Assembly: GCA_019322895.1 (NCBI GenBank)
Contig: JAHWHZ010000001.1
Location: forward strand, 266,220 to 330,219
From: Candidatus Woesearchaeota archaeon
GTDB lineage: Archaea; Nanobdellota; Nanobdellia; Woesearchaeales; ARS49
Length of the DNA stretch: 64,000 nucleotides
Direction: 5' to 3'
Shown: piece by piece, positions 1 through 64,000 of the stretch
Layout: every line of letters begins with the position of its first letter
Position numbering within the stretch: position 1 is the stretch's first letter
Made by a program: the position numbers and the translations under genes
Notes under the pieces: generated by a model
What the model was told of the DNA's origin: nothing
What the model saw: the letters and a program-made list of their open reading frames with translations, nothing else
The model's database searches: none

Positions 1-172
1 GTATTAGTTGAACGAATATGATTTCTCACAGATAAATTTGTTGGCGCAAACTTATCAAAACCCCTCGTTCTGGAGAAAATTAAACTCAACCCACATATAA
101 ATATTTCGCAAGTCGAATGGATATGTGGCAAAATATAGATTAAAAAACACAAAACCAAAAGGGGGGATATAA

Positions 173-1240
173 ATGGACGTAATATTAGAAAAAGCAAAAC
201 AAGCAGACATGAACCTAGACGGCCTGAAAGTAGGGCAGGCAAACATAAAAGTGATTGGTGCCGGGGGCGGCGGTAATAATATGGTTACCTGGCTCTATAA
301 GAGAGGCATCAAAGGCGCAGAAATAATTGCTTGCAACACAGACAAGCAGCATTTGAATGTTTCTGAAGCAGATAAAAAATTCATAATCGGCAAAGAATGC
401 ACCCGCGGACTGGGCTGCGGTGGCTTTCCTCAAAAAGGAGCAGAAGCTGCCCAAGAGAGCATTGCTGAACTAAAGACAGTGCTTAAGGGTGCAGATATGA
501 CTTTTGTTTGCGCGGGATTAGGAGGTGGAACTGGCACTGGTGCTGCACCAGTAATTGCCCAGCTTGCAAAAGACATGGGCTCTATTGTAATAGGTACAGT
601 CACCATGCCGTTCAACATAGAACGCGCAAGGATTGAAAAAGCAGAATTCGGTCTTGAGCAATTAAGAAAATATTCTGACACTGTTATTGTTATTGACAAT
701 AACAGGCTGGTCACTATCGCAGGCAACCTGCCGATACAGCAGGCATTTGCAGTAGCAAATGAATTGATTGCAACGATGATCAAGGGAATTGTCGAGACAA
801 TCGCAATGCCAAGCTTGGTAAATCTGGATTATGCAGACGTCAAGACAATAATGACAAATGGCGGCGTTGCTGCCATAGGTGTAGGAAGCTCTGACACAAA
901 CAACAGAGTAGAAGAAGCAGTCAAGGGCGCTTTGGAAAACCCTCTGCTTGATATAGAGTATGCTGGCGCAACAGGCGCATTGATACATATCAGCGGCGGA
1001 CCTGACATGACTCTCGAGGAAATCAATAAAGTAGGAGAGCTTGTCACAGAAAGCCTTGACGATGATGCCAATGTAATCTGGGGAGCAAGAGTAGGCGAAG
1101 AGATGAAAGGAAAGCTGATGGTGATGACAATAATCACAGGCGTAAATTCACCTTGGATTATTGGAAAAGCCACTGAAACCAGCAAGGCTGCTGCAAAAGC
1201 AGAGCTTGAAGACGCATTAGGCATTGAAATCATAAACTGA
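173..1240 (+). CDS. ftsZ: Cell division GTPase FtsZ (tubulin/FtsZ family)
   Basis: 355-aa ORF with the tubulin/FtsZ glycine-rich signature GLGGGTGTGAAPVIA and overall FtsZ-like composition. A G-rich SD-like run (AGGGGGG) sits about 8 nt upstream of the ATG. Confidence 0.9.
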   Translation: MDVILEKAKQADMNLDGLKVGQANIKVIGAGGGGNNMVTWLYKRGIKGAEIIACNTDKQHLNVSEADKKFIIGKECTRGLGCGGFPQKGAEAAQESIAELKTVLKGADMTFVCAGLGGGTGTGAAPVIAQLAKDMGSIVIGTVTMPFNIERARIEKAEFGLEQLRKYSDTVIVIDNNRLVTIAGNLPIQQAFAVANELIATMIKGIVETIAMPSLVNLDYADVKTIMTNGGVAAIGVGSSDTNNRVEEAVKGALENPLLDIEYAGATGALIHISGGPDMTLEEINKVGELVTESLDDDANVIWGARVGEEMKGKLMVMTIITGVNSPWIIGKATETSKAAAKAELEDALGIEIIN

Positions 1241-1352
1241 TGTTCACCCCCTTTGGTCTTTGGTGAACAGGTCGCTTGACCTGAGTGTGTTTTTCTTTGC
1301 CTTCATTATACCACCCCCAATCAAGTTTAGTGAAGGCAAAAAACGCAATTTG

Positions 1353-1387
1353 CCCCCGCGAGCCACACGCGCGGGGGACATTTTTTT
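1353..1387 (+). terminator. GC-rich hairpin (CCCCCGCG / CGCGGGGG) followed by a T7 tract, downstream of ftsZ
   Basis: An 8-bp perfect GC stem stands out in a 35% GC genome and is followed by acattttttta. Two further small hairpins (GTTCACC..GGTGAAC, AGGTC..GACCT) lie just after the ftsZ stop. Confidence 0.45.
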
Positions 1388-1468
1388 ACAATTTATTCAA
1401 TTATTCAGATTAACAATTAAAAGAATACTTCTTAAAGGGTTTTAAAAGGAGGGGGTTTTTATAGAAAG

Positions 1469-2422
1469 TTATTTTATTTTTTTTATTCCTGATTCAATTA
1501 GTATTGGTTTTCCTTCTGGTGTGTAAACTATTTGTTCAAATGTAAAGAAACATTTTGTTTTTGGGCACATTTTCTGCATGGTAGCTATGCCAAGCCACGC
1601 CTTTCCAGTTTGTTCACCTAATGTGAGGTCATATGTTCTTTTATCAGTATGGATTATGAAACTTTGGTTAGGTTTTTTGTTTGCTAAAATTGTTGTTAAT
1701 TCTTGTGAAGATGTTATGGTTTCTCCATAATCTACTTTAATAATTACTTCCCCAGGAGTTATCCCTGCCATTTCTGCCGGCGAGTTTGGCTGAACTTGTA
1801 TTATTTGAACTCCACACGGCTCTTGCGGGCAGGATTGCACAAATAAAGCGCTTAATAATGCAACAAAAAGAACAAAGTATATCATTCGGGCTATTCCATT
1901 AAGAAATATTAGATAAAGTATTGCAATTAATACATCTCTTTTGTTTCTTTTAAAGCGTTTTTGGAATAAGTGTTTATAGATATTAACAGTTGAACATACA
2001 AGCAAATGTGTTGAATAAAAAGCAACAAATACTCCTATTAGTGCAGTTACTATATAAAACAGACCATACAAGAAATTAATATTTAATATGCTTAATATAT
2101 CTGAAAAATCTGTTTTTAGCTTAAAAACAGCCCACCATACAGTAGATATAGCAAACAAAATAAGGACTGCTATTAATCTATTTTTAGTAAATTTATGAAA
2201 TTCTTTAGAGGTATATCTATAAATCAAATAATAGATAAAAATAAGTAATATGTAGAATACAAATGCGCCGATATGCCACATATTAGGGATTACTGCTGTT
2301 TTTATCGGAAGTAATGATCCTGCGATATCCATGAAGCTAATTTTATGTTTAAGATATTTAAAGCTTTGGAAATTTAAAATATTCCCAATTCCTAAGAGAG
2401 ATAAAACTATCTCAGAACCCAA
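1469..2422 (-). CDS. Polytopic membrane protein with C-terminal PDZ domain
   Basis: 317-aa ORF with about 6 hydrophobic helices, then a PDZ-like segment (GITPGEVIIKVDYGETITSSQEL...). No HExxH motif. Track start is TTG at 2422; the first ATG is at 2332. Confidence 0.5.
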   Translation of the reverse strand: MGSEIVLSLLGIGNILNFQSFKYLKHKISFMDIAGSLLPIKTAVIPNMWHIGAFVFYILLIFIYYLIYRYTSKEFHKFTKNRLIAVLILFAISTVWWAVFKLKTDFSDILSILNINFLYGLFYIVTALIGVFVAFYSTHLLVCSTVNIYKHLFQKRFKRNKRDVLIAILYLIFLNGIARMIYFVLFVALLSALFVQSCPQEPCGVQIIQVQPNSPAEMAGITPGEVIIKVDYGETITSSQELTTILANKKPNQSFIIHTDKRTYDLTLGEQTGKAWLGIATMQKMCPKTKCFFTFEQIVYTPEGKPILIESGIKKIK

Positions 2423-2454
2423 CCTTTTTAAACCCGGATTCTATTTAACATAAT

Positions 2455-3216
2455 ATGACACTATACTTCATAGGACTTGGATTAAATGACGAGAAAGACA
2501 TCACAGTAAAAGGTCTTAATCTTGTCAAGAAAGCAGATGTTGTCTATCTAGATAACTACACTGCTGTCCTTAACTGTCCTGTCAGCTATCTTGAGAAGCA
2601 ATATGAAAAGAAAATCATTCTTGCAGACAGGGATATGGTTGAGAAGAATCCTGAGAAAACAATATTAAAAGATGCAAAAGACAAGAATGTTGCTTTTCTT
2701 GTTGTCGGCGATCCTTTTGGAGCAACAACACATATGGATTTGTTGATGCGTGCAAAAAAAGCAGGAATCAAGACTCAGATTGTCCATAATGCCTCAATAA
2801 TCTCTGCTGTCGGAGTCACAGGATTGCAGGTTTACAAGTTTGGCAAGACAACAAGCATCCCGTTTCCTGAAAAAGGCTTTGAGCCAGAAACTCCTTATGA
2901 TGCAATTAAAGAGAATCAAAAGATCTGCCTGCATACATTATTGCTTCTGGACTTAAGGCCTAAAGAAAACAAGTTCATGACAATCAATGATGCAATAAAC
3001 ACTCTCTTGAAGATTGAGCTCAAAAGAAACGAGAAAGTCTTTACAAGAGACACTTTCTGCATCGGTTGTGCAAAGATTGGCTCTCTTGACCAAAAAATTA
3101 AAGCAGGAAAAGCTTCTGAGTTAATGAAAGCTGATTTTGGCCCTGGCCTGCACTGCCTGATTGTTCCAGGAAAGCTGCATTTTGCTGAGGAAGACGTTGT
3201 TAATCGGTTCTATTAA
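2455..3216 (+). CDS. dphB: Diphthine synthase (DphB, EF-2 diphthamide biosynthesis methyltransferase)
   Basis: N-terminus MTLYFIGLGLNDEKDITVKGL... matches the archaeal/eukaryotic diphthine synthase family. A TATA-like cctttttaaac lies about 25 nt upstream, suggesting a leaderless transcript. Confidence 0.85.
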   Translation: MTLYFIGLGLNDEKDITVKGLNLVKKADVVYLDNYTAVLNCPVSYLEKQYEKKIILADRDMVEKNPEKTILKDAKDKNVAFLVVGDPFGATTHMDLLMRAKKAGIKTQIVHNASIISAVGVTGLQVYKFGKTTSIPFPEKGFEPETPYDAIKENQKICLHTLLLLDLRPKENKFMTINDAINTLLKIELKRNEKVFTRDTFCIGCAKIGSLDQKIKAGKASELMKADFGPGLHCLIVPGKLHFAEEDVVNRFY

Positions 3217-4072
3217 ACTTTAAGCGATATAATCTTTTTCGAAAAAGCATCGCCTCTTTCTTATCTTTAAACGAATAGGATAATTTATTATTTTTTAAAA
3301 ATCGCAGGAGTTTATTGCAAAGAAATTTTTTAGTAAAACCTTTATTTACCGCGCCTTTATCTGAAATTTTAACGTTGGTAATGGGGCCCATAGCAGCAAT
3401 TTTTTGAACATCTTTAATTTTAGAAATTTCAATGCCTTGAAATATGCTCCAATTACGTTTATCCTGTTTTATTCTTGCGGATAAACCTAAGGATAAACAT
3501 AATCTTCTCATATCTGAAACTACAGACGGGTTTGTTTCAGCAATGCGAAATTCTGCTTCAAATTGTACTTGGTAGTATTGATACGTTTTATTTTTCTTTT
3601 TGTCTTTTTTTGACTTTAACTTAAATGTATAACAAAGACTGCCGCCAAAATCAAATAAAATCCTTAAAGCAAGTTGTTTTATAATAACTGATTCATCTAA
3701 TAAAAAAGACAAGGTAGGTTGCGGATTCTTGAGGTATTCGGATTTAGTCTGCAGTCCGGGGGTGGTTTTATAAGTGGGAGATAATGTCAATAACTCTTCT
3801 AGAGCATTTGCTGAATGCAATGTAGAAACAATAATTTTTTTATTGTCGCGCAAATAAACATAAAGCTTAGGTGTTTTATTAAATAAAGCCACACACAAAT
3901 ATTTAAACAGTAAATGCTGTTGTTTATTTCCAACTGTTAACAAGCGGATATATCTCTTTTTTGTATCCATGTATCCTTCAGCCAGAACAATAACTGCAAG
4001 TAATTTTAATTTCTGTACACGGCTCAACTTACTAAACTGTTTTAACATCATATTAAACAGCATACTGCTCAC
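3200..4072 (-). CDS. Free-standing LAGLIDADG-family homing endonuclease-like protein
   Basis: Two LAGLIDADG-like motifs: LLAVIVLAEGYMD and LALRILFDFGGSL. It lies between dphB and a tRNA gene and overlaps the dphB 3' end by 17 nt. Track start is GTG at 4072; the first ATG is at 4063. Confidence 0.55.
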   Translation of the reverse strand: MSSMLFNMMLKQFSKLSRVQKLKLLAVIVLAEGYMDTKKRYIRLLTVGNKQQHLLFKYLCVALFNKTPKLYVYLRDNKKIIVSTLHSANALEELLTLSPTYKTTPGLQTKSEYLKNPQPTLSFLLDESVIIKQLALRILFDFGGSLCYTFKLKSKKDKKKNKTYQYYQVQFEAEFRIAETNPSVVSDMRRLCLSLGLSARIKQDKRNWSIFQGIEISKIKDVQKIAAMGPITNVKISDKGAVNKGFTKKFLCNKLLRFLKNNKLSYSFKDKKEAMLFRKRLYRLKFNRTD

Positions 4073-4161
4073 ACATATTTAAATTTTACGGCGGTTCGAA
4101 AATTTTCCGAAAAGCTTAAAAGATACGGCCAGATTAGCCAATATTACGAGAATCAAGCAAC

Positions 4162-4267
4162 AGCCCTGTAGTGTAGTGGCCAATCATCGCGCACTTTGGA
4201 TGCGTGGACGGCGGAAAAGACACAGATTTGCTCTGTTCTTTGCCGATTTCGAATCCGCCCAGGGCTA
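4162..4267 (+). tRNA. tRNA-Gln (anticodon UUG) with a ~33-nt non-canonical intron in the T-arm (about 4215-4247)
   Basis: Acceptor stem AGCCCTG/CAGGGCT. D-arm GTGTAGTGGCCAATCATC is typical of archaeal tRNA-Gln. Anticodon stem GCGCA/TGCGT with loop CTTTGGA. T-stem GGCGG..CCGCC with T-loop TTCGAAT, interrupted by a 33-nt insert between the 5' T-stem and T-loop. Confidence 0.7.
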
Positions 4268-4300
4268 TTGATTCTCTAATATAAAACTGATTAATAGTCT

Positions 4301-4317
4301 GAATCCGCCCGGGCTAT
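4301..4317 (+). repeat. Direct duplicate of the tRNA-Gln 3' end (gaatccgcccgggctat), 33 nt downstream of the intact tRNA
   Basis: 17 of 18 nt identical to tRNA positions 4251-4268. This att-like partial tRNA duplication abuts the selU stop codon. Confidence 0.6.
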
Positions 4318-5328
4318 TTATTTTTCCAATTGACCGGTTATTCTTTTCAATTCTTTAATGCACTCAATCATATCATCATTGCAGACAGTGTATGAACACT
4401 CTGCCTGTTTTATCTGGTGTTCATATTTAGAATCATAATAATCCTGCAGTAAAATCTTAGAGACTTCTTCATAATTTTTTTCATCCATTAATTTAAGCAG
4501 ATCTTCAACAACTTTCTTGGTGAGGTACTGTTTTAGATAGACTATTATCTCTCTTATCTTGTCTTCTTCTCCATGTGTAAAATAATCTTTGACAATCTGT
4601 TTTGCTCTGTTTTCAATTGAACAATTCACCCTGACTGCAAGTCCTTGTTTCATTGCCTTAAACACAGAGTTAGGAATAAACACCCGGCCCACTTTATGGC
4701 TTTCTCCCTCAATAAACACAAATTTCTCTCCTTCCAACTCTTTCAATTTAGCAAACAAGAGGCTCTCAAACAGCTTTTGTTCTCTTGGATTCAGGCCGAT
4801 TGCACCGAAATTTGAGCTTCTGTGCTGTGCAAGCCCCTCTAAATCAATAGAAGGCACTAATTTCTTGATCAATTCTGTCTTTCCGCTTCCTGCCGAGCCG
4901 TAAAGAACAATGAATGTAAAAGGCGGTTCATAACTCTCTAATTGTGCCCGGATGTAGCTCCGGTAAGCACGGTATCCTCCTTCAAGCAGCAGGGCATCAA
5001 ATCCCAAATCTGCAACAAGTTTTGTTATGGTTTGCGAGCGCATCCCTCCACGCCAGCAATAAATGATTATTTTTTTATTCTTAGCAATATTTTTGAATTG
5101 CTCAGTCATGCGGGGCAATTTTTTATTATAATATTCATATCCTAATTTAATCGCTTTGTCAGGATTATCTTTATACATAATCCCCACTATTTTTCTTTCT
5201 TCAGTATCCAGAATAGGAATATTGATAGAGCCGGGAATCCTGTCTTTCTCAAACTCAACAGGGCTTCGGGTATCAATGACCACCTTATCTTTCAGCTTCA
5301 ATGCTTCCTCTACTGATATCTTCTGCAT
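4318..5328 (-). CDS. selU: tRNA 2-selenouridine synthase-like protein (SelU/MnmH; rhodanese + P-loop domains)
   Basis: Rhodanese active-site region YCWRGGMRSQ followed by LEGGYRAYRS. P-loop YGSAGSGKTE and IDLEGLAQHRSSNFG are co-linear with E. coli YbbB/SelU motifs. Confidence 0.75.
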   Translation of the reverse strand: MQKISVEEALKLKDKVVIDTRSPVEFEKDRIPGSINIPILDTEERKIVGIMYKDNPDKAIKLGYEYYNKKLPRMTEQFKNIAKNKKIIIYCWRGGMRSQTITKLVADLGFDALLLEGGYRAYRSYIRAQLESYEPPFTFIVLYGSAGSGKTELIKKLVPSIDLEGLAQHRSSNFGAIGLNPREQKLFESLLFAKLKELEGEKFVFIEGESHKVGRVFIPNSVFKAMKQGLAVRVNCSIENRAKQIVKDYFTHGEEDKIREIIVYLKQYLTKKVVEDLLKLMDEKNYEEVSKILLQDYYDSKYEHQIKQAECSYTVCNDDMIECIKELKRITGQLEK

Positions 5329-5360
5329 AAACTATACTTAAAAGAATGAGAATAAAAAGC

Positions 5361-5828
5361 TTATTGCTTTTTGTTATAAATTCCTTCAACCTTCTCCAAC
5401 TGCTCATAGATATTCTCAATCAAGTCATACTTTTTTGCTTCTTCAAGTGTAACCCATGCATGCTCTGACAACTCATCTTCAGCCAGCTGAACAGATCCTC
5501 CGGCATGATCTGCATAAAGACTTACGATAATTGTTGAATGCCCGTTTGGCCTGATAAAGCAAAGGCTGGAAACATAGCCAATATTCTTGATATCAAGATT
5601 TGTCTCTTCTTTTATCTCTTTTCTGAGAACCTTCTCAAATATGTTTAGCCAATGGCTGCTTGTATCTTTTGGAGTGTTGATGAAATCAGAATGCTCTATC
5701 TTTCCTCCGGGAACACACCATTTACCTGGAAATGCTTTCTCATTCTCGCTTCTTTTGCATATCAGGAATTTGCCGTCCTTCCGTATTATTCCTGTTACAG
5801 AGACATAATGTATTTTTTCTTTTGTCAT
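5361..5828 (-). CDS. Nudix hydrolase
   Basis: Nudix box GGKIEHSDF...LRKEIKEETNL. The track ORF extends to 6029 but overlaps the divergent gene; the start was re-set to ATG (MTKEKIHYVS). Confidence 0.7.
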   Translation of the reverse strand: MTKEKIHYVSVTGIIRKDGKFLICKRSENEKAFPGKWCVPGGKIEHSDFINTPKDTSSHWLNIFEKVLRKEIKEETNLDIKNIGYVSSLCFIRPNGHSTIIVSLYADHAGGSVQLAEDELSEHAWVTLEEAKKYDLIENIYEQLEKVEGIYNKKQ

Positions 5829-5897
5829 TGCGCGCACCCCATTTTTTGCAGAAACATAGCGAATATTTAAATAATTCCTCGAATTAATTTGAGTAAG

Positions 5898-6611
5898 ATG
5901 AGATATTCCGGGGGTTTGGTTAAGAAAGAAAGAGAAGAAATCTTTAAGCTGTTTACAGAGCATGCTAGATTGAAGTTCAATGAGATTGAAAAAGCACTTA
6001 AGATACGCTCTAACATGGTCTCTTATCATCTTGAGAAGATGCAGGAAGAAGGGCTTCTTGAGAAAAAAGATGATTATTATTGTCTCACAAAAAAAGCAGA
6101 AAGATACCTTCCGATTATCAAGCAGGTTGTTGGAAAAGAATTAGGTCCTGTGCCAGTCATCTTGGCTGCTGTGATAAACAAGGACAAGATTCTTTTGATC
6201 AAGAGAAATAAAAGGCCTTATCAAAATTACTGGTCTACAATCGGCGGAAAGATGCAGATGGAAGAGAGCTTTGAAGATGCAAGCAAAAGAATTGTAAAAG
6301 AAAAAACCGGCCTTGATGTAAATTACGAAGGTATTTCAAGCGTTCTGCATGAAAGAGTTGAAGGCGAAGAAATCATAAAGCACAGTTTCATACATTTTTT
6401 CACTAAGATGACATCAAAACAAACAGATGTCAAGATGTCTGAACATGGCGAACTTAAATGGTTCAAGATAAAAGATATTGAAAAAGAGAATCTAATCCCT
6501 TCTGACCTTTGGCTGATTAAGAACAAGCTAAATTCAAGGATAGATGTAATTGATTCTGAGATGAAAGAAAATAAAGGGGAATTGAGTGATTTTAAGGTCT
6601 TAAAACAATAA
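5898..6611 (+). CDS. Winged-helix (ArsR-like HTH) - Nudix hydrolase fusion protein
   Basis: N-terminal wHTH (FNEIEKALKIRSNMVSYHLEKMQEEGLLEKK) and C-terminal Nudix box GGKMQMEESFEDASKRIVKEKTGL. First ATG is at 5898; the track start is TTG at 5889. Confidence 0.7.
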   Translation: MRYSGGLVKKEREEIFKLFTEHARLKFNEIEKALKIRSNMVSYHLEKMQEEGLLEKKDDYYCLTKKAERYLPIIKQVVGKELGPVPVILAAVINKDKILLIKRNKRPYQNYWSTIGGKMQMEESFEDASKRIVKEKTGLDVNYEGISSVLHERVEGEEIIKHSFIHFFTKMTSKQTDVKMSEHGELKWFKIKDIEKENLIPSDLWLIKNKLNSRIDVIDSEMKENKGELSDFKVLKQ

Positions 6612-6659
6612 CTTTATAAAGCAAAAACCACTTAATTTGCTTAAGCTGGGGGTGTAATA

Positions 6660-7397
6660 TTGAAATTAAGAATCATCTTATGTTTACTGCTTATTTTAGC
6701 TATTTTTAGCGCTTGCGCAAAGAATGAAATCACTGCTTCTGCCATATCAGATCTGCCTGTTGAAAAGCAGATTGAGATAGAAGCAAAAGTGGTTTCTGTG
6801 GATGCCTGCAAGGATGTAACTTGCGGCACAAACAAGCATTGCGAGGACGGCAGGTGCATATGCAATCCTGGCCACAAGACCTGCAATGGTGAGTGCATAC
6901 AGAGTTCTGCATGCTGCACAGAAAATGACTGCAAAGATGATGAAAGCTGCAGGGAACATGTTTGTATACCTGACAATTGCAAGGTTAATGAAGAATTCAA
7001 TGTGGAGAAAAACAAGTGCGTCTGCGACAAAAACTCACTATACTGCGCAGCGCAGAATAAGTGCATTCCTAAAGACAATTGCTGCATGCATCATGAATGC
7101 AGCAGCTCTGATTACAGGTGCACTGAAACAAACATGCTTGCAACACTTTGCATATCTGGCGAGAAAAAACAGTGCAAGTCTGTCTACACAGACCGGGGAG
7201 AGACTTTCTTTATCGGAAAAACACGATATGATGTTGACATCAATCATTTCCTGCAGAACGGCGGAGTTAATGTGAATATCAATGAGGTTAATTTCGTGCT
7301 AAAGGCAGATTTGCTTGAGAAGCTTGAAGAAAACACATTCATCTATATCGAAAGCATTGAGCCGCTGGGTGGTTACTGCAAGAAAGAGTGGGATTAA
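6660..7397 (+). CDS. Secreted cysteine-rich lipoprotein (EGF-like Cys modules)
   Basis: Signal peptide with a lipobox-like FSAC, then about 30 Cys in repeated C-x-C modules. TTG start preceded by SD GGGGGTG. Confidence 0.5.
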   Translation: MKLRIILCLLLILAIFSACAKNEITASAISDLPVEKQIEIEAKVVSVDACKDVTCGTNKHCEDGRCICNPGHKTCNGECIQSSACCTENDCKDDESCREHVCIPDNCKVNEEFNVEKNKCVCDKNSLYCAAQNKCIPKDNCCMHHECSSSDYRCTETNMLATLCISGEKKQCKSVYTDRGETFFIGKTRYDVDINHFLQNGGVNVNINEVNFVLKADLLEKLEENTFIYIESIEPLGGYCKKEWD

Positions 7398-7521
7398 ACA
7401 AAACCTTTTTAAAGTAAAGGCAGATATTTCAGCTTAGTTGAGAGATAAGCCGGTCGCAAGGCTTGCTTATGCTGGAGACAAAATAACTTTGTTCTCCAAG
7501 TAAATATTTGAGGTAGAAATT

Positions 7522-7977
7522 ATGGCAAGAATGCACTCAAGAAAAAAAGGAAAGTCAGGCAGCAAGAGGCCTGTCAAGAAAGCAAAACCTACTTGGATAA
7601 GGTATAAGCCTGCAGAGATTGAGTTATTGATAGCAAAGCTGGCTAAAGAAGGCAAGACCAGCTCTGAGATCGGAATAGTCATGAGAGACGTCTACGGCGT
7701 TCCTGACGTCAAGTTAATCGTGGGAAAGCCCATTACAAAGATTCTTGCAGAGAAAAAGATGACAAAAGAGCTTCCAGAGGATCTGGTTGCCTTGATGAAG
7801 CGCTCTATTTTCATCAGGAAGCATCTGGAGAACAACAAGCAGGACATGACTGCCAAGAGAGGCCTGCAGCTGACTGAAAGCAAAATCAACAGGCTGATAA
7901 AGTATTACAAGAAAGCAGGAAAGATCCCTGTTGACTGGAAATACGACCCTACAAAGCTGAAGATGTATACAGAATAA
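7522..7977 (+). CDS. rps15: 30S ribosomal protein S15 (uS15; archaeal S15P/S13e type)
   Basis: MARMHSRKKGKSGSKRP... is the archaeal S15P signature. 151 aa. SD GAGGT lies 8 nt upstream. Confidence 0.88.
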   Translation: MARMHSRKKGKSGSKRPVKKAKPTWIRYKPAEIELLIAKLAKEGKTSSEIGIVMRDVYGVPDVKLIVGKPITKILAEKKMTKELPEDLVALMKRSIFIRKHLENNKQDMTAKRGLQLTESKINRLIKYYKKAGKIPVDWKYDPTKLKMYTE

Positions 7978-8000
7978 TTTTAATTTTTATTTTAAATTTT

Positions 8001-8273
8001 TTATAGAATAATTCTTACATCATCTATTCTGTTTGCGATTTCTATGCCCTTCTTAGTCAATGTAAGCAGCTTCAGTCTTCCTTGCTTGTCAAAATTGATA
8101 AGGCCTTCTTTTTCCATCTGCTGCAATATCTTTACGACATGAGAATAAGTGCAGTCAATATTTTTTGCAAGGGATGATGCATAAACTTCTGCTTTTGCAT
8201 TCTTTAATTCAACCAGCATCATTGCAGGTTTTTCCCTGAAAAATACCTTGAAAATTTCTTTGTTTTTTTTCAC
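8001..8273 (-). CDS. Small winged-helix transcriptional regulator
   Basis: wHTH core (SSLAKNIDCTYSHVVKILQQMEKEGLI). Track start is GTG at 8273; ATGs at 8222 and 8219 would give a 72-73 aa product. Confidence 0.5.
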   Translation of the reverse strand: MKKNKEIFKVFFREKPAMMLVELKNAKAEVYASSLAKNIDCTYSHVVKILQQMEKEGLINFDKQGRLKLLTLTKKGIEIANRIDDVRIIL

Positions 8274-8475
8274 ACATCCACCCCATACGCGATTATATGT
8301 GCTATAATGGATATATTATAGGATATATTTAAACCTTTCGGTTAAGGATTTGTTAACCAAAAGTTAGACCTCTTTATTGTATGTCAATAATTGCGGTTTA
8401 TATTTAAACCTTTCGAAAATCAGGTTTTTAAGTCGGAAAATTTACAGAAATCAAAGCAAAAAACATTTAAAGCGG

Positions 8476-10341
8476 ATGCATTTAAAAATTCAAATGAATC
8501 TTAAAGATATCTTTTTTCCTCATGAAGAAATCCGGCCGATACAGGATGAGCTGATAAAACAAGTCTTGTCAGCGATTAATAACAAACAGAAATTGATTGT
8601 GCACGCCCCCACAGGCCTAGGCAAGACTGCAGCAACAATCGCTCCTGTGCTGGCTGCCACGCAATCCAAAGATGTCACTATTTTTTTCCTTACATCAAGG
8701 CATACGCAGCACAAGATTGTGATAGATACTTTGAGAGAAATCAAGAAAAAATATTCCTTGAATTTTATTGCGTCATCTATAATCGGAAAAAAATGGATGT
8801 GTCTCATGCCAAACACTGCATCCATGCGGTCTTCTGATTTTTTTGAGTTCTGTAAGGTATTGCGTAAAGACAGCAAGTGCGAGTTTTACGCGAATTCCAA
8901 GAAAAAGGTTCTGTTTAATAAAGTCCTTGAAGACATCCAGGCAATCTCACCTATTGCAACTGAAAAAATTGTTGAAATCTGCAAAGAAAAAAAGATATGT
9001 CCGTACGAGGTCGCGATAAAGCTTGCATCAAAATCAAAGATAATCATCTGTGATTACAATATCTTGTTTAATCCAAGCATAAGAGATAATTTTTTCTCAA
9101 AAACAAACAAGGAGCTTGCAAGCGCAATACTTATAATTGATGAAGGTCACAATCTTCCTGCAAGAATGAGTGATCTGCTGACTCAAAGATTGTCCAGCAG
9201 GATGATACAAAGAGGAACAAAAGAAGCAAAAAAATACGGGTTTGAAGAGCTTGTCATGCCTTTGTTTGAATTGAATGCAATTTTAACAAGATTGACTCAA
9301 GGCATGGGCAGTGAAGAAGAAAAGCTCGTCTCAAAAGAAACTTTTATCTCGCAGGTAAATAACATAAAGAATTACGCTGAATTGAGTGAAGAGCTTCAGT
9401 CAGCAGGAGAAGCTGTACTTGAAGAGCAGAAAAGAAGCGCATTGACTGCTGTCGCAAACTTCTTAGACAATTGGCCAAACGGGGATGTCGGTTTTTGCAG
9501 GAGCATATCAAACCAAGAGAAGAACATACTCCTGAATCACCGCTGCCTTGATCCTTCGCTGATCACAAAAGATGTTATTGATGCTGCATTCTCAACAATA
9601 ATGATGTCAGGAACATTATCTCCTGCAAATATGTATGCAGATCTGCTGGGCTTTCCTGAAGATACTATAAAAAAAGAGTTTCCTTCGCCTTTTCCAGAAA
9701 AGAATAGGCTAACACTGATTGTTCCAAAGACCACCACTAAGTTTACGCAGAGAAGCGATGCGCAGTTCAGTGCAATCGGCAAAGTGTGCAGCGACATCAT
9801 AAAAAATATCCCTGGAAATTCCGCGATTTACTTTCCAAGCTATCATCTCCGCGACGAAATTGCCAAGTTTTTTGAGCCAGAATGCGAAAAGACAATATTT
9901 TATGAGCAGCCTAAACTGACTAAAGAAGAAAAACAGGACTTGCTTAACAAATTCAGCAGCCACAAGAATGCAGTTCTTTTAGGTGTTGCTTCTGGCTCTT
10001 TTGGAGAAGGCATTGATTTGCCTGGCGTACTGAAGTGTGTCATAGTGGTCGGTCTTCCATTAGACAGGCCAGACCTTGAGACAAAAGAATTAATCAAGTA
10101 TTATGACAAGAAGTTCGGCAAAGGCTGGGACTATGGATATGTGATGCCTGCCTTGACAAGGACCATGCAGAATGCAGGAAGATGCATAAGAAGCAGCTCT
10201 GACAGGGGCGTCATCGTCTTTCTTGACCAAAGATATACCTGGCCAAATTATTTCAAGTGCTTTCCTTCTGACTGGAAATTAAGAATTACTTTGGATTATA
10301 TTTCTGAAATCAGGAGATTCTTTGAAAATCAAAAAGTTTAA
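8476..10341 (+). CDS. xpd: XPD/Rad3-family 5'-3' DNA helicase (FeS-cluster helicase)
   Basis: Walker A HAPTGLGKTAA, DEAH box IIDEGHNL, and four Cys consistent with the FeS domain. The track ORF starts at TTG 8377; the first ATG is at 8476. Confidence 0.8.
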   Translation: MHLKIQMNLKDIFFPHEEIRPIQDELIKQVLSAINNKQKLIVHAPTGLGKTAATIAPVLAATQSKDVTIFFLTSRHTQHKIVIDTLREIKKKYSLNFIASSIIGKKWMCLMPNTASMRSSDFFEFCKVLRKDSKCEFYANSKKKVLFNKVLEDIQAISPIATEKIVEICKEKKICPYEVAIKLASKSKIIICDYNILFNPSIRDNFFSKTNKELASAILIIDEGHNLPARMSDLLTQRLSSRMIQRGTKEAKKYGFEELVMPLFELNAILTRLTQGMGSEEEKLVSKETFISQVNNIKNYAELSEELQSAGEAVLEEQKRSALTAVANFLDNWPNGDVGFCRSISNQEKNILLNHRCLDPSLITKDVIDAAFSTIMMSGTLSPANMYADLLGFPEDTIKKEFPSPFPEKNRLTLIVPKTTTKFTQRSDAQFSAIGKVCSDIIKNIPGNSAIYFPSYHLRDEIAKFFEPECEKTIFYEQPKLTKEEKQDLLNKFSSHKNAVLLGVASGSFGEGIDLPGVLKCVIVVGLPLDRPDLETKELIKYYDKKFGKGWDYGYVMPALTRTMQNAGRCIRSSSDRGVIVFLDQRYTWPNYFKCFPSDWKLRITLDYISEIRRFFENQKV

Positions 10342-10366
10342 ATAGAAAACAAGGAAAACCAGCACT

Positions 10367-10747
10367 ATGGCAAAAAAAGAAAAAGGAACTATATTTGACG
10401 AACCTAAAGAAGACCCTAAAGAAGTGGGAGTAAAAGACGGTTTCTTGCCTCCTGAAGAGCATGAAGAGACCTCTGACAAGTTTGATGAGGAAATGGACAC
10501 TGGCGAAAGGGACGAGGATGTTTACACAGAAGAAGGCAGGGAAGAATTGCTGGAAGATGATGAAGTTTCTGATACAGAGCAGGCCTGGACAGAAGGTGCA
10601 GAAGGCAGAGGCCACAAGGGCGTCTGCGCTCACTGCGGCAAGCCTTTGAGCCAGGAAGAAGATGAAGTGACTGAAAGAAAGATCGACGGCGAGCTGGTCT
10701 GGTTCTGCTGCGACAAGTGCGCAAAGAAAGGTCCTAAGAAAAAGTAA
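10367..10747 (+). CDS. Acidic protein with C-terminal zinc ribbon
   Basis: Asp/Glu-rich N-terminal two-thirds, then CAHCGKP...WFCCDKCAKKG. Confidence 0.45.
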   Translation: MAKKEKGTIFDEPKEDPKEVGVKDGFLPPEEHEETSDKFDEEMDTGERDEDVYTEEGREELLEDDEVSDTEQAWTEGAEGRGHKGVCAHCGKPLSQEEDEVTERKIDGELVWFCCDKCAKKGPKKK

Positions 10748-10748
10748 T

Positions 10749-11870
10749 ATGTTAAAGAAAATCCAGGAAGATTCTTGTTTTTTCTATGCGCCAGTTGGAA
10801 AAATATCTAAAGCACTTCCAGTATTCTATAATCCTGACATGGCCTTGAACAGGGATATTTCTATTCTTTTGCTCAGCAGCGTGTCAAATAAAAACTTAAG
10901 AATACTTGACTTGCTGGCTGGCTCTGGCATAAGAAGCCTGAGATTTATTGCAGGCCTGAAAAAAGGAAAAATAAAGGAATTGACTGTGAATGACAGCAGC
11001 AAAAAAGCAGTTGAAACAATAAAAAAGAATCTTTCAATCAAAAGAAATCCCAATCCAAACAAGATCAAGCCAGATATACTTAACAAGGATGCAAATGAAT
11101 TATTAATTTTTAGCGAGGGTTTTGATTATATTGATATCGATCCTTTTGGTTCTCCTAATCCTTTTCTAGATAATGCAGTCAAAAGATTGTCTAGAGATGG
11201 CATTCTTGCAGTTACTGCCACTGATACCAGTGCATTGTCTGGAAGCTTCATCAATGCCTGCCAGAGAAAATATTGGGCAACTCCTTTAAAGAATTATATG
11301 ATGCACGAAACAGGGATAAGGATTCTGATAAGGAAAGTGCAATTAGTGGCTGCCCAGTATGATAAATCACTGGTTCCGATTTTCTCGCATTCAACAAGGC
11401 ATTATCTGCGTGTTTATTTCAGGTGCAGCAGGGGAAAAATAAAAGCAGACAAAATATTAAGCAGTCATAAGTATCTGCTTTTTTGCAAGAACTGCCTGAC
11501 TGTCAAGACTTCAAAGCAAAACAAGGATATTTGCTGCAAAAAAAAGATGATTTGGGCAGGTCCTGTCTGGACAGGACAATTATGGGACAAAAGACTGGCA
11601 AGCAGGATGCTGAAAAAAGCAGACAAAAGCAACAAGGACTTGTTTAAATTGCTGGATATAATCAGCAAAGAAAGCAGGATAAGCCAGGTTGGCTTTTACA
11701 GCATACCTGTTATCTGCAAAAAATTAAGAAAAAGCCTTCCAAAACAAGAATTGATTCTTGAAAAGATTAAAAAAGCAGGCTATAACGCTGCACAGACGCA
11801 TTTCTTGCTTGATGGCATAAGAAGCAATATTGAAATAAATAAATTAAAAAAAATAATCAAGTCTATTTGA
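10749..11870 (+). CDS. trm1: tRNA (guanine26-N2)-dimethyltransferase Trm1
   Basis: N-terminal FYNPDMALNRDISILLL and the SAM-binding LDLLAGSGIRSLRF match archaeal Trm1. Confidence 0.8.
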   Translation: MLKKIQEDSCFFYAPVGKISKALPVFYNPDMALNRDISILLLSSVSNKNLRILDLLAGSGIRSLRFIAGLKKGKIKELTVNDSSKKAVETIKKNLSIKRNPNPNKIKPDILNKDANELLIFSEGFDYIDIDPFGSPNPFLDNAVKRLSRDGILAVTATDTSALSGSFINACQRKYWATPLKNYMMHETGIRILIRKVQLVAAQYDKSLVPIFSHSTRHYLRVYFRCSRGKIKADKILSSHKYLLFCKNCLTVKTSKQNKDICCKKKMIWAGPVWTGQLWDKRLASRMLKKADKSNKDLFKLLDIISKESRISQVGFYSIPVICKKLRKSLPKQELILEKIKKAGYNAAQTHFLLDGIRSNIEINKLKKIIKSI

Positions 11871-12810
11871 CGTTCTTTTCAAGCTCTAGAATCTCTACCT
11901 CAATATTCATCAGTTCTTGCGGCAGGTAATTTGTTCTTCTTATGATGAATTCATCTGCTCTTATTTCAAGAACTTCAAATTCAAAAGTGGCTCCTTGTTT
12001 TTCGCCTGCTGTTAATTTCTGCTTCAGCAGCTTGCCTTGCTCAGGCATGTGCTCAAAATACAGGCGGCTCATTGTCACGTTTTTCATCTCTGCGGTTCCA
12101 TACGGCGTGTCAAAAACAAGGCCTGTTTTTGGGTTCTGGACAAACTCTATGACTTTCTCAGATGCTCTTAGTGCTTTTGATTTCCATTCCTGTCCTGGAA
12201 TGAAGAAGTCTTCTCCTGGTCTAACCATTGCCTGGGTTACAATATACTTCTCAGTTATATTGATTATCTTAAGCGGCCATGGATATAAATCGATGTTTGA
12301 GATTATGTTGTCCACTTTTGCAATTTCTTTGAAATTCTGTTCATATTCTTCTTTTGTGAATGGCTTGATTCTTGGATACAATATCCTTCTTGGCTTGTCT
12401 TCTGCAATAGGTATGCTTAATGTAAGCACTTGCTCTATTGGTTTTATTATGATTGTTTTTTTCTCGCCAAGCTTCAGGCCCTCTATTGCCTGGTCAAAAG
12501 TAGGTATCTTATTGCTCTGGCCGAGAATGAATTTGAACGGCCCTTTGACATAGGTTTTAAGGCCTGCTTCTTTTGCAAGCTCCTCATCATTAGTATCAAC
12601 AACCTTTCCATTATCCAGTCTTAAGATATAATTTATTGTTACAAGGTCTCCTTTCTCTGCAATGTTTGTTTTGTCAAGTTCTGTCATGTTTGCCGCAGGT
12701 TCTTCTTTTTTTCCTGGAGGCAGCAAGACCAAGGCAGCAATGATCAATATAGCAGCCAGAACTGCCCATTTGATATATTTCTTTTTAGATTTAGGTTTTT
12801 TCTTAGCCAT
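11863..12810 (-). CDS. Membrane-anchored FKBP-type peptidyl-prolyl cis-trans isomerase
   Basis: N-terminal TM helix, then FKBP domain (GDLVTINYILRLDNGKVVDTNDEE...FKFILGQSNKIPTFDQAIEGLKLGEK) plus a C-terminal extension. Confidence 0.7.
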   Translation of the reverse strand: MAKKKPKSKKKYIKWAVLAAILIIAALVLLPPGKKEEPAANMTELDKTNIAEKGDLVTINYILRLDNGKVVDTNDEELAKEAGLKTYVKGPFKFILGQSNKIPTFDQAIEGLKLGEKKTIIIKPIEQVLTLSIPIAEDKPRRILYPRIKPFTKEEYEQNFKEIAKVDNIISNIDLYPWPLKIINITEKYIVTQAMVRPGEDFFIPGQEWKSKALRASEKVIEFVQNPKTGLVFDTPYGTAEMKNVTMSRLYFEHMPEQGKLLKQKLTAGEKQGATFEFEVLEIRADEFIIRRTNYLPQELMNIEVEILELEKNVK

Positions 12811-12822
12811 TTTTCACCCCAC

Positions 12823-13101
12823 CTAGCCGAGTGCTCTTGAAACCATCGTTACCTGTGCAGATTTTATTCCTTCAAGTTTTTCAATTGCTTCTGCAACAGG
12901 GTCTGGACTTCCTTTTGATTCATCAACAGAAAAACGCAGGACAAGTGCCTTTAATCCAAAACCAACAGGCTCTACTTCTGGCTCTCCGCTGATCTTTCCT
13001 TCAAAATCAGTGATTATCTTTTCTGCTTCTGCCCGAACTTTGTCAAGATTTATTTCAGGGCTTTCAGGCATTATTTTTAGTGTGACTATTACAACTGCCA
13101 T
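12823..13101 (-). CDS. ef1b: Translation elongation factor aEF-1 beta
   Basis: MAVVIVTLKIMPESPEINLDKV...GFGLKALVLRFSVDE matches the aEF-1beta family. Start re-set to ATG (MAVV). Confidence 0.8.
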   Translation of the reverse strand: MAVVIVTLKIMPESPEINLDKVRAEAEKIITDFEGKISGEPEVEPVGFGLKALVLRFSVDESKGSPDPVAEAIEKLEGIKSAQVTMVSRALG

Positions 13102-13102
13102 T

Positions 13103-13273
13103 TTAATTAGGGCCCTCAAAACCGCATTCAGGGCATTTGTATTTTGCAGCAATCTCTCTGCAGTGCCTGCATCGGATTATCTGGGTTTTCTTGCATTTAG
13201 GGCATAAAAATTTTACAGCTCCTGCTGTTGAAGTTACTCTTGTTTTGCAAGATGTGCATTTTTGTTCTTCCAT
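13103..13273 (-). CDS. Small Zn-ribbon protein (COG2888-like; conserved partner of aEF-1beta); below the ORF-track size cutoff
   Basis: 56-aa ORF MEEQKCTSCKTRVTSTAGAVKFLCPKCKKTQIIRCRHCREIAAKYKCPECGFEGPN with two CxxC pairs, immediately upstream of ef1b in the conserved archaeal arrangement. Confidence 0.6.
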   Translation of the reverse strand: MEEQKCTSCKTRVTSTAGAVKFLCPKCKKTQIIRCRHCREIAAKYKCPECGFEGPN

Positions 13274-13403
13274 GGTTATCTCCAGCTTTGCATATTTTGA
13301 GTCAGCTTAAAAATCTTGCGGTTTTTTAAGGGCAAAAACAAAAAATGCACTATTCTATAGGAATAACAAAAGTATATAAATAGAACACATAAGTAGAATA
13401 TTA

Positions 13404-15770
13404 ATGTATTCGAGAAACAAAGAGAATAATAGAAAAAGCCAGCTTATTCTAAATCCTGCGTTTTTTGCAATATTTGGCTCAAAAAAAACAAAAGAGTCGC
13501 TTAAGGAAAAAGAAAAAAAGCTGGAATTGATCAAGCAAGGGCTCAAGGCAAGGGCAAAAGACCTGATCAAGAGGGAAAAGCAGGTTGCTGCTGCAGAAAA
13601 AAAGGCTGCAAAACTGCTTGATGAGCAGGCAATCCTCAAATCCCAGATAAACACCCAAAAAGATCTTCTTAAGTCACTTAAAAAAGATTATGACACAAAA
13701 TTTGCAGAGATGCAGAAGGTGCATAAGACAGTCCAGACAAAGCACGGCAGGCTCAAGGCAGCTGAAAAAACAACGCAGTCTGCAATCAAAGAGCTTGAAA
13801 AAAAGGAGAAAGAAATAGTAAAAAGAGAGAAGTCCCTGCAGGAAAAAGAAAGCGAAGTAGCATCCAAAGAAAAAAAGATATCAAATCTGATTAAAAGAGC
13901 AGGCAAGCTTGAAGAAAAAAACAAGCTGGTTCAGGCAGAAATAGAGGCAAAAGAGCTCAGGCTCAAGGACCTGCAAAAAGAGCACCGTGAAAAATCTTCA
14001 GACATTGCCGCAGTACATAAGGATCTGCAGAAAAAGCAGGAAGAGCACAAAGATATTGATGCAAGCAAGCAAGATATTCTTAAGAAACTTGATGCAAAGC
14101 AAAAAGAGGTTGCTGAGCACGAGCGCTCCTTGAAAGAAAAAGAAAAAGAGACTGCAAAAAAAGAAAAACAGCTCGACAAAGCGCTTCGCAAGGCAAAAAA
14201 CCTTGAAGACAAGAATAAAGAGCTGGAATTAGATATTTCTGCGAAGCAGCTCCGCTTGTCAGCGCTTAAAAAAGAAATAAAAGAGCATGTCTCTAAGAGA
14301 GATGAAGAACTAAGAGGATTAAAAGCAGAGGCAGAAAAAGCATTCAAGATAAAGAAAAGAGACCTCGAGGCCCTGAAAAAAGAAGAAGCAATAGTCAGGA
14401 CCAAGAAAAAAGAATTGCATCATTTCATAGAGACCCAGAAAAATGCTATTGAAAAAGACATCCAGAAGTTTGATGCAAGAAAAAAGCAGATAGAGCATGC
14501 CAGGAAACTGCTTGATGCAAGAGAAAAGACAATTCATGAAAAAGACCTGAAAGTCAGGAAAAGAGCGACAGAAGCAGAGCATCTTGAAAGCCTGAAAAAA
14601 CAGATAAGCAAATCAATTGAGGACAAGAAAAGGCTTGCCAGTGAATTAAAAGAGCGCATAAAAGAGCAAAGCAAAAAACTGGAGCAATTGAAGAAAACAT
14701 CTATTGCCGTGCACAAGGAAGAAGTGAAGCTTGCAAAACAGAAACAAGATCTTGACAAGAAAAAGAGGAAGTTTGATGCTGCTGATAAAGAATTAAGAAG
14801 GCGCGAAAAGAAGTGGGCAGAGCATGATGCTGCATTAAAGCTTGCAGTCAACAGGCTGATTGATGAGAAAAAGAATCTTGAGACTGAGATAGACGCTAAA
14901 AAATCAGAGCTTGAAGAGATGCGCAAGGAATGGGACATTAAGGAAGCTGCGCTGAGAAGAGCCGCCCAGGAGATAAAAGCGCAAAAAGGGTCTGTCAAGG
15001 CGCTTGTTGAAAAAGATGTTTCTATATTATCTGAAAAAGAAAAAGAGCTTGTTAAAACTGTGAAGATGCTTGAAAAAGACAAGACAAGGCTCATGAAAGA
15101 AGAAAAGTCAGTCATTGCAAAAGTCAATAAGCTGGATAAGGCTACAAAGAAATTTGAAAGAGAGAAAAAAGATATTGCAGACAAGGAGCGCGTTGCTGCA
15201 AAGCTTCTGCGCTATGTTGAGACAGAAAAGAAAAAGCTTGAAAATCAGAAGCAGAAGATTGCAAGAGTCAAGGAGCTTAAGGAAAACCTGCCTGCTCTTG
15301 AAAGGCATTATTTCAAATTAGTGAAGCAGGCAAAGAAAGAAGAGGCCAAGTTAATGGGAGGCGCGCGCTTGGCAAGGCCTATCAAGAAAAGGCTTGCTAT
15401 GAAGGAAAGAGAGCTGAGGGCGCGTGAAAGAGGCATTGAAAAAGGTGTTGAGTTTCTTGAAGAAAGAGAACGAGAATTAGAAGACCTGCGGGCAATGAAA
15501 GAAGAGGCATTTGAAGACTACCTTGAGGCAGAAGTTAAAACAGCTAAAAGGATTGCGCCGGCTAGAAGAGAAAAATATCCAGAGATAAGAAAAAAGCTTG
15601 AGCAGGCAAGAAAAGGTATTCTTTCTGGTGATATTGATTCTGCAATAAGAAGGGTTGCTGAGGCCGAGGTATTGATGAATAAGTTCAAGCTTAAGGCAGA
15701 AGAAAGAAAACCATTTAGTTACGATTTAAGATATATCAAGGCAAGCATCAAATTAGCTGAGCTTGGTTGA
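13404..15770 (+). CDS. Large K/E-rich coiled-coil protein with internal ~95-aa repeats
   Basis: 788 aa, almost entirely heptad-like EK-rich sequence with no ATPase motifs. Internal duplicates (EKKEKEIVKREKSLQEKESE... and EKEKETAKKEKQLDKALRKAKNLEDKNKEL...) each end in ...LRL..L.KE.KEH. Confidence 0.5.
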   Translation: MYSRNKENNRKSQLILNPAFFAIFGSKKTKESLKEKEKKLELIKQGLKARAKDLIKREKQVAAAEKKAAKLLDEQAILKSQINTQKDLLKSLKKDYDTKFAEMQKVHKTVQTKHGRLKAAEKTTQSAIKELEKKEKEIVKREKSLQEKESEVASKEKKISNLIKRAGKLEEKNKLVQAEIEAKELRLKDLQKEHREKSSDIAAVHKDLQKKQEEHKDIDASKQDILKKLDAKQKEVAEHERSLKEKEKETAKKEKQLDKALRKAKNLEDKNKELELDISAKQLRLSALKKEIKEHVSKRDEELRGLKAEAEKAFKIKKRDLEALKKEEAIVRTKKKELHHFIETQKNAIEKDIQKFDARKKQIEHARKLLDAREKTIHEKDLKVRKRATEAEHLESLKKQISKSIEDKKRLASELKERIKEQSKKLEQLKKTSIAVHKEEVKLAKQKQDLDKKKRKFDAADKELRRREKKWAEHDAALKLAVNRLIDEKKNLETEIDAKKSELEEMRKEWDIKEAALRRAAQEIKAQKGSVKALVEKDVSILSEKEKELVKTVKMLEKDKTRLMKEEKSVIAKVNKLDKATKKFEREKKDIADKERVAAKLLRYVETEKKKLENQKQKIARVKELKENLPALERHYFKLVKQAKKEEAKLMGGARLARPIKKRLAMKERELRARERGIEKGVEFLEERERELEDLRAMKEEAFEDYLEAEVKTAKRIAPARREKYPEIRKKLEQARKGILSGDIDSAIRRVAEAEVLMNKFKLKAEERKPFSYDLRYIKASIKLAELG

Positions 15771-16853
15771 GATTATATTGTTCTTTTCATCTACTTTGAA
15801 TAATTTGCCGAGAAATTGTTCTACAACATAGATATTTGTTATTGTGTGCTGCGTAAGCTCAGATGCTTTGATAGTGCTTGGGCAAAAAAGAGCCATCCAA
15901 GGCATAAGATTGTCTGCAAGGTGCGAGTCAATAGGTGCTTTTGATTCTATTTGTTTTATCAGTGCTTTTGCTGCCTCTTCTCCCACTTTCTCGCTTGGCT
16001 TTCCTCTTTCTCCCAGTGAATCTGCGCCAAGTATTATTGGATTTATTAAATCCAGGTCTTCTTTTTGTTTTGAGAACAAGGCCCACAGCGTGATTCCTGA
16101 GCCAGGAGAGAAAGTGTCGCAGTATTCTGTCCGTATTGTCACAGGCACTTCATACTTGTTTAGCAGGAATCTTGCTGCTTTTGCCTGTCTCTCTGCCACT
16201 TGTGCATTTTCCAGGGATTTAGAGGCATGTGAAACGCCTCTTATCTGGATTAGATTATATTGTTCTGTTGTGTTTATGCCTTCTTGTTTTCTTATCTCTT
16301 CCAGGAATGTTTTGAAATCAGGATAATCTGCAAGCTTGAACTTCGGCTTTATTGTGATTTCTACTTCTCCGCCTCCTTTTGGGAAATAGCCTCTTCTGGT
16401 AAGCTTTACATCAATCTTTTCGCAGAATTTTCGTATGTGCGGGATAAACACTTCTTGAAAGTATTCTATTGGCATTGACCATTTGACGTTTGTCCCGCCT
16501 TTTAGCTTTAGCTTCACCTTCTTGTCTGCAAAAAAGCAAGGAAGCAGCAATGCCTGCATAAGCAGGCTTATGGAGCCTGCGGTTCCTATATCTATCTCAA
16601 TTGTTTTGCCTTGGATCTTTCCAGGTTCGTACTTTAAATCACTGGAACCAATCTCTGCACCTTCTGCTTTTGCATTGCACAGTTTTTCAAGTGCTTTTAT
16701 GCAAAAAAGGTGCTGCGGCTTTATTCCTGCATCTTTTCTTCCTACACGTATCTTGTCAACCTCAAAAGGAATCTGCGTTATTGTAGAAAAAGCAAGAGCA
16801 GTTCTTACTATCTGTCCGCCGCCTTCTTTATAGCTTCCATCTATATGTATCAT
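15753..16853 (-). CDS. rtcA: RNA 3'-terminal phosphate cyclase RtcA
   Basis: MIHIDGSYKEGGGQIVRTALAFSTITQIPFEVDKIRVGRKDAGIKPQHL matches the RtcA N-terminal signature. 366 aa. Confidence 0.85.
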   Translation of the reverse strand: MIHIDGSYKEGGGQIVRTALAFSTITQIPFEVDKIRVGRKDAGIKPQHLFCIKALEKLCNAKAEGAEIGSSDLKYEPGKIQGKTIEIDIGTAGSISLLMQALLLPCFFADKKVKLKLKGGTNVKWSMPIEYFQEVFIPHIRKFCEKIDVKLTRRGYFPKGGGEVEITIKPKFKLADYPDFKTFLEEIRKQEGINTTEQYNLIQIRGVSHASKSLENAQVAERQAKAARFLLNKYEVPVTIRTEYCDTFSPGSGITLWALFSKQKEDLDLINPIILGADSLGERGKPSEKVGEEAAKALIKQIESKAPIDSHLADNLMPWMALFCPSTIKASELTQHTITNIYVVEQFLGKLFKVDEKNNIISTKLS

Positions 16854-16893
16854 AAATTAGAAAAAAAAGAAGTCCAATATATAAAAATTTGTT

Positions 16894-17175
16894 TTAAATC
16901 TCTAGATTGTCCAGCTCTGCAAGTTCCTTGTCTAGGTTATCCAGGTCATTCAGGTCAAGGTCTGCAGTTATGTCATCAATCTCAACAACTTCGCTGTCAA
17001 CTGATGCGATATCTTGTTCTGCAGAAGTATCTTCAGCTACTGGCTCTTGTGGCGCAGCTTCAGGCTTTGTTTCTTTTGCTGGAATCTTTTCTGGTGCTTT
17101 TTCTTTTGGTGCACAAGCAACTACCAATAACATGGTCGCAAGCAGTATACCCAAAATCATCATGTTTCTTCTCAT
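16894..17175 (-). CDS. Small secreted acidic lipoprotein
   Basis: Signal peptide with lipobox VVACAP, then a D/E-rich tail. ATG at 17175 has SD AGGTGA 6 nt upstream; the track start is GTG at 17184. Confidence 0.45.
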   Translation of the reverse strand: MRRNMMILGILLATMLLVVACAPKEKAPEKIPAKETKPEAAPQEPVAEDTSAEQDIASVDSEVVEIDDITADLDLNDLDNLDKELAELDNLEI

Positions 17176-17249
17176 ATGTTTCACCTGCCCATTGTTTTTG
17201 CAAATTACTATTTAAAGCTTTCTTTAAAGAAAATAAAAAAAGAAGAAAT

Positions 17250-18401
17250 TTATTCTTCTGTTACGTTTACATCCTCGTAAACTGCTTCTGGAGTTGGCTC
17301 TACTTCTTCTCCTGCTTCTGCTTCTTCTGAATCGGTCGCAGCTTCTTCTGTCTCTTCACCAGTTTCCTCAGCTTCCTCTACTGCAGGCTCTTCAGCTTCA
17401 TCTTCTGATGATGCTAGAGCTTCTGATCCGCCTTTTATTGCCTTGATAGCCCGCACAATCTCCTTAAGAGTTTTGTGTGTTTCTCTCAGTGCCTGATGTG
17501 CTTCTTTAGTTGCTTCAACTGCTTCCTGGATTTTGTTTTCCTGGTACAGTTGTCTTGCCTTGTCTCTTGCTTCTTTCGCTTTTTCTAGCTCTGCATCAAA
17601 GTCATCTAATAGCGGCGTGATTTGGGATGTGTCTTTTCCAGCATTATCCAGCCTCTCAACGATCTTATGAAGCTTTCTTTTAAGATTGCCAAGGCGAACG
17701 CTTATTGCATGGATTTTTCCGTTTGCAACGCGGCCAACACCTTTCTTGATTGTGTGCCTAAGCTCTTTCCAGGACTCCTTGATTATTTTAGCAGCTTCAA
17801 CATAGTCTTCTTTTGTGCTGTTTTCATCAAGACCCTCTATTGTTTCAAGAGCGCCTGCAATCTCTTCTGCTTTTTCATCAAGGTCTGATAAGAGTTCAGA
17901 TTTCTGTTCTTCATCCAGGTTTGAATTCTCAACTCTTTCCTTTGTCTTGGAAATCATAGCAAGAACATGCTCTGCAATATTTATCAGATATCTTTTTGTC
18001 TGTGTTCTTGTATCTTTTCTCAGTTCCTTACAATCTTCTGTCTCGCTGTCTTTGCATGCAGCAAGTCTTTCTTTTCTTTCTTGTATTTTTTGCCTTGCCT
18101 CTTGATGATTTGCCTTTACTTCAACTCTCTTTTCTTTGGCTTTAGCAAGACGCTCGCGCATTATTTCTTTGTTCTTCTTGTATTTCTCCCTTGCGACAGT
18201 GTATCGCTCTCTCAGATTCTTTGCTTTTTCTTTTACAGCATCTACTTTCATCTGCCTAGCTTCCTTGCTTTTGGCTTTATATAGTGTTGGTGTTGGAGTT
18301 GTTTCATTATCTCCTGTGTTGTCGAGTTCTACAGCAAATGCCGCAGGCACAAGACTTACTAAAAAAATGGCCATCATGAACAAACACATTATTTTTTTCA
18401 T
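17250..18401 (-). CDS. Secreted coiled-coil protein with acidic C-terminus
   Basis: Signal peptide, K/E/R-rich helical repeats, and a C-terminal EEAEE tail. SD GGGAGG lies upstream of the ATG. Confidence 0.45.
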   Translation of the reverse strand: MKKIMCLFMMAIFLVSLVPAAFAVELDNTGDNETTPTPTLYKAKSKEARQMKVDAVKEKAKNLRERYTVAREKYKKNKEIMRERLAKAKEKRVEVKANHQEARQKIQERKERLAACKDSETEDCKELRKDTRTQTKRYLINIAEHVLAMISKTKERVENSNLDEEQKSELLSDLDEKAEEIAGALETIEGLDENSTKEDYVEAAKIIKESWKELRHTIKKGVGRVANGKIHAISVRLGNLKRKLHKIVERLDNAGKDTSQITPLLDDFDAELEKAKEARDKARQLYQENKIQEAVEATKEAHQALRETHKTLKEIVRAIKAIKGGSEALASSEDEAEEPAVEEAEETGEETEEAATDSEEAEAGEEVEPTPEAVYEDVNVTEE

Positions 18402-18651
18402 TTTTGCCTCCCAAACACATCAGCCATCTAAAAAATAAAAAATTAGTGCGCAGGCAGCTCGCCTCTCGCACCAATAAAGATAGCCATTTTTTGTGTTTGT
18501 AAGGATTATATGGTGTATTTTCTTTATAAAGACTCTTTTTCAGGCCTTAAATTAAAGCTTTATTTGAGCGTTTAAAACTTTATGAAGGTCTAAACGGCCT
18601 TTTCTTACTTTACGCAAGGTTTTTAAAGTGCCAGCATCTATTCTTCGAAAT

Positions 18652-19350
18652 ATGAAGCTTAGAAGCATTATACTGCCTGTTTTGCTCATACTTGCAGCAA
18701 ACATGGTTTTTGCAGCAAACATACAAGGCAGTATATATGATATTGAGCTGAATGAGCTCAGTGATGTGATTGTTGAGATAGACACGACACCAAAACAGTC
18801 TTTTGTTGCAAAAGATGGCAGGTATTCTTTTGATGTTCCTTTAGGAGATTACATAATTCTTGCAAAAAATGGGCAGGGCATTGCTGAAGAAAAGATAACC
18901 ATAACAGATGACGGCACATATAATATTGATTTGATACTCTTTCCTGATTTCAGTGAAGAAGAAGAGATTCTTAATGACTCTGATTTAGAGATAGGTACAG
19001 ATTATACAGATGTAACTGAAAAGAATTATTCGCGTTATTACCTGCTTGCTTTTGTGCTTGTATTGATTATCATAATCGCAGTGATACTTCATTACAAGAA
19101 AAAACTAGAGACTGGACTGAAAAAAGAATTGAAGGAGATTAAAAAGACAACAAAAGAGGATCTTGAAGCAGACCTCAAGGAATTGATTTCTTTTATCAAG
19201 AAAGAAGGCGGAAGAACTACGCAGAAAGATATCCGCAGGAATTTCCCACAGTCAGAGGCAAAGATTTCCTTAATGATTGCAGAGCTTGAGCACAAAGGAA
19301 AGATAAAGAAGATAAAAAAAGGAAGAGGGAATATAATCATCCTTATTTAA
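18652..19350 (+). CDS. Single-pass membrane protein: extracellular beta-rich domain, TM helix, and a cytoplasmic winged-helix-like domain
   Basis: Signal peptide, then a carboxypeptidase-regulatory-like segment, a TM helix (LLAFVLVLIIIIAVIL), and a C-terminal RRNFPQSEAKISLMIAELEHKGKIKK. The first ATG (18652) lies about 25 nt after TATA ggtttttaaag, suggesting a leaderless transcript. Confidence 0.45.
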   Translation: MKLRSIILPVLLILAANMVFAANIQGSIYDIELNELSDVIVEIDTTPKQSFVAKDGRYSFDVPLGDYIILAKNGQGIAEEKITITDDGTYNIDLILFPDFSEEEEILNDSDLEIGTDYTDVTEKNYSRYYLLAFVLVLIIIIAVILHYKKKLETGLKKELKEIKKTTKEDLEADLKELISFIKKEGGRTTQKDIRRNFPQSEAKISLMIAELEHKGKIKKIKKGRGNIIILI

Positions 19351-19441
19351 GCATAGCACCTGGCGTGCAATGTAGGAAATAAGCGAAATAGAGCGGCTCG
19401 ATTAAACATGCGAGAAAATCTTAATGCAAAGCGTGCTATGC
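19351..19441. mobile_element. Family-1 91-bp element with perfect 9-bp terminal inverted repeats GCATAGCAC...GTGCTATGC (copy A)
   Basis: Begins at the first base after the TAA of the + gene. Its right terminal repeat contains the TAG stop of the convergent - gene. A second copy at 25547-25637 has 100% identical termini (18 nt and 16 nt) and about 65% internal identity. Confidence 0.6.
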
Positions 19442-19897
19442 TTCTTTAACGTATCGTTCTAATATTTCTGGTTTCCAGCGCTCTTTTTTGCCTGTTGTGA
19501 GGTTTTTAACACTGACTTGCTTGCTGATGTCTGTTATTTTCAATTGTTCGCCGTCAACTTCTATGATATCTCCTCTCTTGAAATTAAGGCATCTGAAAAG
19601 AACTGTTCCGCGGTATAGTAGCTTGCTTGTTACTTTGTGCTGTGTATGCAGTTTTTTGCTGGTCTTTAGTATGCCCACAAATCTTTTCTTCAGCTTGTTT
19701 CCCAGGTCCAGTATAAATTTGTTTGAGGACATCCAGAAATCTATTCCATTCCTCACTTTCTTCTCTTTTGCAACCCAGACATGCTTGTCCTGCCGTATCT
19801 TCTTCCTCACATAATTGATTACTTCGGGCGTTGGATTTCTGAGCTGAAGCTTGCCCTCAAAATACTTGGGCCCTTTTTCTTCTATTCTTGCGACCAT
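19436..19897 (-). CDS. Hypothetical protein (153 aa; possibly RNA-binding)
   Basis: ORF with no motif I can assign. Its stop codon and last codon lie inside the family-1 element. Confidence 0.45.
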   Translation of the reverse strand: MVARIEEKGPKYFEGKLQLRNPTPEVINYVRKKIRQDKHVWVAKEKKVRNGIDFWMSSNKFILDLGNKLKKRFVGILKTSKKLHTQHKVTSKLLYRGTVLFRCLNFKRGDIIEVDGEQLKITDISKQVSVKNLTTGKKERWKPEILERYVKEA

Positions 19898-19976
19898 GCA
19901 TTGATATTCATATTTAGTATATATAAAGTTTATCTAAAAAGAAACCTTTTTAAAGCACTCACATTCATAAAGCAAT

Positions 19977-20600
19977 ATGGAAATAAAGAAGTTCCTGAAG
20001 GCAGTCTGGCACTTTATTTGGGTAGAAGACAGCTGGCTTAGCTGGATTGTGAATGTGATTCTTGCTTTTATCATAATCAAGTTCTTGGTTTATCCTGGCC
20101 TTGGTTTTGCGCTGGGAACAAGCCATCCGATTGTTGCAGTTGTGTCAAACAGCATGGAGCATTCTGTTGGCTTTGATGACTGGTGGGACCAGCCCAGCTG
20201 CTGTGCTGATGGCGGCTGCAAAGAAAAGATAAGCCAGGGGCAGCTTTTGACAGAAAAAGGTATAAGCAAAACAGAGTTCAGTGATTTTTCTTTCACAAGC
20301 GGTTTCAATAAAGGGGACATCATGATATTGTACAGCCCTAAAAACCTGAAAATAGGGGATGTGCTGACTTTCAGTGTTCAGGGCCGCTCTGATCCAATCA
20401 TTCACAGGGTAATTGCTGTCAAAGAGCAAGGCGGAAAAAAATACTTTCAGACAAAAGGAGACAATAACTGCGGTTCAGCTGATTTTGAAAAAGCAGTTAC
20501 AGAAGATAGGTTTATAGGCAAGGCGGTCTGGAGAGTTCCTTTGCTTGGCTGGATAAAGATTGGATTTGTGTGGCTGTTGAAGCTTGTAGGTATAATGTAA
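19977..20600 (+). CDS. Signal peptidase I (archaeal Sec11/S26 type)
   Basis: N-terminal TM helix, catalytic-Ser region [11 protein letters not shown], and conserved [27 protein letters not shown] cctttttaaag lies about 25 nt upstream of the ATG. Confidence 0.8.
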
Positions 20601-20601
20601 A

Positions 20602-20916
20602 ATGTTGTTTTGCAAGAAATGCGGCGGCATAATGATGCCGAAAAAAGATAATGGCAAGACCTTTTTGGTTTGTCCTAAATGTGGATATAAGACTGGTGCA
20701 AAAGGGGCAGTGATTTCTGAGAAGTGCAAGTCAAAAGATGACTGTATTGAGGTTGTTGAAAAGATAGAGACAAGGCCTTTGGTTGATGAGGAATGCCCTA
20801 AATGCAAGCACAAGAAAGCAAGAAGCTGGGAAAAGCAGATGAGAGCAGCAGATGAGCCGCCTACAAGATTCTATGAATGCGAAAAATGCAAGCATATCTG
20901 GCGAGAGCAGTCATGA
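20602..20916 (+). CDS. tfs: Transcription factor S (TFS; RpoM/TFIIS-like)
   Basis: N-terminal Zn ribbon FCKKCGGIM...CPKCGY and C-terminal [36 protein letters not shown] match the TFIIS/RpoM Zn-ribbon signature. Confidence 0.85.
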
Positions 20917-21155
20917 ATATTGAAAAATATATCAAAAACAATTCTTTGAAGATTCTTGTCAAGCCAAACAGCAAGAAAAATGAGATCCTTGGCTATGATG
21001 AAAACAGGAAAGCTGTAAAAGTGGCAATTGCAGCTCAGGCAGAGAAAGGCAAAGCAAATTTAGAGGTAATCAAATTTTTTTCTAAATTATTAGGAAAGCA
21101 AGTCAGGATAAAAAGCGGTCTGGCAAGCAAGGAAAAGCTTTTGAAACTGCCGTAA
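20913..21155 (+). CDS. DUF167/YggU-family protein
   Basis: [56 protein letters not shown] matches YggU-like. Its ATG overlaps the TFS stop (ATGA). Confidence 0.6.
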
Positions 21156-21210
21156 TTCTTCCGGAAATTTCTGGCAAACACATATAAAGAATAAAATCAG
21201 TTATTCTGAT

Positions 21211-21444
21211 ATGTCTGAAGTTAATTTCATCGTGATTAAAGGAGAAAATCTTTATTTTGCAAAAGCGCATTACAGGAAAATCATTGAAGCAGTCAAGAAT
21301 CCTGAAAAATTCAAGAAATTGCTGAAAAGCAGGCATTATCTTGATGCAGGCTATCTTATTCTTGATTTCAATAACCAGACCATAATCAACTGCCAGACTG
21401 CTTCTGCCTTGCCAAAGCACAAGTTTGGGATTGTTTCAATTTAG
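21211..21444 (+). CDS. Hypothetical small protein (77 aa)
   Basis: ORF with an upstream TATA-like acatataaag. It competes with the antisense ORF 21103..21420, and neither has recognizable motifs. Confidence 0.35.
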   Translation: MSEVNFIVIKGENLYFAKAHYRKIIEAVKNPEKFKKLLKSRHYLDAGYLILDFNNQTIINCQTASALPKHKFGIVSI

Positions 21445-21446
21445 GT

Positions 21447-21537
21447 CAATGCCGCGCTACGTTTTGCTTTTAGAACCACTTGTTTATCAGATTCATCAGA
21501 TATCGCTTAGCCATTGAGGACTCCGCAGGCGGCATTG
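21447..21537. mobile_element. Family-2 91-bp element with perfect 9-bp terminal inverted repeats CAATGCCGC...GCGGCATTG (copy 1)
   Basis: Starts 2 nt after the preceding gene's stop. A second copy at 53251-53343 is in inverted orientation: copy 1's left 16 nt (CAATGCCGCGCTACGT) equals the reverse complement of copy 2's right 16 nt. Confidence 0.55.
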
Positions 21538-21596
21538 TTTAGAAAAACTTAAATAAAAGCTGTATTCTCATATTTTTGGGTGGTAATTTGGATAAG

Positions 21597-22223
21597 ATGG
21601 AGAAAGATGTTTTGGTTATTAGCAGAAAAATACTTTTTGATGCAGAAAAAGACAAGTTTCAGGGCTTTAAGGCTCATTCTGATATTGATTTCCACTCAAG
21701 GATTATCAAAGGATGCAAATACATGAAGAGAGGCATTGCTGAAGAAGACGAGACTCATAAGCAGCCTATTGGCTATGTCTTGATTGCCAATCCTAAGACA
21801 AAGAAAATATATGCCTACAAGCGCGCAAGCGCAGGCAAGGATTACACTGAAAAACGCCTGCAGAACAAATGGTCTGTCGGCATTGGCGGACACATAGACA
21901 GGACAGAAGAATCTGCTCAAGACCCTATCCACACAAGCATGCTGAGAGAGCTTTCTGAAGAAGTTAAAATAGGCCAATACTCACTAAAAGTCCTGGGATA
22001 TCTCAATGATGACAGTGATTCTGTCGGCAGGGTGCATTTTGGCATTGTTTATCTTGCCTTGACAGAATCAGATGTTTCCCCCGGCGATGCAGAATCTGTC
22101 TTTGGCGAGATGAAGACAATGGAAGAGATAAAACAGATAAGAAATTCTCCTGATGCTACTCTTGAAGGCTGGTCTGAGATTGCTATTGATTTTCTGGAGA
22201 AGAATTTGTCGGAGATAGTTTGA
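21597..22223 (+). CDS. Divergent Nudix-like hydrolase
   Basis: GIGGHIDRTEES...LRELSEEVKI resembles a Nudix box with a lengthened spacer. First ATG is at 21597. Confidence 0.4.
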   Translation: MEKDVLVISRKILFDAEKDKFQGFKAHSDIDFHSRIIKGCKYMKRGIAEEDETHKQPIGYVLIANPKTKKIYAYKRASAGKDYTEKRLQNKWSVGIGGHIDRTEESAQDPIHTSMLRELSEEVKIGQYSLKVLGYLNDDSDSVGRVHFGIVYLALTESDVSPGDAESVFGEMKTMEEIKQIRNSPDATLEGWSEIAIDFLEKNLSEIV

Positions 22224-22225
22224 TA

Positions 22226-22720
22226 TCATATACAGAATCGTTCACGAAGACATTCTTTTGCATCAGTATTTTCCATGCAATCAAAATATTCCTTTTGATA
22301 TATTTCCTGAGTAGGTGCATAATCTAAATTTTGAATTATTTGCAGGTATTCCTTATACAAACCGGTTGCATTTTCTTCTTGGTTTAATTCAAGGAACAAT
22401 AATGTTCTTGCTTGCAGATACTGAACTGGCCATGTATACGCAATGTATCCGGGTCTGTTAACTGCCAACTCACAAAGAATCAAAGCTTCTTCAAACTCAT
22501 CCGATGTACTGGCAGAACATGCTTTTTCTTGACATTGAGCTTGGTAGTTAATTGTTTTATGTTGAGTTTGTTCCAGTGCTTTTTCTGCTTCCTTGATAGT
22601 AGATTTAGGAACAGATTCTTCTGTAGTAGAATAAACTTTAGAGAACGGACTTGAAGTGCACCCTGCCACCAATAAAATAATGAATAGCAGTAAAACTGTT
22701 TTTGATGCCATGAAATTCAT
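22226..22720 (-). CDS. Secreted lipoprotein (Cys-containing)
   Basis: Signal peptide with lipobox LVAGCTSSP. 164 aa. Confidence 0.45.
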   Translation of the reverse strand: MNFMASKTVLLLFIILLVAGCTSSPFSKVYSTTEESVPKSTIKEAEKALEQTQHKTINYQAQCQEKACSASTSDEFEEALILCELAVNRPGYIAYTWPVQYLQARTLLFLELNQEENATGLYKEYLQIIQNLDYAPTQEIYQKEYFDCMENTDAKECLRERFCI

Positions 22721-22747
22721 TAATCCTGAATAGTTTATAAAACTTCA

Positions 22748-23497
22748 CTAAAAATTATCTAATCTGCTCTGCTTCTTGTTAAAATCTTCCAAATACTTTG
22801 GCGGCTTTACAGACACAAAAGTATATCCCCAGTCTGAAAGCATCTTGAATGCATTTGGAGTCATCTTTGGTGCTGCAATCATTCCCCTGACTTTTGTTAT
22901 TCCTTTGCTTACCATCAGTCTCTCAACATACCGCCTTAATTGAGTAACAGCACCCAAATCTGCGCAGTATCTTTTGCATTCAACAACAGTAAGCATTCCT
23001 TCTTTATCTATTCCAAGAACATCTATGAAGCCGTATTTTGTCTGCTCTTCTTGCGAGACTGGCTTGAATCCTTTTTCAATCATTTCAGGGTTTTCATAGA
23101 GCATGTTCGCCATATCTGCTTCTGTTCCAGATATGACTATTGATTTTCCATCCTCAAGCTTCTGCGAGTTAAAGAAGTGTATCCTGTTCATTGTTATGTC
23201 CATGTTTTCTTTCAATGCAAGATTTCTTGATTTCAGCATGAGTTTGCCTTCTTCTATTGCCATGCTATGGGTTGTGTTCGGCTTCATGTAGTTTACAGGA
23301 TTATTACCGGTTGGCTGGTGAACCAACAAAGCATTGTCTGCTTTTATTATCACTAATCTGTCGCCGTCTTTCAATAAACTCTCTGCTCTTCCAGAATATC
23401 TTATGCTGCAGTTGCAGCTGATTACAATCGTCTCGTTCCTTCTCAAGGCGTCATTCAATAATGTGACATAATCTTTTTGTTCTAGCATTTTATTCAC
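22748..23497 (-). CDS. nucS: Endonuclease NucS (EndoMS, mismatch-specific)
   Basis: N-terminal ssDNA-binding-like region and a C-terminal RecB-like nuclease core DVLGIDKEGMLTVVECKRY...QLRRY. Confidence 0.85.
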   Translation of the reverse strand: MNKMLEQKDYVTLLNDALRRNETIVISCNCSIRYSGRAESLLKDGDRLVIIKADNALLVHQPTGNNPVNYMKPNTTHSMAIEEGKLMLKSRNLALKENMDITMNRIHFFNSQKLEDGKSIVISGTEADMANMLYENPEMIEKGFKPVSQEEQTKYGFIDVLGIDKEGMLTVVECKRYCADLGAVTQLRRYVERLMVSKGITKVRGMIAAPKMTPNAFKMLSDWGYTFVSVKPPKYLEDFNKKQSRLDNF

Positions 23498-24047
23498 TTG
23501 GAAGATCTCTTTCAGATGTTATTTTATTGACATATTCTGTCACTATCTTTTTTGTAGGCGGCGATAATAGCAGTCTTCTTATTTTAAGTCCTGCTTTTTT
23601 TGCTTCTTCTATCCAGTGCTGGTCTCTTTGCTTGTTTATTGTTTCATAATCAAGCTCATACACCAGTTCTTTTATTCCTGCTGCAACAAGCAATTTAAGG
23701 CAAGTATAGCAGGGAAACAAGGTAACATACAAGGTTGAGCCGTGTATTCGTATTCCTTTGCGTGCTGCTCTTGCAATTGCATTGGCTTCTGCATGCACAT
23801 TCCTGGCATAATCGTTCTTCTCATGATCTGCCACATTCATGTGTCTTCTGAAGCACCTGCCCTCATCTGAGCAGTTTGGCATGCCTGGCATTGAGCCATT
23901 GTATCCTGTTGCCAGAACCTGCTTATCCATGACTATCACTGCTCCAGTTGGCCTTGACAAGCATGTTGACCTGGTGGCAGCCACTTTAGCAAGTATCATG
24001 AAGTACTCATCCCAGCTTGGTCTGTGCTTTGCACATGGAGTGTCCAT
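23490..24047 (-). CDS. dCMP/cytidine deaminase (zinc-dependent)
   Basis: HAEANAI and PCYTC zinc-binding motifs. Overlaps the nucS end by 8 nt, suggesting an operon. Confidence 0.8.
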   Translation of the reverse strand: MDTPCAKHRPSWDEYFMILAKVAATRSTCLSRPTGAVIVMDKQVLATGYNGSMPGMPNCSDEGRCFRRHMNVADHEKNDYARNVHAEANAIARAARKGIRIHGSTLYVTLFPCYTCLKLLVAAGIKELVYELDYETINKQRDQHWIEEAKKAGLKIRRLLLSPPTKKIVTEYVNKITSERDLPSE

Positions 24048-24154
24048 TTTATCCCCCTACTACTATGGAGTGCCTTTATTTATATTTATTTTCGTTCTGC
24101 AAAAGATATTACTGATAAAATAAAAGAATATAAAGGCCTGAATTCCTGAAAATC

Positions 24155-24793
24155 GTGATGAGAGGAATACTGATTAGTTTTGAGGCAGGAGAAGGTGCTG
24201 GCAAAGGCACTCAAGTCAGCTTATTAAAAGAATATTTAGAAAAAAAAGGTTTTAAAGTGCTTTTGACAAGAGAGCCAGGAGGACTGCCTCTTCCTGAAGC
24301 ATTAAGAAAAGAGGTTCAGCATCCAGACAAAGAGCACACTCCTGAAGGAGAGCTTTTATTGTTCTCTACTGCAAGATATCTGCATGCAAAAGACAAGATT
24401 AAGCCTGCTTTAGAAAAAGGAATGATTGTGATTACAGACCGTTTGCATGATTCTACAACTGTTTATCAGGGTTATGCTGGTGGAATAGATATTAATTTCA
24501 TTAAACAAGTTCATAAGGTAGCATTAGGAGATATAATGCCTGATTTGACCATATTCATTGATATTGATCCAGAACTGGGACTGAAGAAAATGACTACAAA
24601 TGAATTTGGAAAGCCTGACCGGATGGAAAGCAAAGGCCTTGAATTTCATAAGAAAGTTCGTGAAGGGTATTTAACACTCGCTAAACTAGAGCCAGATAGA
24701 ATAAAGGTAATCAAATACAGGGATGGTGATATTGAAGGCATGCAGAATGAGATAAGAGATTATGTTGATAAATTATTGGAAATCAAAGAATAG
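24155..24793 (+). CDS. tmk: Thymidylate kinase
   Basis: P-loop ISFEAGEGAGKGTQ and TREPGG motif. Confidence 0.85.
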   Translation: MMRGILISFEAGEGAGKGTQVSLLKEYLEKKGFKVLLTREPGGLPLPEALRKEVQHPDKEHTPEGELLLFSTARYLHAKDKIKPALEKGMIVITDRLHDSTTVYQGYAGGIDINFIKQVHKVALGDIMPDLTIFIDIDPELGLKKMTTNEFGKPDRMESKGLEFHKKVREGYLTLAKLEPDRIKVIKYRDGDIEGMQNEIRDYVDKLLEIKE

Positions 24794-24881
24794 TTTCGTC
24801 CATTTCTTCTTCAGCTTCATTCAGAAGCATAAAGTCTCCAAGCGGCCTGTTTTTCTTTGCTTCTTTATATCGTACTACCAT
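24783..24881 (-). CDS. Candidate 32-aa small ORF (MVVRYKEAKKNRPLGDFMLLNEAEEEMDETIL)
   Basis: Preceded on the minus strand by TATA tttatttaaatata, then SD GAGGTGA 7 nt before the ATG. I recognise no homology. Overlaps the tmk 3' end. Confidence 0.25.
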   Translation of the reverse strand: MVVRYKEAKKNRPLGDFMLLNEAEEEMDETIL

Positions 24882-25010
24882 TTTACTTCACCTCTTTTTA
24901 GAACACCCCTTTTGACACCTCTGTTTCTCCGCGCATTATTTTGTAAAACATAGCTTATATTTAAATAAATTGCAAATTAAAAATATAGTCCAAAGAATTG
25001 ATGTCACTAC

Positions 25011-25550
25011 TCAGCCAAAGTCAGCAAGTTTTTCCATAGAATGCTTGATTATTTTACCGTCGGCAGAATCTATTTTTATATTGACTGTTTTAAAGCTTTG
25101 AGTGACATATGTTATGTTAAATACTGTTGCTCCTTCAAGGTGCTGAATTATCAAGAAGTGCTTTAACAGTATCTCTTTAGGATAATTCTCCTTTATGCAG
25201 GCTTTTGCCTTTTCCAAGGCCTCGCTTACTGTTAATTTCACTTCTTCTGGTTTTAAAGGCATTATTTCCTGGCTTGCTTTCAGTATGTCCTGCGCAGGCA
25301 TTATCTCTATCTTGTTTCCTTGCTTGATGATTGTGTCTACTTTGTTGCTTTTCTTGTCATAGTATCCTATCTGCCACACATTATCTTCACTTGGCATCAC
25401 AAACACATGAGCAAGATAGAAATCTGGATGATCTTTTTTCCATTCCTTGAATTCAGGTGTTGCTTCAATCTCATCAATCAGTTTTTTGAATTCCATATAA
25501 TCAAAAAATAACCCAATCTTTTTAAACTTATCTTTAATCATCATATGCAT
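25011..25550 (-). CDS. Hypothetical protein
   Basis: ORF with no recognised motifs. Its likely ATG (25548-25550) lies inside the left terminal repeat of family-1 copy B. Confidence 0.45.
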   Translation of the reverse strand: MHMMIKDKFKKIGLFFDYMEFKKLIDEIEATPEFKEWKKDHPDFYLAHVFVMPSEDNVWQIGYYDKKSNKVDTIIKQGNKIEIMPAQDILKASQEIMPLKPEEVKLTVSEALEKAKACIKENYPKEILLKHFLIIQHLEGATVFNITYVTQSFKTVNIKIDSADGKIIKHSMEKLADFG

Positions 25551-25637
25551 AGCACCTGGCGTGCCTTTAAACAAATAAGAGAGATACATAGACTCGATTA
25601 TGCACGCGATAAAAACTTTAAGCAAAGCGTGCTATGC
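25547..25637. mobile_element. Family-1 91-bp terminal-inverted-repeat element (copy B), occupying a divergent promoter region
   Basis: Same termini as copy A. The start codons of both flanking divergent genes fall at or in the element ends (minus-gene ATG in the left terminal repeat; tyw1 ATG at 25638 immediately after the right terminal repeat). Confidence 0.6.
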
Positions 25638-26573
25638 ATGCAAATGTTTTCAGAACTTCGCAAAAAGGAGCTTGAAAAGCAGGGTTACAGGCTTGTTGGC
25701 AGGCATAGTGCTATAAAGATATGCAGCTGGTGCAAGAAATCAATAAGAGGGGAGGATGTCTGCTATAAGAATACATTCTATGGCATCAATTCATGGCGCT
25801 GCATCCAGATGTCTCCGTGGTTTGCCTGCACTCACAGATGCATTTTCTGCTGGCGGGATGTCCGGGAAAATCTTGTTCCTGAAGAGATTGACAGCCCGAA
25901 AGATATTGTTGATGGCTGCATTAAGGCTCAAAAAGAGATTTTGCAGGGCTTTGGAGGAAATGAAAAGCGCGACCAAAAGCATTTTGAAGAAGCTTTAGAG
26001 CCTCTGCATTTCGCAATCTCATTAACAGGAGAGCCCACACTATATCCAAAACTTCCAGAGCTTGTTGATGAGATAAAATCTAGAGGCATGACTTCTTTTA
26101 TTGTGACAAATGGGACTGTTCCTGAGATGCTGAAGAAATTAATCAATCATCAGCCCACGCAGTTGTATATGACTCTTCCTGCTCCGGATAAAGAGACTTA
26201 TCTTAAGACCTGCAATCCCTTAAACCAAGATTCTTGGAACAAGATTCAGGAATCTTTAAGCCTGATTAAGGAATTCAAGAGAAGCTGTTTAAGATTGACT
26301 TTAGTTAAAGGATATAATATGGTCAATCCAGAAGGTTATGCAGATTTGATTAAAAAAGCAAATCCTGCATTTATTGAGCTAAAGGCATATATGTGGGTTG
26401 GCCACTCAAGGGAAAGACTAGAGATTGAAAACATGCCTCTGCATCCAGAGATTGTTGAGTTTGCAAAGAAAGTGGCAAAAGCTGCTGATATGAAAATCAT
26501 TGATGAAAAGCCTGAAAGCAGAGTTGTATTATTGATGAAAGAAGACAGAAAAGACAGGATTATGGAGTTCTGA
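25638..26573 (+). CDS. taw1: tRNA 4-demethylwyosine synthase Tyw1/Taw1 (radical SAM)
   Basis: Radical-SAM cluster CTHRCIFCWR and a second Cys cluster upstream (CSWCKK). Start re-set to ATG 25638; the track ORF begins inside the element. Confidence 0.85.
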   Translation: MQMFSELRKKELEKQGYRLVGRHSAIKICSWCKKSIRGEDVCYKNTFYGINSWRCIQMSPWFACTHRCIFCWRDVRENLVPEEIDSPKDIVDGCIKAQKEILQGFGGNEKRDQKHFEEALEPLHFAISLTGEPTLYPKLPELVDEIKSRGMTSFIVTNGTVPEMLKKLINHQPTQLYMTLPAPDKETYLKTCNPLNQDSWNKIQESLSLIKEFKRSCLRLTLVKGYNMVNPEGYADLIKKANPAFIELKAYMWVGHSRERLEIENMPLHPEIVEFAKKVAKAADMKIIDEKPESRVVLLMKEDRKDRIMEF

Positions 26574-27864
26574 ATAATTTCTTGATGCCGCTTACAGTGT
26601 GCCCTATGCCTTGTATTGGGTGTATTGTAGCAAGCTCATGCAGTATATGGCCTATTTTCTGTTTTTTCTTTATTCTTGGCTCCTTGATTGAGAACATGAA
26701 TAAGGCAGAAGCTGCTCTCAGCAATGCAGAGATTATGAATATCAAAGGTATTCCCGAAAGTATGAAAACTGCCTTGTCTGCCACAAAGCCTCCTGCAATT
26801 GGCGCGATTATCAGAGGAATTGATGTGAGCATCACATATTTTGCAACTTTTACTGTCCTATGCTGATGCGAGAAGTCAAGCAACAGGTTGAATGTGCTTA
26901 TTTCCACACCTGCCCAGAATATGCCTGAGACAATCTGCGCGACAAAAATCAGCCAGATTGTCTGCGGCGTCACAAAAAAGAAAAGGATTGGCACAAGCGC
27001 AACTCCAAACATGCTCACTATTGCAACTGGCCTGTCTCCTATCTTGTCAGAAACTTTTCCAAAATGCGGGTGTGCCAGTATCTTGCAAAGGCCTGCGACT
27101 GCAAAAGAGATCATCATCAGCGTGTAGCTTATGTGGATATTTTTCAGCATGTATACTATGAAGAAAGGAGATGCAAACATGAAAGCAAAGTTAAAGAATA
27201 TTATGATGTATATGAATCTCCTGAACTGTCCTTTTATCTTGAAAAATTCTGTTATCTTGTGCTTTTTGTGGTCTGTATAAGGCAGCTCTTTCATCCTGCA
27301 GTAATAATAAGAAGACCAAAGGCCGAATAATATACCCACTAAAAACATGGTTGAAAAGCCGACATAGCTTGTCTTGGGAAAAAGGTCGAGGTACATTGCG
27401 CCGAATACACTTACAGTCAAGCTTGCAATTCCCATGAACATATTTCTTTTTCCAAAGTACTTTCCCCTGTGCTCAATTGGAACAATCTCTCCTGCAAAAG
27501 AGGTCCATGCAGGATTAGTGAGCCATTCTGTAAATTGCACAAGGAAAAAATAAATCAATAATGTCAGCAATGGGTGATTCATGAAAAAAACAGGAATCAG
27601 GATTATCGGAAGCCAGAGCAGGCGCGACGTAACAGTCAATACTACATTTATGTGCAGTCTTGAGTAAAGCTCAACAAGTTTTGCTCCAGGCACCTGCGCA
27701 AGAATCGCTGCAAGGTAAGGAAGCGCCCCTGCAATCCCGATAATTGTGTTTGATGCGCCCAAAGCAAGTGCAAAAGCTATCAAGAATGCGCTTGTAAGGC
27801 CGTAGTACAATGCCCACAGCACGCTTTGATATATCAATAATCTCTGGTTTTTTGTTATTCTCAT
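26560..27864 (-). CDS. MFS-family transporter
   Basis: 434 aa with about 12 predicted TM helices and MFS-like loop spacing. Confidence 0.7.
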   Translation of the reverse strand: MRITKNQRLLIYQSVLWALYYGLTSAFLIAFALALGASNTIIGIAGALPYLAAILAQVPGAKLVELYSRLHINVVLTVTSRLLWLPIILIPVFFMNHPLLTLLIYFFLVQFTEWLTNPAWTSFAGEIVPIEHRGKYFGKRNMFMGIASLTVSVFGAMYLDLFPKTSYVGFSTMFLVGILFGLWSSYYYCRMKELPYTDHKKHKITEFFKIKGQFRRFIYIIIFFNFAFMFASPFFIVYMLKNIHISYTLMMISFAVAGLCKILAHPHFGKVSDKIGDRPVAIVSMFGVALVPILFFFVTPQTIWLIFVAQIVSGIFWAGVEISTFNLLLDFSHQHRTVKVAKYVMLTSIPLIIAPIAGGFVADKAVFILSGIPLIFIISALLRAASALFMFSIKEPRIKKKQKIGHILHELATIHPIQGIGHTVSGIKKLFRTP

Positions 27865-28493
27865 ATTTTTATTATCTTGCCTAATGGCCCTGGATTAATC
27901 AGCAAAGCATTGTTCAGCTTGTCTTTTTTTCCTGCATTTTCATGAAGGTGCCCGCATATTTCAAGAACAATATTAGGATTTGACTTTATGAATTTTGTTA
28001 TTGTCTTGTTTCCGCAGTATTCTTTTCCTATTCTGTCAAGCTTTGTCTTGTAAGGAGGGGCATGCGTCACAAGAACTACTTTTTTTCCTTTTATTTTTGG
28101 CTTTATTTTCTTTATGAACTTTTCCATTTCCTTGTCCTGCCGCAAAAAGCTTTCTCCTGTAAAGCCTACAAAAACATAATCCCCTATTTTTATTGCTTTT
28201 TTGTTCAAAAAAATAAGGCTGTCATGAAAAGAGCATATTTTTCTCATCACAGAGTCTGTCTCGTGGTTTCCTGGTATAATTAGTACTTTCTTGCCAATCT
28301 TGCTTATTCTTTTCATCAGCTCTTCCAGGTGATTTTCAAACAAAGAGACATCACCTGCGCAAACGATTACATCTGGCTTTGTTTTTTTTGCTTTTTCTTT
28401 CAGTCTTTTGATGTATTTCAGGCTTTGATAGAAATCAACATATTCTGGTGATCTTGGTCTTGAGTGAAGGTCTACAAAAGCAAGAATTTTCAT
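27861..28493 (-). CDS. Calcineurin-like metallophosphoesterase
   Basis: MKILAFVDLHS, DVIVCAGDVS, IIPGNHE and GHLHE motifs. Start re-set to ATG (MKILAF). Confidence 0.75.
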   Translation of the reverse strand: MKILAFVDLHSRPRSPEYVDFYQSLKYIKRLKEKAKKTKPDVIVCAGDVSLFENHLEELMKRISKIGKKVLIIPGNHETDSVMRKICSFHDSLIFLNKKAIKIGDYVFVGFTGESFLRQDKEMEKFIKKIKPKIKGKKVVLVTHAPPYKTKLDRIGKEYCGNKTITKFIKSNPNIVLEICGHLHENAGKKDKLNNALLINPGPLGKIIKI

Positions 28494-28497
28494 GGAA

Positions 28498-29361
28498 TTA
28501 CACTCCAAAGCTCAACTGTATTATTGTCTGGTATGTCGTAAAGTTATTCAATACGTATGTCTCAACTATCATTGCAACAGCCAGCACAAGTACTGCGCAT
28601 ATCAAAATAAGCGTGTTTAATCCAAGTATCTTGGCAAACTGCGAGGAGAATAGTTTCTCCTTGACCACTGCATTTGACAGTATTGTTCCTGATATGACTG
28701 CAATCACATAGCTTGACATCTCAAGGAATGCATGCGGAAACACGCTCAACATTACAAGAATGAATAATATTGCTGTGCTGGCGCTCAGATTTATGGCTGT
28801 GGTTTTTGCAAGTGTGCCGAAAATTGTTCCCCATACAGATGCGTTCCATATTATCAGGTAGATTGAGCCGTTTCCTGCTATTAAAGCTACTATGAAGCAC
28901 AATGCAAGCACGCCCAGATTATGCGTGAACAAGTCCCAAAAAAGGCTCATTGAGAATGTTGTTGCTCCTCCTGACATCATTGCAGCAAGCTGCTGCTTGA
29001 ACAGCTGGTTTGCTGCCAGTCTTGGAAGAATCATTGAAAAGAATGCAAATACAAAGAATGCTCCAAAAAACATGTACATGTATACTTTGTATAGTTTCAG
29101 GTTTGATTTGAATATGTCTATTATATTATACAGCCTTGTAACTTCTCTATATGCTTTTGCTTCAAATACAGTAAACTGATACAAGGATGGTATGAGCAAA
29201 GTAGATGCAATTGCTACAATCACCAGCGCAGGATCATTTGGAAAGACCATCATTGCAAAGAACACGCCGAAAACAGTCAATGCAAAGCTGAGCACAAAAG
29301 CATATCTTGGATTTTCCTTCAAGAACTCAACTGGATATAGCTGCTCTAATACCATTTTCAC
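28498..29361 (-). CDS. Polytopic membrane protein (possibly SpoIIM/COG1300-like)
   Basis: 287 aa with about 6 TM helices. Family assignment is tentative. Confidence 0.4.
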   Translation of the reverse strand: MKMVLEQLYPVEFLKENPRYAFVLSFALTVFGVFFAMMVFPNDPALVIVAIASTLLIPSLYQFTVFEAKAYREVTRLYNIIDIFKSNLKLYKVYMYMFFGAFFVFAFFSMILPRLAANQLFKQQLAAMMSGGATTFSMSLFWDLFTHNLGVLALCFIVALIAGNGSIYLIIWNASVWGTIFGTLAKTTAINLSASTAILFILVMLSVFPHAFLEMSSYVIAVISGTILSNAVVKEKLFSSQFAKILGLNTLILICAVLVLAVAMIVETYVLNNFTTYQTIIQLSFGV

Positions 29362-29436
29362 CTCTTTTGTTTAAATGGTATTATTTGATTATTTAAATGT
29401 TTCTGCCTGTCCTCTAAATATAAAATAAAAAAATAA

Positions 29437-29730
29437 TTATCTTTTCTTCTTTACTTTCTTTTTTATTTTTCTCTTGACTTTTCTTGCTTTTTTCTTGACT
29501 TTCTTTTTTCCTGCTTTTGCTGCTTTTTTCATCTCTGCCATCAATATCTTGTTCATTGCTGCAGCATATTTCTTTGTCTCTGCAAGCATTTTCTTTGCAA
29601 CCCTCTTTACTTCTTTGTGGTCCTTGCCTTTCACAAGTTTTTTCATTTCTTTTGTTGTCTCGTTTTTAGCGTATTTCGCTACTTTTACAGGCACTTTTGC
29701 CATTTTTCTTAAAGTGTCTCTTTTGCTCAT
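29437..29730 (-). CDS. Lysine-rich basic protein (about 40% Lys; possible chromatin or nucleic-acid binding)
   Basis: 97 aa of K/A/V-rich sequence ending in KKKARKVKRKIKKKVKKKR. An SD GGAGGG-like run is upstream. Confidence 0.45.
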   Translation of the reverse strand: MSKRDTLRKMAKVPVKVAKYAKNETTKEMKKLVKGKDHKEVKRVAKKMLAETKKYAAAMNKILMAEMKKAAKAGKKKVKKKARKVKRKIKKKVKKKR

Positions 29731-29739
29731 ATTTTCACC

Positions 29740-31398
29740 TCATCTTCTTTTGATTAATCCGTAAGGAAGCAGTCTTTCCCGTATCATCGATCCTGTCAGT
29801 ATGCATAACAATAATATTGCAAAAGACAGCGCAAATATTGAAAATATTGAATATCCAAATACTTTTGGCTTCAGATCAACAAGCATTGAGCCGGATAAAA
29901 GCAGTGCTGCAGTGAGTATTGCGTAAGCAAGTTTATTGCTGCCAAACCCTATGGACCTTCCCAAATGCCCGATGTCTGTATCGCTTATATCAAGCTGTAA
30001 TGGTTTTCTTGTAAATCTTTCAATAAGCTCGCTTGTTTGCTCTGGCAGGTCAGCAAGCACGTCTCCTGCTGCTCTTGACTTTTGCAGTAATCGTTTTATG
30101 ATTGCTTTTGGCTTGTTCTCTTTTTTCAGTATTGCAGCAATCTTTGGTTTTGCATATTCAACAAAATTAAAATCAGGATCTAATTGAGTGCAAGTTCCCT
30201 CCGCAGTCACCAGCGCCTTTGCAAGCAGTATCAGGTCAGCAGGCATCCTTATATGATTTTTGACACAGACATTGAACAGCCTGTGCAGTACCTGCGTCGC
30301 TCTTATGCTGCTTGCAGGATTCCAGTTTCGCACAACATCATCAGTATCCAGCTCAAATTCCTCAAGATTTGTCTCGTCAGTCGGCAGGCCGATCTTCAGC
30401 AAGGTTCTCACAACACCTCTTGAATCCTTGTTTACAAGAGCTACAATCATGTCGATTGAATACCGCTTCAGTTCCTTGTCCAGTCTTCCGACAATGCCGA
30501 AATCAAGCAAAGCTATCTTTCTGCCTGGCAGAATTAATATGTTTCCTGGATGGAGGTCAGCATGAAACAATCCCTTGTCCAGCACCTGCCTGAAAACAGC
30601 GTCTGCTATGTTTTTTATTATCTCCTGCTTGACTTTAAGGGACAGTTTGTCCTGGATTTCAGACAGTTTTGTTCCAGGTATGTAATCCATCACCAGGACC
30701 TTATCTGTTGTAAAGTCCGTGTAGACTTTTGGCACGAAGATCTTGGTGCTTTTCTTGAAAGTATCATGAAATTGCTCGATATTATCTGCTTCTATCAAAA
30801 AATTCAGTTCGTTCTTTGTATATCTTTCAAATTCTTTTACAATCTGCAGTGGAGAGACTGTTGTTTGCTTGAAATATTTGTCAAGCTTGTGCGCAAAATA
30901 CTCCATTATCTGTATGTCTGCTTCAAACTGCTCTTTGACATGCGGCCGCTGGATTTTTACCACGACCTGCTTGCCGTTCTTTAATTTCGCTTTGTGAACC
31001 TGCGCTATTGATGCACTTCCTATTGGTTTCTTATCAAAGCTCTTGAAAATGGAATTTATTGGCTTTTTCAGTTCTGTTTCAATCACTTTTCTTGCTTGTT
31101 CATATCTGAATGCAGGCATCTGGTCCAGTAATTTGCTGAACTCAACGCAGTATTCCTGCGGGACAAGGTCTGGCCTCAGGCTCAATAACTGCCCTAACTT
31201 GACATATGCTCCCCCCAATTCTTCCATTGATTTTCTCAGCCGCACAGGGATTGAATCCCCCTTCTTGTATCGTTTTATTCTCTTGTGAAATGGAAGATAA
31301 AATCCTAGTCCAAACTCTTGCACAAAATACCCTAATCCTTGTTTTGCAAGAACATTGATTACTTTAGAAGCTCTTTTGAATGAATTAACATTGCTCAT
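29740..31398 (-). CDS. UbiB/ABC1-family atypical protein kinase
   Basis: ASIAQVHKAKLKNGKQVVVKIQRPHV is the ABC1/aarF signature. C-terminal TM helices. Start re-set to ATG (MSNVNS). Confidence 0.8.
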   Translation of the reverse strand: MSNVNSFKRASKVINVLAKQGLGYFVQEFGLGFYLPFHKRIKRYKKGDSIPVRLRKSMEELGGAYVKLGQLLSLRPDLVPQEYCVEFSKLLDQMPAFRYEQARKVIETELKKPINSIFKSFDKKPIGSASIAQVHKAKLKNGKQVVVKIQRPHVKEQFEADIQIMEYFAHKLDKYFKQTTVSPLQIVKEFERYTKNELNFLIEADNIEQFHDTFKKSTKIFVPKVYTDFTTDKVLVMDYIPGTKLSEIQDKLSLKVKQEIIKNIADAVFRQVLDKGLFHADLHPGNILILPGRKIALLDFGIVGRLDKELKRYSIDMIVALVNKDSRGVVRTLLKIGLPTDETNLEEFELDTDDVVRNWNPASSIRATQVLHRLFNVCVKNHIRMPADLILLAKALVTAEGTCTQLDPDFNFVEYAKPKIAAILKKENKPKAIIKRLLQKSRAAGDVLADLPEQTSELIERFTRKPLQLDISDTDIGHLGRSIGFGSNKLAYAILTAALLLSGSMLVDLKPKVFGYSIFSIFALSFAILLLCILTGSMIRERLLPYGLIKRR

Positions 31399-31462
31399 TT
31401 TATCCTCTTTTTTATAATGTACCAATTATCACTTCCCATATATATAGTTTACTGCTTTTACA

Positions 31463-31476
31463 AACCTTTTTAAAGG
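31463..31476 (+). promoter_or_regulatory. BRE/TATA box (caaaccTTTTTAAAgg) of topA; ATG about 25 nt downstream implies a leaderless mRNA
   Basis: Matches the window-wide consensus AAAsCTTTwTAAAk seen upstream of many genes, for example 19944-19957 and 7399-7412. Confidence 0.4.
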
Positions 31477-31498
31477 TGTGCTAATTTTTTTAAAAGTT

Positions 31499-33736
31499 AT
31501 GTATGAATTGATTATAACAGAAAAACCAAATGCAAGCAAAAGAATAGCAGAAGCGCTTGCAGAAGGCAAGGCAATTAAAGAGAATATAAAGGGCGTTCCG
31601 TATTATAAAGTAACTCATAAAGGCAAGGATTTAGTCATCGGCTGCGCAGTCGGCCATTTGTTTGGCTTGGCTGAAAAAGACAAGAAGCCCGGCTTCCAGT
31701 ATCCTGTCTTTGATATTGAGTGGGTTCCTGCTTATGAGATCTCAAAAGCAGCTGATTTCTCAAAAAAATATTATAATGCCTTGAAAAAACTTGCAAAGAA
31801 CGCAGATTCTTTCACAGTTGCATGCGACTATGATGTTGAAGGAGAGGTTATTGGCCTTAATGTTGTGCGGTTTATCTGCAACAGGAACGAGGCACGACGT
31901 ATGAAGTTCAGCACCTTGACCAAGCCGGATGTTGTGAAAGCTTATGAAAAAGCACAGCCACATCTTGACTGGGGGCAGGCAGAGGCTGGCGAGACAAGGC
32001 ACTTTCTGGACTATTATTACGGCATAAATTTATCAAGGGCCTTGACTTCTGCAATAAAATCAGCAGGCATGTTCAAGATACTGAGTGCAGGCCGCGTGCA
32101 AGCCCCTGCATTAAAGATAGTTGTTGATCGTGAAAAAGAAATCAAGGCATTCAAGCCAGTTCCTTTCTGGCAGATTGAGCTTAATGGCAAAACTAAAGGC
32201 AAGAAAGTTGATGCCTGGCATAAAGAAGATAAGTTCTGGGAAAAAGAAAAAGCAGATGCAGTTATGCAGAAAGTTAAGAATGAGAAAGAAGGCACTGTTG
32301 CATCTGTTGAAAAAAAGCAGTTCAAGCAAAATCCTCCGAATCCTTTTGACCTTACTACATTGCAGACAGAATCCTATAGGTGCTTTGGGATAAGGCCTAA
32401 AGAAACACTTTCTATTGCGCAGGAATTATACACAAATGGAATAATTTCTTATCCAAGAACAAGTTCCCAGCAATTGCCTGCAGCGATTGGGTATGCAAAA
32501 ATATTGAAAGCGCTTGCAAAGCAGAAAGATTATGCTGATTTGTGCAAGAAACTGCTGGCACTTAAGTCACTGACTCCTAATAATGGCAAGAAGACAGATC
32601 CTGCCCACCCTGCAATTTATCCTACAGGAATCTCTCAAAAGCTTGAAGGAAAGCATGCAAAAATCTATGATCTTATTGTAAAGAGGTTTATGGCCACTTT
32701 TGGAGAAGCTGCTGTCAGAGAGACAATAACAGCAGAGATAAATGTAAAGGAAGAGCCGTTTATTGCTAAAGGCACCAGGACAGTAGAGAAGAACTGGCAT
32801 GAGTTTTATGCTCCTTATGTCAAGCTTGAAGAAATAGAACTGCCTGCAATGAACAAAAGCGACAAGATTGAAGTGATCAAGATAACAATGCATGATAAAG
32901 AGACGCAGCCGCCAAAAAGATACACCCAATCTTCCATAATCAAAGAACTTGAGAAAAGAGGACTCGGCACAAAGGCAACAAGAGCAGATATCATTGAAAG
33001 ATTATACACGCGGCATTACATTAAAGGAGAAAGGATTGAAGCGACTGATTTAGGCATTCATATAATCGCGATTCTTGAGAAATATGTTCCAAAGATTGTT
33101 GATGAGGCCTTGACAAGCCATTTTGAAAAAGACATGGATGAGATTCGCGAAAGAAAGCTAAAGAAAGATAAGGTGCTTACTGAGGCAAGAAAAGTTGTGA
33201 CAGACATCTGTGCTGAATTCAAGAAAAAAGAAAAAGATATAGGCGAGGGGTTAAAGAAGACCTTTACAGAAACAAGAGCGGCATTACAGACAGTGGGCAA
33301 GTGTCCTAAATGCGGCGGAACACTTGTGATAAAGAAAGGAAAGTTCGGCTTGTTTGTTGCATGTGACAAGTATCCTGAGTGCGATGTTACATTTAAGCTG
33401 CCTTCTAACTGCTTGATCAAGGTCACAGAAAATGTCTGCGAGCATTGCAAGCATCCATTAGTCAAGACTATCCGCAGAGGAAAGAAACCGCAGGAAGTCT
33501 GCATTAATCCAGAATGTCCTGCAAAGAAAGTTGAAGTAAAGATTGAGAAAGGAAGAAAGTGCCCTAAGTGCGGAAAAGGAGAATTAGTCTTGAGAAAATC
33601 AGTCTACGGGGCGTTCATGGCCTGCAATAGATATCCTAAATGCAGGTATACTGAGAGTCTTGAGGGAAACGGAACTAAAAAAACAGTGAAAAAAAAGGCA
33701 AAAAAGAAAAAGAAGAAGAAAAAATCCAAAAAATAA
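31499..33736 (+). CDS. topA: DNA topoisomerase I (type IA) with C-terminal Zn ribbons and a poly-Lys tail
   Basis: Toprim start MYELIITEKP, a type-IA core, and three C-terminal Zn ribbons (CPKCGG..CDKYPEC, CEHCKH..CINPEC, CPKCGKG..CNRYPKC). First ATG is at 31499. Confidence 0.9.
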   Translation: MYELIITEKPNASKRIAEALAEGKAIKENIKGVPYYKVTHKGKDLVIGCAVGHLFGLAEKDKKPGFQYPVFDIEWVPAYEISKAADFSKKYYNALKKLAKNADSFTVACDYDVEGEVIGLNVVRFICNRNEARRMKFSTLTKPDVVKAYEKAQPHLDWGQAEAGETRHFLDYYYGINLSRALTSAIKSAGMFKILSAGRVQAPALKIVVDREKEIKAFKPVPFWQIELNGKTKGKKVDAWHKEDKFWEKEKADAVMQKVKNEKEGTVASVEKKQFKQNPPNPFDLTTLQTESYRCFGIRPKETLSIAQELYTNGIISYPRTSSQQLPAAIGYAKILKALAKQKDYADLCKKLLALKSLTPNNGKKTDPAHPAIYPTGISQKLEGKHAKIYDLIVKRFMATFGEAAVRETITAEINVKEEPFIAKGTRTVEKNWHEFYAPYVKLEEIELPAMNKSDKIEVIKITMHDKETQPPKRYTQSSIIKELEKRGLGTKATRADIIERLYTRHYIKGERIEATDLGIHIIAILEKYVPKIVDEALTSHFEKDMDEIRERKLKKDKVLTEARKVVTDICAEFKKKEKDIGEGLKKTFTETRAALQTVGKCPKCGGTLVIKKGKFGLFVACDKYPECDVTFKLPSNCLIKVTENVCEHCKHPLVKTIRRGKKPQEVCINPECPAKKVEVKIEKGRKCPKCGKGELVLRKSVYGAFMACNRYPKCRYTESLEGNGTKKTVKKKAKKKKKKKKSKK

Positions 33737-34447
33737 ATGAAAAATAAAATTCTGGTCTCAACAGGCAATTTCTGGGATGGCAAGAATCCCTTGGACAATC
33801 TTAAAGCAATAAAAACAATAAGAAAACTTGATGTTGACGGTGTAGAGATTACTTTTTCAGACCCCAAGCTTCTAGAAGGATTTTTCAGCAATGAAGTGAA
33901 AAATCTGCTGCAGAAGTTCAAAATTATTGGTATGCATATGCCAGCAATAAAATACCAGAAAAATGACAAGACAAGGGAGATAATCAAGAAATGCTATTGT
34001 TTATACAGATTAATTAAGGCAGATTATGCAAATCTGCACATCAACTGGCTAAAAGATCCGGATCTTTTCAGGGGGACAAAATGGAATATTGTCATTGAGA
34101 ACGGCAGTTCAAAAAATGCCTTGTTTGTCAAAGACATGCAGAACCTTCTAAAGAAAAACAGGCGGTTTAAGATGATTCTGGATGTTAATCATGCTTATGA
34201 GAGCGATGAGATAGGAGAATATGTCAAAAAATTGAAAAACAAGATTTATGCAGTGCATCTTGGCGGCGGAGAAATAAAAGGACTTAATAGCCACCGGCCT
34301 TTTTTCAAGGCTCCGCAAGAATATAGGGATGCCTGCGAGCCTATTAAAAAGCTGGACTGCCCTATTGTTTTGGAGTATACTTTTCCTAACAAACTAAGCC
34401 AGATTGACAGCGAGATACAGCGCATCAAGAACTGGCTTAAAGCATAA
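33737..34447 (+). CDS. Xylose-isomerase-like TIM-barrel (sugar-phosphate isomerase/epimerase / AP endonuclease 2 fold) protein
   Basis: Weak family-level match over 236 aa. ATG immediately follows the topA stop. Confidence 0.45.
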   Translation: MKNKILVSTGNFWDGKNPLDNLKAIKTIRKLDVDGVEITFSDPKLLEGFFSNEVKNLLQKFKIIGMHMPAIKYQKNDKTREIIKKCYCLYRLIKADYANLHINWLKDPDLFRGTKWNIVIENGSSKNALFVKDMQNLLKKNRRFKMILDVNHAYESDEIGEYVKKLKNKIYAVHLGGGEIKGLNSHRPFFKAPQEYRDACEPIKKLDCPIVLEYTFPNKLSQIDSEIQRIKNWLKA

Positions 34448-34462
34448 ACAAAGCGTGCTATG
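34442..34462. repeat. Remnant of a family-1 element (gcataaacaaagcgtgctatg) flanked by direct repeats AAAGCATAAAC
   Basis: 14 of 16 nt match the family-1 right terminus. 11-12 bp direct repeats flank it on both sides (34439-34449 and 34464-34475). Confidence 0.35.
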
Positions 34463-34506
34463 TAAAAGCATAAACTATATATACTGTCCTCTATGTAAAT
34501 ATTCTG

Positions 34507-36324
34507 ATGGGTAAGAAATTGGGGGTATTATTGCTGGTTTTATTCTTGCTAGTTCCTGCTGCAACAGCAATATCTGAAAAGCAGGGAAGCACAAAGCTTC
34601 TTGCTGTGCTTAAGAAAGATGGAAAACAATTCGGCACTGTTGCCACCCTTGACTTGGATATGCAGACAGGAAAAAACAGGGTTTTTCTTGAGACATTTCC
34701 TTTGACACAGGTCTCTACGCAAGTGAGCATGCGCTTTGCCCAGCAGATGGCCTGCTCTGCATTGGATGCTGACTGTTCTGATTATGATTTTTTCTATACG
34801 ATAAAATCCCTCCCAGGCGTTGTTGGAGGTCCAAGTGCAGGTGCTGCAGCAGCTGTGCTCACTGCATCTTTGCTTTTGAACAAGCCTATAAGAAAAGATG
34901 CTTCAATAACAGGCACAATCAATTCCGGCGGGATAATCGGCGCTGTTGGCGGGCTCAAGGGAAAGATAAAAGCTGCTTCTGAAAATGGAATCAATCTTGT
35001 CTTGATTCCGCATGGCACGCGGATGCTTGATGAAGGCAACAAGAACCTGCTGAAAAATGCCACTAATAATGTGACAATTGATGGAAATGCAACTAAACTG
35101 GATTTAGTTGAATATGGCAGGAATCTTTCTGTCAATGTTTCTGAAGTCGCGACTCTTGCAGAAGCAATAGAGCTTCTTACTGGCCACAAGATAAAGGAGC
35201 CAAAAGATGATTTTGTCCTTGATCCTGGATATCTCAAGACAATGAAAGAAGTATCTCAGGAATTGTGCAAGAGAAACGATGAAATAATAAAGCAGCGCAA
35301 AGATATGAATACAAATTTCTCTGAAGAGGAGATTACATCTTTGAATTATACAAATATGAGCAAAAAGGCATTTGATTCAGGAGAATATTACAGTTCTGCA
35401 TCTTATTGCTTCAGGTCCAGCGTGGTCCTTAAGCAGAATATGTTCAGGTACGAAAATCTCACTGATAAAGATATAGTAGAAAAGATAGATTTCTTGAAAA
35501 ATGAGACCAGTGCTTTTGAAAAAAATATAAACAAGACAAAAATAAAGACAATAACAGGGCTTCAGACAATGATGGCAGTGACAGAAAGAATAAACGAGGC
35601 CGGCAATGCTGTCTCAAAAGCCCTGGAAAATAAAGAAAAAACAACAGACTGGCTTGCTTATGCAGAAGAAAGACTGTATTCTGCAAAAGCATGGAGCAAG
35701 TTCTTCAATGGAGGCAATGCAAAGTTTGAATTAGATGAAGAACGCCTGCGGCTCAGCTGCCAGAGCAAGATAAATGAGGTTGAGGAGAGATATAATTACC
35801 TGAAGATAATACTGCCGACGCTTTTGAAAGACATAAGAAAAGACATTGATGATGCATACGATGCCTTGAATAACAAGCAGTATGTCAGCTGCCTTTATCA
35901 GGCAATCAAATACAAGTCTGAGATTGATGTTTTGCTTGGGCTTATTGGTGTTGAAGAAGAAAGGGTTGATGACCTGCTTGACCTTAAATTAAAGATTGCC
36001 AAGCAGGCCCTTGTAAAGACCCAGCAAAAAGGAATATTTCCAATAATCAGCTATTCATATTATGAGTATGCGAACTCATTGAAAGAAATGGACCAGACTT
36101 CTGCGCTCTTGTTCAGCCAGTATGCTCTTGAATTTGCTAATCTGGACATTTATTTTCCTCCAAAAAAGAAATTTTTCAGCATCCTGAAAAAAATAGACAA
36201 GAAAATCCTGCTTATGTTTGTTCTAGGATTATTTGCAGGGATTATTTTGATGTGGAATCCAAGAAAGAAATATAAAACCCTGCAAACGCCTCAAAAGAAG
36301 CGTTTGCGAGGGAAAAAGAGGTGA
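34507..36324 (+). CDS. Secreted, C-terminally membrane-anchored Lon-like S16 peptidase-domain protein
   Basis: Signal peptide; Ser-Lys dyad region GPSAGAAAAVLTASLLL...GGLKGKIKAA typical of the Lon proteolytic domain; long helical C-terminal region and a C-terminal TM helix. Confidence 0.6.
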   Translation: MGKKLGVLLLVLFLLVPAATAISEKQGSTKLLAVLKKDGKQFGTVATLDLDMQTGKNRVFLETFPLTQVSTQVSMRFAQQMACSALDADCSDYDFFYTIKSLPGVVGGPSAGAAAAVLTASLLLNKPIRKDASITGTINSGGIIGAVGGLKGKIKAASENGINLVLIPHGTRMLDEGNKNLLKNATNNVTIDGNATKLDLVEYGRNLSVNVSEVATLAEAIELLTGHKIKEPKDDFVLDPGYLKTMKEVSQELCKRNDEIIKQRKDMNTNFSEEEITSLNYTNMSKKAFDSGEYYSSASYCFRSSVVLKQNMFRYENLTDKDIVEKIDFLKNETSAFEKNINKTKIKTITGLQTMMAVTERINEAGNAVSKALENKEKTTDWLAYAEERLYSAKAWSKFFNGGNAKFELDEERLRLSCQSKINEVEERYNYLKIILPTLLKDIRKDIDDAYDALNNKQYVSCLYQAIKYKSEIDVLLGLIGVEEERVDDLLDLKLKIAKQALVKTQQKGIFPIISYSYYEYANSLKEMDQTSALLFSQYALEFANLDIYFPPKKKFFSILKKIDKKILLMFVLGLFAGIILMWNPRKKYKTLQTPQKKRLRGKKR

Positions 36325-36521
36325 TTGGAATAAAAACCCTCGCAGACCTCCGAAGAGATCTGCGCGGGAAAAAGAGGTGATAGTATGAATAGGATTAGAA
36401 CCACCCCATTGTTTTGTTACTACTCCAGTATAGTGTTAGTAGTATTTAAAGCTTTCGGTTTGATAGTACTGCGGAGTAGTTATAAGTTATATTTATAAAG
36501 GCCCCAAATATCCCAGATAAT

Positions 36522-37070
36522 ATGAAATGCATAAAATGTAATAAGATAGCGTCTATAGACCTTAAGCATCTCGGAGGCAGCTTGTGCTCTAATTGTTTTG
36601 CAGAAGTCATTGAAAAAAGAGTCAGAAAAAGCCTCAGGCAGCATGACTGGCTCAAACCAAAGGACAAGGTACTTGTTATAGACGATAACAGCCTTAAATC
36701 AAAGGTCAGCATCTATCTTCTGAAGTCTATTTTCAAGGGCAAGCCGTTTAATCTAAGTTTCAAGAAAGGCTCTGTCAAGTCTGCGGAAAAGCTTTCCAAA
36801 GGCTATGACAAAGTGATAATACCATGGAACCTGGATGATGAGGCGGAACAGCATCTTGATGCGCTTTTCAATAACAAAAAAATCAAGAAAACAAGGTTCA
36901 TAAAGCTTCTTTTGAATGTTTCTGACGAGGAAATTGATTATTTTGCAAGGATAAAGAAAATCAGGGGCAGAAAAAAAGCAAAAACAGAGCTTGGCAAGAA
37001 GCTTGATGCATTAGAAAAAAGATATCCTTGCTCTAAATTCGGCCTGCAGAAATCATTGATTTTACAGTAA
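36522..37070 (+). CDS. TtuA/Ncs6-like protein with N-terminal CxxC Zn finger and a degenerate PP-loop
   Basis: MKCIKCNK...CSNC followed by VLVIDDNSLKSKVSIYLL, where a PP-loop ATPase would have VLVAxSGGKDSxxLLxLL. Confidence 0.35.
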   Translation: MKCIKCNKIASIDLKHLGGSLCSNCFAEVIEKRVRKSLRQHDWLKPKDKVLVIDDNSLKSKVSIYLLKSIFKGKPFNLSFKKGSVKSAEKLSKGYDKVIIPWNLDDEAEQHLDALFNNKKIKKTRFIKLLLNVSDEEIDYFARIKKIRGRKKAKTELGKKLDALEKRYPCSKFGLQKSLILQ

Positions 37071-37103
37071 TATTTAAATAGTACATATTTCTAAAAAGCA
37101 CTT

Positions 37104-37694
37104 ATGAAAAAGAGGTGGATAATACCGATAGTCCTGCTAATCATTATACTTATCGGAGTTGTCGGATATTTTGTTTATTATTTCTATGCATTTACGCAGC
37201 TCAAGATAGCTGATGTCAGTGTTACGAATCTTACTGATTTCAGTCTCAAGGGGTTCTCTTTTTCAGGGCACATCAGCGTGTATAACCCTAACCTTATCTC
37301 AGTCAGCATCAAGCAGGTGGAATATGACATTGTATTTGAGCCTACAGGCCAGCTGTTGTCTGCAGGGATATTAGAAGGGAAAAAACTTCCTTCAAAACAA
37401 ATAACAGAGATTCCTTTCCAGAAAACAATAAACTGGGCGCCTGCATTATCAATGGTAATTCAGCTTGTCACAAGCAATGAGCCTGCAAATATAGTATTGT
37501 CTGGCAAAGTAATCGTGACTGAGACAATCAAGCTGCCTTTTGAGTACAAGCTGGATTTGCGGCCGTATTTCCAGAAGGTTGTTGAAGAGCAGAAACAAGC
37601 TACAGTGGAAAAAGCAGTCGAAACATTAGAAGAAAAATACGGCAAGACAGTCAGTGCAATTGCAGAGCATATTGCTAAATACCTGCCGATATAG
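37104..37694 (+). CDS. LEA-2/WHy-domain (NDR1/HIN1-like) membrane-anchored protein
   Basis: N-terminal TM helix, then a beta-rich domain (ISVSIKQVEYDIVFEPTGQLLSAG...) resembling LEA14/WHy. Confidence 0.45.
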   Translation: MKKRWIIPIVLLIIILIGVVGYFVYYFYAFTQLKIADVSVTNLTDFSLKGFSFSGHISVYNPNLISVSIKQVEYDIVFEPTGQLLSAGILEGKKLPSKQITEIPFQKTINWAPALSMVIQLVTSNEPANIVLSGKVIVTETIKLPFEYKLDLRPYFQKVVEEQKQATVEKAVETLEEKYGKTVSAIAEHIAKYLPI

Positions 37695-37696
37695 AA

Positions 37697-38197
37697 TCAT
37701 TTGATAAACTTGTATTTCTTAAGGATTTCTTTCAGGTCTGCAAAGTCAGAGCTTTCCTTGAATTCTTTCAGCCGCTCTGGAGGCAGCTGCTTTATCAAGA
37801 ACAAGGCAATCTTTGCAGTATCCCTTAAATCTTTTAGCATGAGTTCTTTTGCCACCATTTCTTTTATTCTTCCCTCTTCCTCTTCTTCTATCAGCTTTTC
37901 TTTTTCAGCCAATTCTTTCTTGTGCGGCTGAGGAAACTTTATTCTTTCGATCAAGGTCCGCCAGATTGATTTTTTCTTGCCTGCAACTTCTTCTTCAAGA
38001 GTCTCTACTTTCTCTTCAACTGGTGCTGGCTTTTTTTCTTCTTCAGTATAAGTCTCTACTTCTGGGGGCACTTTAACAGGAGGTGGTGTCGGCTTTGGCA
38101 TGAAGCCTTTTATGACGCCAATTACATCTATCTTCTTTTTTTTCCTGCTTGAAAGGTATTCAGATAATTCCTTGTCAAACTCGTCTTTCCTCCCCAT
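37697..38197 (-). CDS. Hypothetical acidic protein with Pro-rich linker
   Basis: 166-aa ORF, E/K-rich with a PTPPPVKVPPE segment. Confidence 0.4.
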   Translation of the reverse strand: MGRKDEFDKELSEYLSSRKKKKIDVIGVIKGFMPKPTPPPVKVPPEVETYTEEEKKPAPVEEKVETLEEEVAGKKKSIWRTLIERIKFPQPHKKELAEKEKLIEEEEEGRIKEMVAKELMLKDLRDTAKIALFLIKQLPPERLKEFKESSDFADLKEILKKYKFIK

Positions 38198-38274
38198 ATT
38201 TCCAATAAAACAGGCCTTATTTATATACTTTACTCTTGAAAAGGTTTATATATCTTCAAATAAAAGCCCTTACT

Positions 38275-39114
38275 ATGAGAAATCCGGTGGTTTCAGGCGC
38301 TTTTTATGAATCTGATGCAGATAAGCTGAAAGACCAGATAAAGGGCTGCTTCTTGTCTGATTTTGGCCCTAGAAAACTGCCGGAAAAAATCCCAGAACAG
38401 GAACTTAAGGGCATTATTGTGCCGCACGCCGGATATTTATATTCCGGTCCTTGCGCAGCTTACTGCTATAAGGCTGTTGCAGAATCAAAAAGGCCTGATT
38501 TGTTCATCATTCTTGGCGTGTCTCATTCTGGCTTTAGCAGCTGCCTCAGCATGAAAGACTGGCAGACACCGTTAGGCACAGTCAAGGTCGACAAGGAGTT
38601 TGGAAAAGCATTGATTGAAAATGGCATTCCGCAGGATGAGACAGCGCATGCAAATGAACATTCTATTGAAGTCCAGCTGCCTTTTCTTCAGTTTGTTCTA
38701 AAGGATTTCAAATTCATACCAATAATTGTCTCTGATGATTTTGCTCAGATTGCAGAAATCATATTAAAAACTATAGAGCAGACAAAAAAGAATGTTATCA
38801 TCATTGCAAGCTCTGATTTCACGCATTATGGTGCAGAGTATGGCTATGTTCCTTTTGCAGAAAACATAAAAGAGAATCTCTACAAGATGGATGCAGGCGC
38901 AATAGAGGAAATAAAAAAAATGAGTTCCAAAGGATTTCTTGATTATGTAAATAAAACAGGTGCAACCATCTGCGGAAAACATGCTATTGCTGCCCTGCTT
39001 AACTGTCTGAAATCATCTAAAGCAGAATTATTGAAATATTACACTTCTGCAGATATAAGCAATAAAGATTATTCAATGGCAGTCGGTTATGCTGCGATTA
39101 AATTCAGAAAGTAA
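38275..39114 (+). CDS. MEMO1-family protein (AmmeMemoRadiSam system protein B)
   Basis: MRNPVVSGAFYESD...IIVPHAGYLYSGPCAAYCYKAV and the HANEHSIEVQLPF motif. First ATG (38275) is about 25 nt after TATA tttatata. Confidence 0.75.
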   Translation: MRNPVVSGAFYESDADKLKDQIKGCFLSDFGPRKLPEKIPEQELKGIIVPHAGYLYSGPCAAYCYKAVAESKRPDLFIILGVSHSGFSSCLSMKDWQTPLGTVKVDKEFGKALIENGIPQDETAHANEHSIEVQLPFLQFVLKDFKFIPIIVSDDFAQIAEIILKTIEQTKKNVIIIASSDFTHYGAEYGYVPFAENIKENLYKMDAGAIEEIKKMSSKGFLDYVNKTGATICGKHAIAALLNCLKSSKAELLKYYTSADISNKDYSMAVGYAAIKFRK

Positions 39115-39122
39115 TTTTGACA

Positions 39123-40100
39123 TTAATTAGCAGTTGAATAAAATCCTTCTTTGCTTGATATCTCGTCTGCAGACCTGTGCTCTACATGCTTTTTCTTGAC
39201 TGTGTTTATTGATAACAGGTCATAAAGCACAATTTCATTAGGCTGGTCATTGATAAAAGATTGAATCTTCACAGGAAGCCCGATTGTTTCATCATAAAAC
39301 ATTATCACTTGTTTATTGCTGTCCATGTATTCAAGCCTTTTAACTTTCCTTGGCCCCAGGTAATAATATCCAGTCTCTGTCTTTACTTCTGGATCAAGCG
39401 TATATACTTCAAACAGCCATTCGTCTGGTTTCTTGGTGTAGAATTGTCCATAGCTTACTGGGAATGGGATGTCTATGATGTCTAATTCTGCACATCTTCT
39501 TTTGCCAAGCCGCGGATCATTGCCTTCACAATAACCTGTTGCAGTTTTATTTAATATATCCAGATATATTGTATCTACCACGAACAAAGGATAATCCTTG
39601 CCTTGTATCCGCTGGTTCACAAACTGTCTTGATTCAGAAAGTTTTATCTTGATATGATTGCCGTAAATAAAATACCAGTCACTATTATGATTATATTTGT
39701 AGCTCTCTACCTCTTCAGTGTATGTTTTCATCAGGCTCTTCAATAGGTCAGAAGCATCAATTGATCCTGTTGTCTTCTCAAATTCTTCTATATCCTCTTC
39801 AGTCACTTCTGCTGTTACTGTTCCTGTTATCTCCTGCTTTATTTCTTCTTTTTCTTCTTTTGGCTTTTCTTTTTTCTTTGAAGTATCTACTTCAATGGGC
39901 TCTTTTTCCTCAACAAATATCTCTGCTTCTTTTTCTTCTGTCTCATTTTGCTCAGAATCACAGACATTATCATCATCTAAGTCAATGCAGCAGCCACCGT
40001 CTTTTGGAATAAACGGCTTCTCGCAGTCCTGTACAGCAGGCCCGCAGCTGACTAACAGAAGTAATGCGCAAATCAATGCAAATAGTATAAGCTTCCTCAT
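39123..40100 (-). CDS. Secreted lipoprotein with Cys-rich N-terminus and acidic linker
   Basis: Signal peptide with lipobox LLLVSCGP. 325 aa. Confidence 0.45.
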   Translation of the reverse strand: MRKLILFALICALLLLVSCGPAVQDCEKPFIPKDGGCCIDLDDDNVCDSEQNETEEKEAEIFVEEKEPIEVDTSKKKEKPKEEKEEIKQEITGTVTAEVTEEDIEEFEKTTGSIDASDLLKSLMKTYTEEVESYKYNHNSDWYFIYGNHIKIKLSESRQFVNQRIQGKDYPLFVVDTIYLDILNKTATGYCEGNDPRLGKRRCAELDIIDIPFPVSYGQFYTKKPDEWLFEVYTLDPEVKTETGYYYLGPRKVKRLEYMDSNKQVIMFYDETIGLPVKIQSFINDQPNEIVLYDLLSINTVKKKHVEHRSADEISSKEGFYSTAN

Positions 40101-40185
40101 GAAAACAATTCATGCCAGCAGGTATTTAAATTTTTCCAAAAAGTATATATACTCCTGGGTATAGTCATAAATAGGTGATTAAAAA

Positions 40186-41901
40186 GTGAAAAATCTTGAG
40201 ATTGCCAAAATTTTTTTTGAGATGGCAGACATCCTGGATATGCAGGGTGTGGAATGGAAGCCGCGGGCATACAGGAGAGCTGCGCAGGCTATTGAGACCA
40301 GTTCTAAGGATGTTGAAACAATATATAATCAAGGAGGCTTAAAAGCTCTGCAGGAAATTCCAGGCGTAGGCGTTGCTATTGCAAAAAAGATTGAGGAATT
40401 CATCAAGACAGGAAAAGTAAAGGAATACAATCGCATGAAAAAAGGCATTCCTCCTGGTGTGGAAAAAATGATGCACATTCCTGGTATGGGTGCAAAAAAA
40501 GCGCTTGTTTTGTATAAGAAGCTCAAGATAAAGTCTATCAAGGACCTTGAGAAAGCTGCAAAAGCAGGGAAAATCAGGAAACTTCCAAGATTCGGGGCAA
40601 AAAGCGAGGAAGATATACTGCGCGGAATAGGGATATTCAAGACTGGCTTGAAAAGAATGCTTCTTGGAAAAGCCTGGCCAATTGCGCAGGAAGTGATCTC
40701 TAATCTTAAGAAAGTCCGAGAAATAAAGAAAATAAGTCTTGCTGGAAGTGCAAGGCGCAGGAAAGAGACTGTAGGGGACCTTGATATTCTGGCTGTTTCA
40801 TCAAATCCAAAAAAAGCAATGGATTTTTTTACAAAGATGCCTGCTGTTGCAAATATCATCGCAAAAGGCCCTACAAAGTCATCCATACGGCTGAATGAAG
40901 GCATCAATTGTGATTTCCGCGTTGTGGAAGAAAAGAGCTTTGGATCTGCAATGCAGTATTTTACTGGCTCTAAAGATCATAATATACGCTGCAGGCAGAT
41001 TGCAATCAAGAAAAAACTCAAGCTTAATGAGTATGGCTTGTTCAGTGTAAAGACAAAAAAATACATCTGTGGAAAAACAGAGACAGAAGTTTACAAAAAG
41101 CTGGGAATGCAGTATATTCCTCCAGAACTAAGGGAAAATCGCGGGGAAATCGAAGCTGCCTTGAAAAACAAGCTTCCAAAACTCATTGGTTATAAAGATA
41201 TCAAGGGAGACTTGCAGATGCATACAAAATACAGTGATGGAGTCAATACAATTGAACAGATGGCAAGAAAAGCTATGCAGATGGGCTATGAATATATTGC
41301 AATAACAGACCATAGCAAAAGTGAAAAGATTGCCCATGGAATGACTGAAAAGCAGCTGACAAAATATCTTGCAGAGATTGACAAGATAAACAAGAAGATT
41401 AAAGGAATCAAAATATTGAAAGGATCAGAGGTGGATATTCTGCCAGACGGCTCTCTGGATTATTCAGATGCTTACCTGAAAAAATTAGACGTGGTTATTG
41501 CTGCTGTTCATTCAAGATTCAAGAGCTCGCAGGCTGAGATGACAAAGAGGATACTAAAAGCATTGGAGAACAGGTATGTCAATATCCTCGCGCATCCTAC
41601 TGGCAGGGTGATAAATGCCAGAAGGCCTTATGCAATCAATCTGGACAAAGTTTTCGATGCCTGCAAGGCAAATAATGTCTGGCCTGAAATCAATGCCTTT
41701 CCATCAAGGCTTGACTTGAATGATGCGAATACAAAAGAGGCAATAGAAAGAGGTGTAAAACTCACGATTAATACAGACAGTCACAGCACAGACCATCTGC
41801 GGTATATGGAATTTGGTATTGCTACTGCCAGAAGAGGGTGGGCAAGAAAAAGAGACATAATAAATTCTTTGCCCTGGAAAAAGTTCGAAAAGCTTTTATA
41901 A
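40186..41901 (+). CDS. polX: Family X DNA polymerase (Pol beta-like) with C-terminal PHP phosphoesterase domain
   Basis: Helix-hairpin-helix and Pol beta core (GSARRRKETVGDLDIL) plus a PHP domain (ITDHSKS..HPTGR). Starts on GTG. Confidence 0.85.
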   Translation: MKNLEIAKIFFEMADILDMQGVEWKPRAYRRAAQAIETSSKDVETIYNQGGLKALQEIPGVGVAIAKKIEEFIKTGKVKEYNRMKKGIPPGVEKMMHIPGMGAKKALVLYKKLKIKSIKDLEKAAKAGKIRKLPRFGAKSEEDILRGIGIFKTGLKRMLLGKAWPIAQEVISNLKKVREIKKISLAGSARRRKETVGDLDILAVSSNPKKAMDFFTKMPAVANIIAKGPTKSSIRLNEGINCDFRVVEEKSFGSAMQYFTGSKDHNIRCRQIAIKKKLKLNEYGLFSVKTKKYICGKTETEVYKKLGMQYIPPELRENRGEIEAALKNKLPKLIGYKDIKGDLQMHTKYSDGVNTIEQMARKAMQMGYEYIAITDHSKSEKIAHGMTEKQLTKYLAEIDKINKKIKGIKILKGSEVDILPDGSLDYSDAYLKKLDVVIAAVHSRFKSSQAEMTKRILKALENRYVNILAHPTGRVINARRPYAINLDKVFDACKANNVWPEINAFPSRLDLNDANTKEAIERGVKLTINTDSHSTDHLRYMEFGIATARRGWARKRDIINSLPWKKFEKLL

Positions 41902-41922
41902 TACAATAAGAAATGTGATATC

Positions 41923-42198
41923 ATGGCATTCAAAGAAGTTATAAAGAAAAAAGTGCCCGGATATGTCCAGGCAACTCCTGAATTCAATGTATTTCTTGCA
42001 TTGGTGAAGAAAGAAAACATCAAAGGTCCTGCATCATTAAGGACATATCTTGACGCAAATATCAAGAAAATCAAAACAGACATCAAAGAGATGAACAAGG
42101 CAAATAAAGAAGGAACCATGACAAGGCGCCTCAGGCCTATGACAAAAAAGCTTGATTTCTTGATGCTGGTCAAAAATAAAATCCTGAAGTATTTTTGA
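41923..42198 (+). CDS. Hypothetical protein (91 aa)
   Basis: ORF between polX and the LigD-PE gene with no recognised motifs. Confidence 0.35.
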   Translation: MAFKEVIKKKVPGYVQATPEFNVFLALVKKENIKGPASLRTYLDANIKKIKTDIKEMNKANKEGTMTRRLRPMTKKLDFLMLVKNKILKYF

Positions 42199-42200
42199 AA

Positions 42201-42560
42201 ATGCCAATCTTTGTTGTTCATAAGCATCATGCAACCCATCTTCATTGGGATTTGCGCCTGTCAATGCGAGGTGTTCTTAAGTCCTGGGCAGTTCCAAAGC
42301 AGCCTCCGTTAAAAAAAGGCATCAAGCGCCTGGCTGTTCAAGTGACAGACCATCCGCTCTCTTATGCAAAGTTTGAAGGAACCATCCCTAAAGGACAGTA
42401 CGGCGCAGGAAAAGTGAAGATTTGGGACAAGGGGACTTATTCTCTCGTCGAGAAAACAAAGAACAAGATAATTGTGAACTTCAAGGGAAAAAAGCTCAAA
42501 GGAGAGTATTGCCTGATTCTGTTTAGGCCGCCCAAGAACTGGCTGTTTTTCAAGAAATAA
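42201..42560 (+). CDS. Standalone LigD-type 3'-phosphoesterase (PE) domain protein
   Basis: HKHHATHLHWDLRL, GVLKSWAVPK and LAVQVTDHPLSYAKFEGTIPKGQYGAGKVKIWDKGTY match the LigD PE domain signature. First ATG is at 42201. Confidence 0.75.
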   Translation: MPIFVVHKHHATHLHWDLRLSMRGVLKSWAVPKQPPLKKGIKRLAVQVTDHPLSYAKFEGTIPKGQYGAGKVKIWDKGTYSLVEKTKNKIIVNFKGKKLKGEYCLILFRPPKNWLFFKK

Positions 42561-42573
42561 GAGATGACTTTTG

Positions 42574-42915
42574 ATGATAAGGAATATAACAAAGAAAACT
42601 GAAATCGCAAAAGATTTCAAGAAATGCAGAAGCATCTTGTCTAAAGCATTTGGTCTTATGCTTAAAAATAACATAACTCCTTTGGTTTTTATGTTCAAGA
42701 AAGAAAAATCAATCCCAATTCACACTCTTTTGGTCAGAAAGCCTATTGATTTGATATATTTAAACAGGCAGATGAAAGTTGTAGACCTTAAAGAAAGCCT
42801 CTTGCCGTATCGTTTCTACACGCCAAAGAGGCGGGCCATGTTTGTTCTTGAGCTTCCAGCAGGCTTTATAAGCAGATCAAGAACATCTATAGGGGATTTA
42901 GTAAACTTTAAATAA
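42574..42915 (+). CDS. DUF192-family protein
   Basis: IDLIYLNRQMKVVD...AMFVLELPAGF is a DUF192-like pattern. Confidence 0.55.
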   Translation: MIRNITKKTEIAKDFKKCRSILSKAFGLMLKNNITPLVFMFKKEKSIPIHTLLVRKPIDLIYLNRQMKVVDLKESLLPYRFYTPKRRAMFVLELPAGFISRSRTSIGDLVNFK

Positions 42916-42941
42916 CAACCAAGAATTCTGAGTATAGTATC

Positions 42942-43058
42942 GGGGACGTAGTATAACCTGGCTATTATTTCCGGCTCCAGTCATGGAGCGATGAGCCGCA
43001 AGGCAATGATTACTATGGAAGATACCGGACGATCGGGGTTCAAATCCCTGCGTCCCCA
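42942..43058 (+). tRNA. tRNA-Trp (anticodon CCA) with a 43-nt intron at the canonical 37/38 position (about 42981-43023)
   Basis: Acceptor GGGGACG/CGTCCCC; anticodon stem TCCGG/CCGGA with loop CTCCAG|intron|A; T-arm CGGGG TTCAAAT CCCTG. The intron contains GATGA and TGAT motifs. Confidence 0.7.
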
Positions 43059-43079
43059 CTTATATTCAACAAGTGCAAA

Positions 43080-43802
43080 ATGACTAAACTCAAGATTCTG
43101 CTTTTCAATATGGGTTATGGATTGGGGCTAGATGGCTCCACAAAAGATTATGCCCTTAAATGGTACAGATACTTACATTGCCCAAATAATATTAAAGAAA
43201 AGGTCCTCAAAGGAGTAAAAAGCCTTATCAAAAGTAAAAAGCCAGATATTTGCTGTCTTATTGAAATCGAAGGACCTCATGCAGATTATTTTAGCAAAGA
43301 TTGCAGATATTTTGATATAACTAACAAATATGGTCCAAAAAGCACATTGTCAAAGCTTCCTAATTTTCGCAAAAAAAGTAATGCTATTTTCTCTAGAAAA
43401 AAATATAAAATCAAGAGAAGATTCCTGAAAAATGGCACTAAAAAATTGCTTTATGAGATTTCTCTCCCAAAAGACGTTACTTTGTTCATGACACATTTTT
43501 CATTGTCAAGAAACACCCGCAAAAAACAGTTCACAGAAATAAAAAAACTTATTAAAAGCCAAAAAAAGGTTATTGTCTGCGGCGATTTCAATATTTTTAA
43601 TGGTTTCAAGGAATTAGAACCTCTTTTGTCAAATACAGGTTTAAATATCGTCGGTAAAAACAACAAGACTTTCCCTGCATGCAACCCTAAAAAAGCACTA
43701 GACCTGTTCCTTTGCTCAAAAAAGATAAAAATTAAAAGCTGTAAAGTGATTAATAAGAAACTTTCAGACCACCTTCCAGTAATGTTGGAAATAGAAATAT
43801 GA
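43080..43802 (+). CDS. Endonuclease/exonuclease/phosphatase (EEP) family protein
   Basis: DICCLIEIEG, VIVCGDFNIF and SDHLPVMLEIEI motifs. Confidence 0.7.
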   Translation: MTKLKILLFNMGYGLGLDGSTKDYALKWYRYLHCPNNIKEKVLKGVKSLIKSKKPDICCLIEIEGPHADYFSKDCRYFDITNKYGPKSTLSKLPNFRKKSNAIFSRKKYKIKRRFLKNGTKKLLYEISLPKDVTLFMTHFSLSRNTRKKQFTEIKKLIKSQKKVIVCGDFNIFNGFKELEPLLSNTGLNIVGKNNKTFPACNPKKALDLFLCSKKIKIKSCKVINKKLSDHLPVMLEIEI

Positions 43803-44320
43803 AAAAAATAATCAATATTCCAAACACTCTTTCAATCTTGCGTTTAGTTTTTGGAATTTTAATCATCTTGCAGTTTGATTCTTGGCTTAAATATGTCTAT
43901 CTTACTATCGCTATACTTCTTGATGCTTTAGATGGATATGCTGCAAGAAAACTTAATCAAGTGACAAAAATAGGCGGAATCATTGACCCTGTGGTCGATA
44001 AAATATTTGTTTTGATGCTTTTCGTATTTATATATCTTAAGCTAAGCTTGCCTGTTTACTATATCCTATTTTTCTTCATAAGAGATATATTTACTATTCT
44101 TGCTTGGCTGTTTGTCTTAAAGAATGGCAAGGCTAGAAAATTAGAGGCAAAAGCAAGACTTTCTGGAAAGATAGTTACAGGTCTTCAATTTCTCACTCTG
44201 ATCTTCTTGGTAATGAAAAATCTTTTATTAATTAAAATCGGAATGTATGCTATATTCATAGCAGCATTGATTAGTATTATTGATTATATTCAATATTACC
44301 GGAGGAAAACAAATGCTTAA
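43799..44320 (+). CDS. CDP-alcohol phosphatidyltransferase family protein
   Basis: DALDGYAARKLNQVTKIGGIIDPVVDKIFV fits D-G-x2-A-R-x8-G-x3-D-x3-D. Multi-TM. ATG overlaps the previous stop. Confidence 0.75.
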   Translation: MKKIINIPNTLSILRLVFGILIILQFDSWLKYVYLTIAILLDALDGYAARKLNQVTKIGGIIDPVVDKIFVLMLFVFIYLKLSLPVYYILFFFIRDIFTILAWLFVLKNGKARKLEAKARLSGKIVTGLQFLTLIFLVMKNLLLIKIGMYAIFIAALISIIDYIQYYRRKTNA

Positions 44321-44849
44321 CTTAATCATAAGTGTTTTTTGGTTTTTGCTGCCTGCAGGAATCGCCAATATGAGCCCGGTTTTATTTAAATGGCTTCCTT
44401 TTTTGGCAGTTCCTGTGGATTTTAACAAAAAATTCAGAAAAAAACCTATTTTTGGCAAGAACAAGACTTGGAGAGGGCTTGTCTGCGGCACCATAATAGC
44501 GATTCTAATAGTTTATCTGCAAAAATTGCTTTACCCATACATGCAGAGCTATTCTTTGGTTGACTATTCAACAACAAACGTGTTTTTGCTTGGTTTTTTG
44601 CTTGGTTTTGGCGCTTTACTGGGCGATCTTGTAGAAAGTTTTGTAAAAAGACAGAGAAATACTGCTCCTGGCAAGTCCTGGCCACCTTGGGATCAGATTG
44701 ATTGGATTATTGGTGCATTGTTATTTTCCAGCTTCTTGGTGGCATTATCAGTATCAGAAATAATCATTGCATTTGTTTTGTTTGGACTGCTGCATCCATT
44801 GATTAATCTGCTAGGTTATGCATTAAGAATCAAGAAAAATAAGTTTTAA
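44313..44849 (+). CDS. carS: CDP-archaeol synthase (CarS, DUF46 family)
   Basis: Multi-TM protein with a KTWRG-containing loop. SD GGAGG lies 7 nt upstream of the ATG. Overlaps the previous gene by 8 nt, suggesting an operon. Confidence 0.7.
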   Translation: MLNLIISVFWFLLPAGIANMSPVLFKWLPFLAVPVDFNKKFRKKPIFGKNKTWRGLVCGTIIAILIVYLQKLLYPYMQSYSLVDYSTTNVFLLGFLLGFGALLGDLVESFVKRQRNTAPGKSWPPWDQIDWIIGALLFSSFLVALSVSEIIIAFVLFGLLHPLINLLGYALRIKKNKF

Positions 44850-44852
44850 TGT

Positions 44853-47285
44853 TTATTCTTCATTCAGCCATTTCATAACAGGCTTTCTTAGAATAAGAAT
44901 TGCTATCAATACAATCAATAATATCACGCCGACAAGAACATATTTCAAATATCCGACATATTCCTTAGGAAACAATGTTTTCTTGACTACCAGTCTTACT
45001 GGATTGCTTTGTATCTCCCCGCCTTTGCCGTCTGAGGCTGTGAATGTTATTGTTCTCTGGCCAGACCATAAATAATCTGGCATGAAGTATGCAGTGCCGT
45101 CTTTTACCCACACATTTATGTTAGTGACATCATTAAATGTGAATTCAAGAGTGTCTCCATCAGGATCATTGAAGTATTTCTTTAAGTCAAGGCTGTGCTG
45201 TGTATCTTGGTCCCACATCTGCGCAGGTATTCCTTTGACATGTATTGGAGAATCTGCAACTAATATTGCTGTGATTCCTCCGCCGATTACAGCGAGTATT
45301 ATCAGGGCAAGCACTGCTATCCAGTATGGCTTGTATCTTTCTTTTGCACTTGTTTTTCCGACGATTGCAAACTGTCCAAAGCAGTCTGTGGTTGTCTTGT
45401 AATAGACATATTTGCTGTCAGCGCCTTCTCTTATTGTTTTCAGCTTGGTGTAGCTGCCACTTTTCAATAATGCCAATGCAATGTCATTTTCTTTTACTTC
45501 TCTTTTCTTGAGCCATCTCTTGCTGACCTTGAACCTGTATCTGCTTTCTTTCACGTCAATATCCTGCACAGAGGATTTTATCCTGAAATATTTGTATACA
45601 AAGTCTTTTGGATGCACGTATTTGGCATGCCTTGTTCTCCCTTGTTTTGCCGTGACTTTGACTCTTTTTGCAGGCGAATCCAGCTTAAAGCTCAGTTGAT
45701 GCAGGCCTTTTCTCCAGTTGATATTCATCAAGAGCATTTCATTTGCCAGTACCAATCCTCTCCAGCGGGCAGTTACTTTTTTCAGCCTTGTCAGCCTGTT
45801 CAGTACGAAAAGTACAGCCAAGATAACCAGGCCAATTAATACATAGTATTTATTTGCCCACAACAAGATTCTTAATTTGATAACTACAAGTATTACTATT
45901 AATATAATAAAGAACATAACAAGATTGAACACCCATCTTGTTGATATTTTTCTTTTGCCTTCTATGATGTCTTGTTTTGAGATCAGTTCATATTCTGATT
46001 TTATCTGCTTGTCATATTTCTGCACAGCTTTTTCACGCGCTTTATTGAGCTCTTTTTCTTTTTTCTGCTTTGCTTTCTCTTTTTCTGCCTTTATTTTCTC
46101 TTTCTGTTTTCGCAATTCTTCTTTTTTCTTTGCACGCTCTCTTTTTCTTTTTGCTCTTGCAAGCTTTGCTTCCTCGCTTGTCAATCTATTGACAACAAAA
46201 TATATCCCGATTACCAAAAGAATAAACAAGATTATTCCGCCGATTGTGTAAACAAGGTATTCGGAGAATAATTTGCCTAATACTGTCGGGCTTTTTAATT
46301 TTATTACAATCTCTTTTGAGAATTTTGCCTTATCCTGGTCTGTCAAGGTTATTTTTACTGGATAATCTCCCTTGTCCAGCCCTTGCAAAGGCTTGATGAA
46401 TAGTATGAAATCCTGACTGTCTTTTGCTTCTATGTCCAGCAGTGTCGTGCTTGCTGTTATCCAGCTTGGGCCGTCTATATCTACTGTATACTGCTTTGCT
46501 TCATCATATGTATTGAATACTTTCAGCTCTGCTGCGCTTTCTTCCAAAAGGTTTGTCTTTATTGAGTTTACTCCTTCTGCAATTACAGGCACTCCTGTGT
46601 CTTTTATCTCTAATTGAAGGTCCATCTCTGCTATTGTTCCTGTTTTTTCAGCAGCTGCTGTAAATACTATATTGTAATTTCCAATTTTCTCGCAGTTCTT
46701 TGGGTTTATCTCAACTGTTATGTCTTTTGAAGAGTTTGCTTGGAGAGTTATTTTGTCTTGGCTAAAGGTTGCTTCATTCTTGAAGTTGTTAACCGTGAAA
46801 GAATATGTTTCTGTGAATGATTCTGGATTAACTATTGTCAGATTATATAGCGCGCTCTGGCATGGCGCGATTGATTGTGAGAAGACATTTGCGATAATAT
46901 CGACATTAAGTGGCTTTTTGACTGTTATGTCCTGCAAAATCACTTTCTCAAGCCCGTAGGATGTCAAAATATAGATATCAAGCGTGTAATCATCATATGC
47001 ATCGCATGGTGCTGTCAAGAAGCTCTGCACATCCATGGACTGGCCTGGAGCAAGTTTAAAGCTTGCTGGCGCAAATTGTATCCATTCTGCTGCTGTGCCG
47101 TCAACCTCAAGGTAATATGTACTCTCAATATCTCCTGTATTTGTTATTGTTATAGGAAACTTATGCGTGGTGCACTGGTATGTCTTTATTATTACAGAGC
47201 CAAATGCCTCAAAATCTTCCTGCTGAGCATTTGCTGTAGTTAAAATCAGAATGAAAATCAATAATATGAGCAGCAGTTTTTTCAT
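44853..47285 (-). CDS. Large secreted/membrane surface protein (810 aa) with a K/E-rich coiled segment
   Basis: Signal peptide, beta-rich N-terminal domains, internal TM helices flanking a lysine-rich helical stretch, and a C-terminal TM helix. Confidence 0.45.
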   Translation of the reverse strand: MKKLLLILLIFILILTTANAQQEDFEAFGSVIIKTYQCTTHKFPITITNTGDIESTYYLEVDGTAAEWIQFAPASFKLAPGQSMDVQSFLTAPCDAYDDYTLDIYILTSYGLEKVILQDITVKKPLNVDIIANVFSQSIAPCQSALYNLTIVNPESFTETYSFTVNNFKNEATFSQDKITLQANSSKDITVEINPKNCEKIGNYNIVFTAAAEKTGTIAEMDLQLEIKDTGVPVIAEGVNSIKTNLLEESAAELKVFNTYDEAKQYTVDIDGPSWITASTTLLDIEAKDSQDFILFIKPLQGLDKGDYPVKITLTDQDKAKFSKEIVIKLKSPTVLGKLFSEYLVYTIGGIILFILLVIGIYFVVNRLTSEEAKLARAKRKRERAKKKEELRKQKEKIKAEKEKAKQKKEKELNKAREKAVQKYDKQIKSEYELISKQDIIEGKRKISTRWVFNLVMFFIILIVILVVIKLRILLWANKYYVLIGLVILAVLFVLNRLTRLKKVTARWRGLVLANEMLLMNINWRKGLHQLSFKLDSPAKRVKVTAKQGRTRHAKYVHPKDFVYKYFRIKSSVQDIDVKESRYRFKVSKRWLKKREVKENDIALALLKSGSYTKLKTIREGADSKYVYYKTTTDCFGQFAIVGKTSAKERYKPYWIAVLALIILAVIGGGITAILVADSPIHVKGIPAQMWDQDTQHSLDLKKYFNDPDGDTLEFTFNDVTNINVWVKDGTAYFMPDYLWSGQRTITFTASDGKGGEIQSNPVRLVVKKTLFPKEYVGYLKYVLVGVILLIVLIAILILRKPVMKWLNEE

Positions 47286-47341
47286 TTTATATAGTCCCCT
47301 GTGAGATAAGTTTTAGGTAAATGGAGAAAAAGAAAAAAAAT

Positions 47342-48604
47342 TTAATAGTACTCTTCTGCCTGCAGGTCATCGTCAAAATCATCTGAGTCATTGCCTCTTA
47401 GCTTGCTTATGCCGACTATTAGGCCGATGATGACCAACAATACTACAAGTACGATAAAAATCACTTCTAGAACCTTCTTAAGGGTGTTGCTAGGAGCTTT
47501 TGTTATGTTTGCTGTCAATGCTACCTGCTCTAGCTGCTCTCCGCTTGAGCTTACTGTTGCAGTCAGCACTTGTGCACCCTGTGGTGCTTTCTCGCCAGCT
47601 TCAACAAATACGTATAAGCTCTGTGTTTTTCCGCCCTCTAGCACGATTGTGCTTGAAGGTGATATGCGGACATTTGCCCACTCTTGAGCATCTACTGTCA
47701 ATGTGTAGCTCTTGCTTTCCCTTCCTGAGTTTGTGATTGTTATTGGGTATATTGCGCTTTCTCCTTGTTCAAAGCTTTCCATCTGTGAACCGATTGTTAT
47801 TGTTGTTTTCGGCTTGTCATTTGCTGTGCACAATGGATTCTCTGTAACTTGGATTGTCTTGGTTATTTTCTCTGAATAATGTTTCTCTGAGAAGTAAACC
47901 ATCACTTCAACATCGTATAATCCAGGCTCTGCGCACTGAGGAATTCTCAAGAAGATCTCTTCTGTCTCTTCCTCGTCATCATCTTCTTCAATCTCATTGA
48001 TGTATTCTGTTGCGCTTACTCCTAGATTTGGGATTGTTATCTTGACTTTTACGTCATCTTCCTGCATTTCTCCCTTGTTTTCTATCCTTACGCTTGCCAG
48101 CAAAGCAGATCCTGCTTTTACTGAGCTTTCTGGGTAGAATACAACGTCGTCAATCCTTAGGCTGTGCCTTGGAACGTCAATTTTCAGGTTGTAGCTTTGG
48201 ATAAGCTCTTCATGGTCCCTGTTTGTCAGGAGAACTCTTAGTTTGTAATCATCTTTCTCAAATTCATCTGAGATAGGTATGCTGAATTCAAGTTTGTATT
48301 GAGTGTTAGCTTGAAGGTTTTTTGGTCCTACTATGTCTGATGCTCTTTCCCATTTATTGTACTCAAAGCCAGACAAGAACACTTCTGCTTCTACATCATC
48401 AATATCTTCTTCTGCTGTTACTAATACCTCAACATCAATGGTCTGTCCTCTTTCAATGTCAAGTCGTGTTACCCTGTCAGGTGCCAGGCTGACATCATCA
48501 ACCTCGATTTCGTCTATAGCAACTGGCAAGGATGCTGCATGTACAACTCCTGCAATTGCTATGACCATCAACATTGCGAGTAATATTATCTTCAATGCTT
48601 TCAT
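47342..48604 (-). CDS. Secreted surface protein with C-terminal TM anchor and acidic tail (S-layer-like candidate)
   Basis: Signal peptide, acidic beta-rich repeats, and a C-terminal hydrophobic helix followed by DSDDFDDD. Confidence 0.45.
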   Translation of the reverse strand: MKALKIILLAMLMVIAIAGVVHAASLPVAIDEIEVDDVSLAPDRVTRLDIERGQTIDVEVLVTAEEDIDDVEAEVFLSGFEYNKWERASDIVGPKNLQANTQYKLEFSIPISDEFEKDDYKLRVLLTNRDHEELIQSYNLKIDVPRHSLRIDDVVFYPESSVKAGSALLASVRIENKGEMQEDDVKVKITIPNLGVSATEYINEIEEDDDEEETEEIFLRIPQCAEPGLYDVEVMVYFSEKHYSEKITKTIQVTENPLCTANDKPKTTITIGSQMESFEQGESAIYPITITNSGRESKSYTLTVDAQEWANVRISPSSTIVLEGGKTQSLYVFVEAGEKAPQGAQVLTATVSSSGEQLEQVALTANITKAPSNTLKKVLEVIFIVLVVLLVIIGLIVGISKLRGNDSDDFDDDLQAEEYY

Positions 48605-48670
48605 TTTTCAACCCCCTAACCAACTTTTTTTCAATAATTGTTGGTGATATATAAAGTTTTCGGTTCGTAA

Positions 48671-49813
48671 CTATTCTAGAGTAGGTACGATATCAATGTC
48701 ACGGTAAACGACCCTTCTCGTCTGGCCGTTGCTTGTAATTGTGAATCTCAGGAAATAATTTCCCTCTGGAGTGCCATATGGAATATCAAAAAGCAAGGTC
48801 TTGGTTACATCATCTCCTCTGCTAAGGTCAAATGGCCCTGCGCTGGCTCTCATGCCTAATTCCTGGCTTACAACAGCGATTTTTACGTCTTCCAGACTTT
48901 CTGTGCCGTCATTTTCAATGCCTATTGTAAGGAATAATGGCTCTCCGCTGACAGTCTGCATAGGGAATCTTGTTGATAACACCTTTATTCCGATTGTTTC
49001 AATTGGTGCTTCATCTTCATCATCGTCTTGTGCTGCATCAAGTCTTACAGTAGTGTATGCTGTCTCGCTTGTTGCTTTTTCACCGTGTATTGGATCATGA
49101 TAAGATATAGATACTACTCCTGTTATTGTCTGGCCGTCTTTTGCATCGTCATCAACTGTTGTTCTTATAACAATTGTGTCTCCTGTTCTTGCAGGCACTT
49201 CTTCAATGCGCCATCTGTAGTTTCCTGTTGTTGCATCTGGCTCTGAAGAATCAATCTGTGCATCTGAGTCTGCATCAAATGTTATGATTACATCGCTTGC
49301 AGTTCCTGTGCCTTCATTATAATAATTAATAGTGTATACCAGCTCATCTCCTGGCTCTACTGGGTCAGGACTGTCGCTGATTGATATGTCTATTGTGGCC
49401 TGAAATACCTCATCTAATGGAGGAATCTCGTCAGTAGGAGGGATTTCTGGGTCTGGTGTTGAATCAAAAGGACTGTCGTTTTTGTCGTCATCTTTTTCAT
49501 CTTCTTCCTCTTCGTCATCTTCATCTATTGTTTCTTTATCCTCTCCTATGCCGCCGCCATCTCCTTCATTTGGCATACTGTCAGCATCGCCCAGATTAGG
49601 CATCTGGTCAACATCGCCCAAATTAGGCATCATATTTGCATCTCCTAGATTAGGCATTACGTTAACATCACCAATATTTGGCATCAAATCAACATCACCG
49701 ACATTAGGCATTTCATCTGCGATTATGAATGGTAAGAATAGTAATGCTGCAATTATTAGAATTGATAAGAACGGCAGGTTTTTGGTTATGAATGTTTTCA
49801 TTATTTTTGGCAC
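48671..49813 (-). CDS. Secreted acidic protein with six tandem 9-aa MPN[VIL]GD repeats
   Basis: Signal peptide, then MPNVGDVDL MPNIGDVNV MPNLGDANM MPNLGDVDQ MPNLGDADS MPNEGDGGG, then a D/E-rich linker and a beta-rich domain. Confidence 0.45.
   Translation of the reverse strand: MPKIMKTFITKNLPFLSILIIAALLFLPFIIADEMPNVGDVDLMPNIGDVNVMPNLGDANMMPNLGDVDQMPNLGDADSMPNEGDGGGIGEDKETIDEDDEEEEDEKDDDKNDSPFDSTPDPEIPPTDEIPPLDEVFQATIDISISDSPDPVEPGDELVYTINYYNEGTGTASDVIITFDADSDAQIDSSEPDATTGNYRWRIEEVPARTGDTIVIRTTVDDDAKDGQTITGVVSISYHDPIHGEKATSETAYTTVRLDAAQDDDEDEAPIETIGIKVLSTRFPMQTVSGEPLFLTIGIENDGTESLEDVKIAVVSQELGMRASAGPFDLSRGDDVTKTLLFDIPYGTPEGNYFLRFTITSNGQTRRVVYRDIDIVPTLE
49550..49711 (-). repeat. 6 x 27-nt in-frame tandem repeat encoding the MPNxGDxxx units
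   Basis: Periodic ..attaggcat..gtcaacatcgcc.. units are visible on the + strand. Confidence 0.7.
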
Positions 49814-49845
49814 CTTTGTTTTTTAAGAGAGAAAAAAATAAAAAA

Positions 49846-50766
49846 TTATTTTACTACTTCCAGGATTGGTTTGCCGGCTTTGTCAAACTTCGGCTTTCCT
49901 TCCTTATCTCTGACAATCTTGAATTTCTTGCCATTGATTTTAATGATGTCCTTGCCCTTTTTCTGCTCTTCTTTCTTCTTTTCAGGAACTTTTAAAGCAT
50001 CAATAGCCTTCTTCTGAGCTTCTGGAAGCTTGTAGTCTTCTTTGCCTTCTTTTGTCAGGCCGAAAGCAGTCCTGATGTACTCGTGGTTTTCTTTCTTTCC
50101 ATCATTGTATCTGCTGTGTACTGCAAGAGACCATCTGTCAAAGCCTTTCTGGTGCCTTATTAATGCATTCCATACATCTTTTGGCACTTCAACATACCAT
50201 GAATCCCATGCTTTATTATCTACATCATCTTTAGCAAGATTCATTATGTTCTTGGCTTCTTTCTGTATCCTGCTCAAGAAGTTTGCTCTTATTCTTGTCT
50301 TCTCATAAGCAGTCTTTGCTGTTGTAGTTCCTTCTCTGCCGTAGTTTTTTCCAACTGCAGTATCAAAGACTTTTTCATCCAAGCCAGTCTCTACTTTGTC
50401 AATATTTCTTTCCTGATCTGTTGGGGTTAATCCACTTGCATATCCCCATACCTTGAATTTTCCTTTTCCTGTGAAAAAAGAATCAATTACAGTTTTGTAC
50501 AGGTCCCGCATTTTAATTAGATCTTCACCTGTCTCTCCTGCTCTGATTTTCTTGTCAATCCTTAGATAAGCAGTGCCGATTGCACTAAGCTCTTCAATAT
50601 TAAGCTTGCCGTCTTTTGATACTTTCTTGATTTGTTTAGCAGAATTTCTTGCAAGGTTTGTTGCATCTTTAATCTCTTTTTGCTGGCAGCCTCCTAAAAA
50701 TGTGTATCCTAAAACTGCTGCACCAGCTACCTGCAAACCTGTTTTCAAACCGTCATATGCTTTCAT
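49846..50766 (-). CDS. Hypothetical secreted or lipid-anchored protein with lysine-rich C-terminus
   Basis: N-terminal hydrophobic segment with LGGCQQ and a K-rich C-terminal tail. Confidence 0.4.
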   Translation of the reverse strand: MKAYDGLKTGLQVAGAAVLGYTFLGGCQQKEIKDATNLARNSAKQIKKVSKDGKLNIEELSAIGTAYLRIDKKIRAGETGEDLIKMRDLYKTVIDSFFTGKGKFKVWGYASGLTPTDQERNIDKVETGLDEKVFDTAVGKNYGREGTTTAKTAYEKTRIRANFLSRIQKEAKNIMNLAKDDVDNKAWDSWYVEVPKDVWNALIRHQKGFDRWSLAVHSRYNDGKKENHEYIRTAFGLTKEGKEDYKLPEAQKKAIDALKVPEKKKEEQKKGKDIIKINGKKFKIVRDKEGKPKFDKAGKPILEVVK

Positions 50767-50858
50767 TTTCTTGTCCCCCCGATTTATTTGTTAATCTTAA
50801 GTGTCAACATCTTTGTTTCACTCAAAAGTGACAGTAATATTTAAAGGTTTTGGTGAAC

Positions 50859-51989
50859 TTAATCATCTGAGCCGATTATGTCGCTGAGATATGTCTGGAT
50901 TGAAAATCCTGTATTCCACTGCGGCCTGCCCCATTTATCATGGTCTCCCTGCCAGGTGCATTCTAACCATCCTGTCAGGTAAAATCCTCTTCCAAGGTCA
51001 AGCTTCATTTTCAAAAGCGCGCCATATGCGTTGTGCTCATCTGCAGATACGCCAACAGAGTCTGAAATTTTCTTCTTGGCAACGAATTCTAGTGAGCCCG
51101 CAAGGTTTCTTTCCATCAGTTTTGTTCTGGCTTCTAGTCCGCCTGATACAACATATGTGTTTAATTTTGCAAGATTCTCAAAATGTGCATAGTTTGCACT
51201 GCCATTTAGTAGCGCAAACACATTATCTGTTATTCCTTGAAGAACATAGGCTGTTCCTACCAAATTGCTGTAATCTCCCTCTACTGGAATCTTGTCAACA
51301 CCCATTGATCCTTTGTATCTGTCTACTCCTTTGATTCCAAGCAGTTCGCATGGGCTTCCCATCAGGCTTGCTGCTGCAAGGGTGTTTGTAGGTTCTGATG
51401 CAAAAGATACTTTTGCACCAAGCAAGACATCTCCTGCATACAAGTCAATGGAGCCGTCATAATTCAGCCATTCATATCCTGCCTTTGCTTCTATGTATGC
51501 AAGCAGGTTCTTGTTGCCTATGTGCCATCCAAATCCGCCGACAAGTTTAGATAAGTCCCCGTAACAATTTCTGTCTTCCTGATTTTGGATGTCTGCTCTC
51601 ATCACTTGGTATAAGTTTCTGAAGTCAAGTGTAAGCCTTCCTTCATTCTCTTCTCCAATTTTTGCAAGAAGTTTTGATTGGATATTATAAAGGTCTAAAG
51701 CTTGGTGATGGCCTTGCCAGTTTCCTCCGGTGCTTATACAGGACCATAGATTAATATCTGTGCTGTTATTGATTTTATAGAACCAGCCTGTGTCAAAGTC
51801 TAGATCTGATTTCTTGGTTTTCTTGCTCTTTTTAGATTCTTCTTCTTTCTCTACTTTTTCAACTGTTTCATCATCGTCCATGAAATTCTCAAGCCTTAAA
51901 TCATCCCTGTCTTCTGCGCTTGCAGTTCTGGCAAGCAAAGCTATAAGTGCTGCTGTTGGAATTGTTAAAAGATATCTTTTGAAACTCAT
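50859..51989 (-). CDS. Secreted beta-rich protein (beta-barrel-like alternating pattern)
   Basis: Clear signal peptide (ALLARTASA) and an acidic linker. Amphipathic beta-strand-like alternation (YEWLNYDGSIDLYAGDVLLGAKVSFA...) ending ...TGFSIQTYL. Confidence 0.4.
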   Translation of the reverse strand: MSFKRYLLTIPTAALIALLARTASAEDRDDLRLENFMDDDETVEKVEKEEESKKSKKTKKSDLDFDTGWFYKINNSTDINLWSCISTGGNWQGHHQALDLYNIQSKLLAKIGEENEGRLTLDFRNLYQVMRADIQNQEDRNCYGDLSKLVGGFGWHIGNKNLLAYIEAKAGYEWLNYDGSIDLYAGDVLLGAKVSFASEPTNTLAAASLMGSPCELLGIKGVDRYKGSMGVDKIPVEGDYSNLVGTAYVLQGITDNVFALLNGSANYAHFENLAKLNTYVVSGGLEARTKLMERNLAGSLEFVAKKKISDSVGVSADEHNAYGALLKMKLDLGRGFYLTGWLECTWQGDHDKWGRPQWNTGFSIQTYLSDIIGSDD

Positions 51990-52148
51990 TTTTAGTGTTC
52001 CCCCCCAACTAAGTTCAGTATATGATAATGATTTAGAATTCTAGAAATTAGCTTACTATTTAAAGGTTTCGCTTTGTTGCTATCGCAGAGTAGCAAACAA
52101 ACGCTTGTTTTCATTAAGCTTAAATAAGAGTTTAGAATTACCTGCTTC

Positions 52149-53228
52149 ATGATTTCAATTATCGGCGCAGGGCCTTCTGGATGCTTTCTTGCATATAAGC
52201 TTGCAAAAGCAGGTTTTGAAGTCAGTATTTTTGAAGAGCATGAAAAAGCAGGCCTGCCTGTGCAATGCACTGGCCTCGTAACTCCAAACCTGTTTAACCT
52301 AGTCCCATTAAAGAAATCATTTATTGTCAACAAGTTCAATTCAGTCAAGGTCATTGCACCAAACAATATTTCTGCTGAAATAAGAGTGCAGGAATACCTG
52401 CTTGACAGGAAAAAATTTGATAATTACTTTCTTGAAAAAGCACTGAATGCTGGCGCTAAAATCCATCTGAATCATAGGTTCTTGACAAAATCAGGGCAGC
52501 ATGCAGTCTTACAAAACAAGAATAAAATCAAGAAAATAAAGACAAAAATTCTTATAGGCGCAGACGGCCCATTAAGCCAGGTTGCAAAAACCGCAAATCT
52601 TTACGGCAAGCGGGAATTCTTTATCGGCATGCAGGCAACTGTGCAGGCAGACTTCAGCAAAAACACATACCAAACATTCTTTGGCAACATTGCGCCTGGC
52701 TTTTTTGCATGGATTGTTCCAGAATCCAGCACAAAAGCAAGAATAGGTCTGGCAACAAGAAAAAACACAAGGCATTATTTTGAGAATTTCCTGAAAAACA
52801 AAGGAAAAGTGATTGAAAAGCAGGCAGGCACCATCCCAATATATAATGGCAAAGCAGCTCAAAAAAAGAACACATATCTCATCGGCGACGCAGCAACTTT
52901 CTGCAAGGCAACTACTGGGGGAGGCCTTGTTCCTGGCCTGCAGTCTGCAAAAATACTGTCAGATTGTATAATCAACAAGAATAATTATGAATCTTCTTTA
53001 AAGAAATTAAGAAGACAGTTGTGGCTGCATACTTTGCTTAGATCCACACTAGACAGATTTAACACGCGGGATTACAATGAGTTAGTCAAGCAGATAAGTA
53101 ATCCAAGAATAAAGCAGCAGTTGTCAAGCAATAACAGGGATTCTCCAATAACACTCCTGCCAAAACTTTTGCTGGCAGAGCCGAAATTACTTTATTTTAG
53201 CAAGTGTCTGCTGCAAAAAAAGGTTTAA
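52149..53228 (+). CDS. Geranylgeranyl reductase-family FAD-dependent oxidoreductase
   Basis: FAD-binding IIGAGPSGCFLAYKLAKAG..FEE and VQCTGLV motifs. Confidence 0.7.
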   Translation: MISIIGAGPSGCFLAYKLAKAGFEVSIFEEHEKAGLPVQCTGLVTPNLFNLVPLKKSFIVNKFNSVKVIAPNNISAEIRVQEYLLDRKKFDNYFLEKALNAGAKIHLNHRFLTKSGQHAVLQNKNKIKKIKTKILIGADGPLSQVAKTANLYGKREFFIGMQATVQADFSKNTYQTFFGNIAPGFFAWIVPESSTKARIGLATRKNTRHYFENFLKNKGKVIEKQAGTIPIYNGKAAQKKNTYLIGDAATFCKATTGGGLVPGLQSAKILSDCIINKNNYESSLKKLRRQLWLHTLLRSTLDRFNTRDYNELVKQISNPRIKQQLSSNNRDSPITLLPKLLLAEPKLLYFSKCLLQKKV

Positions 53229-53250
53229 CTTCCATCTGCTGCGTTGTGAC

Positions 53251-53343
53251 CAATGCCGCATGGCGAAGTTTTTGACTTCATATGCAATTACACATAAATC
53301 TGAGGCACAGGCAGTTTCATAACCAAGACGTAGCGCGGCATTG
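53251..53343. mobile_element. Family-2 93-bp terminal-inverted-repeat element (copy 2), inverted relative to copy 1
   Basis: CAATGCCGC...GCGGCATTG termini. Located between the GGR gene stop and the aglB promoter. Confidence 0.55.
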
Positions 53344-53431
53344 ATCTTTTGCTATCTTGAACTGAATAGTGCTTTCAAAAAAGAAAACTTTTTAAGTGCC
53401 ACGCCTTTCTCGCAGAATAGGGGGATTTATC

Positions 53432-56400
53432 ATGTCTGATGATGAAATCGCAATAGACTTAAGCAAGATAACTCGGTTTTTCAAGCGAAAGAAAAAAGAA
53501 GAGGATAAGCTAGAAAAAGAAAGAGAAAAAGTAGAGATTAAGATAGAATCTGATAAAGAAGAAGTAAAAGAGCTGAAAAAAGAAGAACAGAAGATTATTG
53601 ATAAGGAAATCAAAATAGAGAAACAAAAGATGCATGCACTTGAAAAAGAAAAAAAAGCAATATCATCTGATGATGTCGCGATTGACTTTCAGAAGCTCAA
53701 GAAATTCTTTATCAAATACCAGATTCCAATATTATTAGTGCTGATTATTCTTCTGCAAGTGATTCCTAATTGGGGATTCCTTCCATGGGGCGGCATCTGG
53801 ATGAGAATGCAGACCCAGAACCTGCCGCAGTTAGACACGTCTGCAAGACAGTCTGTAGAGATGCAATATAAATTGCAGATCATGCAATCTATAGATCAGC
53901 AATATCCGCATCTTCCAGATGCAAGCAAGAAAAAATTAGTTGATGACAAATTTAATGAATTGTTGGAAAAAGAATCGAAAACAATCAATGCGCAGAGCAG
54001 GGAAGTCGCAGAAGAATGGAAAAAACAGTTTCAATATTCTTCAGATGGCGCGCAGTATGTATATATGCCTGATATTGATCCTTATCAATATTTAAGACTT
54101 GCAAGAAATATGATTGAAAAAGGCCATGGTTATGACGAATTAAAAGATGATATTCCTTGGAATAATCACAAAGTTGCTCCATTAGGGCGCCCATATGCTT
54201 TTCAATTTCATAGCCTTGTTCTGGCAGGCATTTATACAGTTATGAACTTCTTTAATTCAAATGTTGATTTGATGCATGCAGCAACATATTTTCCTATAAT
54301 CTTAATATTCTTGTCTTTGATTCCTGCATTCTTTATCGGTAGGCGTTTTGCAGGCAATGTTGGTGGTTTTTTCACTGCTTCAATGGTTGCTCTTTGTACT
54401 GCCTCTTTTGGCAGGACTCCTTGGGGGCATGCAGATACAGATGCGTATAATGTTTTCTTTCCATTGCTTATTTTGTGGATTTTTATTGGAGCATTCTCTG
54501 TTAAAGATACAAAGAAAAAATACGGATTGCTTATGTTCTCAGGTCTATTAATTGGAATTTATTCTGCTGCTTGGAGTGGTTGGTGGTATGTATTCTACGC
54601 AGTTCTTGGAGGAATGGGCGCGTATATGTTATATCTGCTAGTAGCACATAGAAAAACAATTGCAAAGAATTTTGTGAATATATTTAAAATAAATGCGATT
54701 AAGAATACTGTGATTTCTGGAGTAATATTTTTTATTTCTTCAGCGTTTTTTGTTTCTTTAATATCTTCATTTAATAAATTTATAATTGCATTCAGTAGAC
54801 CAATCAAATATAGCGCAATAAAAGAAGCAGCAAGAGCCACATTGTGGCCTAATGTATATACGACTGTTGCAGAACTTAATCCTGCCTCTCTAAAATCAGT
54901 AATTGGTTCTGTCGGAGGGCCTTTTCTCTTTGCAATTGCAGTGCTTGGCGTAATACTTATGTTGCTTAAAAAAGATGAATCTGGTAAATATGATGTAAAG
55001 TATTCTGCATTGCTTGTCGTATGGTTTATTGGAACAATGTATGCTTCTACAAAAGGAGTCAGATTTACTTTGCTTCTTGCGCCTGCCTTTTCAGTTGCAT
55101 TTGGCGTAGCATTGGGGCGGATATATCAGAAAGTAACAAACTGGTTTGATAAAGAGCTTAATATGAGCAAAATAATTACTGGCACTGTTTTGATAGTATT
55201 ATTTTCAATATTATTAATTGCTCCTGCAAAAGCAGATTTTAAACGGGCAAAAGCGGATATGCCGCTTGTTAATGATGCTTGGTGGAATAGCTTGACGAAA
55301 ATAAAAGAAGAGTCAAAATCAGACGCAATAATCAATTCTTGGTGGGATTTTGGTCATCATTTTAAATATATTGCAGATAGGGCAGTAACATTTGATGGGG
55401 GGAGCCAAAACACGCCAATGGCTCATTGGATTGGACACACATTATTAACAGACAATGAAAAAGAAGCAATTGGAATTTTAAGAATGCTTGATTGCGGCTC
55501 TAATACTGCTTTTGAAAGACTTCTGGAAGAAACTGGCGATACTATTGACTCAGTTAATTTACTTTATAAAATAATTGTGCTTGATAAAATCGCGGCTGCA
55601 GGAGAATTGGAAGCTGCTGGAATAAAGAATATTGATGAGGTGCTGAAATATACACACTGCGAGCCTCCTGAAAATTATTTTATCACTTCAGGAGATATGT
55701 TCAATAAAGCAGGTGTTTGGGGGCATTTTGGAAGCTGGAATTTTGAGAAAGCGTATATTTGGATGAATTTAAGAAAGCTGCCAAAAGATGAAATGATTAA
55801 GATAATGCAGGAAAAGTTCAACTACAGTGATGAAAAAGCAGAGCAGGTCTATTATAAAGTGCAATCAATAGACACTGAAAAAGAAGCAAATACTTGGATT
55901 TCTCCTTGGCCAGGATACACATCCCGTCTTCAAAACTGCAAGACTCAAAATAATGAAATAATCTGCAATAATGGTCTTATTGTAAACTTAGATGATTTAA
56001 GTGCAAAAATAAAGGTTAGCGGAGGAGAAGGTGTTCCAGAATCCTTGGTCTACATAGACGAAAATGGAGAATTTCAAGAAAAAATTTTTGCAAATTCAAA
56101 AATCCCTGTCTCCGCAGTGCTTGTGCTGTCTAAAAATGGTTACCAAAGTCTGTTGTGCGATCCTTTGCATGCAAAAGGCATGTTCACCAGATTATTCTTC
56201 ATGGATGGTCATGGTTTGAAGCATTTTGAATTATTTGATGAGCAGCAGCAGCCAACAGGAGAGATGATTTATGTTTGGAAGATTAATTGGGATGGTGGCG
56301 AGCCTAGGACTCATCGTGCTCTTATCAAAAAAACAACAGTTTCTCAAGGAGACAACGTTGAAGTGAATTATATCGGCTGGCTTGAGAACGGAACTGTCTT

Positions 56401-56662
56401 TGATTCAAGTATTGCTGGATGGAAAAATAAGAATATCACACAATACAGCAGTTTTGATGCATTTGAAACAAAACCTTTGAAATTCAAAAGCTTAAGCAAT
56501 CAAATGATCATGGGTTTTGATGCCGCAGTTGTCAATATGAACATCAATGAAACAAAGACAGTTAAGATTGCTCCAGAAGATGCTTATGGCATTGATCCGG
56601 ACGCGCATCCAATGGGAAACAAAACATTGAATTTCAAAATAAGGGTTGAAAAAATAAGTTAA
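53432..56662 (+). CDS. aglB: Oligosaccharyltransferase AglB/STT3 fused to a C-terminal FKBP-type PPIase domain; K/E-rich N-terminal extension
   Basis: Multi-TM core with the WWDFGHHF (WWDYG) motif. C-terminal GDNVEVNYIGWLENGTVFDSS...MIMGFDAAVVNMNINETKTV is an FKBP fold. First ATG is at 53432; the track start is GTG at 53396. Confidence 0.75.
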   Translation: MSDDEIAIDLSKITRFFKRKKKEEDKLEKEREKVEIKIESDKEEVKELKKEEQKIIDKEIKIEKQKMHALEKEKKAISSDDVAIDFQKLKKFFIKYQIPILLVLIILLQVIPNWGFLPWGGIWMRMQTQNLPQLDTSARQSVEMQYKLQIMQSIDQQYPHLPDASKKKLVDDKFNELLEKESKTINAQSREVAEEWKKQFQYSSDGAQYVYMPDIDPYQYLRLARNMIEKGHGYDELKDDIPWNNHKVAPLGRPYAFQFHSLVLAGIYTVMNFFNSNVDLMHAATYFPIILIFLSLIPAFFIGRRFAGNVGGFFTASMVALCTASFGRTPWGHADTDAYNVFFPLLILWIFIGAFSVKDTKKKYGLLMFSGLLIGIYSAAWSGWWYVFYAVLGGMGAYMLYLLVAHRKTIAKNFVNIFKINAIKNTVISGVIFFISSAFFVSLISSFNKFIIAFSRPIKYSAIKEAARATLWPNVYTTVAELNPASLKSVIGSVGGPFLFAIAVLGVILMLLKKDESGKYDVKYSALLVVWFIGTMYASTKGVRFTLLLAPAFSVAFGVALGRIYQKVTNWFDKELNMSKIITGTVLIVLFSILLIAPAKADFKRAKADMPLVNDAWWNSLTKIKEESKSDAIINSWWDFGHHFKYIADRAVTFDGGSQNTPMAHWIGHTLLTDNEKEAIGILRMLDCGSNTAFERLLEETGDTIDSVNLLYKIIVLDKIAAAGELEAAGIKNIDEVLKYTHCEPPENYFITSGDMFNKAGVWGHFGSWNFEKAYIWMNLRKLPKDEMIKIMQEKFNYSDEKAEQVYYKVQSIDTEKEANTWISPWPGYTSRLQNCKTQNNEIICNNGLIVNLDDLSAKIKVSGGEGVPESLVYIDENGEFQEKIFANSKIPVSAVLVLSKNGYQSLLCDPLHAKGMFTRLFFMDGHGLKHFELFDEQQQPTGEMIYVWKINWDGGEPRTHRALIKKTTVSQGDNVEVNYIGWLENGTVFDSSIAGWKNKNITQYSSFDAFETKPLKFKSLSNQMIMGFDAAVVNMNINETKTVKIAPEDAYGIDPDAHPMGNKTLNFKIRVEKIS

Positions 56663-56734
56663 ATTTTTCTTTTTAAGTATCTATCATAAAGTATTTAAAT
56701 AACTGACTGTTATAAGAATAAAGTGGGGGTTATA

Positions 56735-57409
56735 ATGAATAACACGCAGATAGTCATTGCAGCGTATAACGAAGAAAAAGCTATCCCATATGTAATAAAT
56801 GATTTATATAATCACGGCTATCATAACATAATTGTTGTTGATGACTGTTCTCGCGATAAGACTGCAGAAGTTGCTGAAAAAACCGGTGCAACAGTTCTTA
56901 GACACATAATCAATCTTGGGCAGGGCGCTGCTCTCAAGACAGGCATTGATTATGCAGTATCAAAAGGAGCAGAAATAATTGTCACATTTGATGCAGACGG
57001 CCAGCACATGGCAAAAGACATACCAAAGCTTGTTCATGCCATAGAACGCGGCTATGATGCTGCTCTTGGAAGCAGATTTCTTGGAAAAGCAGAAAATATT
57101 GGAATTATAAGAAAAATATTCCTAAAAGGTGGCGCTGTTATATTCAGACTTTTTTACAATGTAAAAGTCACAGACTCGCATAACGGACTAAGAGCCTTGT
57201 CTCGCAGAGCTGCAAAAAAAATTAATATGACTTGCAATAGAATGGAACACGCTTCTGAAATCATTGAAGAGCTTGGGAAGAAAAAAATAAGATATAGAGA
57301 AGTGCCTGTTACAATAAGATACACAGATTATTCAATGAAAAAAGGGCAGAGCACATGGAATGGTTTCAGGATTTTATTCAAGATGGTTATTAAATTTTTA
57401 GGAGGCTAA
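56735..57409 (+). CDS. GT2-family glycosyltransferase (dolichyl-phosphate hexose synthase-like)
   Basis: IVIAAYNEEKAI...IIVVDDCSRDKT and a DAD motif. Confidence 0.75.
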   Translation: MNNTQIVIAAYNEEKAIPYVINDLYNHGYHNIIVVDDCSRDKTAEVAEKTGATVLRHIINLGQGAALKTGIDYAVSKGAEIIVTFDADGQHMAKDIPKLVHAIERGYDAALGSRFLGKAENIGIIRKIFLKGGAVIFRLFYNVKVTDSHNGLRALSRRAAKKINMTCNRMEHASEIIEELGKKKIRYREVPVTIRYTDYSMKKGQSTWNGFRILFKMVIKFLGG

Positions 57410-57412
57410 ATA

Positions 57413-57742
57413 ATGGAAATTATAAGCATAATTTTAATCATATTTGCATTGTTTGCCTGGAGTAGAGCCATACTTAATTATAAAAAGAAAAGGTTATCTA
57501 TAAATGAATTTGTTTTTTGGACAATTGTATGGTTCTTAGTAATTCTTGTCAGTCTACTGCCTGCAATATTTAGCGAATTTGCTGAATTGATTGGTATACA
57601 ATCAGGCATAAACCTGCTTATATATGTAAGTATTGTTCTATTATTTTATCTAATGTATCGGTTGTATGTAAAAACAAAGCAAACTCATCAAGAGCTCACA
57701 AAAATCGTAAGAAATATTGCTATTCAAAAAAGAAAAAGGTAA
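57413..57742 (+). CDS. Small 3-TM membrane protein (DUF2304-like, GT2-associated)
   Basis: 109 aa with three hydrophobic helices. Tightly packed between two GT2 genes. Confidence 0.45.
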   Translation: MEIISIILIIFALFAWSRAILNYKKKRLSINEFVFWTIVWFLVILVSLLPAIFSEFAELIGIQSGINLLIYVSIVLLFYLMYRLYVKTKQTHQELTKIVRNIAIQKRKR

Positions 57743-58687
57743 ATGAACATGAAAAATAAAGAAATAAGTATTGTACTTCCAACATATAATGAAGAAAAAA
57801 ATGTCTTGCTGCTCTATAAAATATTAAAAAAAGTTCTTGATAGATTAAACAAACCCTATGAAATAATTTATGTTGATGACGGCAGTAAGGACAAGACCTT
57901 TGAGAACCTTAAAAAAATGCATAGCATTGATAAAAGAGTCAAGATAATCAAGTTCAGGAGAAATTTTGGCCAGACTGCTGCACTCGATGCAGGTTTTAAG
58001 TTTGCATCCGGCAATATAATTATTGCATTGGATGCCGACCTCCAGGATGACCCTAGGTATATCCCAAAATTTGTGAATAAGTTAAATGAAGGGTATGACT
58101 GCGTGTGTGCCTGGAGATATAAAAGGAAAGACTCCTTTTCAAAGAAAATTCTTTCCAGAATTGCGAACTTCTTAAGATATATCCTAATCAATGATAAAAT
58201 TCACGATTCTGGCTGCAGTTTCAAGGCATATAGAAAAGAATGTTTCGAGGACCTGGATTTATATGGAGAAATGCATCGTTTCGTTCCAGCTCTTCTTAAA
58301 ATGCAGGGCTTTAAAATTACTGAACTAAAAGTAAAACACTATCCGCGAAAATTCGGAAAAACAAAATATAATATTAAAAGAGTCTTGAAAGGCTTTGTTG
58401 ATTTACTGAATGTGTGGTTCTGGCAGAAGTTTTCAAGCAGGCCGCTTCATTTGTTTGGCGGAACAGGAATTATTATGTGCGGTCTGGGAATGCTTGTGGG
58501 CATTTATCTGTTGGTACTCAAATTTTTCTTCGGAAAAGGCATTGGAAACAGGCCATTGTTGTTATTGGCGATTTTGCTGGTGATTTTAGGAATCCAATTC
58601 TTGGTTTTTGGTGTTTTAGCCGACCTATTGATGAAGATTTATTATAGAAAAAAGATGAATTATAAGATTAAAGAAATAATAAAATGA
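57743..58687 (+). CDS. GT2-family glycosyltransferase with C-terminal TM helices (Dpm1/AglD-like)
   Basis: ISIVLPTYNEEKNV...IIYVDDGSKDKT and DADLQDD motifs, with two C-terminal TM helices. Confidence 0.75.
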   Translation: MNMKNKEISIVLPTYNEEKNVLLLYKILKKVLDRLNKPYEIIYVDDGSKDKTFENLKKMHSIDKRVKIIKFRRNFGQTAALDAGFKFASGNIIIALDADLQDDPRYIPKFVNKLNEGYDCVCAWRYKRKDSFSKKILSRIANFLRYILINDKIHDSGCSFKAYRKECFEDLDLYGEMHRFVPALLKMQGFKITELKVKHYPRKFGKTKYNIKRVLKGFVDLLNVWFWQKFSSRPLHLFGGTGIIMCGLGMLVGIYLLVLKFFFGKGIGNRPLLLLAILLVILGIQFLVFGVLADLLMKIYYRKKMNYKIKEIIK

Positions 58688-59292
58688 AAATACTATCACT
58701 ACTAAAAAAAGTGCCTATTGACTTAGGACAAGGAAATCTAAGGAGAACTACTAAAGGAAAATTAATTGCGCAGGCACTAATCCCAAGGGCAAGAGCGGGT
58801 ATGACTGCATTAGATGTCGGCTGCAGAGAAGGTCACCAAACAAGATACTTACGAAAAAAAGGATATAATGTAACATCAATAGATATTGAAAAAATAGTCC
58901 CCGAATGTATTGTAATGGATGCAAACAAAAAATTAAAATTTGAAGACAATAGTTTTGATTTAATTTGGGGCAGTGAAATTATTGAGCATCTTGATAATCC
59001 TGCTTTTTCTATCAGCGAATTCAAAAGAGTATTAAAACCAGGAGGAAGACTTATACTTACCACACCCAATAGTTATTTTTGTCTTGTTAGAGTAGCATAC
59101 ATTTTATTCAATCTATCCCCACGAAAGATTCAACGCAAAGATCATAAGCATTATTTTAATATTCAGAATATAAAACAATTATTTCCGCATGGCAGAATCT
59201 ATGGATTTTTCCCTTATTTACTTCTAAAATTCAAGATTAAAAGATTGGTTGGACTCTTGTCGCCAACATTTGTTATCTTGGATAAAAAATAA
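58684..59292 (+). CDS. Class I SAM-dependent methyltransferase
   Basis: LDVGCREGHQTRYL and LKPGGRLILTTPN motifs. Confidence 0.7.
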   Translation: MKILSLLKKVPIDLGQGNLRRTTKGKLIAQALIPRARAGMTALDVGCREGHQTRYLRKKGYNVTSIDIEKIVPECIVMDANKKLKFEDNSFDLIWGSEIIEHLDNPAFSISEFKRVLKPGGRLILTTPNSYFCLVRVAYILFNLSPRKIQRKDHKHYFNIQNIKQLFPHGRIYGFFPYLLLKFKIKRLVGLLSPTFVILDKK

Positions 59293-59294
59293 GT

Positions 59295-60275
59295 TTACTT
59301 TTTACGTATAGCAAATAGTTTCAAGCAAGCAAGCCCGCTTATTCCTAAAATCATAAAAAATAGAATAACAATCAAATGATATACAAACGAGGAAGATATT
59401 GCGATTTCTTTTGAGAGACCCAATAGAAAAAAGAAGATGGACCATGCTGCTTCTATTGTTCCAAATCCTGCAATTCCATGTATAGGCAGCATAACTGCAA
59501 AAAATGTCAGAGAGACGCCTGCAACAATTGTCCAAAATGTAAGAGTAATTCCCATTCCTGCAAATAACGCGCAGCACATTAAATAAATTGAAATCCATGT
59601 CAGAATTGAAAACAAAGCTATGATAAAAATATGCTTTATCGACTTCATTGTATTGAAATGTCTGATAGTTTCCTGCATTTTCGTTAGGATAAATTTAATA
59701 ATTTTTGATTTTTTAATCTGTTTAAGCGCCAACAGTTTCTTTAAAATCTTAAGATACGTTTTATTAAAAAATACAAGCGATATTATTAGCAGAACAAGAA
59801 CAAACAGGATTATGCATGTTGCAAAAAGAATTGTATGCATGGGTTGTTTTAAGTCTATGAAAAATACAGAAATAATAAATATTACTGCAATGGCTGCGAA
59901 ATCAAAAGCCCTTGCAACAAAAAGACTGAACATTGCTTTAGTGCCGCTTATTTTTTGTTTTTTAATCAGATATATGAAAGATAACTCCCCTGTTCTAAAT
60001 GGAAGCAGCTGGTTAATCATGTTGTGGACGCACACAATATTAAATAAAAGAAACATCCTGAGTTCGTGTGTCAGCAAGAATTTGAATCTCCATGCCCGGA
60101 ACACATAGCTAAATACGTAACATATGAATGCAAACAGTATCCAATACAAGGATAATCTGGAAAATAACTCGCTCAAGTCATGAACGGTTATTTGAGTCAG
60201 CAGGAAATAAACCAAGACAAAAGCAAGGATAACTGCAAAAACTATCTTAACTGCCTTTTTTTGTTTTTTTATCAT
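59295..60275 (-). CDS. Flippase-like polytopic membrane protein (lysyl-PG-synthase TM-domain / UPF0104-like)
   Basis: 326 aa with about 8 TM helices. Sits in the glycosylation cluster. Family call is tentative. Confidence 0.45.
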   Translation of the reverse strand: MIKKQKKAVKIVFAVILAFVLVYFLLTQITVHDLSELFSRLSLYWILFAFICYVFSYVFRAWRFKFLLTHELRMFLLFNIVCVHNMINQLLPFRTGELSFIYLIKKQKISGTKAMFSLFVARAFDFAAIAVIFIISVFFIDLKQPMHTILFATCIILFVLVLLIISLVFFNKTYLKILKKLLALKQIKKSKIIKFILTKMQETIRHFNTMKSIKHIFIIALFSILTWISIYLMCCALFAGMGITLTFWTIVAGVSLTFFAVMLPIHGIAGFGTIEAAWSIFFFLLGLSKEIAISSSFVYHLIVILFFMILGISGLACLKLFAIRKK

Positions 60276-61030
60276 ATTTTTTTGGCGATAAAACAGTGAT
60301 TGATTGAAGAAAAGTTTGAAAAATATTTCTTATCCAGTTTATTTATTAAATTGAATAATTTATAGATGCTATTATTCTCAAGCCCCGGTTTAATCCTAAA
60401 GGTCGCTTTGTTTTTCAGGCCAACAACTTTCAGCAAAGGAATAAGTATGTAATTGGCAATATATGTTGTATAATTTATCGATAATGCCAGCAAAAAATGT
60501 GACCTTGGTTCATACTTTGTTATCTTAAATCCCGCATCCACAAGCAGTTTCTTGATTTCTTCTTCAGTGTACAACCTGTGATGCCCCCATGCCCACATTC
60601 CGATTGGAATATGCAGATTAAATAATCCAAGAAATCTATTTATCGGATCATAAAAAAAAGGATATTTTTTATTTGGCACAGAAAAAATAAGTTTTCCATT
60701 ATTTTTAAGAACCCTGCATATTTCTGCTATTGCTTTTTTATCTTTTTTAACATGCTCAAGGACATCGATGCAAACTATAGTATCAAATGCAGATGAATTG
60801 AATGGTAATTTCTGCACATCTGCGCAGGTAACAGAGTATTTTTTCAAATTAACTAACATAGAAGGATCTATATCTATGCCTTTAAAAGCGAGATTTCTTT
60901 TTTTGTAAAGACTGAAATAATGTCCTTCTCCGCATCCAACATCAAGGAGATGTCCAGCATTTACAGAGAGATTTTCATCTACAAAATCCATTTTATTCTT
61001 GTAAATCGGGCTTAGTCTCTTATCCATCAT
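60272..61030 (-). CDS. Class I SAM-dependent methyltransferase
   Basis: LLDVGCGEGHY, VCIDVLEHV and LKNNGKLIFSVPN motifs. Confidence 0.7.
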   Translation of the reverse strand: MMDKRLSPIYKNKMDFVDENLSVNAGHLLDVGCGEGHYFSLYKKRNLAFKGIDIDPSMLVNLKKYSVTCADVQKLPFNSSAFDTIVCIDVLEHVKKDKKAIAEICRVLKNNGKLIFSVPNKKYPFFYDPINRFLGLFNLHIPIGMWAWGHHRLYTEEEIKKLLVDAGFKITKYEPRSHFLLALSINYTTYIANYILIPLLKVVGLKNKATFRIKPGLENNSIYKLFNLINKLDKKYFSNFSSINHCFIAKKI

Positions 61031-61032
61031 TT

Positions 61033-62691
61033 TTATTCAACATCAATATAGTACAGAGTATAATCACCAGAAGTATACTCATATTTTTTTTCCTTTACAG
61101 TATTTTTTTGTAGCAATGCATCTAATTCTGACATGTCAAAACTGCCGCCTTTTTTCAACAAAAAGTAAACTGGTTTTATGCCTTGTTTTGTTTTTTGAAA
61201 TGCAAATTGCTTGAGTGAGTAATTATTACTGAAATAATCCCATGCTTCTTTTTCATTAAATATTTCCATCACCCACTGATACACATAAAGCCATTGTACA
61301 TTGTATTCCTCTTCAGCTTTTTTTATTAGCGAGAGATTATAAGTCAAATGATTGGCCTTTCTATCTGCATGCCACAAAATTCCAGGTATCTGATGTCTTC
61401 CGCGGAATATCCTCTCTTCAGACGCCGAATGTCTTTGAATATATTCTCCAGCGATATCATGTCCTGGAAACTGAGTATTAAATTGCCGTTCCCATGCAGT
61501 CTTAGAAGGCAAGAATATTATTATGAACAAAATTATTAATAAAACAAACTTGACATATTTTCTATATTTTGATTTTGCAAATCTGCTTAAAGTATTTGAA
61601 ATAACTAAAAAAGAGTAGCCCATCAAGATAATAAATAATGGTGCTATAGGATATTGGTGATAACTATGTCCTTTTAGATAGCTTTGTGTGATAAAAATCC
61701 AGATTGGCGAGCCTAAAATGAATGCAATCGTGAATTTTTTCCCAAAACTTTTGTTTTTAATAAGAAATATTAATATTATTCCCAAAAGTATAAACCAAAA
61801 TCCTATTATTGTGAAATTATCTGCTATGAATGCTTTAGTTATGCTATAAAAAGATTTGCTGAATATTACAAATTTAAAAGATTTGGCAAACATTGCTGTC
61901 CCTAACTGTTCTGCTTTTATTTTTGTGTAGAGAAGCCAGAGCGGAAATAACAGTAGAATAAATCCAGACAAGTAATACTTCCAGTTATTCCATGGCTTGA
62001 TTTCTTTTAGAAATTTCTTGTAAGGAAATGTGAATAGTATAGGAAAAATTATTATAAAAAAATCATATTTGTTCAATAAAGCAAGCACAAGGAATAATGA
62101 GAAATATATGAACTGGTTGGTCTTGAAGTTTTCTCGCCAGGATACATAAAAATAAGCAGCAAGAACCATGCAAGGCAAAGCAAAATTGATTACTTGCACT
62201 TGCCTCCCAAAAAAAACCAGCAAGGGATTGATTGCAGTCAATAGTGCGCAAATCAAGGCAAGATCCTTTCTCTTAAATAATTTGTTAACCAGCAAAAACA
62301 TGAAAAGAATTACAGATGTGCTAGCAAGTATGGCAATTAATCTGGCAATCAATAATGAAGGTCCAAAAATTCTGAAAAAAACAGAAGTAATCAATGGAAG
62401 CATGGGCAAAGCATCTGTATGCGCGCCATCTATTTGTACTCCATAACCAGGGTAGTCCCATTCAGGAATAAAAACTCCATGTTTAAAAAAACCATTTCTT
62501 GCAAAATTTCTAGCTTCTGTTAGATAATGTGCTTCTTTCCAATTATGATAACCCACAACAGGATAATCAACATGATACATTCTTAGATAAAATCCTAATA
62601 ACAGTATTAATATCAAAAATAGCCAAACCCAATTTTTCTTTAAAAAAGATATTTTAATGGTTATATCTTCCTGTTTTTCCAAATGCCGCAC
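61033..62691 (-). CDS. GT-C fold glycosyltransferase (ArnT/PMT-like; dolichyl-phosphate-sugar dependent)
   Basis: 552 aa with about 11 TM helices. The N-terminal loop and overall topology are typical of the ArnT/PMT/GT83 family. Confidence 0.6.
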   Translation of the reverse strand: MRHLEKQEDITIKISFLKKNWVWLFLILILLLGFYLRMYHVDYPVVGYHNWKEAHYLTEARNFARNGFFKHGVFIPEWDYPGYGVQIDGAHTDALPMLPLITSVFFRIFGPSLLIARLIAILASTSVILFMFLLVNKLFKRKDLALICALLTAINPLLVFFGRQVQVINFALPCMVLAAYFYVSWRENFKTNQFIYFSLFLVLALLNKYDFFIIIFPILFTFPYKKFLKEIKPWNNWKYYLSGFILLLFPLWLLYTKIKAEQLGTAMFAKSFKFVIFSKSFYSITKAFIADNFTIIGFWFILLGIILIFLIKNKSFGKKFTIAFILGSPIWIFITQSYLKGHSYHQYPIAPLFIILMGYSFLVISNTLSRFAKSKYRKYVKFVLLIILFIIIFLPSKTAWERQFNTQFPGHDIAGEYIQRHSASEERIFRGRHQIPGILWHADRKANHLTYNLSLIKKAEEEYNVQWLYVYQWVMEIFNEKEAWDYFSNNYSLKQFAFQKTKQGIKPVYFLLKKGGSFDMSELDALLQKNTVKEKKYEYTSGDYTLYYIDVE

Positions 62692-62717
62692 CCCACTTTC
62701 TTACTATTTAAATACGA

Positions 62718-62733
62718 TATTTAAAGCTTTTGG
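62718..62733 (-). promoter_or_regulatory. BRE/TATA (minus-strand reading CCAAAAGCTTTAAATA) about 27 nt upstream of the GT-C gene ATG; leaderless
   Basis: Same TATTTAAAGsTTTyGG word recurs at 8325, 8399, 17208, 36444, 50838 and 52057, each oriented toward a minus-strand start or a putative minus-strand transcript. Confidence 0.35.
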
Positions 62734-62790
62734 TGCAACTCTCAAAAAGCTTTATAAAGCCTTGCAAACTGGCTTTTACAGGGGTTACTA

Positions 62791-63945
62791 ATGGCAAAAA
62801 TATGTTTTGTGAATCCAACAATCCTGATGAAAAGGCCTATTGCTGAATTAATCAATAATGTAGATGGGCATGAAATTGGATTGCTCTGTCCTACTGAAAT
62901 GGGGAAAAAGCTGGACAATTCTTACCATTTCAGCAATTCTGTTAAAAGAGCAAAAATTCACACATATTCTACAATTAAGCTGCCGTTTGTGTCTTATGAA
63001 TGGCCTATTCCTCTTCCTTTGTTTTATTTCAAGGCATTTAAGATATTCAAAGAGTATGATGTGGTCCACATGTGGGTTTATTTCTATATGAGCAGCTTCT
63101 GGATTACTTTTGCAAAGTTATTCTTTCCAAAAACAAAGCTTATCTTGACAATTGATACATTTCCCGGAGAATCTTTTGGTTCTGGAAAAGTTTTTGATTC
63201 TTTATTTAAGATATATCACGCAATATTTGGATGGTTTGTCTTTGGTGTTCCCAATACTATCACGCTTTATGGAAAATCCTTGATTCCTTATGCAAAAAAG
63301 CTGGGAATCCGGCTGAAAAAGACAACAGTTGCACCCACAGGCATTAATATTAGCAAGTTTGACGGCCCATATAAGGATATTAGAAAAGAATTCAACATCA
63401 AAAAAGATGAAATTGTTCTGTTATTTATTGGTTTGTTGCTCCCGCGAAAAGGAATTGACATAATAATCAAGACAATTTCAAGATTAAGAAATAAAAGAGT
63501 CAGGATGATTCTGGTTGGTGCTGGGCCTGACAAGAAAAGATATGAAAATATGGCCAAGAGGTATCAGCTGCAGGATAAAATAATATTCACTGGATTCAGA
63601 AAAGATGTGAAGAACTTCTACAGGTCATCAGATATCTTCTTTTTTCCATCAAGAGGAGAAGGCCTTGCAGGCGTGATAATGGAGGCAATGACCTGCGGCC
63701 TGCCTGTTGTAACATCGAATATCCCTTGTACGCCAGATTTAGTTAGACATCAAGAAAATGGTTTTTTATGTAATTCCGAGTCTGCTAAAGATTATGCTTT
63801 CTTATTGAATAATCTAATTGAAAATAATAAAATAAGAACTAGATTTGGCGCACAGTCAAAAAGATCGATAAAATTATTCAATTGGGAAAAAAGCATCAAA
63901 AGTTTTGAGAGGTTATACGGCAATGTGCGGCATAAACGGATTTAA
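62791..63945 (+). CDS. GT4-family (group 1) glycosyltransferase
   Basis: EGLAGVIMEAMTCGLPVVTSNI (E-x7-E region) and a C-terminal Rossmann half. Confidence 0.8.
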   Translation: MAKICFVNPTILMKRPIAELINNVDGHEIGLLCPTEMGKKLDNSYHFSNSVKRAKIHTYSTIKLPFVSYEWPIPLPLFYFKAFKIFKEYDVVHMWVYFYMSSFWITFAKLFFPKTKLILTIDTFPGESFGSGKVFDSLFKIYHAIFGWFVFGVPNTITLYGKSLIPYAKKLGIRLKKTTVAPTGINISKFDGPYKDIRKEFNIKKDEIVLLFIGLLLPRKGIDIIIKTISRLRNKRVRMILVGAGPDKKRYENMAKRYQLQDKIIFTGFRKDVKNFYRSSDIFFFPSRGEGLAGVIMEAMTCGLPVVTSNIPCTPDLVRHQENGFLCNSESAKDYAFLLNNLIENNKIRTRFGAQSKRSIKLFNWEKSIKSFERLYGNVRHKRI

Positions 63946-64000
63946 CTGGTCTAACAAAAAATTAATCAAGCAGATAAATAATACTGTAAAGCATCGGGGA
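63923..64000 (+). CDS. Asparagine synthase (glutamine-hydrolysing)-like amidotransferase, N-terminal fragment; continues beyond the window
   Basis: MCGINGFNWSNKKLIKQINNTVKHRG has the class-II GATase N-terminal Cys and the HRGPD-type motif. Overlaps the GT4 end by 23 nt. Confidence 0.45.
   Translation, partial: MCGINGFNWSNKKLIKQINNTVKHRG

Follow-up and report, generated by a model that had tools for sequence, protein, structure and literature searches.

The short dispersed sequences that we found in the window, a 64,000-nt stretch of a Candidatus Woesearchaeota archaeon contig, are probably non-autonomous, foldback-type MITE-like elements that are active now or were active recently in Woesearchaeota. 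They show features by which MITEs are recognised: a length of less than about 500 bp without coding capacity, terminal inverted repeats, target duplications with a single target at empty sites, and dispersed, polymorphic copies. An earlier note on this DNA had taken the pattern as that of either a MITE or an RNA closed by a conserved helix; the empty sites, the 5-bp duplications and the further copies described below support the former.

Copies in the window and in relatives

The pattern GCATAGCAC-N-GTGCTATGC gave two matches in the window, compared with 0.00 expected from shuffles, and these were exactly the plus-strand copies A and B of the earlier note (Table 1). Their ends are identical over the first 18 nt and the last 16 nt and their interiors have diverged, as had been stated (68% interior identity; about 65% had been claimed). 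Both copies are thus real, but the window has four full copies rather than two, plus one fragment. The pattern misses the 21447 and 53251 copies because their terminal repeat, CAATGCCGC/GCGGCATTG, differs from that of copies A and B. The 53251 copy is flanked by a geranylgeranyl-reductase-like gene (stop at 53228) and an oligosaccharyltransferase STT3/AglB gene. The fragment, which had been noticed as a remnant near 34442–34462 with flanking 11-bp direct repeats, was recovered together with these repeats and lies immediately at the stop of ORF 33737–34447.

The further copies that the note had called for were found, some in the window and others in five additional Woesearchaeota assemblies. 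Outside the window, 11 copies were found in relatives, and zero copies in 79 kb from four other relatives; taken together with the four in the window, the matches span 45–104 bits. The density in family-carrying genomes was 1 copy per 7–16 kb.

Table 1. Element copies, duplicated targets and promoter features in the window
Feature	Coordinates	Span	Strand	Remarks
Copy A	core 19351-19441	19351..19444	+	GCATAGCAC...GTGCTATGC, then 3 extra nt TTC; 80 bits
Copy A duplication, left TTTAA		19346..19350	.	includes TAA stop of ORF 18628-19350
Copy A duplication, right TTTAA		19445..19449	.	minus strand encodes conserved ..VK of NMD3-like protein
21447 copy	core 21447-21537	21445..21537	-	CAATGCCGC subfamily; 99 bits
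21447 copy, 2 extra nt at 3' end	21445-21446		-	
21447 copy duplication, first TTTAG		21440..21444	.	includes TAG stop of ORF 21211-21444
21447 copy duplication, second TTTAG		21538..21542	.	
Conserved bidirectional TATA box CTTTTTAAAC		25518..25527	.	alignment of 9 genomes
Copy B, possible left duplication CATAT		25542..25546	.	right partner CAAAT 25641-25645, 4/5 match; uncertain
Copy B	core 25547-25637	25547..25640	+	3 extra nt ATG after core
TATA-like AACTTTAA inside copy B		25614..25621	+	26.5 nt upstream of Taw1 ATG 25644
3'-end fragment ACAAAGCGTGCTATGT	34448-34463		+	14/16 match, 2 mismatches to element 3' end
11-bp direct repeats AAAGCATAAAC	34439-34449, 34465-34475			enclose the 34448 fragment
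53251 copy	53251-53343		+	CAATGCCGC subfamily; bulge ATG; 94 bits

Empty sites and target duplications

Empty sites in relatives, which had been set beforehand as the deciding check, were found for three insertions, and this result favours mobility. Target-site duplications of 5 bp were observed at three insertions: copy A, the 21447 copy, and copy a of the relatives' loci L128/L123. The duplicated targets are A/T-rich and were reported as TTTAA, CTAAA and CGTAA. At the 21447 site, the window reads TTTAG, 93 bp, TTTAG, whereas L123 has a single TTTAG (...CATTTAG/AAAAAC); the copy is present in L122 and absent from L123/L128. Copy a of L123/L128 lies between CATAA and CGTAA, and there the window is empty (...GCCGTAATTC, with one CGTAA). 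At the copy B site, L122 has only a spacer of 7 nt, and L130 and L132–L136 likewise lack the element. The target duplication was not recognisable at several copies (53251, L001, L124 and L134).

Each insertion is restricted to one lineage, and the 53251 copy is present in all three other assemblies of the same population. Interior identity was 0.63–0.72 between different sites of the same genome and 0.28–0.53 between different genomes at the same site; that interiors are closer within a genome than at a shared site points to independent insertions. Between the window and L122, element copies are 92–98% identical (copy A 97.8%, the 21447 copy 92%), other intergenic DNA is 93.5% identical, and third codon positions 78%. 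Since the copies are no less conserved than other intergenic DNA, some constraint on their sequence is possible.

Anatomy of the element and its proposed mobilisation

The element is 91–94 bp long and has no ORF: most frames contain stops, and the copies have no ORF in common. Each of the 15 copies has a terminal inverted repeat of 9–15 bp (95.6% of cells paired); next to it, at the left end only, lies a bulge of 2–3 nt that is constant in position and variable in sequence (CTG, ATG, CAA, CCA, CTA, CT). An asymmetric subterminal motif is conserved (left GCGWAGT, right ACGWAGC); the interior of about 55 bp is A/T-rich and variable, with a central AATC. Between subfamilies the terminal repeat switches by compensatory changes, with double changes at 6/9 pairs of the terminal stem, while the asymmetric motif stays fixed, and one genome carries two versions of the stem. 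Copies that do not belong to the A/B subfamily retain G15.A80 and A17.G78, between which the pair alternates (U-A, A-U, G-U). The extreme tips also differ by subfamily (GCATAG, CAATGC, GGTTTA), which is unusual for DDE transposons, as these normally keep their tip bases. The 3' end is ragged, with 0–3 extra nt; these do not fit a clean cut, a point against the MITE reading.

Insertion duplicates 5 bp of an A/T-rich target. If the copies are MITE-like, an enzyme encoded elsewhere would move the element in trans, in the simplest case a DDE-type transposase with a 5-bp staggered cut. Because the stem sequence shifts between subfamilies only by compensatory changes, we infer that this enzyme reads the conserved subterminal motif within the setting of a paired stem; the same changes hint that the hairpin rather than its sequence is recognised. 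If a protein bound the two ends one by one as duplex DNA, this alone would not keep them complementary, which also speaks against the MITE reading. No transposase or integrase was found among the approximately 55 ORFs of the window, no transposase in the window or about 200 kb of relatives (about 260 kb in all), and a longer element with matching ends was likewise absent from the window. The covariance model recovered only short copies, of 91–114 bp, from the relatives' loci.

The possibility also exists that the element is a mobile hairpin, moved via a folded single-stranded DNA or RNA intermediate by an enzyme that reads stem, bulge and G.A/W-W/A.G internal loop instead of a terminal sequence in duplex form. 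The mechanism of mobility would then be new, unlike that of a classical transposase-derived MITE. A stem that differs at 6/9 positions between subfamilies and still pairs, its two variants in one genome, the bulge fixed only in place, the retained G15.A80 and A17.G78 with the pair between them switching, the ragged 3' ends and the lack of a transposase in the DNA examined would all fit such an intermediate. The 5-bp target duplication, however, is a classical sign of a staggered duplex cut, and known hairpin-dependent systems (IS200/IS605, attC) do not have it. Related transposases with their own cognate ends would also mimic compensatory changes, and the stem contains about as many G-U as A-C mismatches (approximately 4 events each in a hand tally), giving no strand signal for an RNA. 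We regard structure-dependent recognition of this kind as unlikely. There is a similarly small chance that a folded hairpin, of ssDNA or RNA, mobilises or maintains the element by way of an enzyme that reads the conserved bulge and the G.A/W-W/A.G loop whatever the stem sequence, 5-bp duplications included; as part of this, the element might be processed out of host transcripts.

RNA readings

It is very unlikely that the copies are genes for structured small RNAs (of the protein-binding or guide type, for instance) that form a family spread by duplication, with the closing helix and internal loop as the functional parts. Such a family would account for the covariation in the closing helix, the conservation of the non-canonical motif (a GUA/GAA-like internal loop) and of a central AAAUCUG, and the identity of copy A (98%) and the 21447 copy (92%) to L122 against 78% at third codon positions; TATA-like boxes are also present 17–28 nt upstream of several copies. 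These boxes are, however, inconsistent among copies, and other intergenic DNA is equally conserved. Folding to look for compensatory changes, as the earlier note had proposed, revealed them in the closing stem and no conserved interior fold: RNAalifold gave the closing helix only, with modest folding z-scores. No Rfam match was obtained even at E<=1-10, there is no consistent terminator and no common T-tract after the element, and orientation relative to neighbouring genes is mixed, with no bias. The RNA reading thus gains nothing beyond the closing helix, and the target duplications and empty sites require mobility anyway.

Particular RNA classes were also considered. C/D-box and H/ACA (K-turn) sRNA features are absent: the pairs after the bulge are G-C and C-G, not G.A/A.G, there is no ACA 3' of the stem, and Rfam gave no match. 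A tRNA or tRNA-like gene was rejected, as ARAGORN finds none in the window and there is no T-arm before the 3' strand.

An intron-like insert, whose hairpin the archaeal splicing endonuclease excises at a bulge-helix-bulge-like motif, appears most improbable. Excision would render insertions in leaders and gene overlaps harmless, and removal would help at copy B and copy b of L128, both lying between a promoter and a formerly leaderless start. The 3-nt bulge adjoins a long stem, and DPANN splicing endonucleases have been reported to accept relaxed motifs. Yet the only bulge is on the 5' strand; in every copy the second 3-nt bulge 4 bp away is absent, and the opposite strand bulges by 1 nt at most. 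After a cut at the bulge, the arms of the stem would stay behind in the transcript, and half of the copies run antisense to the adjacent genes. The canonical archaeal bulge-helix-bulge intron, with two opposite 3-nt bulges and a 4-bp helix, was rejected on the absence of these features.

Insertions at gene boundaries

Copy A begins one base past the TAA of ORF 18628–19350, and the CTA in its right repeat (19436–19438) is the stop of the convergent ORF 19436–19897; both had been claimed, and the orthologue ends bear out the latter. The NMD3-like protein ends in ...ERYVK* without the element and in ...ERYVKEA* in the window and L122, the gene reading two codons into copy A to the TAG in the repeat. 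The upstream TAA is retained by the left duplicate.

The broader proposal that the terminus supplies codons to flanking genes holds once, for the NMD3 stop at copy A, and fails as a general rule, because the CAATGCCGC and GGTTTAGCGC subfamilies have no TAG. Stop codons come mostly from the duplicated 5-bp targets and not from the repeat ends; tolerance at gene ends is achieved mainly via a duplicated pentamer that holds a stop codon. The insertions occupy stop codons or a transcription start, and persist only at gene boundaries of compact genomes.

Copy B does lie in the spacer of divergent genes, with in-frame ATGs in and beside its ends as had been described, but orthologues show that the conserved starts are others. 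That of Taw1 is at 25644 (MFSELRKKELE). For the minus-strand gene the most likely start is 25496 (MEFKK); L130 has an in-frame TGA just upstream of the MEFKK ATG (read by hand). The adjoining 50 bp on the left side of copy B form a conserved bidirectional promoter and are not coding. In element-free relatives, the centre of the TATA box CTTTTTAAAC is approximately 26 nt from the Taw1 ATG, which is consistent with a leaderless Taw1 mRNA, and in the window a similar distance, approximately 26 nt, separates it from the ATG that begins the divergent 161-aa gene. Copy B sits between this box and the Taw1 start codon, parting the two, and has inserted on the transcription start of the leaderless gene. 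The TATA-like AACTTTAA may act as a replacement promoter for Taw1; it is not conserved in the independent L128 insertion. One public Taw1 protein, of 342 aa, takes in the element as a false N-terminal extension.

Implications

DPANN genomes are very small and tightly packed, with genes often overlapping or sharing promoters, and the family shows that mobile DNA can still spread in them. The landing places here are stop codons and transcription starts, where a 5-bp duplication or a repeat-borne stop spares both neighbours. The family is a practical marker of recent divergence among Woesearchaeota populations and a source of wrong gene calls, as for Taw1, and it offers a naturally occurring test of what happens when the promoter of a leaderless gene is disrupted. 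Should the compensatory end changes reflect hairpin recognition, the family would point to a yet undescribed mobilisation enzyme.

Comparison with known systems

Elements derived from IS200/IS605 (PATE/REP) were rejected, as the copies form one long-range stem from both ends and have 5-bp duplications. Integron attC sites are recognised by their hairpin structure, as the family may be, and share with it extrahelical bases and a variable centre, with pairing conserved and not sequence. Recombination at attC is not known to make a 5-bp duplication. We rejected attC because the Woesearchaeota family has no GTTRRRY/RYYYAAC boxes, cassette array or nearby integrase, and its copies lie scattered between housekeeping genes, in either orientation.

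Rickettsia palindromic elements (RPEs) and ERIC are small bacterial palindromes that are tolerated at or in gene ends, where they change how a protein or a transcript ends; the insertions of RPEs are in frame, inside coding sequence. ERIC elements at the 3' ends of genes have been mentioned (PMC10969869). In the Woesearchaeota family, by contrast, two codons of one protein are altered and the insertions are on stop/start boundaries.

Repeats 26 bp long and fixed in sequence, a duplicated TA and a site for IHF characterise Correia elements. RNase III, which cleaves their hairpins, is generally absent from archaea. In Neisseria, these elements (NEMIS) are short, non-autonomous and inverted-ended, are dispersed between genes, often directly upstream, may carry outward promoter boxes, and form a hairpin when co-transcribed with a neighbouring gene (PMC10969869). 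The Woesearchaeota family is likewise short, non-autonomous, inverted-ended and intergenic, and may similarly sit just upstream of genes, carry promoter boxes and fold into a hairpin on co-transcription, whereas Correia elements are bacterial and longer, and do not share its 5-bp duplication or a repeat sequence that varies by compensatory changes.

The MITEs of Sulfolobus, Halobacterium and Haloquadratum can be matched to a known insertion sequence by shared ends. Those listed for archaea are Sulfolobus SM1–SM4 and the Halobacterium and Haloquadratum MITEs (PMC10969869). Like the Woesearchaeota family, they are non-autonomous and have terminal inverted repeats, target-site duplications and single-lineage insertions; the family differs in host clade and sequence, and no partner was found for it. 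A MITE-Tracker census predicted approximately 105 MITEs per Mb in one Woesearchaeal genome, giving counts and no anatomy, target or gene-boundary behaviour (PMC11602168). The family would be a new one among MITEs, those of the census being known by counts only; the host group is the same, and the census density is of the same order as the 1 copy per 7–16 kb observed here.

Copies of the element in the window and in related genomes

The pattern GCATAGCAC-N60-85-GTGCTATGC matched copies A and B, both on the plus strand, where shuffled sequences are expected to give no match. The two copies with common ends described in the earlier note were thus recovered; they are identical over 18 nt at the left end and 16 nt at the right end, and the interiors share 68% identity. 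A fragment elsewhere in the window corresponds to the 3' end of the element with two mismatches and is bracketed by 11-bp direct repeats.

The further copies that the earlier note had proposed to look for were found in the window as well as in relatives. When one genome per species was scanned for exact matches, a single copy turned up in a Woesearchaeota MAG (L001), and a metagenome scan gave six further loci. The covariance model R1, built from the copies of these two scans, added two window copies missed by the earlier pattern and additional copies in two related loci, L122 and L123. A second model (R2) showed that the full copies in the window number exactly four. The host of the window is a DPANN archaeon of the Woesearchaeota. 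The right neighbour of copy B is 4-demethylwyosine synthase Taw1/TYW1, the nearest relatives of which carry the NCBI names Candidatus Woesearchaeota or Nanoarchaeota, and eight syntenic relative loci were fetched via Taw1 homologues. With R2, two copies were found in each of L128, L133, and L134, and none in the combined 79 kb of L130, L132, L135, and L136. Three scans of viral contigs (L002-L121, L137-L152) gave only chance k-mer matches, and the covariance model found no copy in the loci from two of these scans. The G+C content of the window is ~38%.

Positions of the element copies, neighbouring genes, and other features (window coordinates unless a related locus is named)
Feature	Position	Strand	Remark
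Copy A	19351-19441	+	
Copy B	25547-25637	+	
Third full copy	21447-21537	-	added by R1
Fourth full copy	53251-53343	+	added by R1
3' end fragment	34448-34463		on the stop codon of ORF 33737-34447
ORF upstream of copy A	18628-19350		
ORF convergent to copy A (NMD3-like)	19436-19897		
ORF at site 21440	21211-21444		TAG stop within TTTAG
ORF at site 21153	20877-21155		TAA stop within CGTAA
Thymidylate kinase	24155-24793		
Spacer with G+C-rich hairpin	18402-18627		226 bp
Strongly conserved promoter	25497-25546; also upstream of Taw1 in L122, L128, L130-L136		single near-palindromic TATA box CTTTTTAAAC
P0001, public Taw1 gene call	25545-26573		342 aa
Insertion in L122	L122 3922-4043 (~window 21148)		122 nt
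Spacer at the copy A site in L128	L128 1757-1835		79 bp
Copies with partial duplicates	L126 4819-4950; L134 13783-13915		
Copies nested in a larger repeat	L133 13859-14028; L133 3985-4150		~165 bp
Indel at the 3' boundary	L124 880-892		10 nt, against L125

Filled and empty insertion sites

Empty sites in relatives, another check put forward in the earlier note, were observed as presence or absence of the element at three sites. The comparison involved L122, a close relative (CDS identity 87.8%), and the more distant L123 and L128 (~76%). At site 21440, the window and L122 read ...ATTTAG[GT CAATGCCGC...GCGGCATTG]TTTAG AAAAAC, whereas the empty site in L123 reads ...CATTTAG AAAAAC, so that a clean 5-bp duplication flanks a 93-bp insert. 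Site 21153 is filled in L123 and L128 (CATAA[GGTTTAGCGCC...GTGTTAAAC]CGTAA), and the window has a single CGTAA there. At site B, the element is present in the window and L122 has only CAT-AAATAGT-ATG; the site is also empty in L130 and L132-L136, and in L123 and L128 a different family member lies 1-2 nt or less from the same point. TTTAA stands on either side of copy A.

The interior identity was 0.68 for copies A and B, 0.63 for the two L134 copies, and 0.72 for the two L133 copies, as compared with 0.53 for copy B and the L128 copy at the same site (L128b) and 0.28 for copy A and the L134 copy at site A. Thus, since copies at the same site in different genomes are less alike than copies at different sites in the same genome, the shared sites appear to have been hit independently. 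Such repeated hits are to be expected where a few very short spacers are the only neutral targets.

Taken together, the small size, the lack of an ORF in any of the copies, the inverted ends, the 5-bp duplications, the empty sites, and the lineage-specific gains indicate that the element is probably MITE-like. A Pfam scan found no transposase or integrase among the ~55 window ORFs. No longer element with matching ends was found in the window, and 9-mer stem pairs over 12 kb occurred by chance only.

Just before the stop of the L122 orthologue of ORF 20877-21155, there is an insertion that shares no sequence similarity with the element and has its own inverted repeat (CAAACTTTTTCAAAGTTTG).

Composite and nested copies

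In L126 and L134, which are unrelated loci, the first 23-27 nt of a full copy recur unchanged 1-9 nt behind its end, and the sequence diverges thereafter. These partial duplicates could be left over from tandem or abutted-end intermediates or from gap repair that stopped short. Both copies of L133 are nested in a larger repeat with its own inverted ends (GGTTAAGTTAC...GTAACTTAAC), the units of which are flanked by 9-bp direct duplications (CTGCCTATC; TCTAAAAAG). This outer repeat, for which the window gave no match, appears to be a second MITE family that carried the small element along. The duplicates, the nesting in L133, and the 3' end fragment of the window suggest abutted-end or nested intermediates.

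Conservation of the copies against L122

Identity to the L122 orthologue is 97.8% for copy A and 92.3% for the 21447 copy, and third codon positions are 77.7% identical between the window and L122. The higher identity of the elements than of third codon positions was not taken as a sign of purifying selection, since the rest of the intergenic DNA in the 12-kb alignment (window 17219-29354) is equally conserved (93.5%) and the elements are therefore not specially constrained.

Over this alignment, coding DNA has diverged further than intergenic DNA (87.8% vs. 93.5% identity). One spacer with a G+C-rich hairpin (GTGCGCAGGCAGCTCGCCTCTCGCAC) is almost unchanged in L122 and may hold an unannotated RNA. 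The thymidylate kinase gene shows 74% identity to L122 (third positions 52%), with ~90% and 78%, respectively, for its neighbours; against the more distant L128, the identity of the gene is in the usual range. This pattern suggests that the gene was replaced by recombination in one lineage.

Effects of copies A and B on the neighbouring genes

The first base of copy A directly follows the TAA of the upstream ORF, as had been noted earlier, and the convergent, NMD3-like ORF is terminated by the CTA within the right repeat of this copy. Element-free orthologues of the NMD3-like protein end in ...ERYVK*, whereas those of the window and L122 end in ...ERYVKEA*, the codons GAA and GCA coming from the 3' end of the element and TAG from its repeat. 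The proposal that the terminus supplies codons to flanking genes therefore holds for this stop but not as a general rule, since TAG is missing from the repeats of the other subfamilies. Comparison with the abutting stops in L136 suggests that the ancestral convergent genes overlapped at their stops. Duplication of TTTAA preserves the TAA of the upstream gene together with the ..VK codons, and the new NMD3-like stop comes from the repeat of copy A.

In L128, the copy A site is occupied by an unrelated spacer that contains two further short inverted repeats (AACAAAGGC...GCCTTTGTT and AAGCAAACAA...TTGTTATTTGCTT). This pair of convergent genes seems to gather several kinds of hairpin-forming insert.

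Between the divergent genes at site B, the alignment showed AACCCAATCTTTTTAAAC..TAAT to be common to all relatives. In element-free relatives, ~26 nt separate the centre of the TATA box from the Taw1 ATG; in the window, the distance between the box centre and the start codon of the divergent 161-aa gene at 25496 is likewise ~26 nt. This spacing suggests that one bidirectional TATA promoter drives leaderless mRNAs of both genes. Copy B separates the conserved TATA box from the Taw1 start.

The earlier note had placed both start codons in or against the ends of copy B, whereas the relatives point to other starts. The conserved Taw1 start is at 25644 (MFSELRKKELE), and 25496 is the most likely start of the minus-strand gene, judging from the aligned sequences: in L130, an in-frame TGA closely precedes the corresponding ATG, so the in-frame CAT in the copy B repeat is probably not a start. 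Inside copy B, AACTTTAA lies 26.5 nt upstream of 25644 and may replace the promoter for Taw1; the replacement is inferred, as the independent insertion in L128 contains no such box. The public gene call P0001 starts at an ATG that straddles the border between the left flank and copy B, and the whole element is thereby translated as a false 33-aa N-terminal extension.

Anatomy of the element and RNA readings

The anatomy was read from alignments of the element copies (A6/A7). Outermost, both ends pair as a 9-15 bp stem, which is followed by a bulge of 2-3 nt on the left end only (CTG, ATG, CAA, CCA, CTA, or CT) and by two G-C pairs. Next comes a conserved, asymmetric subterminal motif, GCGWAGT on the left and ACGWAGC on the right; drawn as a hairpin, it gives G.A, W-W, A.G, and then G-C, with the middle pair alternating between U-A, A-U, and G-U. 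The interior of ~55 nt is A/T-rich, and its sole invariant feature is a central (A)ATC, mostly AAATCTG. Between 0 and 3 extra nt separate the 3' stem arm from the target duplication.

The stem differs by subfamily (GCATAGCAC, CAATGCCGC, GGTTTAGCGC, GTATAGCAC, GCAATAGCAC), and two variants occur side by side in the window genome. The tips differ from one subfamily to the next, whereas both the bulge and the subterminal motif are fixed. The compensatory changes that the earlier note had suggested looking for were present in the stem, where 95.6% of the cells are paired and both partners are altered in six of the nine pairs.

The near-identical contigs L124 and L125 differ by an indel (CATACTGCTC) located precisely at the element's 3' boundary, and the outermost stem pair is A.C in one and A-T in the other.

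The covarying stem would also be consistent with a closing-helix RNA, which the earlier note had offered beside a MITE. RNAalifold on 7 and 15 copies found the closing helix only and no conserved interior structure, and the folding z-scores are modest. A hand tally showed G-U and A-C mismatches in the stem to be about equally frequent, so neither strand is favoured as RNA. Rfam gave nothing meaningful, either at the gathering score over the whole window or at permissive E-values around all four copies, and ARAGORN found no tRNA in the window. A pure RNA gene is thus a weak and very unlikely reading, and an intron-like insert is weaker still and scarcely credible.

Several known motifs were compared with the aligned copies and did not fit: C/D boxes, the H/ACA ACA box, K-turn, T-loop, permuted tRNA, the bulge-helix-bulge motif, retron a1/a2 with branching G, attC boxes, and the layout of origin-recognition box and unwinding element.

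Relation to known mobile elements

The complementarity of the ends has been kept via double changes. Separate binding of the two duplex ends by a transposase leaves this unaccounted for, unless there is one enzyme per stem variant. The main rival to the MITE-like reading is that the folded strand is recognised instead of the duplex ends; the maintenance of complementary ends across stem variants speaks for it, and we consider it unlikely overall. The MITE-like reading has precedents, since MITEs are already known from archaea (PMC10969869) and ~105 predicted MITEs per Mb were counted, though not described, in one Woesearchaeal genome (PMC11602168). None of the 20 best matches of a literature search dealt with MITEs and DPANN archaea together. 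Thus, the element would represent a new family of a known kind.

What the first reader, a model, noticed from the sequence alone, without database searches (positions are those of the whole stretch)
21447..53343. Second family of ~91-93-bp terminal-inverted-repeat elements (CAATGCCGC...GCGGCATTG), two copies in inverted orientation 31.7 kb apart
Copy 1 (21447-21537) and copy 2 (53251-53343) have perfect 9-bp terminal repeats. Copy 1's left 16 nt equals the reverse complement of copy 2's right 16 nt, so they are the same element inserted in opposite orientations. Both lie immediately after a stop codon and ahead of a promoter. Size and architecture match family 1 (about 91 nt, 9-bp repeats), which suggests two related MITE-like families mobilised by the same unseen transposase, or a family of structured intergenic RNAs.
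Basis: seen in the sequence. Interest (0 to 1): 0.7.

Follow-up and report, generated by a model that had tools for sequence, protein, structure and literature searches.

The report
Archaeal miniature transposon (MITE) copies
The two ~92-base inverted-repeat elements are real and, with two sister copies nearby, are small non-autonomous transposons that inserted into this Woesearchaeota chromosome, one of them clipping the end of a lipid-reductase gene. This is an ordinary kind of element, though the family has some odd features.

Summary
CAATGCCGC/GCGGCATTG occurs only at 21447-21537 and 53251-53343 (0.31 expected by chance), and the two copies are inverted relative to each other. The MITE reading is supported and the structured-RNA reading is not.

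The window is a Candidatus Woesearchaeota (DPANN) chromosome. About 60 related copies were found in metagenome contigs, a Nanoarchaeota single-cell genome and a MAG labelled Methanosarcinales. Many carry 9-bp target-site duplications.

Copy 2 is a 153-bp element (53221-53373) flanked by TGCAAAAAA/TTCAAAAAA. A relative holds the same site empty, and removing the element in silico restores the conserved C-terminus of the geranylgeranyl-reductase gene.

Family 1 behaves the same way. Copy 25547-25637 is missing from empty sites in two relatives. Copy 19351-19440 has an 8/9 duplication and survives only as a deletion remnant in another relative.

No Rfam family matches, and only the terminal stem is conserved as structure. 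No transposase was found. Nine-bp duplications and GGT-starting outer arms hint weakly at an IS1-like enzyme.

One feature is unusual: the terminal arms differ in sequence between members but stay complementary, while the adjacent GCT and CGC-NAG boxes stay fixed.

Verdict: a new member or subfamily of a known kind, of modest interest.

The parts
21447..21537 (+). Family 2 copy 1. This is a bare core of 91 nt with 9-bp arms CAATGCCGC/GCGGCATTG. The 'GCT' orientation is on the + strand. A direct repeat TTTAG lies at 21440-21444 and 21538-21542.
   Evidence: No outer arms and no 9-bp duplication were found. The relative L167 carries a different family member in the opposite orientation at this same site.
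53221..53373 (-). Family 2 copy 2. This is a full 153-bp element: outer arm 53221-53250, core 53251-53343, outer arm 53344-53373. The 'GCT' orientation is on the - strand.
   Evidence: The empty site in relative L166 aligns continuously across the insertion point. Excision restores the conserved protein end QKRKLFK. The right-hand arm resembles the outer arm of the L144 element by eye (flank listings; no alignment score was computed).
53212..53220 (.). Left target-site duplication of copy 2, TGCAAAAAA.
   Evidence: The 9-mer is present once in L166.
53374..53382 (.). Right target-site duplication of copy 2, TTCAAAAAA (8 of 9 identical to the left copy).
19351..19440 (-). Family 1 copy 1. This is a bare core with arms GCATAGCAC/GTGCTATG(C). 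It is flanked by CTTATTTAA (19342-19350) and CTTCTTTAA (19441-19449), which match at 8 of 9 positions.
   Evidence: (D7). L167 keeps only a deletion remnant at the orthologous site.
25547..25637 (-). Family 1 copy 2. This is a bare core with arms GCATAGCAC/GTGCTATGC. It is an insertion of about 95 bp relative to two relatives.
   Evidence: (D7). Empty sites are seen in L168 and L170. The duplication is degenerate.

Best explanation
The two elements, and the two 'family 1' elements at 19351-19440 and 25547-25637, are copies of a non-autonomous DNA transposon (MITE) family of archaea. Each copy has a core of about 91-98 bp. The core is bounded by perfectly complementary 9-12-bp arms, with GCT immediately inside the 5' arm and CGC-NAG immediately inside the 3' arm. 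Some members also carry 20-30-bp outer arms starting with GGT.

Shown: insertion duplicates 9 bp of target, usually A/T-rich and often ending in TTTAG or TTTAA. Such targets are common around stop codons and promoters, which explains where the copies sit.

Inferred: a transposase encoded elsewhere binds the arms, cuts the target with a 9-bp stagger and pastes the element in. An IS1-like, IS256/Mutator-like or IS4-like DDE enzyme is the best guess. Arms stay intact because only copies with two matching arms propagate.

In this genome the copies are lineage-specific insertions. One replaced the last six codons of the geranylgeranyl-reductase-family gene with two codons and a stop of its own.
For: 1. 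The family is large. A pattern scan of metagenomes gave 40 loci, about 36 of them genuine low-GC archaeal contigs. A genome scan gave one copy in a Nanoarchaeota single-cell genome and three in one MAG labelled Methanosarcinales. A profile search found 61 copies with E below 1e-3 in the held loci, including tandem and divergent ones.

2. Nine-bp duplications flank many members. They are exact in L139 (ATTCTTTAG), L153 (AAATTTAGA), L162 (GAAGAAACA) and L072 (TTTAATAAA). They are 8 of 9 in L161, L163, L158 and L167. Over 48 elements, 3 were exact and 13 had at most one mismatch, against 0 and 4 in displaced controls.

3. Window copy 2 has an 8/9 duplication. The relative L166 has the uninterrupted site with the 9-mer once. 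Excision in silico turns the gene end ...LLQKKV* into ...LLQKRKLFK, matching QKRKFFK* in the relative.

4. Window family 1 copy 2 is absent from otherwise alignable intergenic DNA in L168 and L170.

5. Family 1 copy 1 has an 8/9 duplication and is reduced to a remnant in L167.

6. Roughly 75 kb of syntenic DNA from five relatives holds one copy, against four in the 64-kb window.

7. Orientation relative to neighbouring genes is mixed.

8. A published survey reports very high MITE density in a Woesearchaeal genome (PMC11602168).
Against: No autonomous element or transposase with matching ends was found in the window or in any held locus. No match was found in plasmid or phage collections or in viral contigs.

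Copy 1 (21447-21537) has no 9-bp duplication, only TTTAG on both sides, and no empty site was found for it. The relative L167 has a different family member at the same place.

The outermost nucleotides differ between bare cores and long forms. The arm sequence varies widely between members while the boxes just inside stay invariant. That is the reverse of what is usual for transposase-recognised ends.

The resemblance of the outer arms to E. coli IS1 ends is weak. The best case was reached by 6 of 2000 shuffles, uncorrected for 16 comparisons.
Confidence: 0.82

Rival explanations
1. The elements are a family of small structured non-coding RNA genes. The terminal helix closes the RNA, the conserved junction boxes and central motif bind a protein, and the variable segments act as guides.
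For: The terminal helix is never broken in 44 members, and 7 of its 9 pairs show double compensatory changes. The arm sequence varies (CAATGCCGC, CAATGGTGC, GCATAGCAC, ACATAGCGC, AACGCTGCCGC, GCAGCACCACCAC) while the neighbouring GCT and CGC-NAG boxes are fixed. Core length stays within 91-98 nt despite near-saturated interior divergence. Among non-Watson-Crick pairs in stem extensions, T.G occurs 7 times and A.C, C.A and G.T never occur. In the methanogen-type copies both junction boxes read GCGAGC on one strand, which could form tandem G.A pairs (read directly from the sequences).
Against: No Rfam family matches at the gathering threshold or the permissive threshold. RNAalifold finds no conserved structure inside the terminal stem. 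Fold z-scores are modest, -1.05 to -3.7, and largely due to the stem. No promoter was noted upstream of the copies by eye in the flanking sequences printed; only a bacterial-type consensus scan was run, so archaeal promoters were not tested. Many copies have runs of 5-7 T inside the core on the 'GCT' strand, which would stop archaeal RNA polymerase. Copies are absent from orthologous sites in relatives and carry target duplications. The T.G cases mostly share one inherited position, so they are not independent.
Confidence: 0.08
2. The elements are hairpin-defined mobile modules recognised by shape rather than sequence, as integron attC sites or REP elements are. They would be moved by a recombinase or structure-specific nuclease rather than a classical end-binding DDE transposase.
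For: Complementarity of the arms is conserved but their sequence is not. Element ends coincide with the base of the stem whether it is 9 bp or about 36 bp long. Two different family members in opposite orientations occupy the same site in the window and in L167, which resembles cassette replacement.
Against: Consistent 9-bp target duplications are the signature of staggered cuts by DDE transposases. They are not produced by tyrosine recombinases or HUH enzymes (established knowledge). The attC consensus ends (RYYYAAC...GTTRRRY) are absent. The neighbours are syntenic housekeeping genes, not cassettes.
Confidence: 0.07
3. The elements are chance palindromes or host regulatory hairpins (terminators or insulators) that belong to the promoter or terminator regions.
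For: They lie between genes next to stop codons and A/T-rich promoter-like DNA.
Against: Word counts are far above chance. The consensus scan found no more terminator-like sites than shuffles did. Copies are absent at orthologous sites in relatives, whereas the adjacent promoter-like sequence is conserved. Homologous copies occur in unrelated contexts in other phyla.
Confidence: 0.02

Closest known systems
Prokaryotic MITEs in general, for example the Sulfolobus SM1-SM4 elements and the MITE catalogue of PMC11602168, which reports about 105 MITEs/Mb in a Woesearchaeal genome
   Same: They are short and non-coding, with terminal inverted repeats and target-site duplications. They are intergenic and multi-copy, show presence/absence between relatives, and encode no transposase.
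   Different: The arm sequence is not conserved across this family, only its complementarity. The invariant positions are the boxes just inside the arms. Core length is held at 91-98 bp. Whether this exact family is in that catalogue was not checked.
IS1 family insertion sequences (E. coli IS1A read here as locus L171)
   Same: Both give 8-9-bp target duplications. In both, the ends begin with GGT. The motif ..CAACTTA.. and ..TTTAGTGT.. is shared between the IS1 left end and some outer arms.
   Different: The similarity is weak and seen in only some members. The window's bare cores have no GGT ends. No IS1-type transposase was found near any copy.
Modular bacterial repeats such as pneumococcal BOX elements (boxA-boxB(n)-boxC), from general knowledge
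   Same: Related contigs carry 1-3 tandem core units enclosed by a single pair of outer arms.
   Different: The hosts are archaea, there is no sequence relation, and clear 9-bp duplications are present. The window's own copies have single cores.
Mutator/Foldback and IS256-type elements, from general knowledge
   Same: They give 9-bp target duplications and have long, poorly conserved terminal inverted repeats.
   Different: No transposase was seen, and the comparison rests on duplication length and arm behaviour only.

Membership tests
MITE (non-autonomous DNA transposon) | Short, with no coding capacity | tested here: met
   The cores are 91-98 bp and the full forms 145-361 bp. They lie between annotated or conserved genes.
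MITE (non-autonomous DNA transposon) | Terminal inverted repeats | tested here: met
   The window has perfect 9-11-bp arms. Relatives have arms up to about 36 bp.
MITE (non-autonomous DNA transposon) | Target-site duplication of fixed length | tested here: met
   The duplication is 9 bp. It is exact in L139, L153, L162 and L072. It is 8 of 9 in window copy 2, family 1 copy 1, L158, L161, L163 and L167. It was not seen for copy 1 (21447) and is degenerate for 25547.
MITE (non-autonomous DNA transposon) | Insertion polymorphism, meaning empty sites in relatives | tested here: met
   L166 is empty for copy 2. L168 and L170 are empty for 25547-25637. No empty site was available for copy 1.
MITE (non-autonomous DNA transposon) | Many dispersed copies | tested here: met
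   There are four copies in 64 kb and 61 profile hits across 44 archaeal loci. The genome-wide copy number in the source genome was not obtained.
MITE (non-autonomous DNA transposon) | A cognate autonomous element with the same ends | tested here: not met
   A search of all held archaeal loci for 0.5-3.5-kb inverted-repeat pairs with 9-bp duplications found none that were relevant. The public collections could not be scanned again for this.
IS1-family derivative | 8-9-bp duplication and ends beginning GGT... | tested here: inconclusive
   This is met by the long forms (GGTGCAG.., GGTTAAG..). It is not met by the bare cores in the window.
IS1-family derivative | End sequence similar to IS1 inverted repeats | tested here: inconclusive
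   The best local alignments were reached by 6 of 2000 and 30 of 2000 shuffles, among 16 comparisons.
IS1-family derivative | An IS1-type transposase (InsAB') in the same genomes | not tested
Known structured RNA family (Rfam) | Match to a covariance model | tested here: not met
   There were no hits at gathering score in the window and only chance-level hits at E up to 10.
Structured RNA gene in general | Conserved internal secondary structure with covariation | tested here: not met
   Only the 9-bp terminal helix is predicted in 44 sequences.
Box C/D sRNA | C (RUGAUGA) and D (CUGA) boxes next to the terminal stem | tested here: not met
   The junction sequences are GCU and CGC-NAG. A CUGAUGA occurs only in copy 1 and is not conserved.
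tRNA or split tRNA | Cloverleaf with a T-loop | tested here: not met
   ARAGORN finds none, and no T-arm or D-arm pattern was seen on inspection.
Integron attC site | R''/R' boxes RYYYAAC...GTTRRRY and a cassette context | tested here: not met
   The ends are CAATGCCGC/GCGGCATTG, and the neighbours are syntenic housekeeping genes.

The most novel reading that the evidence does not exclude
The family is mobilised by recognition of hairpin or cruciform shape together with the invariant GCT and CGC-NAG junction boxes, not by arm sequence. Element ends would then be set by the base of the stem, whatever its length (9-36 bp), while a 9-bp stagger is still made in the target. A related point is that identical 12-nt ends in Woesearchaeota, another Nanoarchaeota lineage and a Methanosarcinales-labelled MAG could mark DNA exchange between DPANN episymbionts and methanogen hosts.
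Probability: 0.1. Interest if true: 0.7.

Novelty: new member of a known kind. Interest (0 to 1): 0.35.

Why it matters
The result gives a concrete, well-delimited MITE family for DPANN archaea, whose mobile elements are barely characterised. It also shows direct effects on genes: a rewritten gene end and borrowed stop codons.

The family offers a marker for recent insertion activity and for possible DNA exchange between Woesearchaeota and other archaea in the same sediments.

The combination of sequence-variable but always complementary arms with invariant inner boxes is a small puzzle about how the unknown transposase recognises its substrate.

For genome annotation, these repeats should be masked as mobile DNA and not called as RNA genes or regulatory hairpins.

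Tried and rejected
- **tRNA, split tRNA or tRNA-Sec.** The 9-bp stem and ~92-nt length suggested it, and the central motifs can be read as Leu anticodons. ARAGORN found none and there is no D-arm or T-arm. Rejected.
- **Box C/D or H/ACA sRNA, K-turn.** The boxes are absent or not conserved. Rejected.
- **Rfam.** Nothing was found at either threshold.
- **Integron attC, REP/BIME, CRISPR-like mini-array, TIGR-like or bridge-RNA-like guides.** These were considered because of tandem units and variable segments. They were rejected on the ends, the genomic context and the 9-bp duplications.
- **Genome-collection scan with a 20-base pattern.** It was swamped by chance hits in GC-rich bacteria, and only 4 useful loci came out of it.
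- **Outer arms or 9-bp duplications around copy 1 and the family 1 copies.** None were found for copy 1.
- **Search for an autonomous element.** This covered long inverted-repeat pairs in the held loci, plasmid and phage BLAST and three viral-contig scans (checked in 81). Nothing was found.
- **Extension of the source genome beyond the window.** Only about 8 kb was obtained and it held no further copies.
- **IS1 literature for a table of ends and duplication lengths.** It was not found in the searchable library, so those properties rest on general knowledge plus the E. coli IS1 copy read.
Full report
**Observation**

The sequence is as described. CAATGCCGC and its complement occur only at 21447/21529 and 53251/53335. 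That is 4 matches against 0.31 expected, and no shuffle reached 4. The words bound a 91-nt and a 93-nt element.

Copy 1 on the + strand and copy 2 on the - strand share their first 16 nt. They are 72% alike over 67 nt, which is the longest inverted repeat in the window.

It has GCATAGCAC/GTGCTATGC arms at 19351-19441 and 25547-25637, with 4 matches against 0.47 expected. Both copies lie on the same strand and are 79% identical (D7).

**Host**

The window encodes XPD, topoisomerase IA, PolX, AglB/STT3, NucS, TFS and a wyosine-synthesis radical-SAM enzyme. Its proteins are named Candidatus Woesearchaeota in NCBI and sit on a 705-kb contig. This is a DPANN archaeal chromosome with about 38% G+C.

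**Not a known RNA**

Rfam gives nothing at gathering scores for the whole window. It gives only chance-level hits at permissive thresholds around the elements and around a homologue. ARAGORN finds no tRNA. Fold energies are only modestly better than shuffles, with z from -1.05 to -3.7, and the terminal stem accounts for most of that.

**The family elsewhere**

A pattern scan of species-representative genomes was mostly noise from GC-rich bacteria. It did return a 98-nt copy in a Nanoarchaeota single-cell genome (L072, 50% G+C inside a 28% G+C contig). It also returned three copies on three contigs of one MAG labelled Methanosarcinales.

A tighter pattern on metagenome contigs returned 40 loci, about 36 of them genuine. 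Many come from the same sediment project as the window.

All copies share these features:
- a length of 91-98 nt;
- the 5' end CAATGCCGC followed by GCT;
- a central motif: TTTGCCCAACTGC, TTTTCCGAGAATA or CTCAGATTTAT, depending on the subgroup;
- a 3' end CGC-NAG followed by GCGGCATTG.

A profile built from them finds 61 copies with E below 1e-3 in the held archaeal loci. These include members whose arms have quite different sequences: AACGCTGCCGC, CAATGGTGC, CTGGAATGCCGC and GCAGCACCACCAC. The arms are nevertheless still complementary.

**Evidence of transposition in the family**

In the sediment contigs the core is wrapped in outer arms, GGTGCAGTCAACT...AGTTGACTGCACC. The whole unit of 145-361 bp is flanked by 9-bp direct repeats:
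- ATTCTTTAG (L139), AAATTTAGA (L153) and GAAGAAACA (L162) are exact.
- L161, L163 and L158 match at 8 of 9 positions.

The Nanoarchaeota copy has no outer arms and is flanked by an exact TTTAATAAA.

Across 48 elements, 3 exact and 13 near-exact duplications were found. Controls with a displaced flank gave 0 and 4. Some units contain two or three tandem cores within a single pair of outer arms.

**Evidence of transposition in the window**

*Copy 2.* The 9-mers TGCAAAAAA (53212-53220) and TTCAAAAAA (53374-53382) flank a 153-bp unit. The relative L166 has 68% identity in the upstream reductase and the same neighbouring genes. It reads straight through the site with the 9-mer present once, and both window flanks align to it.

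Removing 53221-53382 in silico changes the reductase end from ...KCLLQKKV* to ...KCLLQKRKLFK. This matches ...KCLLQKRKFFK* in that relative and KKKVF-type ends in the others. The element therefore landed in the last codons of the gene and now supplies its stop codon.

*Family 1 copy 2.* Two relatives, L168 and L170 (NucS 85% identical), align on both sides of a 95-nt gap exactly where the element sits.

*Family 1 copy 1.* CTTATTTAA and CTTCTTTAA abut the arms. The closest relative, L167 (NucS 89% identical), keeps only a short remnant. That remnant is consistent with deletion between the two GCGTGC repeats of the element.

*Copy 1.* No empty site was found. L167 carries a family 1-type element in the opposite orientation at the same place. 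Its arms are ACATAGCGC/GCGCTATGT and it has its own TCTATTTAA/TCTATTTAG duplication. The window copy is flanked only by TTTAG on each side. The same A/T-rich target was therefore hit twice, or one element replaced another.

About 75 kb of syntenic DNA from five relatives contains one copy in total, against four in this 64-kb window. This points to a lineage-specific burst.

**RNA alternative**

RNAalifold on 44 members predicts only the 9-bp terminal helix. That helix is never broken, and 7 of its 9 pairs show double changes. For a transposon this is expected, because the two arms are copies of one binding site.

The arm sequence does change freely between members, however, while the GCT and CGC-NAG boxes just inside are invariant. 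T.G is the only transition-type mismatch seen in stem extensions, 7 times against 0 for the other three types. These points keep a structural constraint in play.

They are outweighed by four things:
- the target duplications and empty sites;
- runs of T inside many cores;
- the lack of a promoter at a fixed distance;
- the lack of any conserved inner fold.

**Which transposase**

None was found. A 9-bp duplication fits IS1, IS4 or IS256/Mutator-type enzymes, from general knowledge.

The outer arms begin with GGT and share ..CAACTTA.. and ..TTTAGTGT.. with the left end of E. coli IS1. That IS1 copy was read directly from an annotated record and has its own 8-9-bp duplication. The similarity is weak: the best cases were reached by 6 and 30 of 2000 shuffles among 16 comparisons. 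This is a lead, not a result.

**Relation of the two families**

Families 1 and 2 share length, the stem-GCT and CGC-CAG-stem junctions, and a central C-GAG. A profile built without family 1 does not recover the window's family 1 copies. It gives only E = 0.06 for the one in L167. A common origin is therefore likely but unproven.

**Known or new**

MITEs are well known, including in archaea. A recent survey lists a Woesearchaeal genome among the archaea with the densest MITE load (PMC11602168). This family is a new or at least undescribed member of that kind. It has three mildly unusual traits: variable but complementary arms, a fixed core length, and optional outer arms. It also appears to span more than one archaeal phylum.

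**Verdict**

- Observation: confirmed.
- MITE interpretation: supported.
- RNA interpretation: not supported.
- Interest: modest.

Noticed in passing
window 53212-53228 and 52149-53228: The geranylgeranyl-reductase-family gene ends in two codons and a TAA supplied by the inserted element. The displaced original end (AAAACTTTTTAAGTGC...) survives downstream at 53383 onward, with its stop codon mutated from TAG to TGC.
   Followed up: yes
window 19342-19449: Both convergent genes end at family 1 copy 1. The stop of the NMD3-like gene (reverse complement of 19436-19438) lies inside the right arm. The stop of the DUF7343 gene (19348-19350) lies in the target duplication.
   Followed up: partly
window 19351-19440 compared with L168 12277-14583 and L170 12616-14916: Relatives have a DUF460 gene between NMD3 and DUF7343. 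The window and L167 lack it, and the element or its remnant sits at that junction.
   Followed up: no
window 53228-53432 compared with L164 11095-12143: One relative (L164) has an epimerase gene between the reductase and STT3. The window and L166 do not.
   Followed up: no
window 49558-49719: There are six tandem copies of a 27-nt (9-codon) unit inside the ORF 48671-49813 on the minus strand, which is probably a repetitive surface protein.
   Followed up: no
window 1-64000: ARAGORN found no tRNA gene in 64 kb of a small archaeal genome. Intron-containing or split tRNAs would be missed by this setting.
   Followed up: no
L135, L147 and L162 (for example L162 923-1281): Some composite elements carry an extra segment of about 110 nt in the first core unit, with a GC-rich hairpin ATGGCCCAAAAAGGGCCAC. 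Its origin is unknown.
   Followed up: no
L107 6107-6314 and L035 554-749: In the MAG labelled Methanosarcinales, two family members with different arms sit back to back in opposite orientation, about 17-30 nt apart.
   Followed up: partly
L171 901-1009: In this E. coli record the 33-bp left end of IS1 is tandemly duplicated.
   Followed up: no

What the first reader, a model, noticed from the sequence alone, without database searches (positions are those of the whole stretch)
53432..56662. AglB oligosaccharyltransferase fused to a C-terminal FKBP-type PPIase, heading a 10.6-kb glycosylation island
One 1088-aa ORF combines a coiled K/E-rich N-terminus, the STT3/AglB multi-TM core with the WWDFG motif, and a complete FKBP domain at the C-terminus. 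An OST covalently linked to a prolyl isomerase could couple glycan transfer to folding of the extracytoplasmic substrate. Downstream are two GT2s, a DUF2304-like membrane protein, two SAM methyltransferases, a flippase-like protein, a GT-C enzyme, a GT4 and an AsnB-like amidotransferase. The cluster is immediately preceded by a family-2 terminal-inverted-repeat element.
Basis: partly seen in the sequence, partly recalled or inferred. Interest (0 to 1): 0.6.

Follow-up and report, generated by a model that had tools for sequence, protein, structure and literature searches.

The report
Archaeal glycosylation enzyme with built-in prolyl isomerase
One uninterrupted archaeal gene joins the membrane enzyme that attaches sugars to secreted proteins (AglB) to a protein-folding catalyst (an FKBP prolyl isomerase) on the outer face of the membrane, and because this design is conserved in hundreds of uncultured DPANN archaea it suggests that glycosylation and folding are physically linked there.

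Summary
Window 53432-56662 (+) is one uninterrupted 1076-aa gene. It contains a complete STT3/AglB oligosaccharyltransferase with all catalytic motifs invariant. A C-terminal FKBP domain with a conserved active site follows, with no membrane segment in between, so the FKBP lies outside the cell next to the catalytic domain.

It is not an assembly artefact: the identical protein occurs in independent assemblies. More than 100 protein clusters (40-88% identity) and 50 of the 80 closest species-representative genomes carry the fusion.

New points:
- Three relatives carry a parvulin-type isomerase at the same junction instead of FKBP, which argues that isomerase activity is what is selected.
- A distant Altiarchaeota AglB family also carries FKBP, followed by a Cys-rich CxxC extension.
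- Free relatives of the FKBP domain are lipobox-type secreted proteins.
- The cytoplasmic N-terminal tail holds an AglB-specific repeated motif.
- The conserved gene core is GGR-like reductase, AglB, PpgS-like GT2, DUF2304, ArnC-like GT2. The rest of the island varies.

Most likely function: an oligosaccharyltransferase with a tethered foldase acting on the same newly exported chains. This coupling is inferred, not shown. I found no paper describing it. Verdict: a new variant of a known kind, of moderate to high interest.

The parts
53432..56662 (+). aglB-FKBP fusion gene (1076 aa plus stop)
   Evidence: Uninterrupted ORF. Identical protein P0001 on 7 independent contigs. AF2 model mean pLDDT 88, pTM 0.79.
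53432..53719 (+). Cytoplasmic K/E-rich N-terminal tail (aa 1-96). It carries two copies of the motif (D/E)(D/E)x[IL]x[IF]D[FL]xK[IL]xxFF[KI], at aa 3-17 and aa 81-96.
   Evidence: Low pLDDT and helical prediction. The motif occurs 1-4 times in homologues. It was found in 42/83 AglB ORFs against 2/4758 other ORFs, and nowhere else in the window.
53720..55255 (+). Multi-pass GT-C membrane core (aa 97-608, about 13 TM helices), with a long helical insertion in external loop 1 (aa ~120-200)
   Evidence: Pfam STT3. Aligns to PglB 3RCE over aa 263-659. Foldseek top hits are PglB, STT3A/B and AfAglB. Helix hydropathy.
54071..54079 (+). First acidic motif D214-I-D216 in external loop 1 ('MPDIDPYQY')
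   Evidence: D214 in 65/66 and D216 in 66/66 of the aligned fusion proteins.
54434..54442 (+). Second acidic motif D335-T-D337
   Evidence: Invariant in 66/66. Aligns to the 'YDTD' of PglB in the 3RCE alignment.
54860..54874 (+). External loop 5 motif T477-T-V-A-E481 (TIXE/SVSE-type)
   Evidence: Invariant. Aligns to the PglB 'TIME' motif.
55340..55354 (+). WWDFG catalytic motif (aa 637-641)
   Evidence: W637, W638, D639 and G641 are invariant in 66/66. Pfam STT3-PglB_core.
55694..55720 (+). DK/MI-type motif D755-M756-x-x-K759-x-x-x-W763
   Evidence: D755, K759 and W763 are invariant; M756 is in 65/66. Assigned by pattern and spacing only.
55256..56296 (+). Extracytoplasmic C-terminal catalytic/globular domain (aa 609-955), with four invariant Cys (C688, C743, C836, C845)
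   Evidence: No hydrophobic segment after TM13 (maximum 19-residue hydropathy 1.2).
56330..56647 (+). FKBP-type PPIase domain (aa 967-1072). It is a short type without an IF insert and has a 16-aa insertion in the 40s loop.
   Evidence: Pfam FKBP_C 62.7 bits. PDB 1IX5/FKBP25 sequence hits. Foldseek FKBP13/FKBP12 with target TM 0.75-0.82. FKBP12 alignment. Conservation of Y980, F990, D991, I1026, F1029, Y1052, H1059 and F1068.
52149..53228 (+). Geranylgeranyl-reductase-family flavoprotein directly upstream; a candidate polyprenol/dolichol reductase
   Evidence: TIGR02032 184 bits against a cut-off of 158.8. Pfam. Found next to aglB in 41/80 related loci.
53251..53343 (.). 93-bp element with perfect 9-bp terminal inverted repeats, in the aglB upstream intergenic region
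   Evidence: Second copy at 21447-21537. Absent upstream of aglB in diverged relatives. Fold not more stable than shuffles. No Rfam hit.
56723..57409 (+). GT2, PpgS/AglJ-like polyprenyl-phosphate sugar synthase
   Evidence: Pfam PF00535. Best NCBIfam match is PpgS at 202 bits, below the cut-off. Downstream of aglB in 64/80 loci.
57413..57742 (+). DUF2304 small membrane protein
   Evidence: Pfam PF10066, E 8e-25. Present in 46/80 loci.
57743..58687 (+). GT2, ArnC/PgfS-like polyprenyl-phosphate glycosyltransferase
   Evidence: Present in 61/80 loci.
58684..59292 (+). SAM-dependent methyltransferase (variable part of the island)
   Evidence: Present in 9/80 loci.
59295..60275 (-). LPG_synthase_TM / TIGR00374 flippase-like membrane protein
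   Evidence: Present in 2/80 loci.
60272..61030 (-). SAM-dependent methyltransferase
61033..62691 (-). GT-C glycosyltransferase (PMT_2). The public gene call is 515 aa, from a later start codon.
62791..63945 (+). GT4 glycosyltransferase
63923..64000 (+). Start of an AsnB-type glutamine amidotransferase (590 aa in the full contig), cut by the window end
   Evidence: L001 gene 13107-14879 with GATase_7/Asn_synthase. N-terminus 'MCGINGF'.

Best explanation
The gene encodes a single-subunit archaeal oligosaccharyltransferase (AglB) whose extracytoplasmic C-terminal domain continues directly into a catalytically competent FKBP prolyl isomerase.

Shown: the architecture, the conservation of both catalytic sites, the conservation of the fusion across many genomes, and the absence of any membrane segment between the catalytic domain and the FKBP.

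Inferred from the established topology of STT3/PglB/AglB: the FKBP sits on the outer face of the membrane beside the glycosylation site.

Inferred mechanism: newly exported, still unfolded polypeptides are N-glycosylated at N-x-S/T sequons by the AglB part, using dolichyl-phosphate-linked sugars made by the adjacent GT2/DUF2304/GT2 genes. The tethered isomerase acts on the same chains. It speeds up slow prolyl isomerisation, and possibly holds segments transiently, so that folding proceeds right after glycosylation or in step with it. In cells with no periplasm, the fusion both retains the foldase at the surface and places it at the site where unfolded substrates appear.
For: - Both domains pass curated thresholds.
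- All OST motifs are invariant in 66 fusion proteins, and the core aligns to PglB catalytic residues.
- The AF2 model is confident, with PglB/STT3/AglB and FKBP13/FKBP12 as structural matches.
- FKBP12 active-site positions Y26, F36, D37, I56, Y82, H87 and F99 are conserved, with W59 replaced by F.
- There is no TM segment after TM13, and the external domain has four invariant Cys.
- The fusion is present in more than 100 clusters at 40-88% identity, in 50/80 species-representative genomes, and in about 55 clusters at 50% identity.
- A parvulin PPIase replaces FKBP at the same junction in P0071, L062 and P0121.
- A distant Altiarchaeota AglB family also carries FKBP.
- Free relatives of this FKBP have signal peptides with lipobox-like Cys, so they are extracytoplasmic tethered foldases.
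- The same genome already has a separate TM-anchored FKBP at 11866-12813. A generic tethered isomerase alone therefore does not explain the fusion.
- Eukaryotic precedent for an FKBP positioned beside STT3A: FKBP11 (PMC12804085).
Against: - No activity, topology or substrate data exist.
- About 29 of the 80 closest homologues lack any PPIase domain and have no PPIase gene within 6 kb, so the domain is dispensable for AglB function.
- The FKBP lacks the IF chaperone insert of archaeal SlyD-type FKBPs.
- Human FKBP11 at the OST appears to act non-catalytically, so proximity to an OST does not by itself imply isomerase action.
- Neighbouring secreted proteins are not enriched in sequons.
Confidence: 0.6

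Rival explanations
1. Pure tethering. The FKBP is a general extracellular foldase that merely uses AglB as a convenient membrane anchor with an outward-facing C-terminus. There is no functional relation to glycosylation.
For: Free relatives of the domain are anchored by lipobox-type signal peptides, which shows that anchoring is the recurring need. Many close AglB homologues do without the domain. Standalone parvulins are common in related organisms.
Against: Two unrelated PPIase families were joined to AglB at the same junction. Across the 83 fetched loci, FKBP- and parvulin-like sequence was found only in AglB-type ORFs. A very distant AglB lineage carries the fusion too. This genome already has an independently TM-anchored FKBP.
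Confidence: 0.25
2. Non-catalytic adaptor. The FKBP fold serves as a protein-protein interaction module (for example docking a partner, the S-layer or the Sec machinery), as proposed for human FKBP11 at OST-A.
For: In the FKBP11 structure the ligand pocket is buried and no isomerase role is inferred (PMC12804085). W59 is replaced by F and F46 by L.
Against: Active-site residues are near-invariant across proteins only 40% identical. Replacement by a parvulin, which has a different fold but the same chemistry, is hard to explain by a fold-specific docking role.
Confidence: 0.08
3. Cis-acting regulator. The isomerase works on prolyl bonds of AglB itself, for example in external loop 5 or the catalytic domain, switching the enzyme between states.
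For: The two parts are covalently linked through a short linker. P473 and P611 are invariant prolines in external segments.
Against: There is no precedent in OSTs. FKBP-less homologues keep the same prolines and motifs. The idea cannot be tested with the tools available here.
Confidence: 0.05
4. Artefact. Two adjacent genes were merged by a sequencing or assembly error.
For: None found.
Against: The identical 1076-aa product occurs on 7 contigs from independent assemblies. The same architecture occurs in more than 100 diverged clusters and 50 species-representative genomes.
Confidence: 0.01

Closest known systems
AglB / PglB / STT3 oligosaccharyltransferases (GT-C, Pfam PF02516; structures 3RCE, 5OGL, 3WAK, 7E9S)
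   Same: Multi-pass core followed by an external globular domain. It has two acidic motifs, a TIXE-type loop-5 motif, WWDxG and a DK/MI-type motif. It sits in a gene neighbourhood of lipid-linked sugar synthesis.
   Different: Carries a C-terminal PPIase domain, an ~80-aa helical insertion in external loop 1, and a ~96-aa K/E-rich cytoplasmic tail with a repeated motif. It scores far below the cut-offs of the curated AglB (TIGR04154) and PglB (NF050801) models.
Ost3/Ost6 (TUSC3/MagT1) thioredoxin-like subunits of the eukaryotic OST (established knowledge)
   Same: A folding-related catalyst is physically attached to the OST on the non-cytoplasmic side, linking glycosylation to the folding state of the substrate.
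   Different: Those are separate subunits with thiol-oxidoreductase chemistry. Here the catalyst is a prolyl isomerase in the same polypeptide. The Altiarchaeota relatives add a CxxC-containing extension that might be analogous, but this is unconfirmed.
Human FKBP11 at the OST-A secretory translocon (PMC12804085; PDB 9N9J)
   Same: An FKBP domain is positioned on the lumenal/external side next to STT3. 9N9J chains appear among the structural matches.
   Different: FKBP11 is a separate single-pass protein, is recruited through the ribosome and CCDC134, and is thought to act non-catalytically.
PrsA (Bacillus lipoprotein parvulin foldase) and Mip/FkpA-type extracytoplasmic FKBPs (established knowledge)
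   Same: Membrane-tethered or periplasmic PPIases that fold exported proteins. Free relatives of the window's FKBP have lipobox-like signal peptides, and some AglB relatives carry a parvulin instead.
   Different: Those are anchored by a lipid or their own domains, not fused to a glycosyltransferase. They have no link to N-glycosylation.
Archaeal cytosolic FKBPs with an IF insert (MtFKBP17, PDB 1IX5; MjFKBP26, 3PRB)
   Same: Closest solved FKBP by sequence (1IX5, E 5e-10).
   Different: The fused domain has no IF chaperone insert. It has an insertion in the 40s loop instead and is predicted to be external rather than cytosolic.
Mycobacterial PpgS (Rv3631) with its DUF2304 partner (NCBIfam NF058614; pairing from established knowledge)
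   Same: The GT2 at 56723-57409 has PpgS as its best match and is followed by a DUF2304 gene.
   Different: The score of 202 bits is below the equivalog cut-off of 370. The setting is archaeal and next to AglB.

Membership tests
STT3/AglB/PglB oligosaccharyltransferase (PF02516) | Profile match above the curated threshold | tested here: met
   129.9 bits against a cut-off of 24.5. STT3-PglB_core 24.8 bits against 23.
STT3/AglB/PglB oligosaccharyltransferase (PF02516) | GT-C fold: about 13 TM helices plus an external C-terminal domain | tested here: met
   AF2 pLDDT 88. Foldseek hits to PglB 6GXC at E 2e-26, and to STT3A and AfAglB.
STT3/AglB/PglB oligosaccharyltransferase (PF02516) | Acidic DxD-type motifs that bind the metal and the acceptor amide | tested here: met
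   D214/D216 and D335/D337 are invariant or nearly so. D335/D337 align to the PglB DTD.
STT3/AglB/PglB oligosaccharyltransferase (PF02516) | TIXE/SVSE motif in external loop 5 | tested here: met
   T478-V-A-E481 is invariant and aligns to the PglB TIME.
STT3/AglB/PglB oligosaccharyltransferase (PF02516) | WWDxG motif | tested here: met
   WWDFG at aa 637-641, invariant in 66/66.
STT3/AglB/PglB oligosaccharyltransferase (PF02516) | DK or MI motif forming the Ser/Thr pocket | tested here: inconclusive
   An invariant D755-M756-x-x-K759-x-x-x-W763 has the right spacing but mixes features of both motif types. It was assigned by pattern only.
STT3/AglB/PglB oligosaccharyltransferase (PF02516) | Transfer of a lipid-linked glycan to Asn of N-x-S/T | not testable with these tools
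   Needs an enzyme assay.
Archaeosortase-A-associated AglB subfamily (TIGR04154) | Score above the subfamily cut-off | tested here: not met
   63 bits against a cut-off of 450.
PglB equivalog (NF050801) | Score above the equivalog cut-off | tested here: not met
   61 bits against a cut-off of 1300.
FKBP-type PPIase (PF00254) | Profile match above the curated threshold | tested here: met
   62.7 bits against a cut-off of 21.1, covering profile positions 2-93 of 94.
FKBP-type PPIase (PF00254) | FKBP fold (five-stranded sheet around a short helix) | tested here: met
   Foldseek hits to FKBP13 4NNR and FKBP2 2PBC with target TM about 0.8, and to FKBP12 with 0.75.
FKBP-type PPIase (PF00254) | Active-site residues (FKBP12 Y26, F36, D37, F46, V55, I56, W59, Y82, F99) | tested here: met
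   Y980, F990, D991, I1026, Y1052, H1059 and F1068 are conserved in 60-66 of 66 sequences. W59 is replaced by F (63/66), F46 by L and V55 by M/V/L.
FKBP-type PPIase (PF00254) | Prolyl isomerase activity / FK506 binding | not testable with these tools
   Needs a protease-coupled or NMR assay.
SlyD/archaeal chaperone-type FKBP | Insert-in-flap (IF) chaperone domain | tested here: not met
   Only 11 residues lie between the 'AYG' and 'TLNF' elements. The extra residues are in the 40s loop.
Extracytoplasmic location of the PPIase | Same side of the membrane as the AglB catalytic domain | tested here: met
   No hydrophobic segment after TM13 (maximum hydropathy 1.2). The outward orientation of the catalytic domain itself rests on established STT3/PglB/AglB structures, not on an experiment here.

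The most novel reading that the evidence does not exclude
The isomerase is mechanistically coupled to glycosylation rather than merely co-located. It keeps proline-containing segments of newly exported chains in a conformation that AglB can bind, or releases them into folding straight after transfer. DPANN archaea would then have independently built into one polypeptide the glycosylation-folding coupling that eukaryotes achieve with accessory OST subunits. In Altiarchaeota the polypeptide may also include a CxxC redox domain.
Probability: 0.3. Interest if true: 0.8.

Novelty: new variant of a known kind. Interest (0 to 1): 0.62.

Why it matters
Oligosaccharyltransferases need unfolded acceptor segments, so glycosylation competes with folding. 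Eukaryotes manage this competition with accessory subunits: Ost3/Ost6-type oxidoreductases, and FKBP11/CCDC134 at the translocon.

A prokaryotic OST that carries its own folding catalyst would be a natural, minimal and experimentally tractable model of that coupling. The case is stronger because the catalyst is conserved over deep divergence and is interchangeable between two unrelated isomerase families.

It also bears on how genome-reduced, periplasm-less DPANN archaea mature their surface proteins, which mediate their episymbiotic lifestyle.

Practically, the proteins are currently auto-named 'FKBP-type peptidyl-prolyl cis-trans isomerase' or 'STT3 domain-containing protein'. Either name hides half of the function.

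Tried and rejected
- **Frameshift or misassembly.** Rejected.
- **Inverted-repeat element as a known RNA.** There were no Rfam hits at gathering threshold and no tRNAs in the window. Its fold is no more stable than shuffled sequence (z -0.48). It is absent upstream of aglB in diverged relatives. Its nature is unresolved, and it is not part of the conserved locus.
- **Upstream secreted, TM-anchored proteins (44853-51989, - strand) as sequon-rich substrates.** Sequon density is 0-0.8 per 100 aa, which is not enriched. Dropped.
- **More AglB-parvulin fusions.** A search with the parvulin domain found only one further fragment (P0121) among the 120 listed hits. These fusions are rare.
- **The N-terminal motif in other proteins.** It was absent from the window and from 4758 flanking ORFs.
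- **PPIase genes next to FKBP-less aglB.** None were detected within 6 kb by single-sequence phmmer. Divergent ones could have been missed.
- **Fold assignment of the Altiarchaeota CxxC extension.** Foldseek output was dominated by FKBP hits, and the PDB sequence search gave only E 0.49 to a thioredoxin domain. Left as a lead.
- **Literature.** Five searches (AglB+FKBP, oligosaccharyltransferase+Woesearchaeota, AglB+DPANN, AglB+peptidyl-prolyl, STT3+FKBP+archaea) found no description of the fusion. Subscription-only literature was not covered.


Full report

The + strand carries one open reading frame from 53396 (GTG) or 53432 (ATG) to the stop at 56660-56662. The ATG at 53432 gives 1076 aa. 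That is the start used by the public gene call for the identical protein P0001, and it fits the N-termini of homologues.

Pfam finds three domains:
- STT3 at aa 189-577 (E 2e-37, 129.9 bits against a cut-off of 24.5).
- STT3/PglB/AglB core around the WWDFG motif, at aa 634-685.
- FKBP_C at aa 967-1072 (E 4e-17, 62.7 bits against a cut-off of 21.1).

The identical 1076-aa product is encoded on seven contigs from independent assemblies (Logan SRR6963591, JGI 3300018080, ENA ERZ27256796, and a 705-kb NCBI contig).

**2. Anatomy of the protein**

An AlphaFold2 model built on 66 homologues is confident (mean pLDDT 88, pTM 0.79). Only the first ~85 residues are disordered.

By Foldseek, the membrane core and external domain match bacterial PglB best (6GXC, E 2e-26), then STT3A/B and Archaeoglobus AglB. 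The last ~110 residues match FKBP13, FKBP2, FKBP25 and FKBP12, with target TM-scores of 0.75-0.82. By sequence, the nearest solved chains are PglB 3RCE and the Methanothermococcus FKBP 1IX5.

All catalytic OST motifs are present. Across 66 fusion proteins that are only 40-88% identical, they are invariant, apart from D214 (65/66) and M756 (65/66):
- D214-x-D216 in external loop 1.
- D335-x-D337, which aligns to the PglB DTD.
- T478-V-A-E481, which aligns to the PglB TIXE motif.
- R544.
- W637-W-D-x-G641.
- A DK/MI-type element, D755-M-x-x-K759-x-x-x-W763.

The protein scores far below the cut-offs of the curated archaeosortase-associated AglB model and the PglB equivalog model. It is therefore a divergent AglB, not a member of those subfamilies.

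After the last membrane helix (aa ~580-594) no segment is hydrophobic enough to cross the membrane. The maximum 19-residue hydropathy is 1.2. The external domain holds four invariant cysteines. The outward orientation of the STT3/PglB/AglB C-terminal domain is established from solved structures, so the FKBP must be extracytoplasmic.

Aligned to human FKBP12, the FKBP keeps Y26, F36, D37, F48, I56, Y82, H87 and F99. It replaces W59 with F and F46 with L. These positions are conserved in 60-66 of 66 homologues. The domain has no insert-in-flap chaperone module. Instead it has a 16-residue insertion in the 40s loop.

Two sequons inside the FKBP domain are conserved: N1063-K-T in 63/66 and N1001-I-T in 44/66. 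These are possible self-glycosylation sites, but this is untested.

**3. How widespread is it?**

The first database search returned 493 relatives. Of the 120 listed, the great majority carry STT3 plus FKBP_C. They are named by their sources 'FKBP-type peptidyl-prolyl cis-trans isomerase' or 'STT3 domain-containing protein', from Candidatus Woesearchaeota or Nanoarchaeia.

Among species-representative genomes, at least 588 loci encode relatives. Of the best 80:
- 50 have the FKBP in the same reading frame.
- One (L062) has a parvulin instead.
- About 29 have neither. These end at the conserved 'VWKVDW' or continue into short acidic or N/S/T-rich tails.

In the library clustered at 50% identity, 44 representatives match the junction-plus-FKBP query at E ≤ 1e-30, and about 55 matches span both parts.

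A rough neighbour-joining tree of the AglB core, without support values, puts FKBP-bearing forms in all major branches. FKBP-less clades are interspersed, and the two parvulin-bearing forms lie apart from each other. This fits an old fusion with repeated loss and replacement, but a supported phylogeny is needed.

**4.

*(a) An isomerase swap.* P0071 (1108 aa, a complete gene on its contig), L062 (1225-aa ORF) and the fragment P0121 carry a PPIC/parvulin rotamase domain. It follows the same 'WK(V/I)DW' junction where the window protein has FKBP. Pfam scores for Rotamase_3 are 90-118 bits. Two unrelated folds with the same chemistry at the same position argue that prolyl isomerase activity is the selected property, not an FKBP-specific binding surface.

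*(b) A second lineage.* P0368 and 13 relatives (1126-1396 aa) include one named Candidatus Altiarchaeota. They sit in an unmistakably archaeal context next to a Glycos_transf_4 and a Wzx-type flippase. Their AglB shares only about 22% identity with the window protein in the core. They nonetheless have an FKBP after the homologous junction.

In this lineage the FKBP is followed by a ~160-aa extension with eight invariant cysteines. One pair forms a CxxC at the start of a helix that follows a β-strand. That is the signature position in thioredoxin-like folds. Fold and sequence searches did not confirm a thioredoxin-like fold, so it remains a lead.

*(c) The relatives of the domain.* Free proteins closest to this FKBP are 118-155 aa and have signal peptides ending in a lipobox-like Cys. 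They are tethered extracytoplasmic foldases. The window itself encodes another FKBP at 11866-12813 (-), with an N-terminal basic signal-anchor. A generic surface-tethered isomerase therefore already exists in this genome.

**5. Surroundings**

Comparison with 80 related loci shows that only part of the island is conserved:

| Gene | Position relative to aglB | Related loci with it |
|---|---|---|
| GGR-family flavoprotein | directly upstream | 41/80 |
| PpgS/AglJ-like GT2 | downstream | 64/80 |
| DUF2304 | downstream | 46/80 |
| ArnC/PgfS-like GT2 | downstream | 61/80 |

The methyltransferases, the flippase-like protein, the PMT_2 GT-C enzyme and the GT4 are variable, each present in 2-21 of 80 loci.

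Both conserved GT2s resemble polyprenyl-monophosphate sugar synthases. This fits a dolichyl-phosphate-based donor pathway. The GGR-family enzyme is a plausible dolichol reductase; that assignment is an inference from family knowledge.

The 93-bp element with 9-bp terminal inverted repeats lies in the 203-bp gap upstream of aglB. It has one more copy in the window and is specific to this genome.

**6. An unexplained feature**

The cytoplasmic N-terminal tail contains 1-4 copies of the motif (D/E)(D/E)x[IL]x[IF]DFxK[IV]xxFFK. The copies are embedded in K/E-rich sequence, and the last copy abuts TM1.

In the sequence examined, the motif is specific to these AglBs. It occurs in 42 of 83 AglB ORFs against 2 chance-like hits in 4758 other ORFs, and nowhere else in the window. 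It could be an interfacial amphipathic helix or a docking site. By analogy only, human FKBP11 contacts the ribosome through a basic helix.

**7. Mechanism and rivals**

*Best-supported reading (0.6).* This is a bifunctional surface enzyme. AglB glycosylates unfolded, newly exported chains, and the tethered isomerase acts on the same chains, so that folding follows glycosylation without the foldase diffusing away.

*Main rival (0.25).* AglB is only an anchor. Against this stand three observations: two isomerase families were recruited to AglB specifically, a 22%-identical lineage keeps the fusion, and this genome already has a separately anchored FKBP.

*Other rivals.* A non-catalytic adaptor role like that of FKBP11 (0.08) is disfavoured by active-site conservation and the parvulin swap. 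A cis-regulatory role on AglB's own prolines (0.05) cannot be tested here. An artefact (0.01) is refuted.

*Against any strong coupling.* About a third of close homologues lack the domain, so it is not required for AglB activity.

**8. Comparison with what is known, and novelty**

The protein is a member of the STT3/AglB family and carries a bona fide FKBP domain (see the membership table).

Functionally, the nearest parallels are:
- Eukaryotic OST accessory factors: Ost3/Ost6/TUSC3/MagT1 oxidoreductases, and FKBP11 beside STT3A (PMC12804085).
- Bacterial tethered foldases: PrsA and Mip/FkpA.

I found no OST described as covalently carrying a foldase, and five literature searches returned no description of this fusion. 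The sequences and their automatic domain annotations are already public.

I rate it a new variant of a known kind, with interest 0.62. It would surprise glycosylation specialists moderately. It also offers a compact, testable system for studying the relation between glycosylation and folding. The functional claim, however, is still inference.

Noticed in passing
window 53432-53719 (aa 1-96); homologues P0011-P0120: The cytoplasmic tail of these AglBs carries 1-4 copies of the motif (D/E)(D/E)x[IL]x[IF]DFxK[IV]xxFFK within K/E-rich sequence. It is specific to AglB among about 4800 ORFs examined. Its function is unknown.
   Followed up: partly
window 53251-53343 and 21447-21537: Two copies (opposite orientation, ~72% identical core) of a ~92-bp element with perfect 9-bp terminal inverted repeats CAATGCCGC/GCGGCATTG. 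Zero are expected by chance. There is no Rfam match and no unusually stable fold, and the element is absent from diverged relatives. It could be a MITE-like element or a small RNA.
   Followed up: partly
window 19348-19441 and 25544-25637: A second family of ~94-nt intergenic elements (79% identical) closed by a long terminal stem (GCATAGCAC...GTGCTATGC). Predicted folds are more stable than shuffles (z -2.0 and -4.0). No Rfam hit.
   Followed up: partly
window 11866-12813 (-): A separate ~315-aa FKBP-domain protein with a basic N-terminus and one TM helix (signal-anchor), so it is probably also displayed outside the cell. The FKBP_C match is partial (profile positions 4-67), consistent with an inserted domain.
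   Followed up: partly
P0368, P0384-P0396; L085:6001-10050: A distant (Altiarchaeota-labelled) AglB family also has a C-terminal FKBP. It is followed by a ~160-aa extension with eight invariant Cys, including a CxxC at the start of a helix (thioredoxin-like signature). The fold is not confirmed.
   Followed up: partly
P0071 (L084:131-3457), L062:5839-9513, P0121: AglB relatives with a parvulin (PPIC) rotamase domain at the junction where the window protein has FKBP. They are rare: 3 were found.
   Followed up: yes
L075:2-757 and 748-3660: An ORF ending in an FKBP domain lies immediately upstream of a second, FKBP-less aglB. This suggests tandem aglB paralogues, one with and one without the isomerase.
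   Followed up: no
L073:8329-9078, L033:2851-3600 and other FKBP-less homologues: Where the FKBP is missing, the C-terminus is often a low-complexity tail rich in N-x-T/S sequons (for example 'NKSAITNKTTTGIATNKTLDNVTTENATANTT'). These may be heavily self-glycosylated stalks.
   Followed up: no
window 56330-56647 (aa 1001-1003, 1063-1065): Two sequons inside the FKBP domain are conserved across the fusion family: N-K-T in 63/66 and N-I-T in 44/66. The lipobox-type free FKBPs read 'AGKTL' at the first site, without the Asn. This may indicate glycosylation of the domain by its own enzyme.
   Followed up: partly
window 56723-57742: The GT2 plus DUF2304 pair resembles the mycobacterial PpgS/Rv3632 polyprenyl-phosphate aminosugar synthase pair (best NCBIfam hit is PpgS, below cut-off). 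The pair is conserved next to aglB in most relatives.
   Followed up: partly
L007, L013, L019, L021 and about 20 other loci: Many MAG records that carry this Woesearchaeal-type aglB are titled 'uncultured Methanosarcinales archaeon'. One is titled Aminicenantes, and protein records are titled Dojkabacteria or Firmicutes. These are probably taxonomic mislabels or binning errors.
   Followed up: no
window 44853-51989 (-): A run of five genes upstream on the opposite strand. At least three have signal peptides, and two end in a C-terminal TM anchor. Pfam hits on record are weak Big/cadherin-like and CARDB-like matches and a CLIPPER match. They are likely surface proteins but are not enriched in sequons.
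   Followed up: partly
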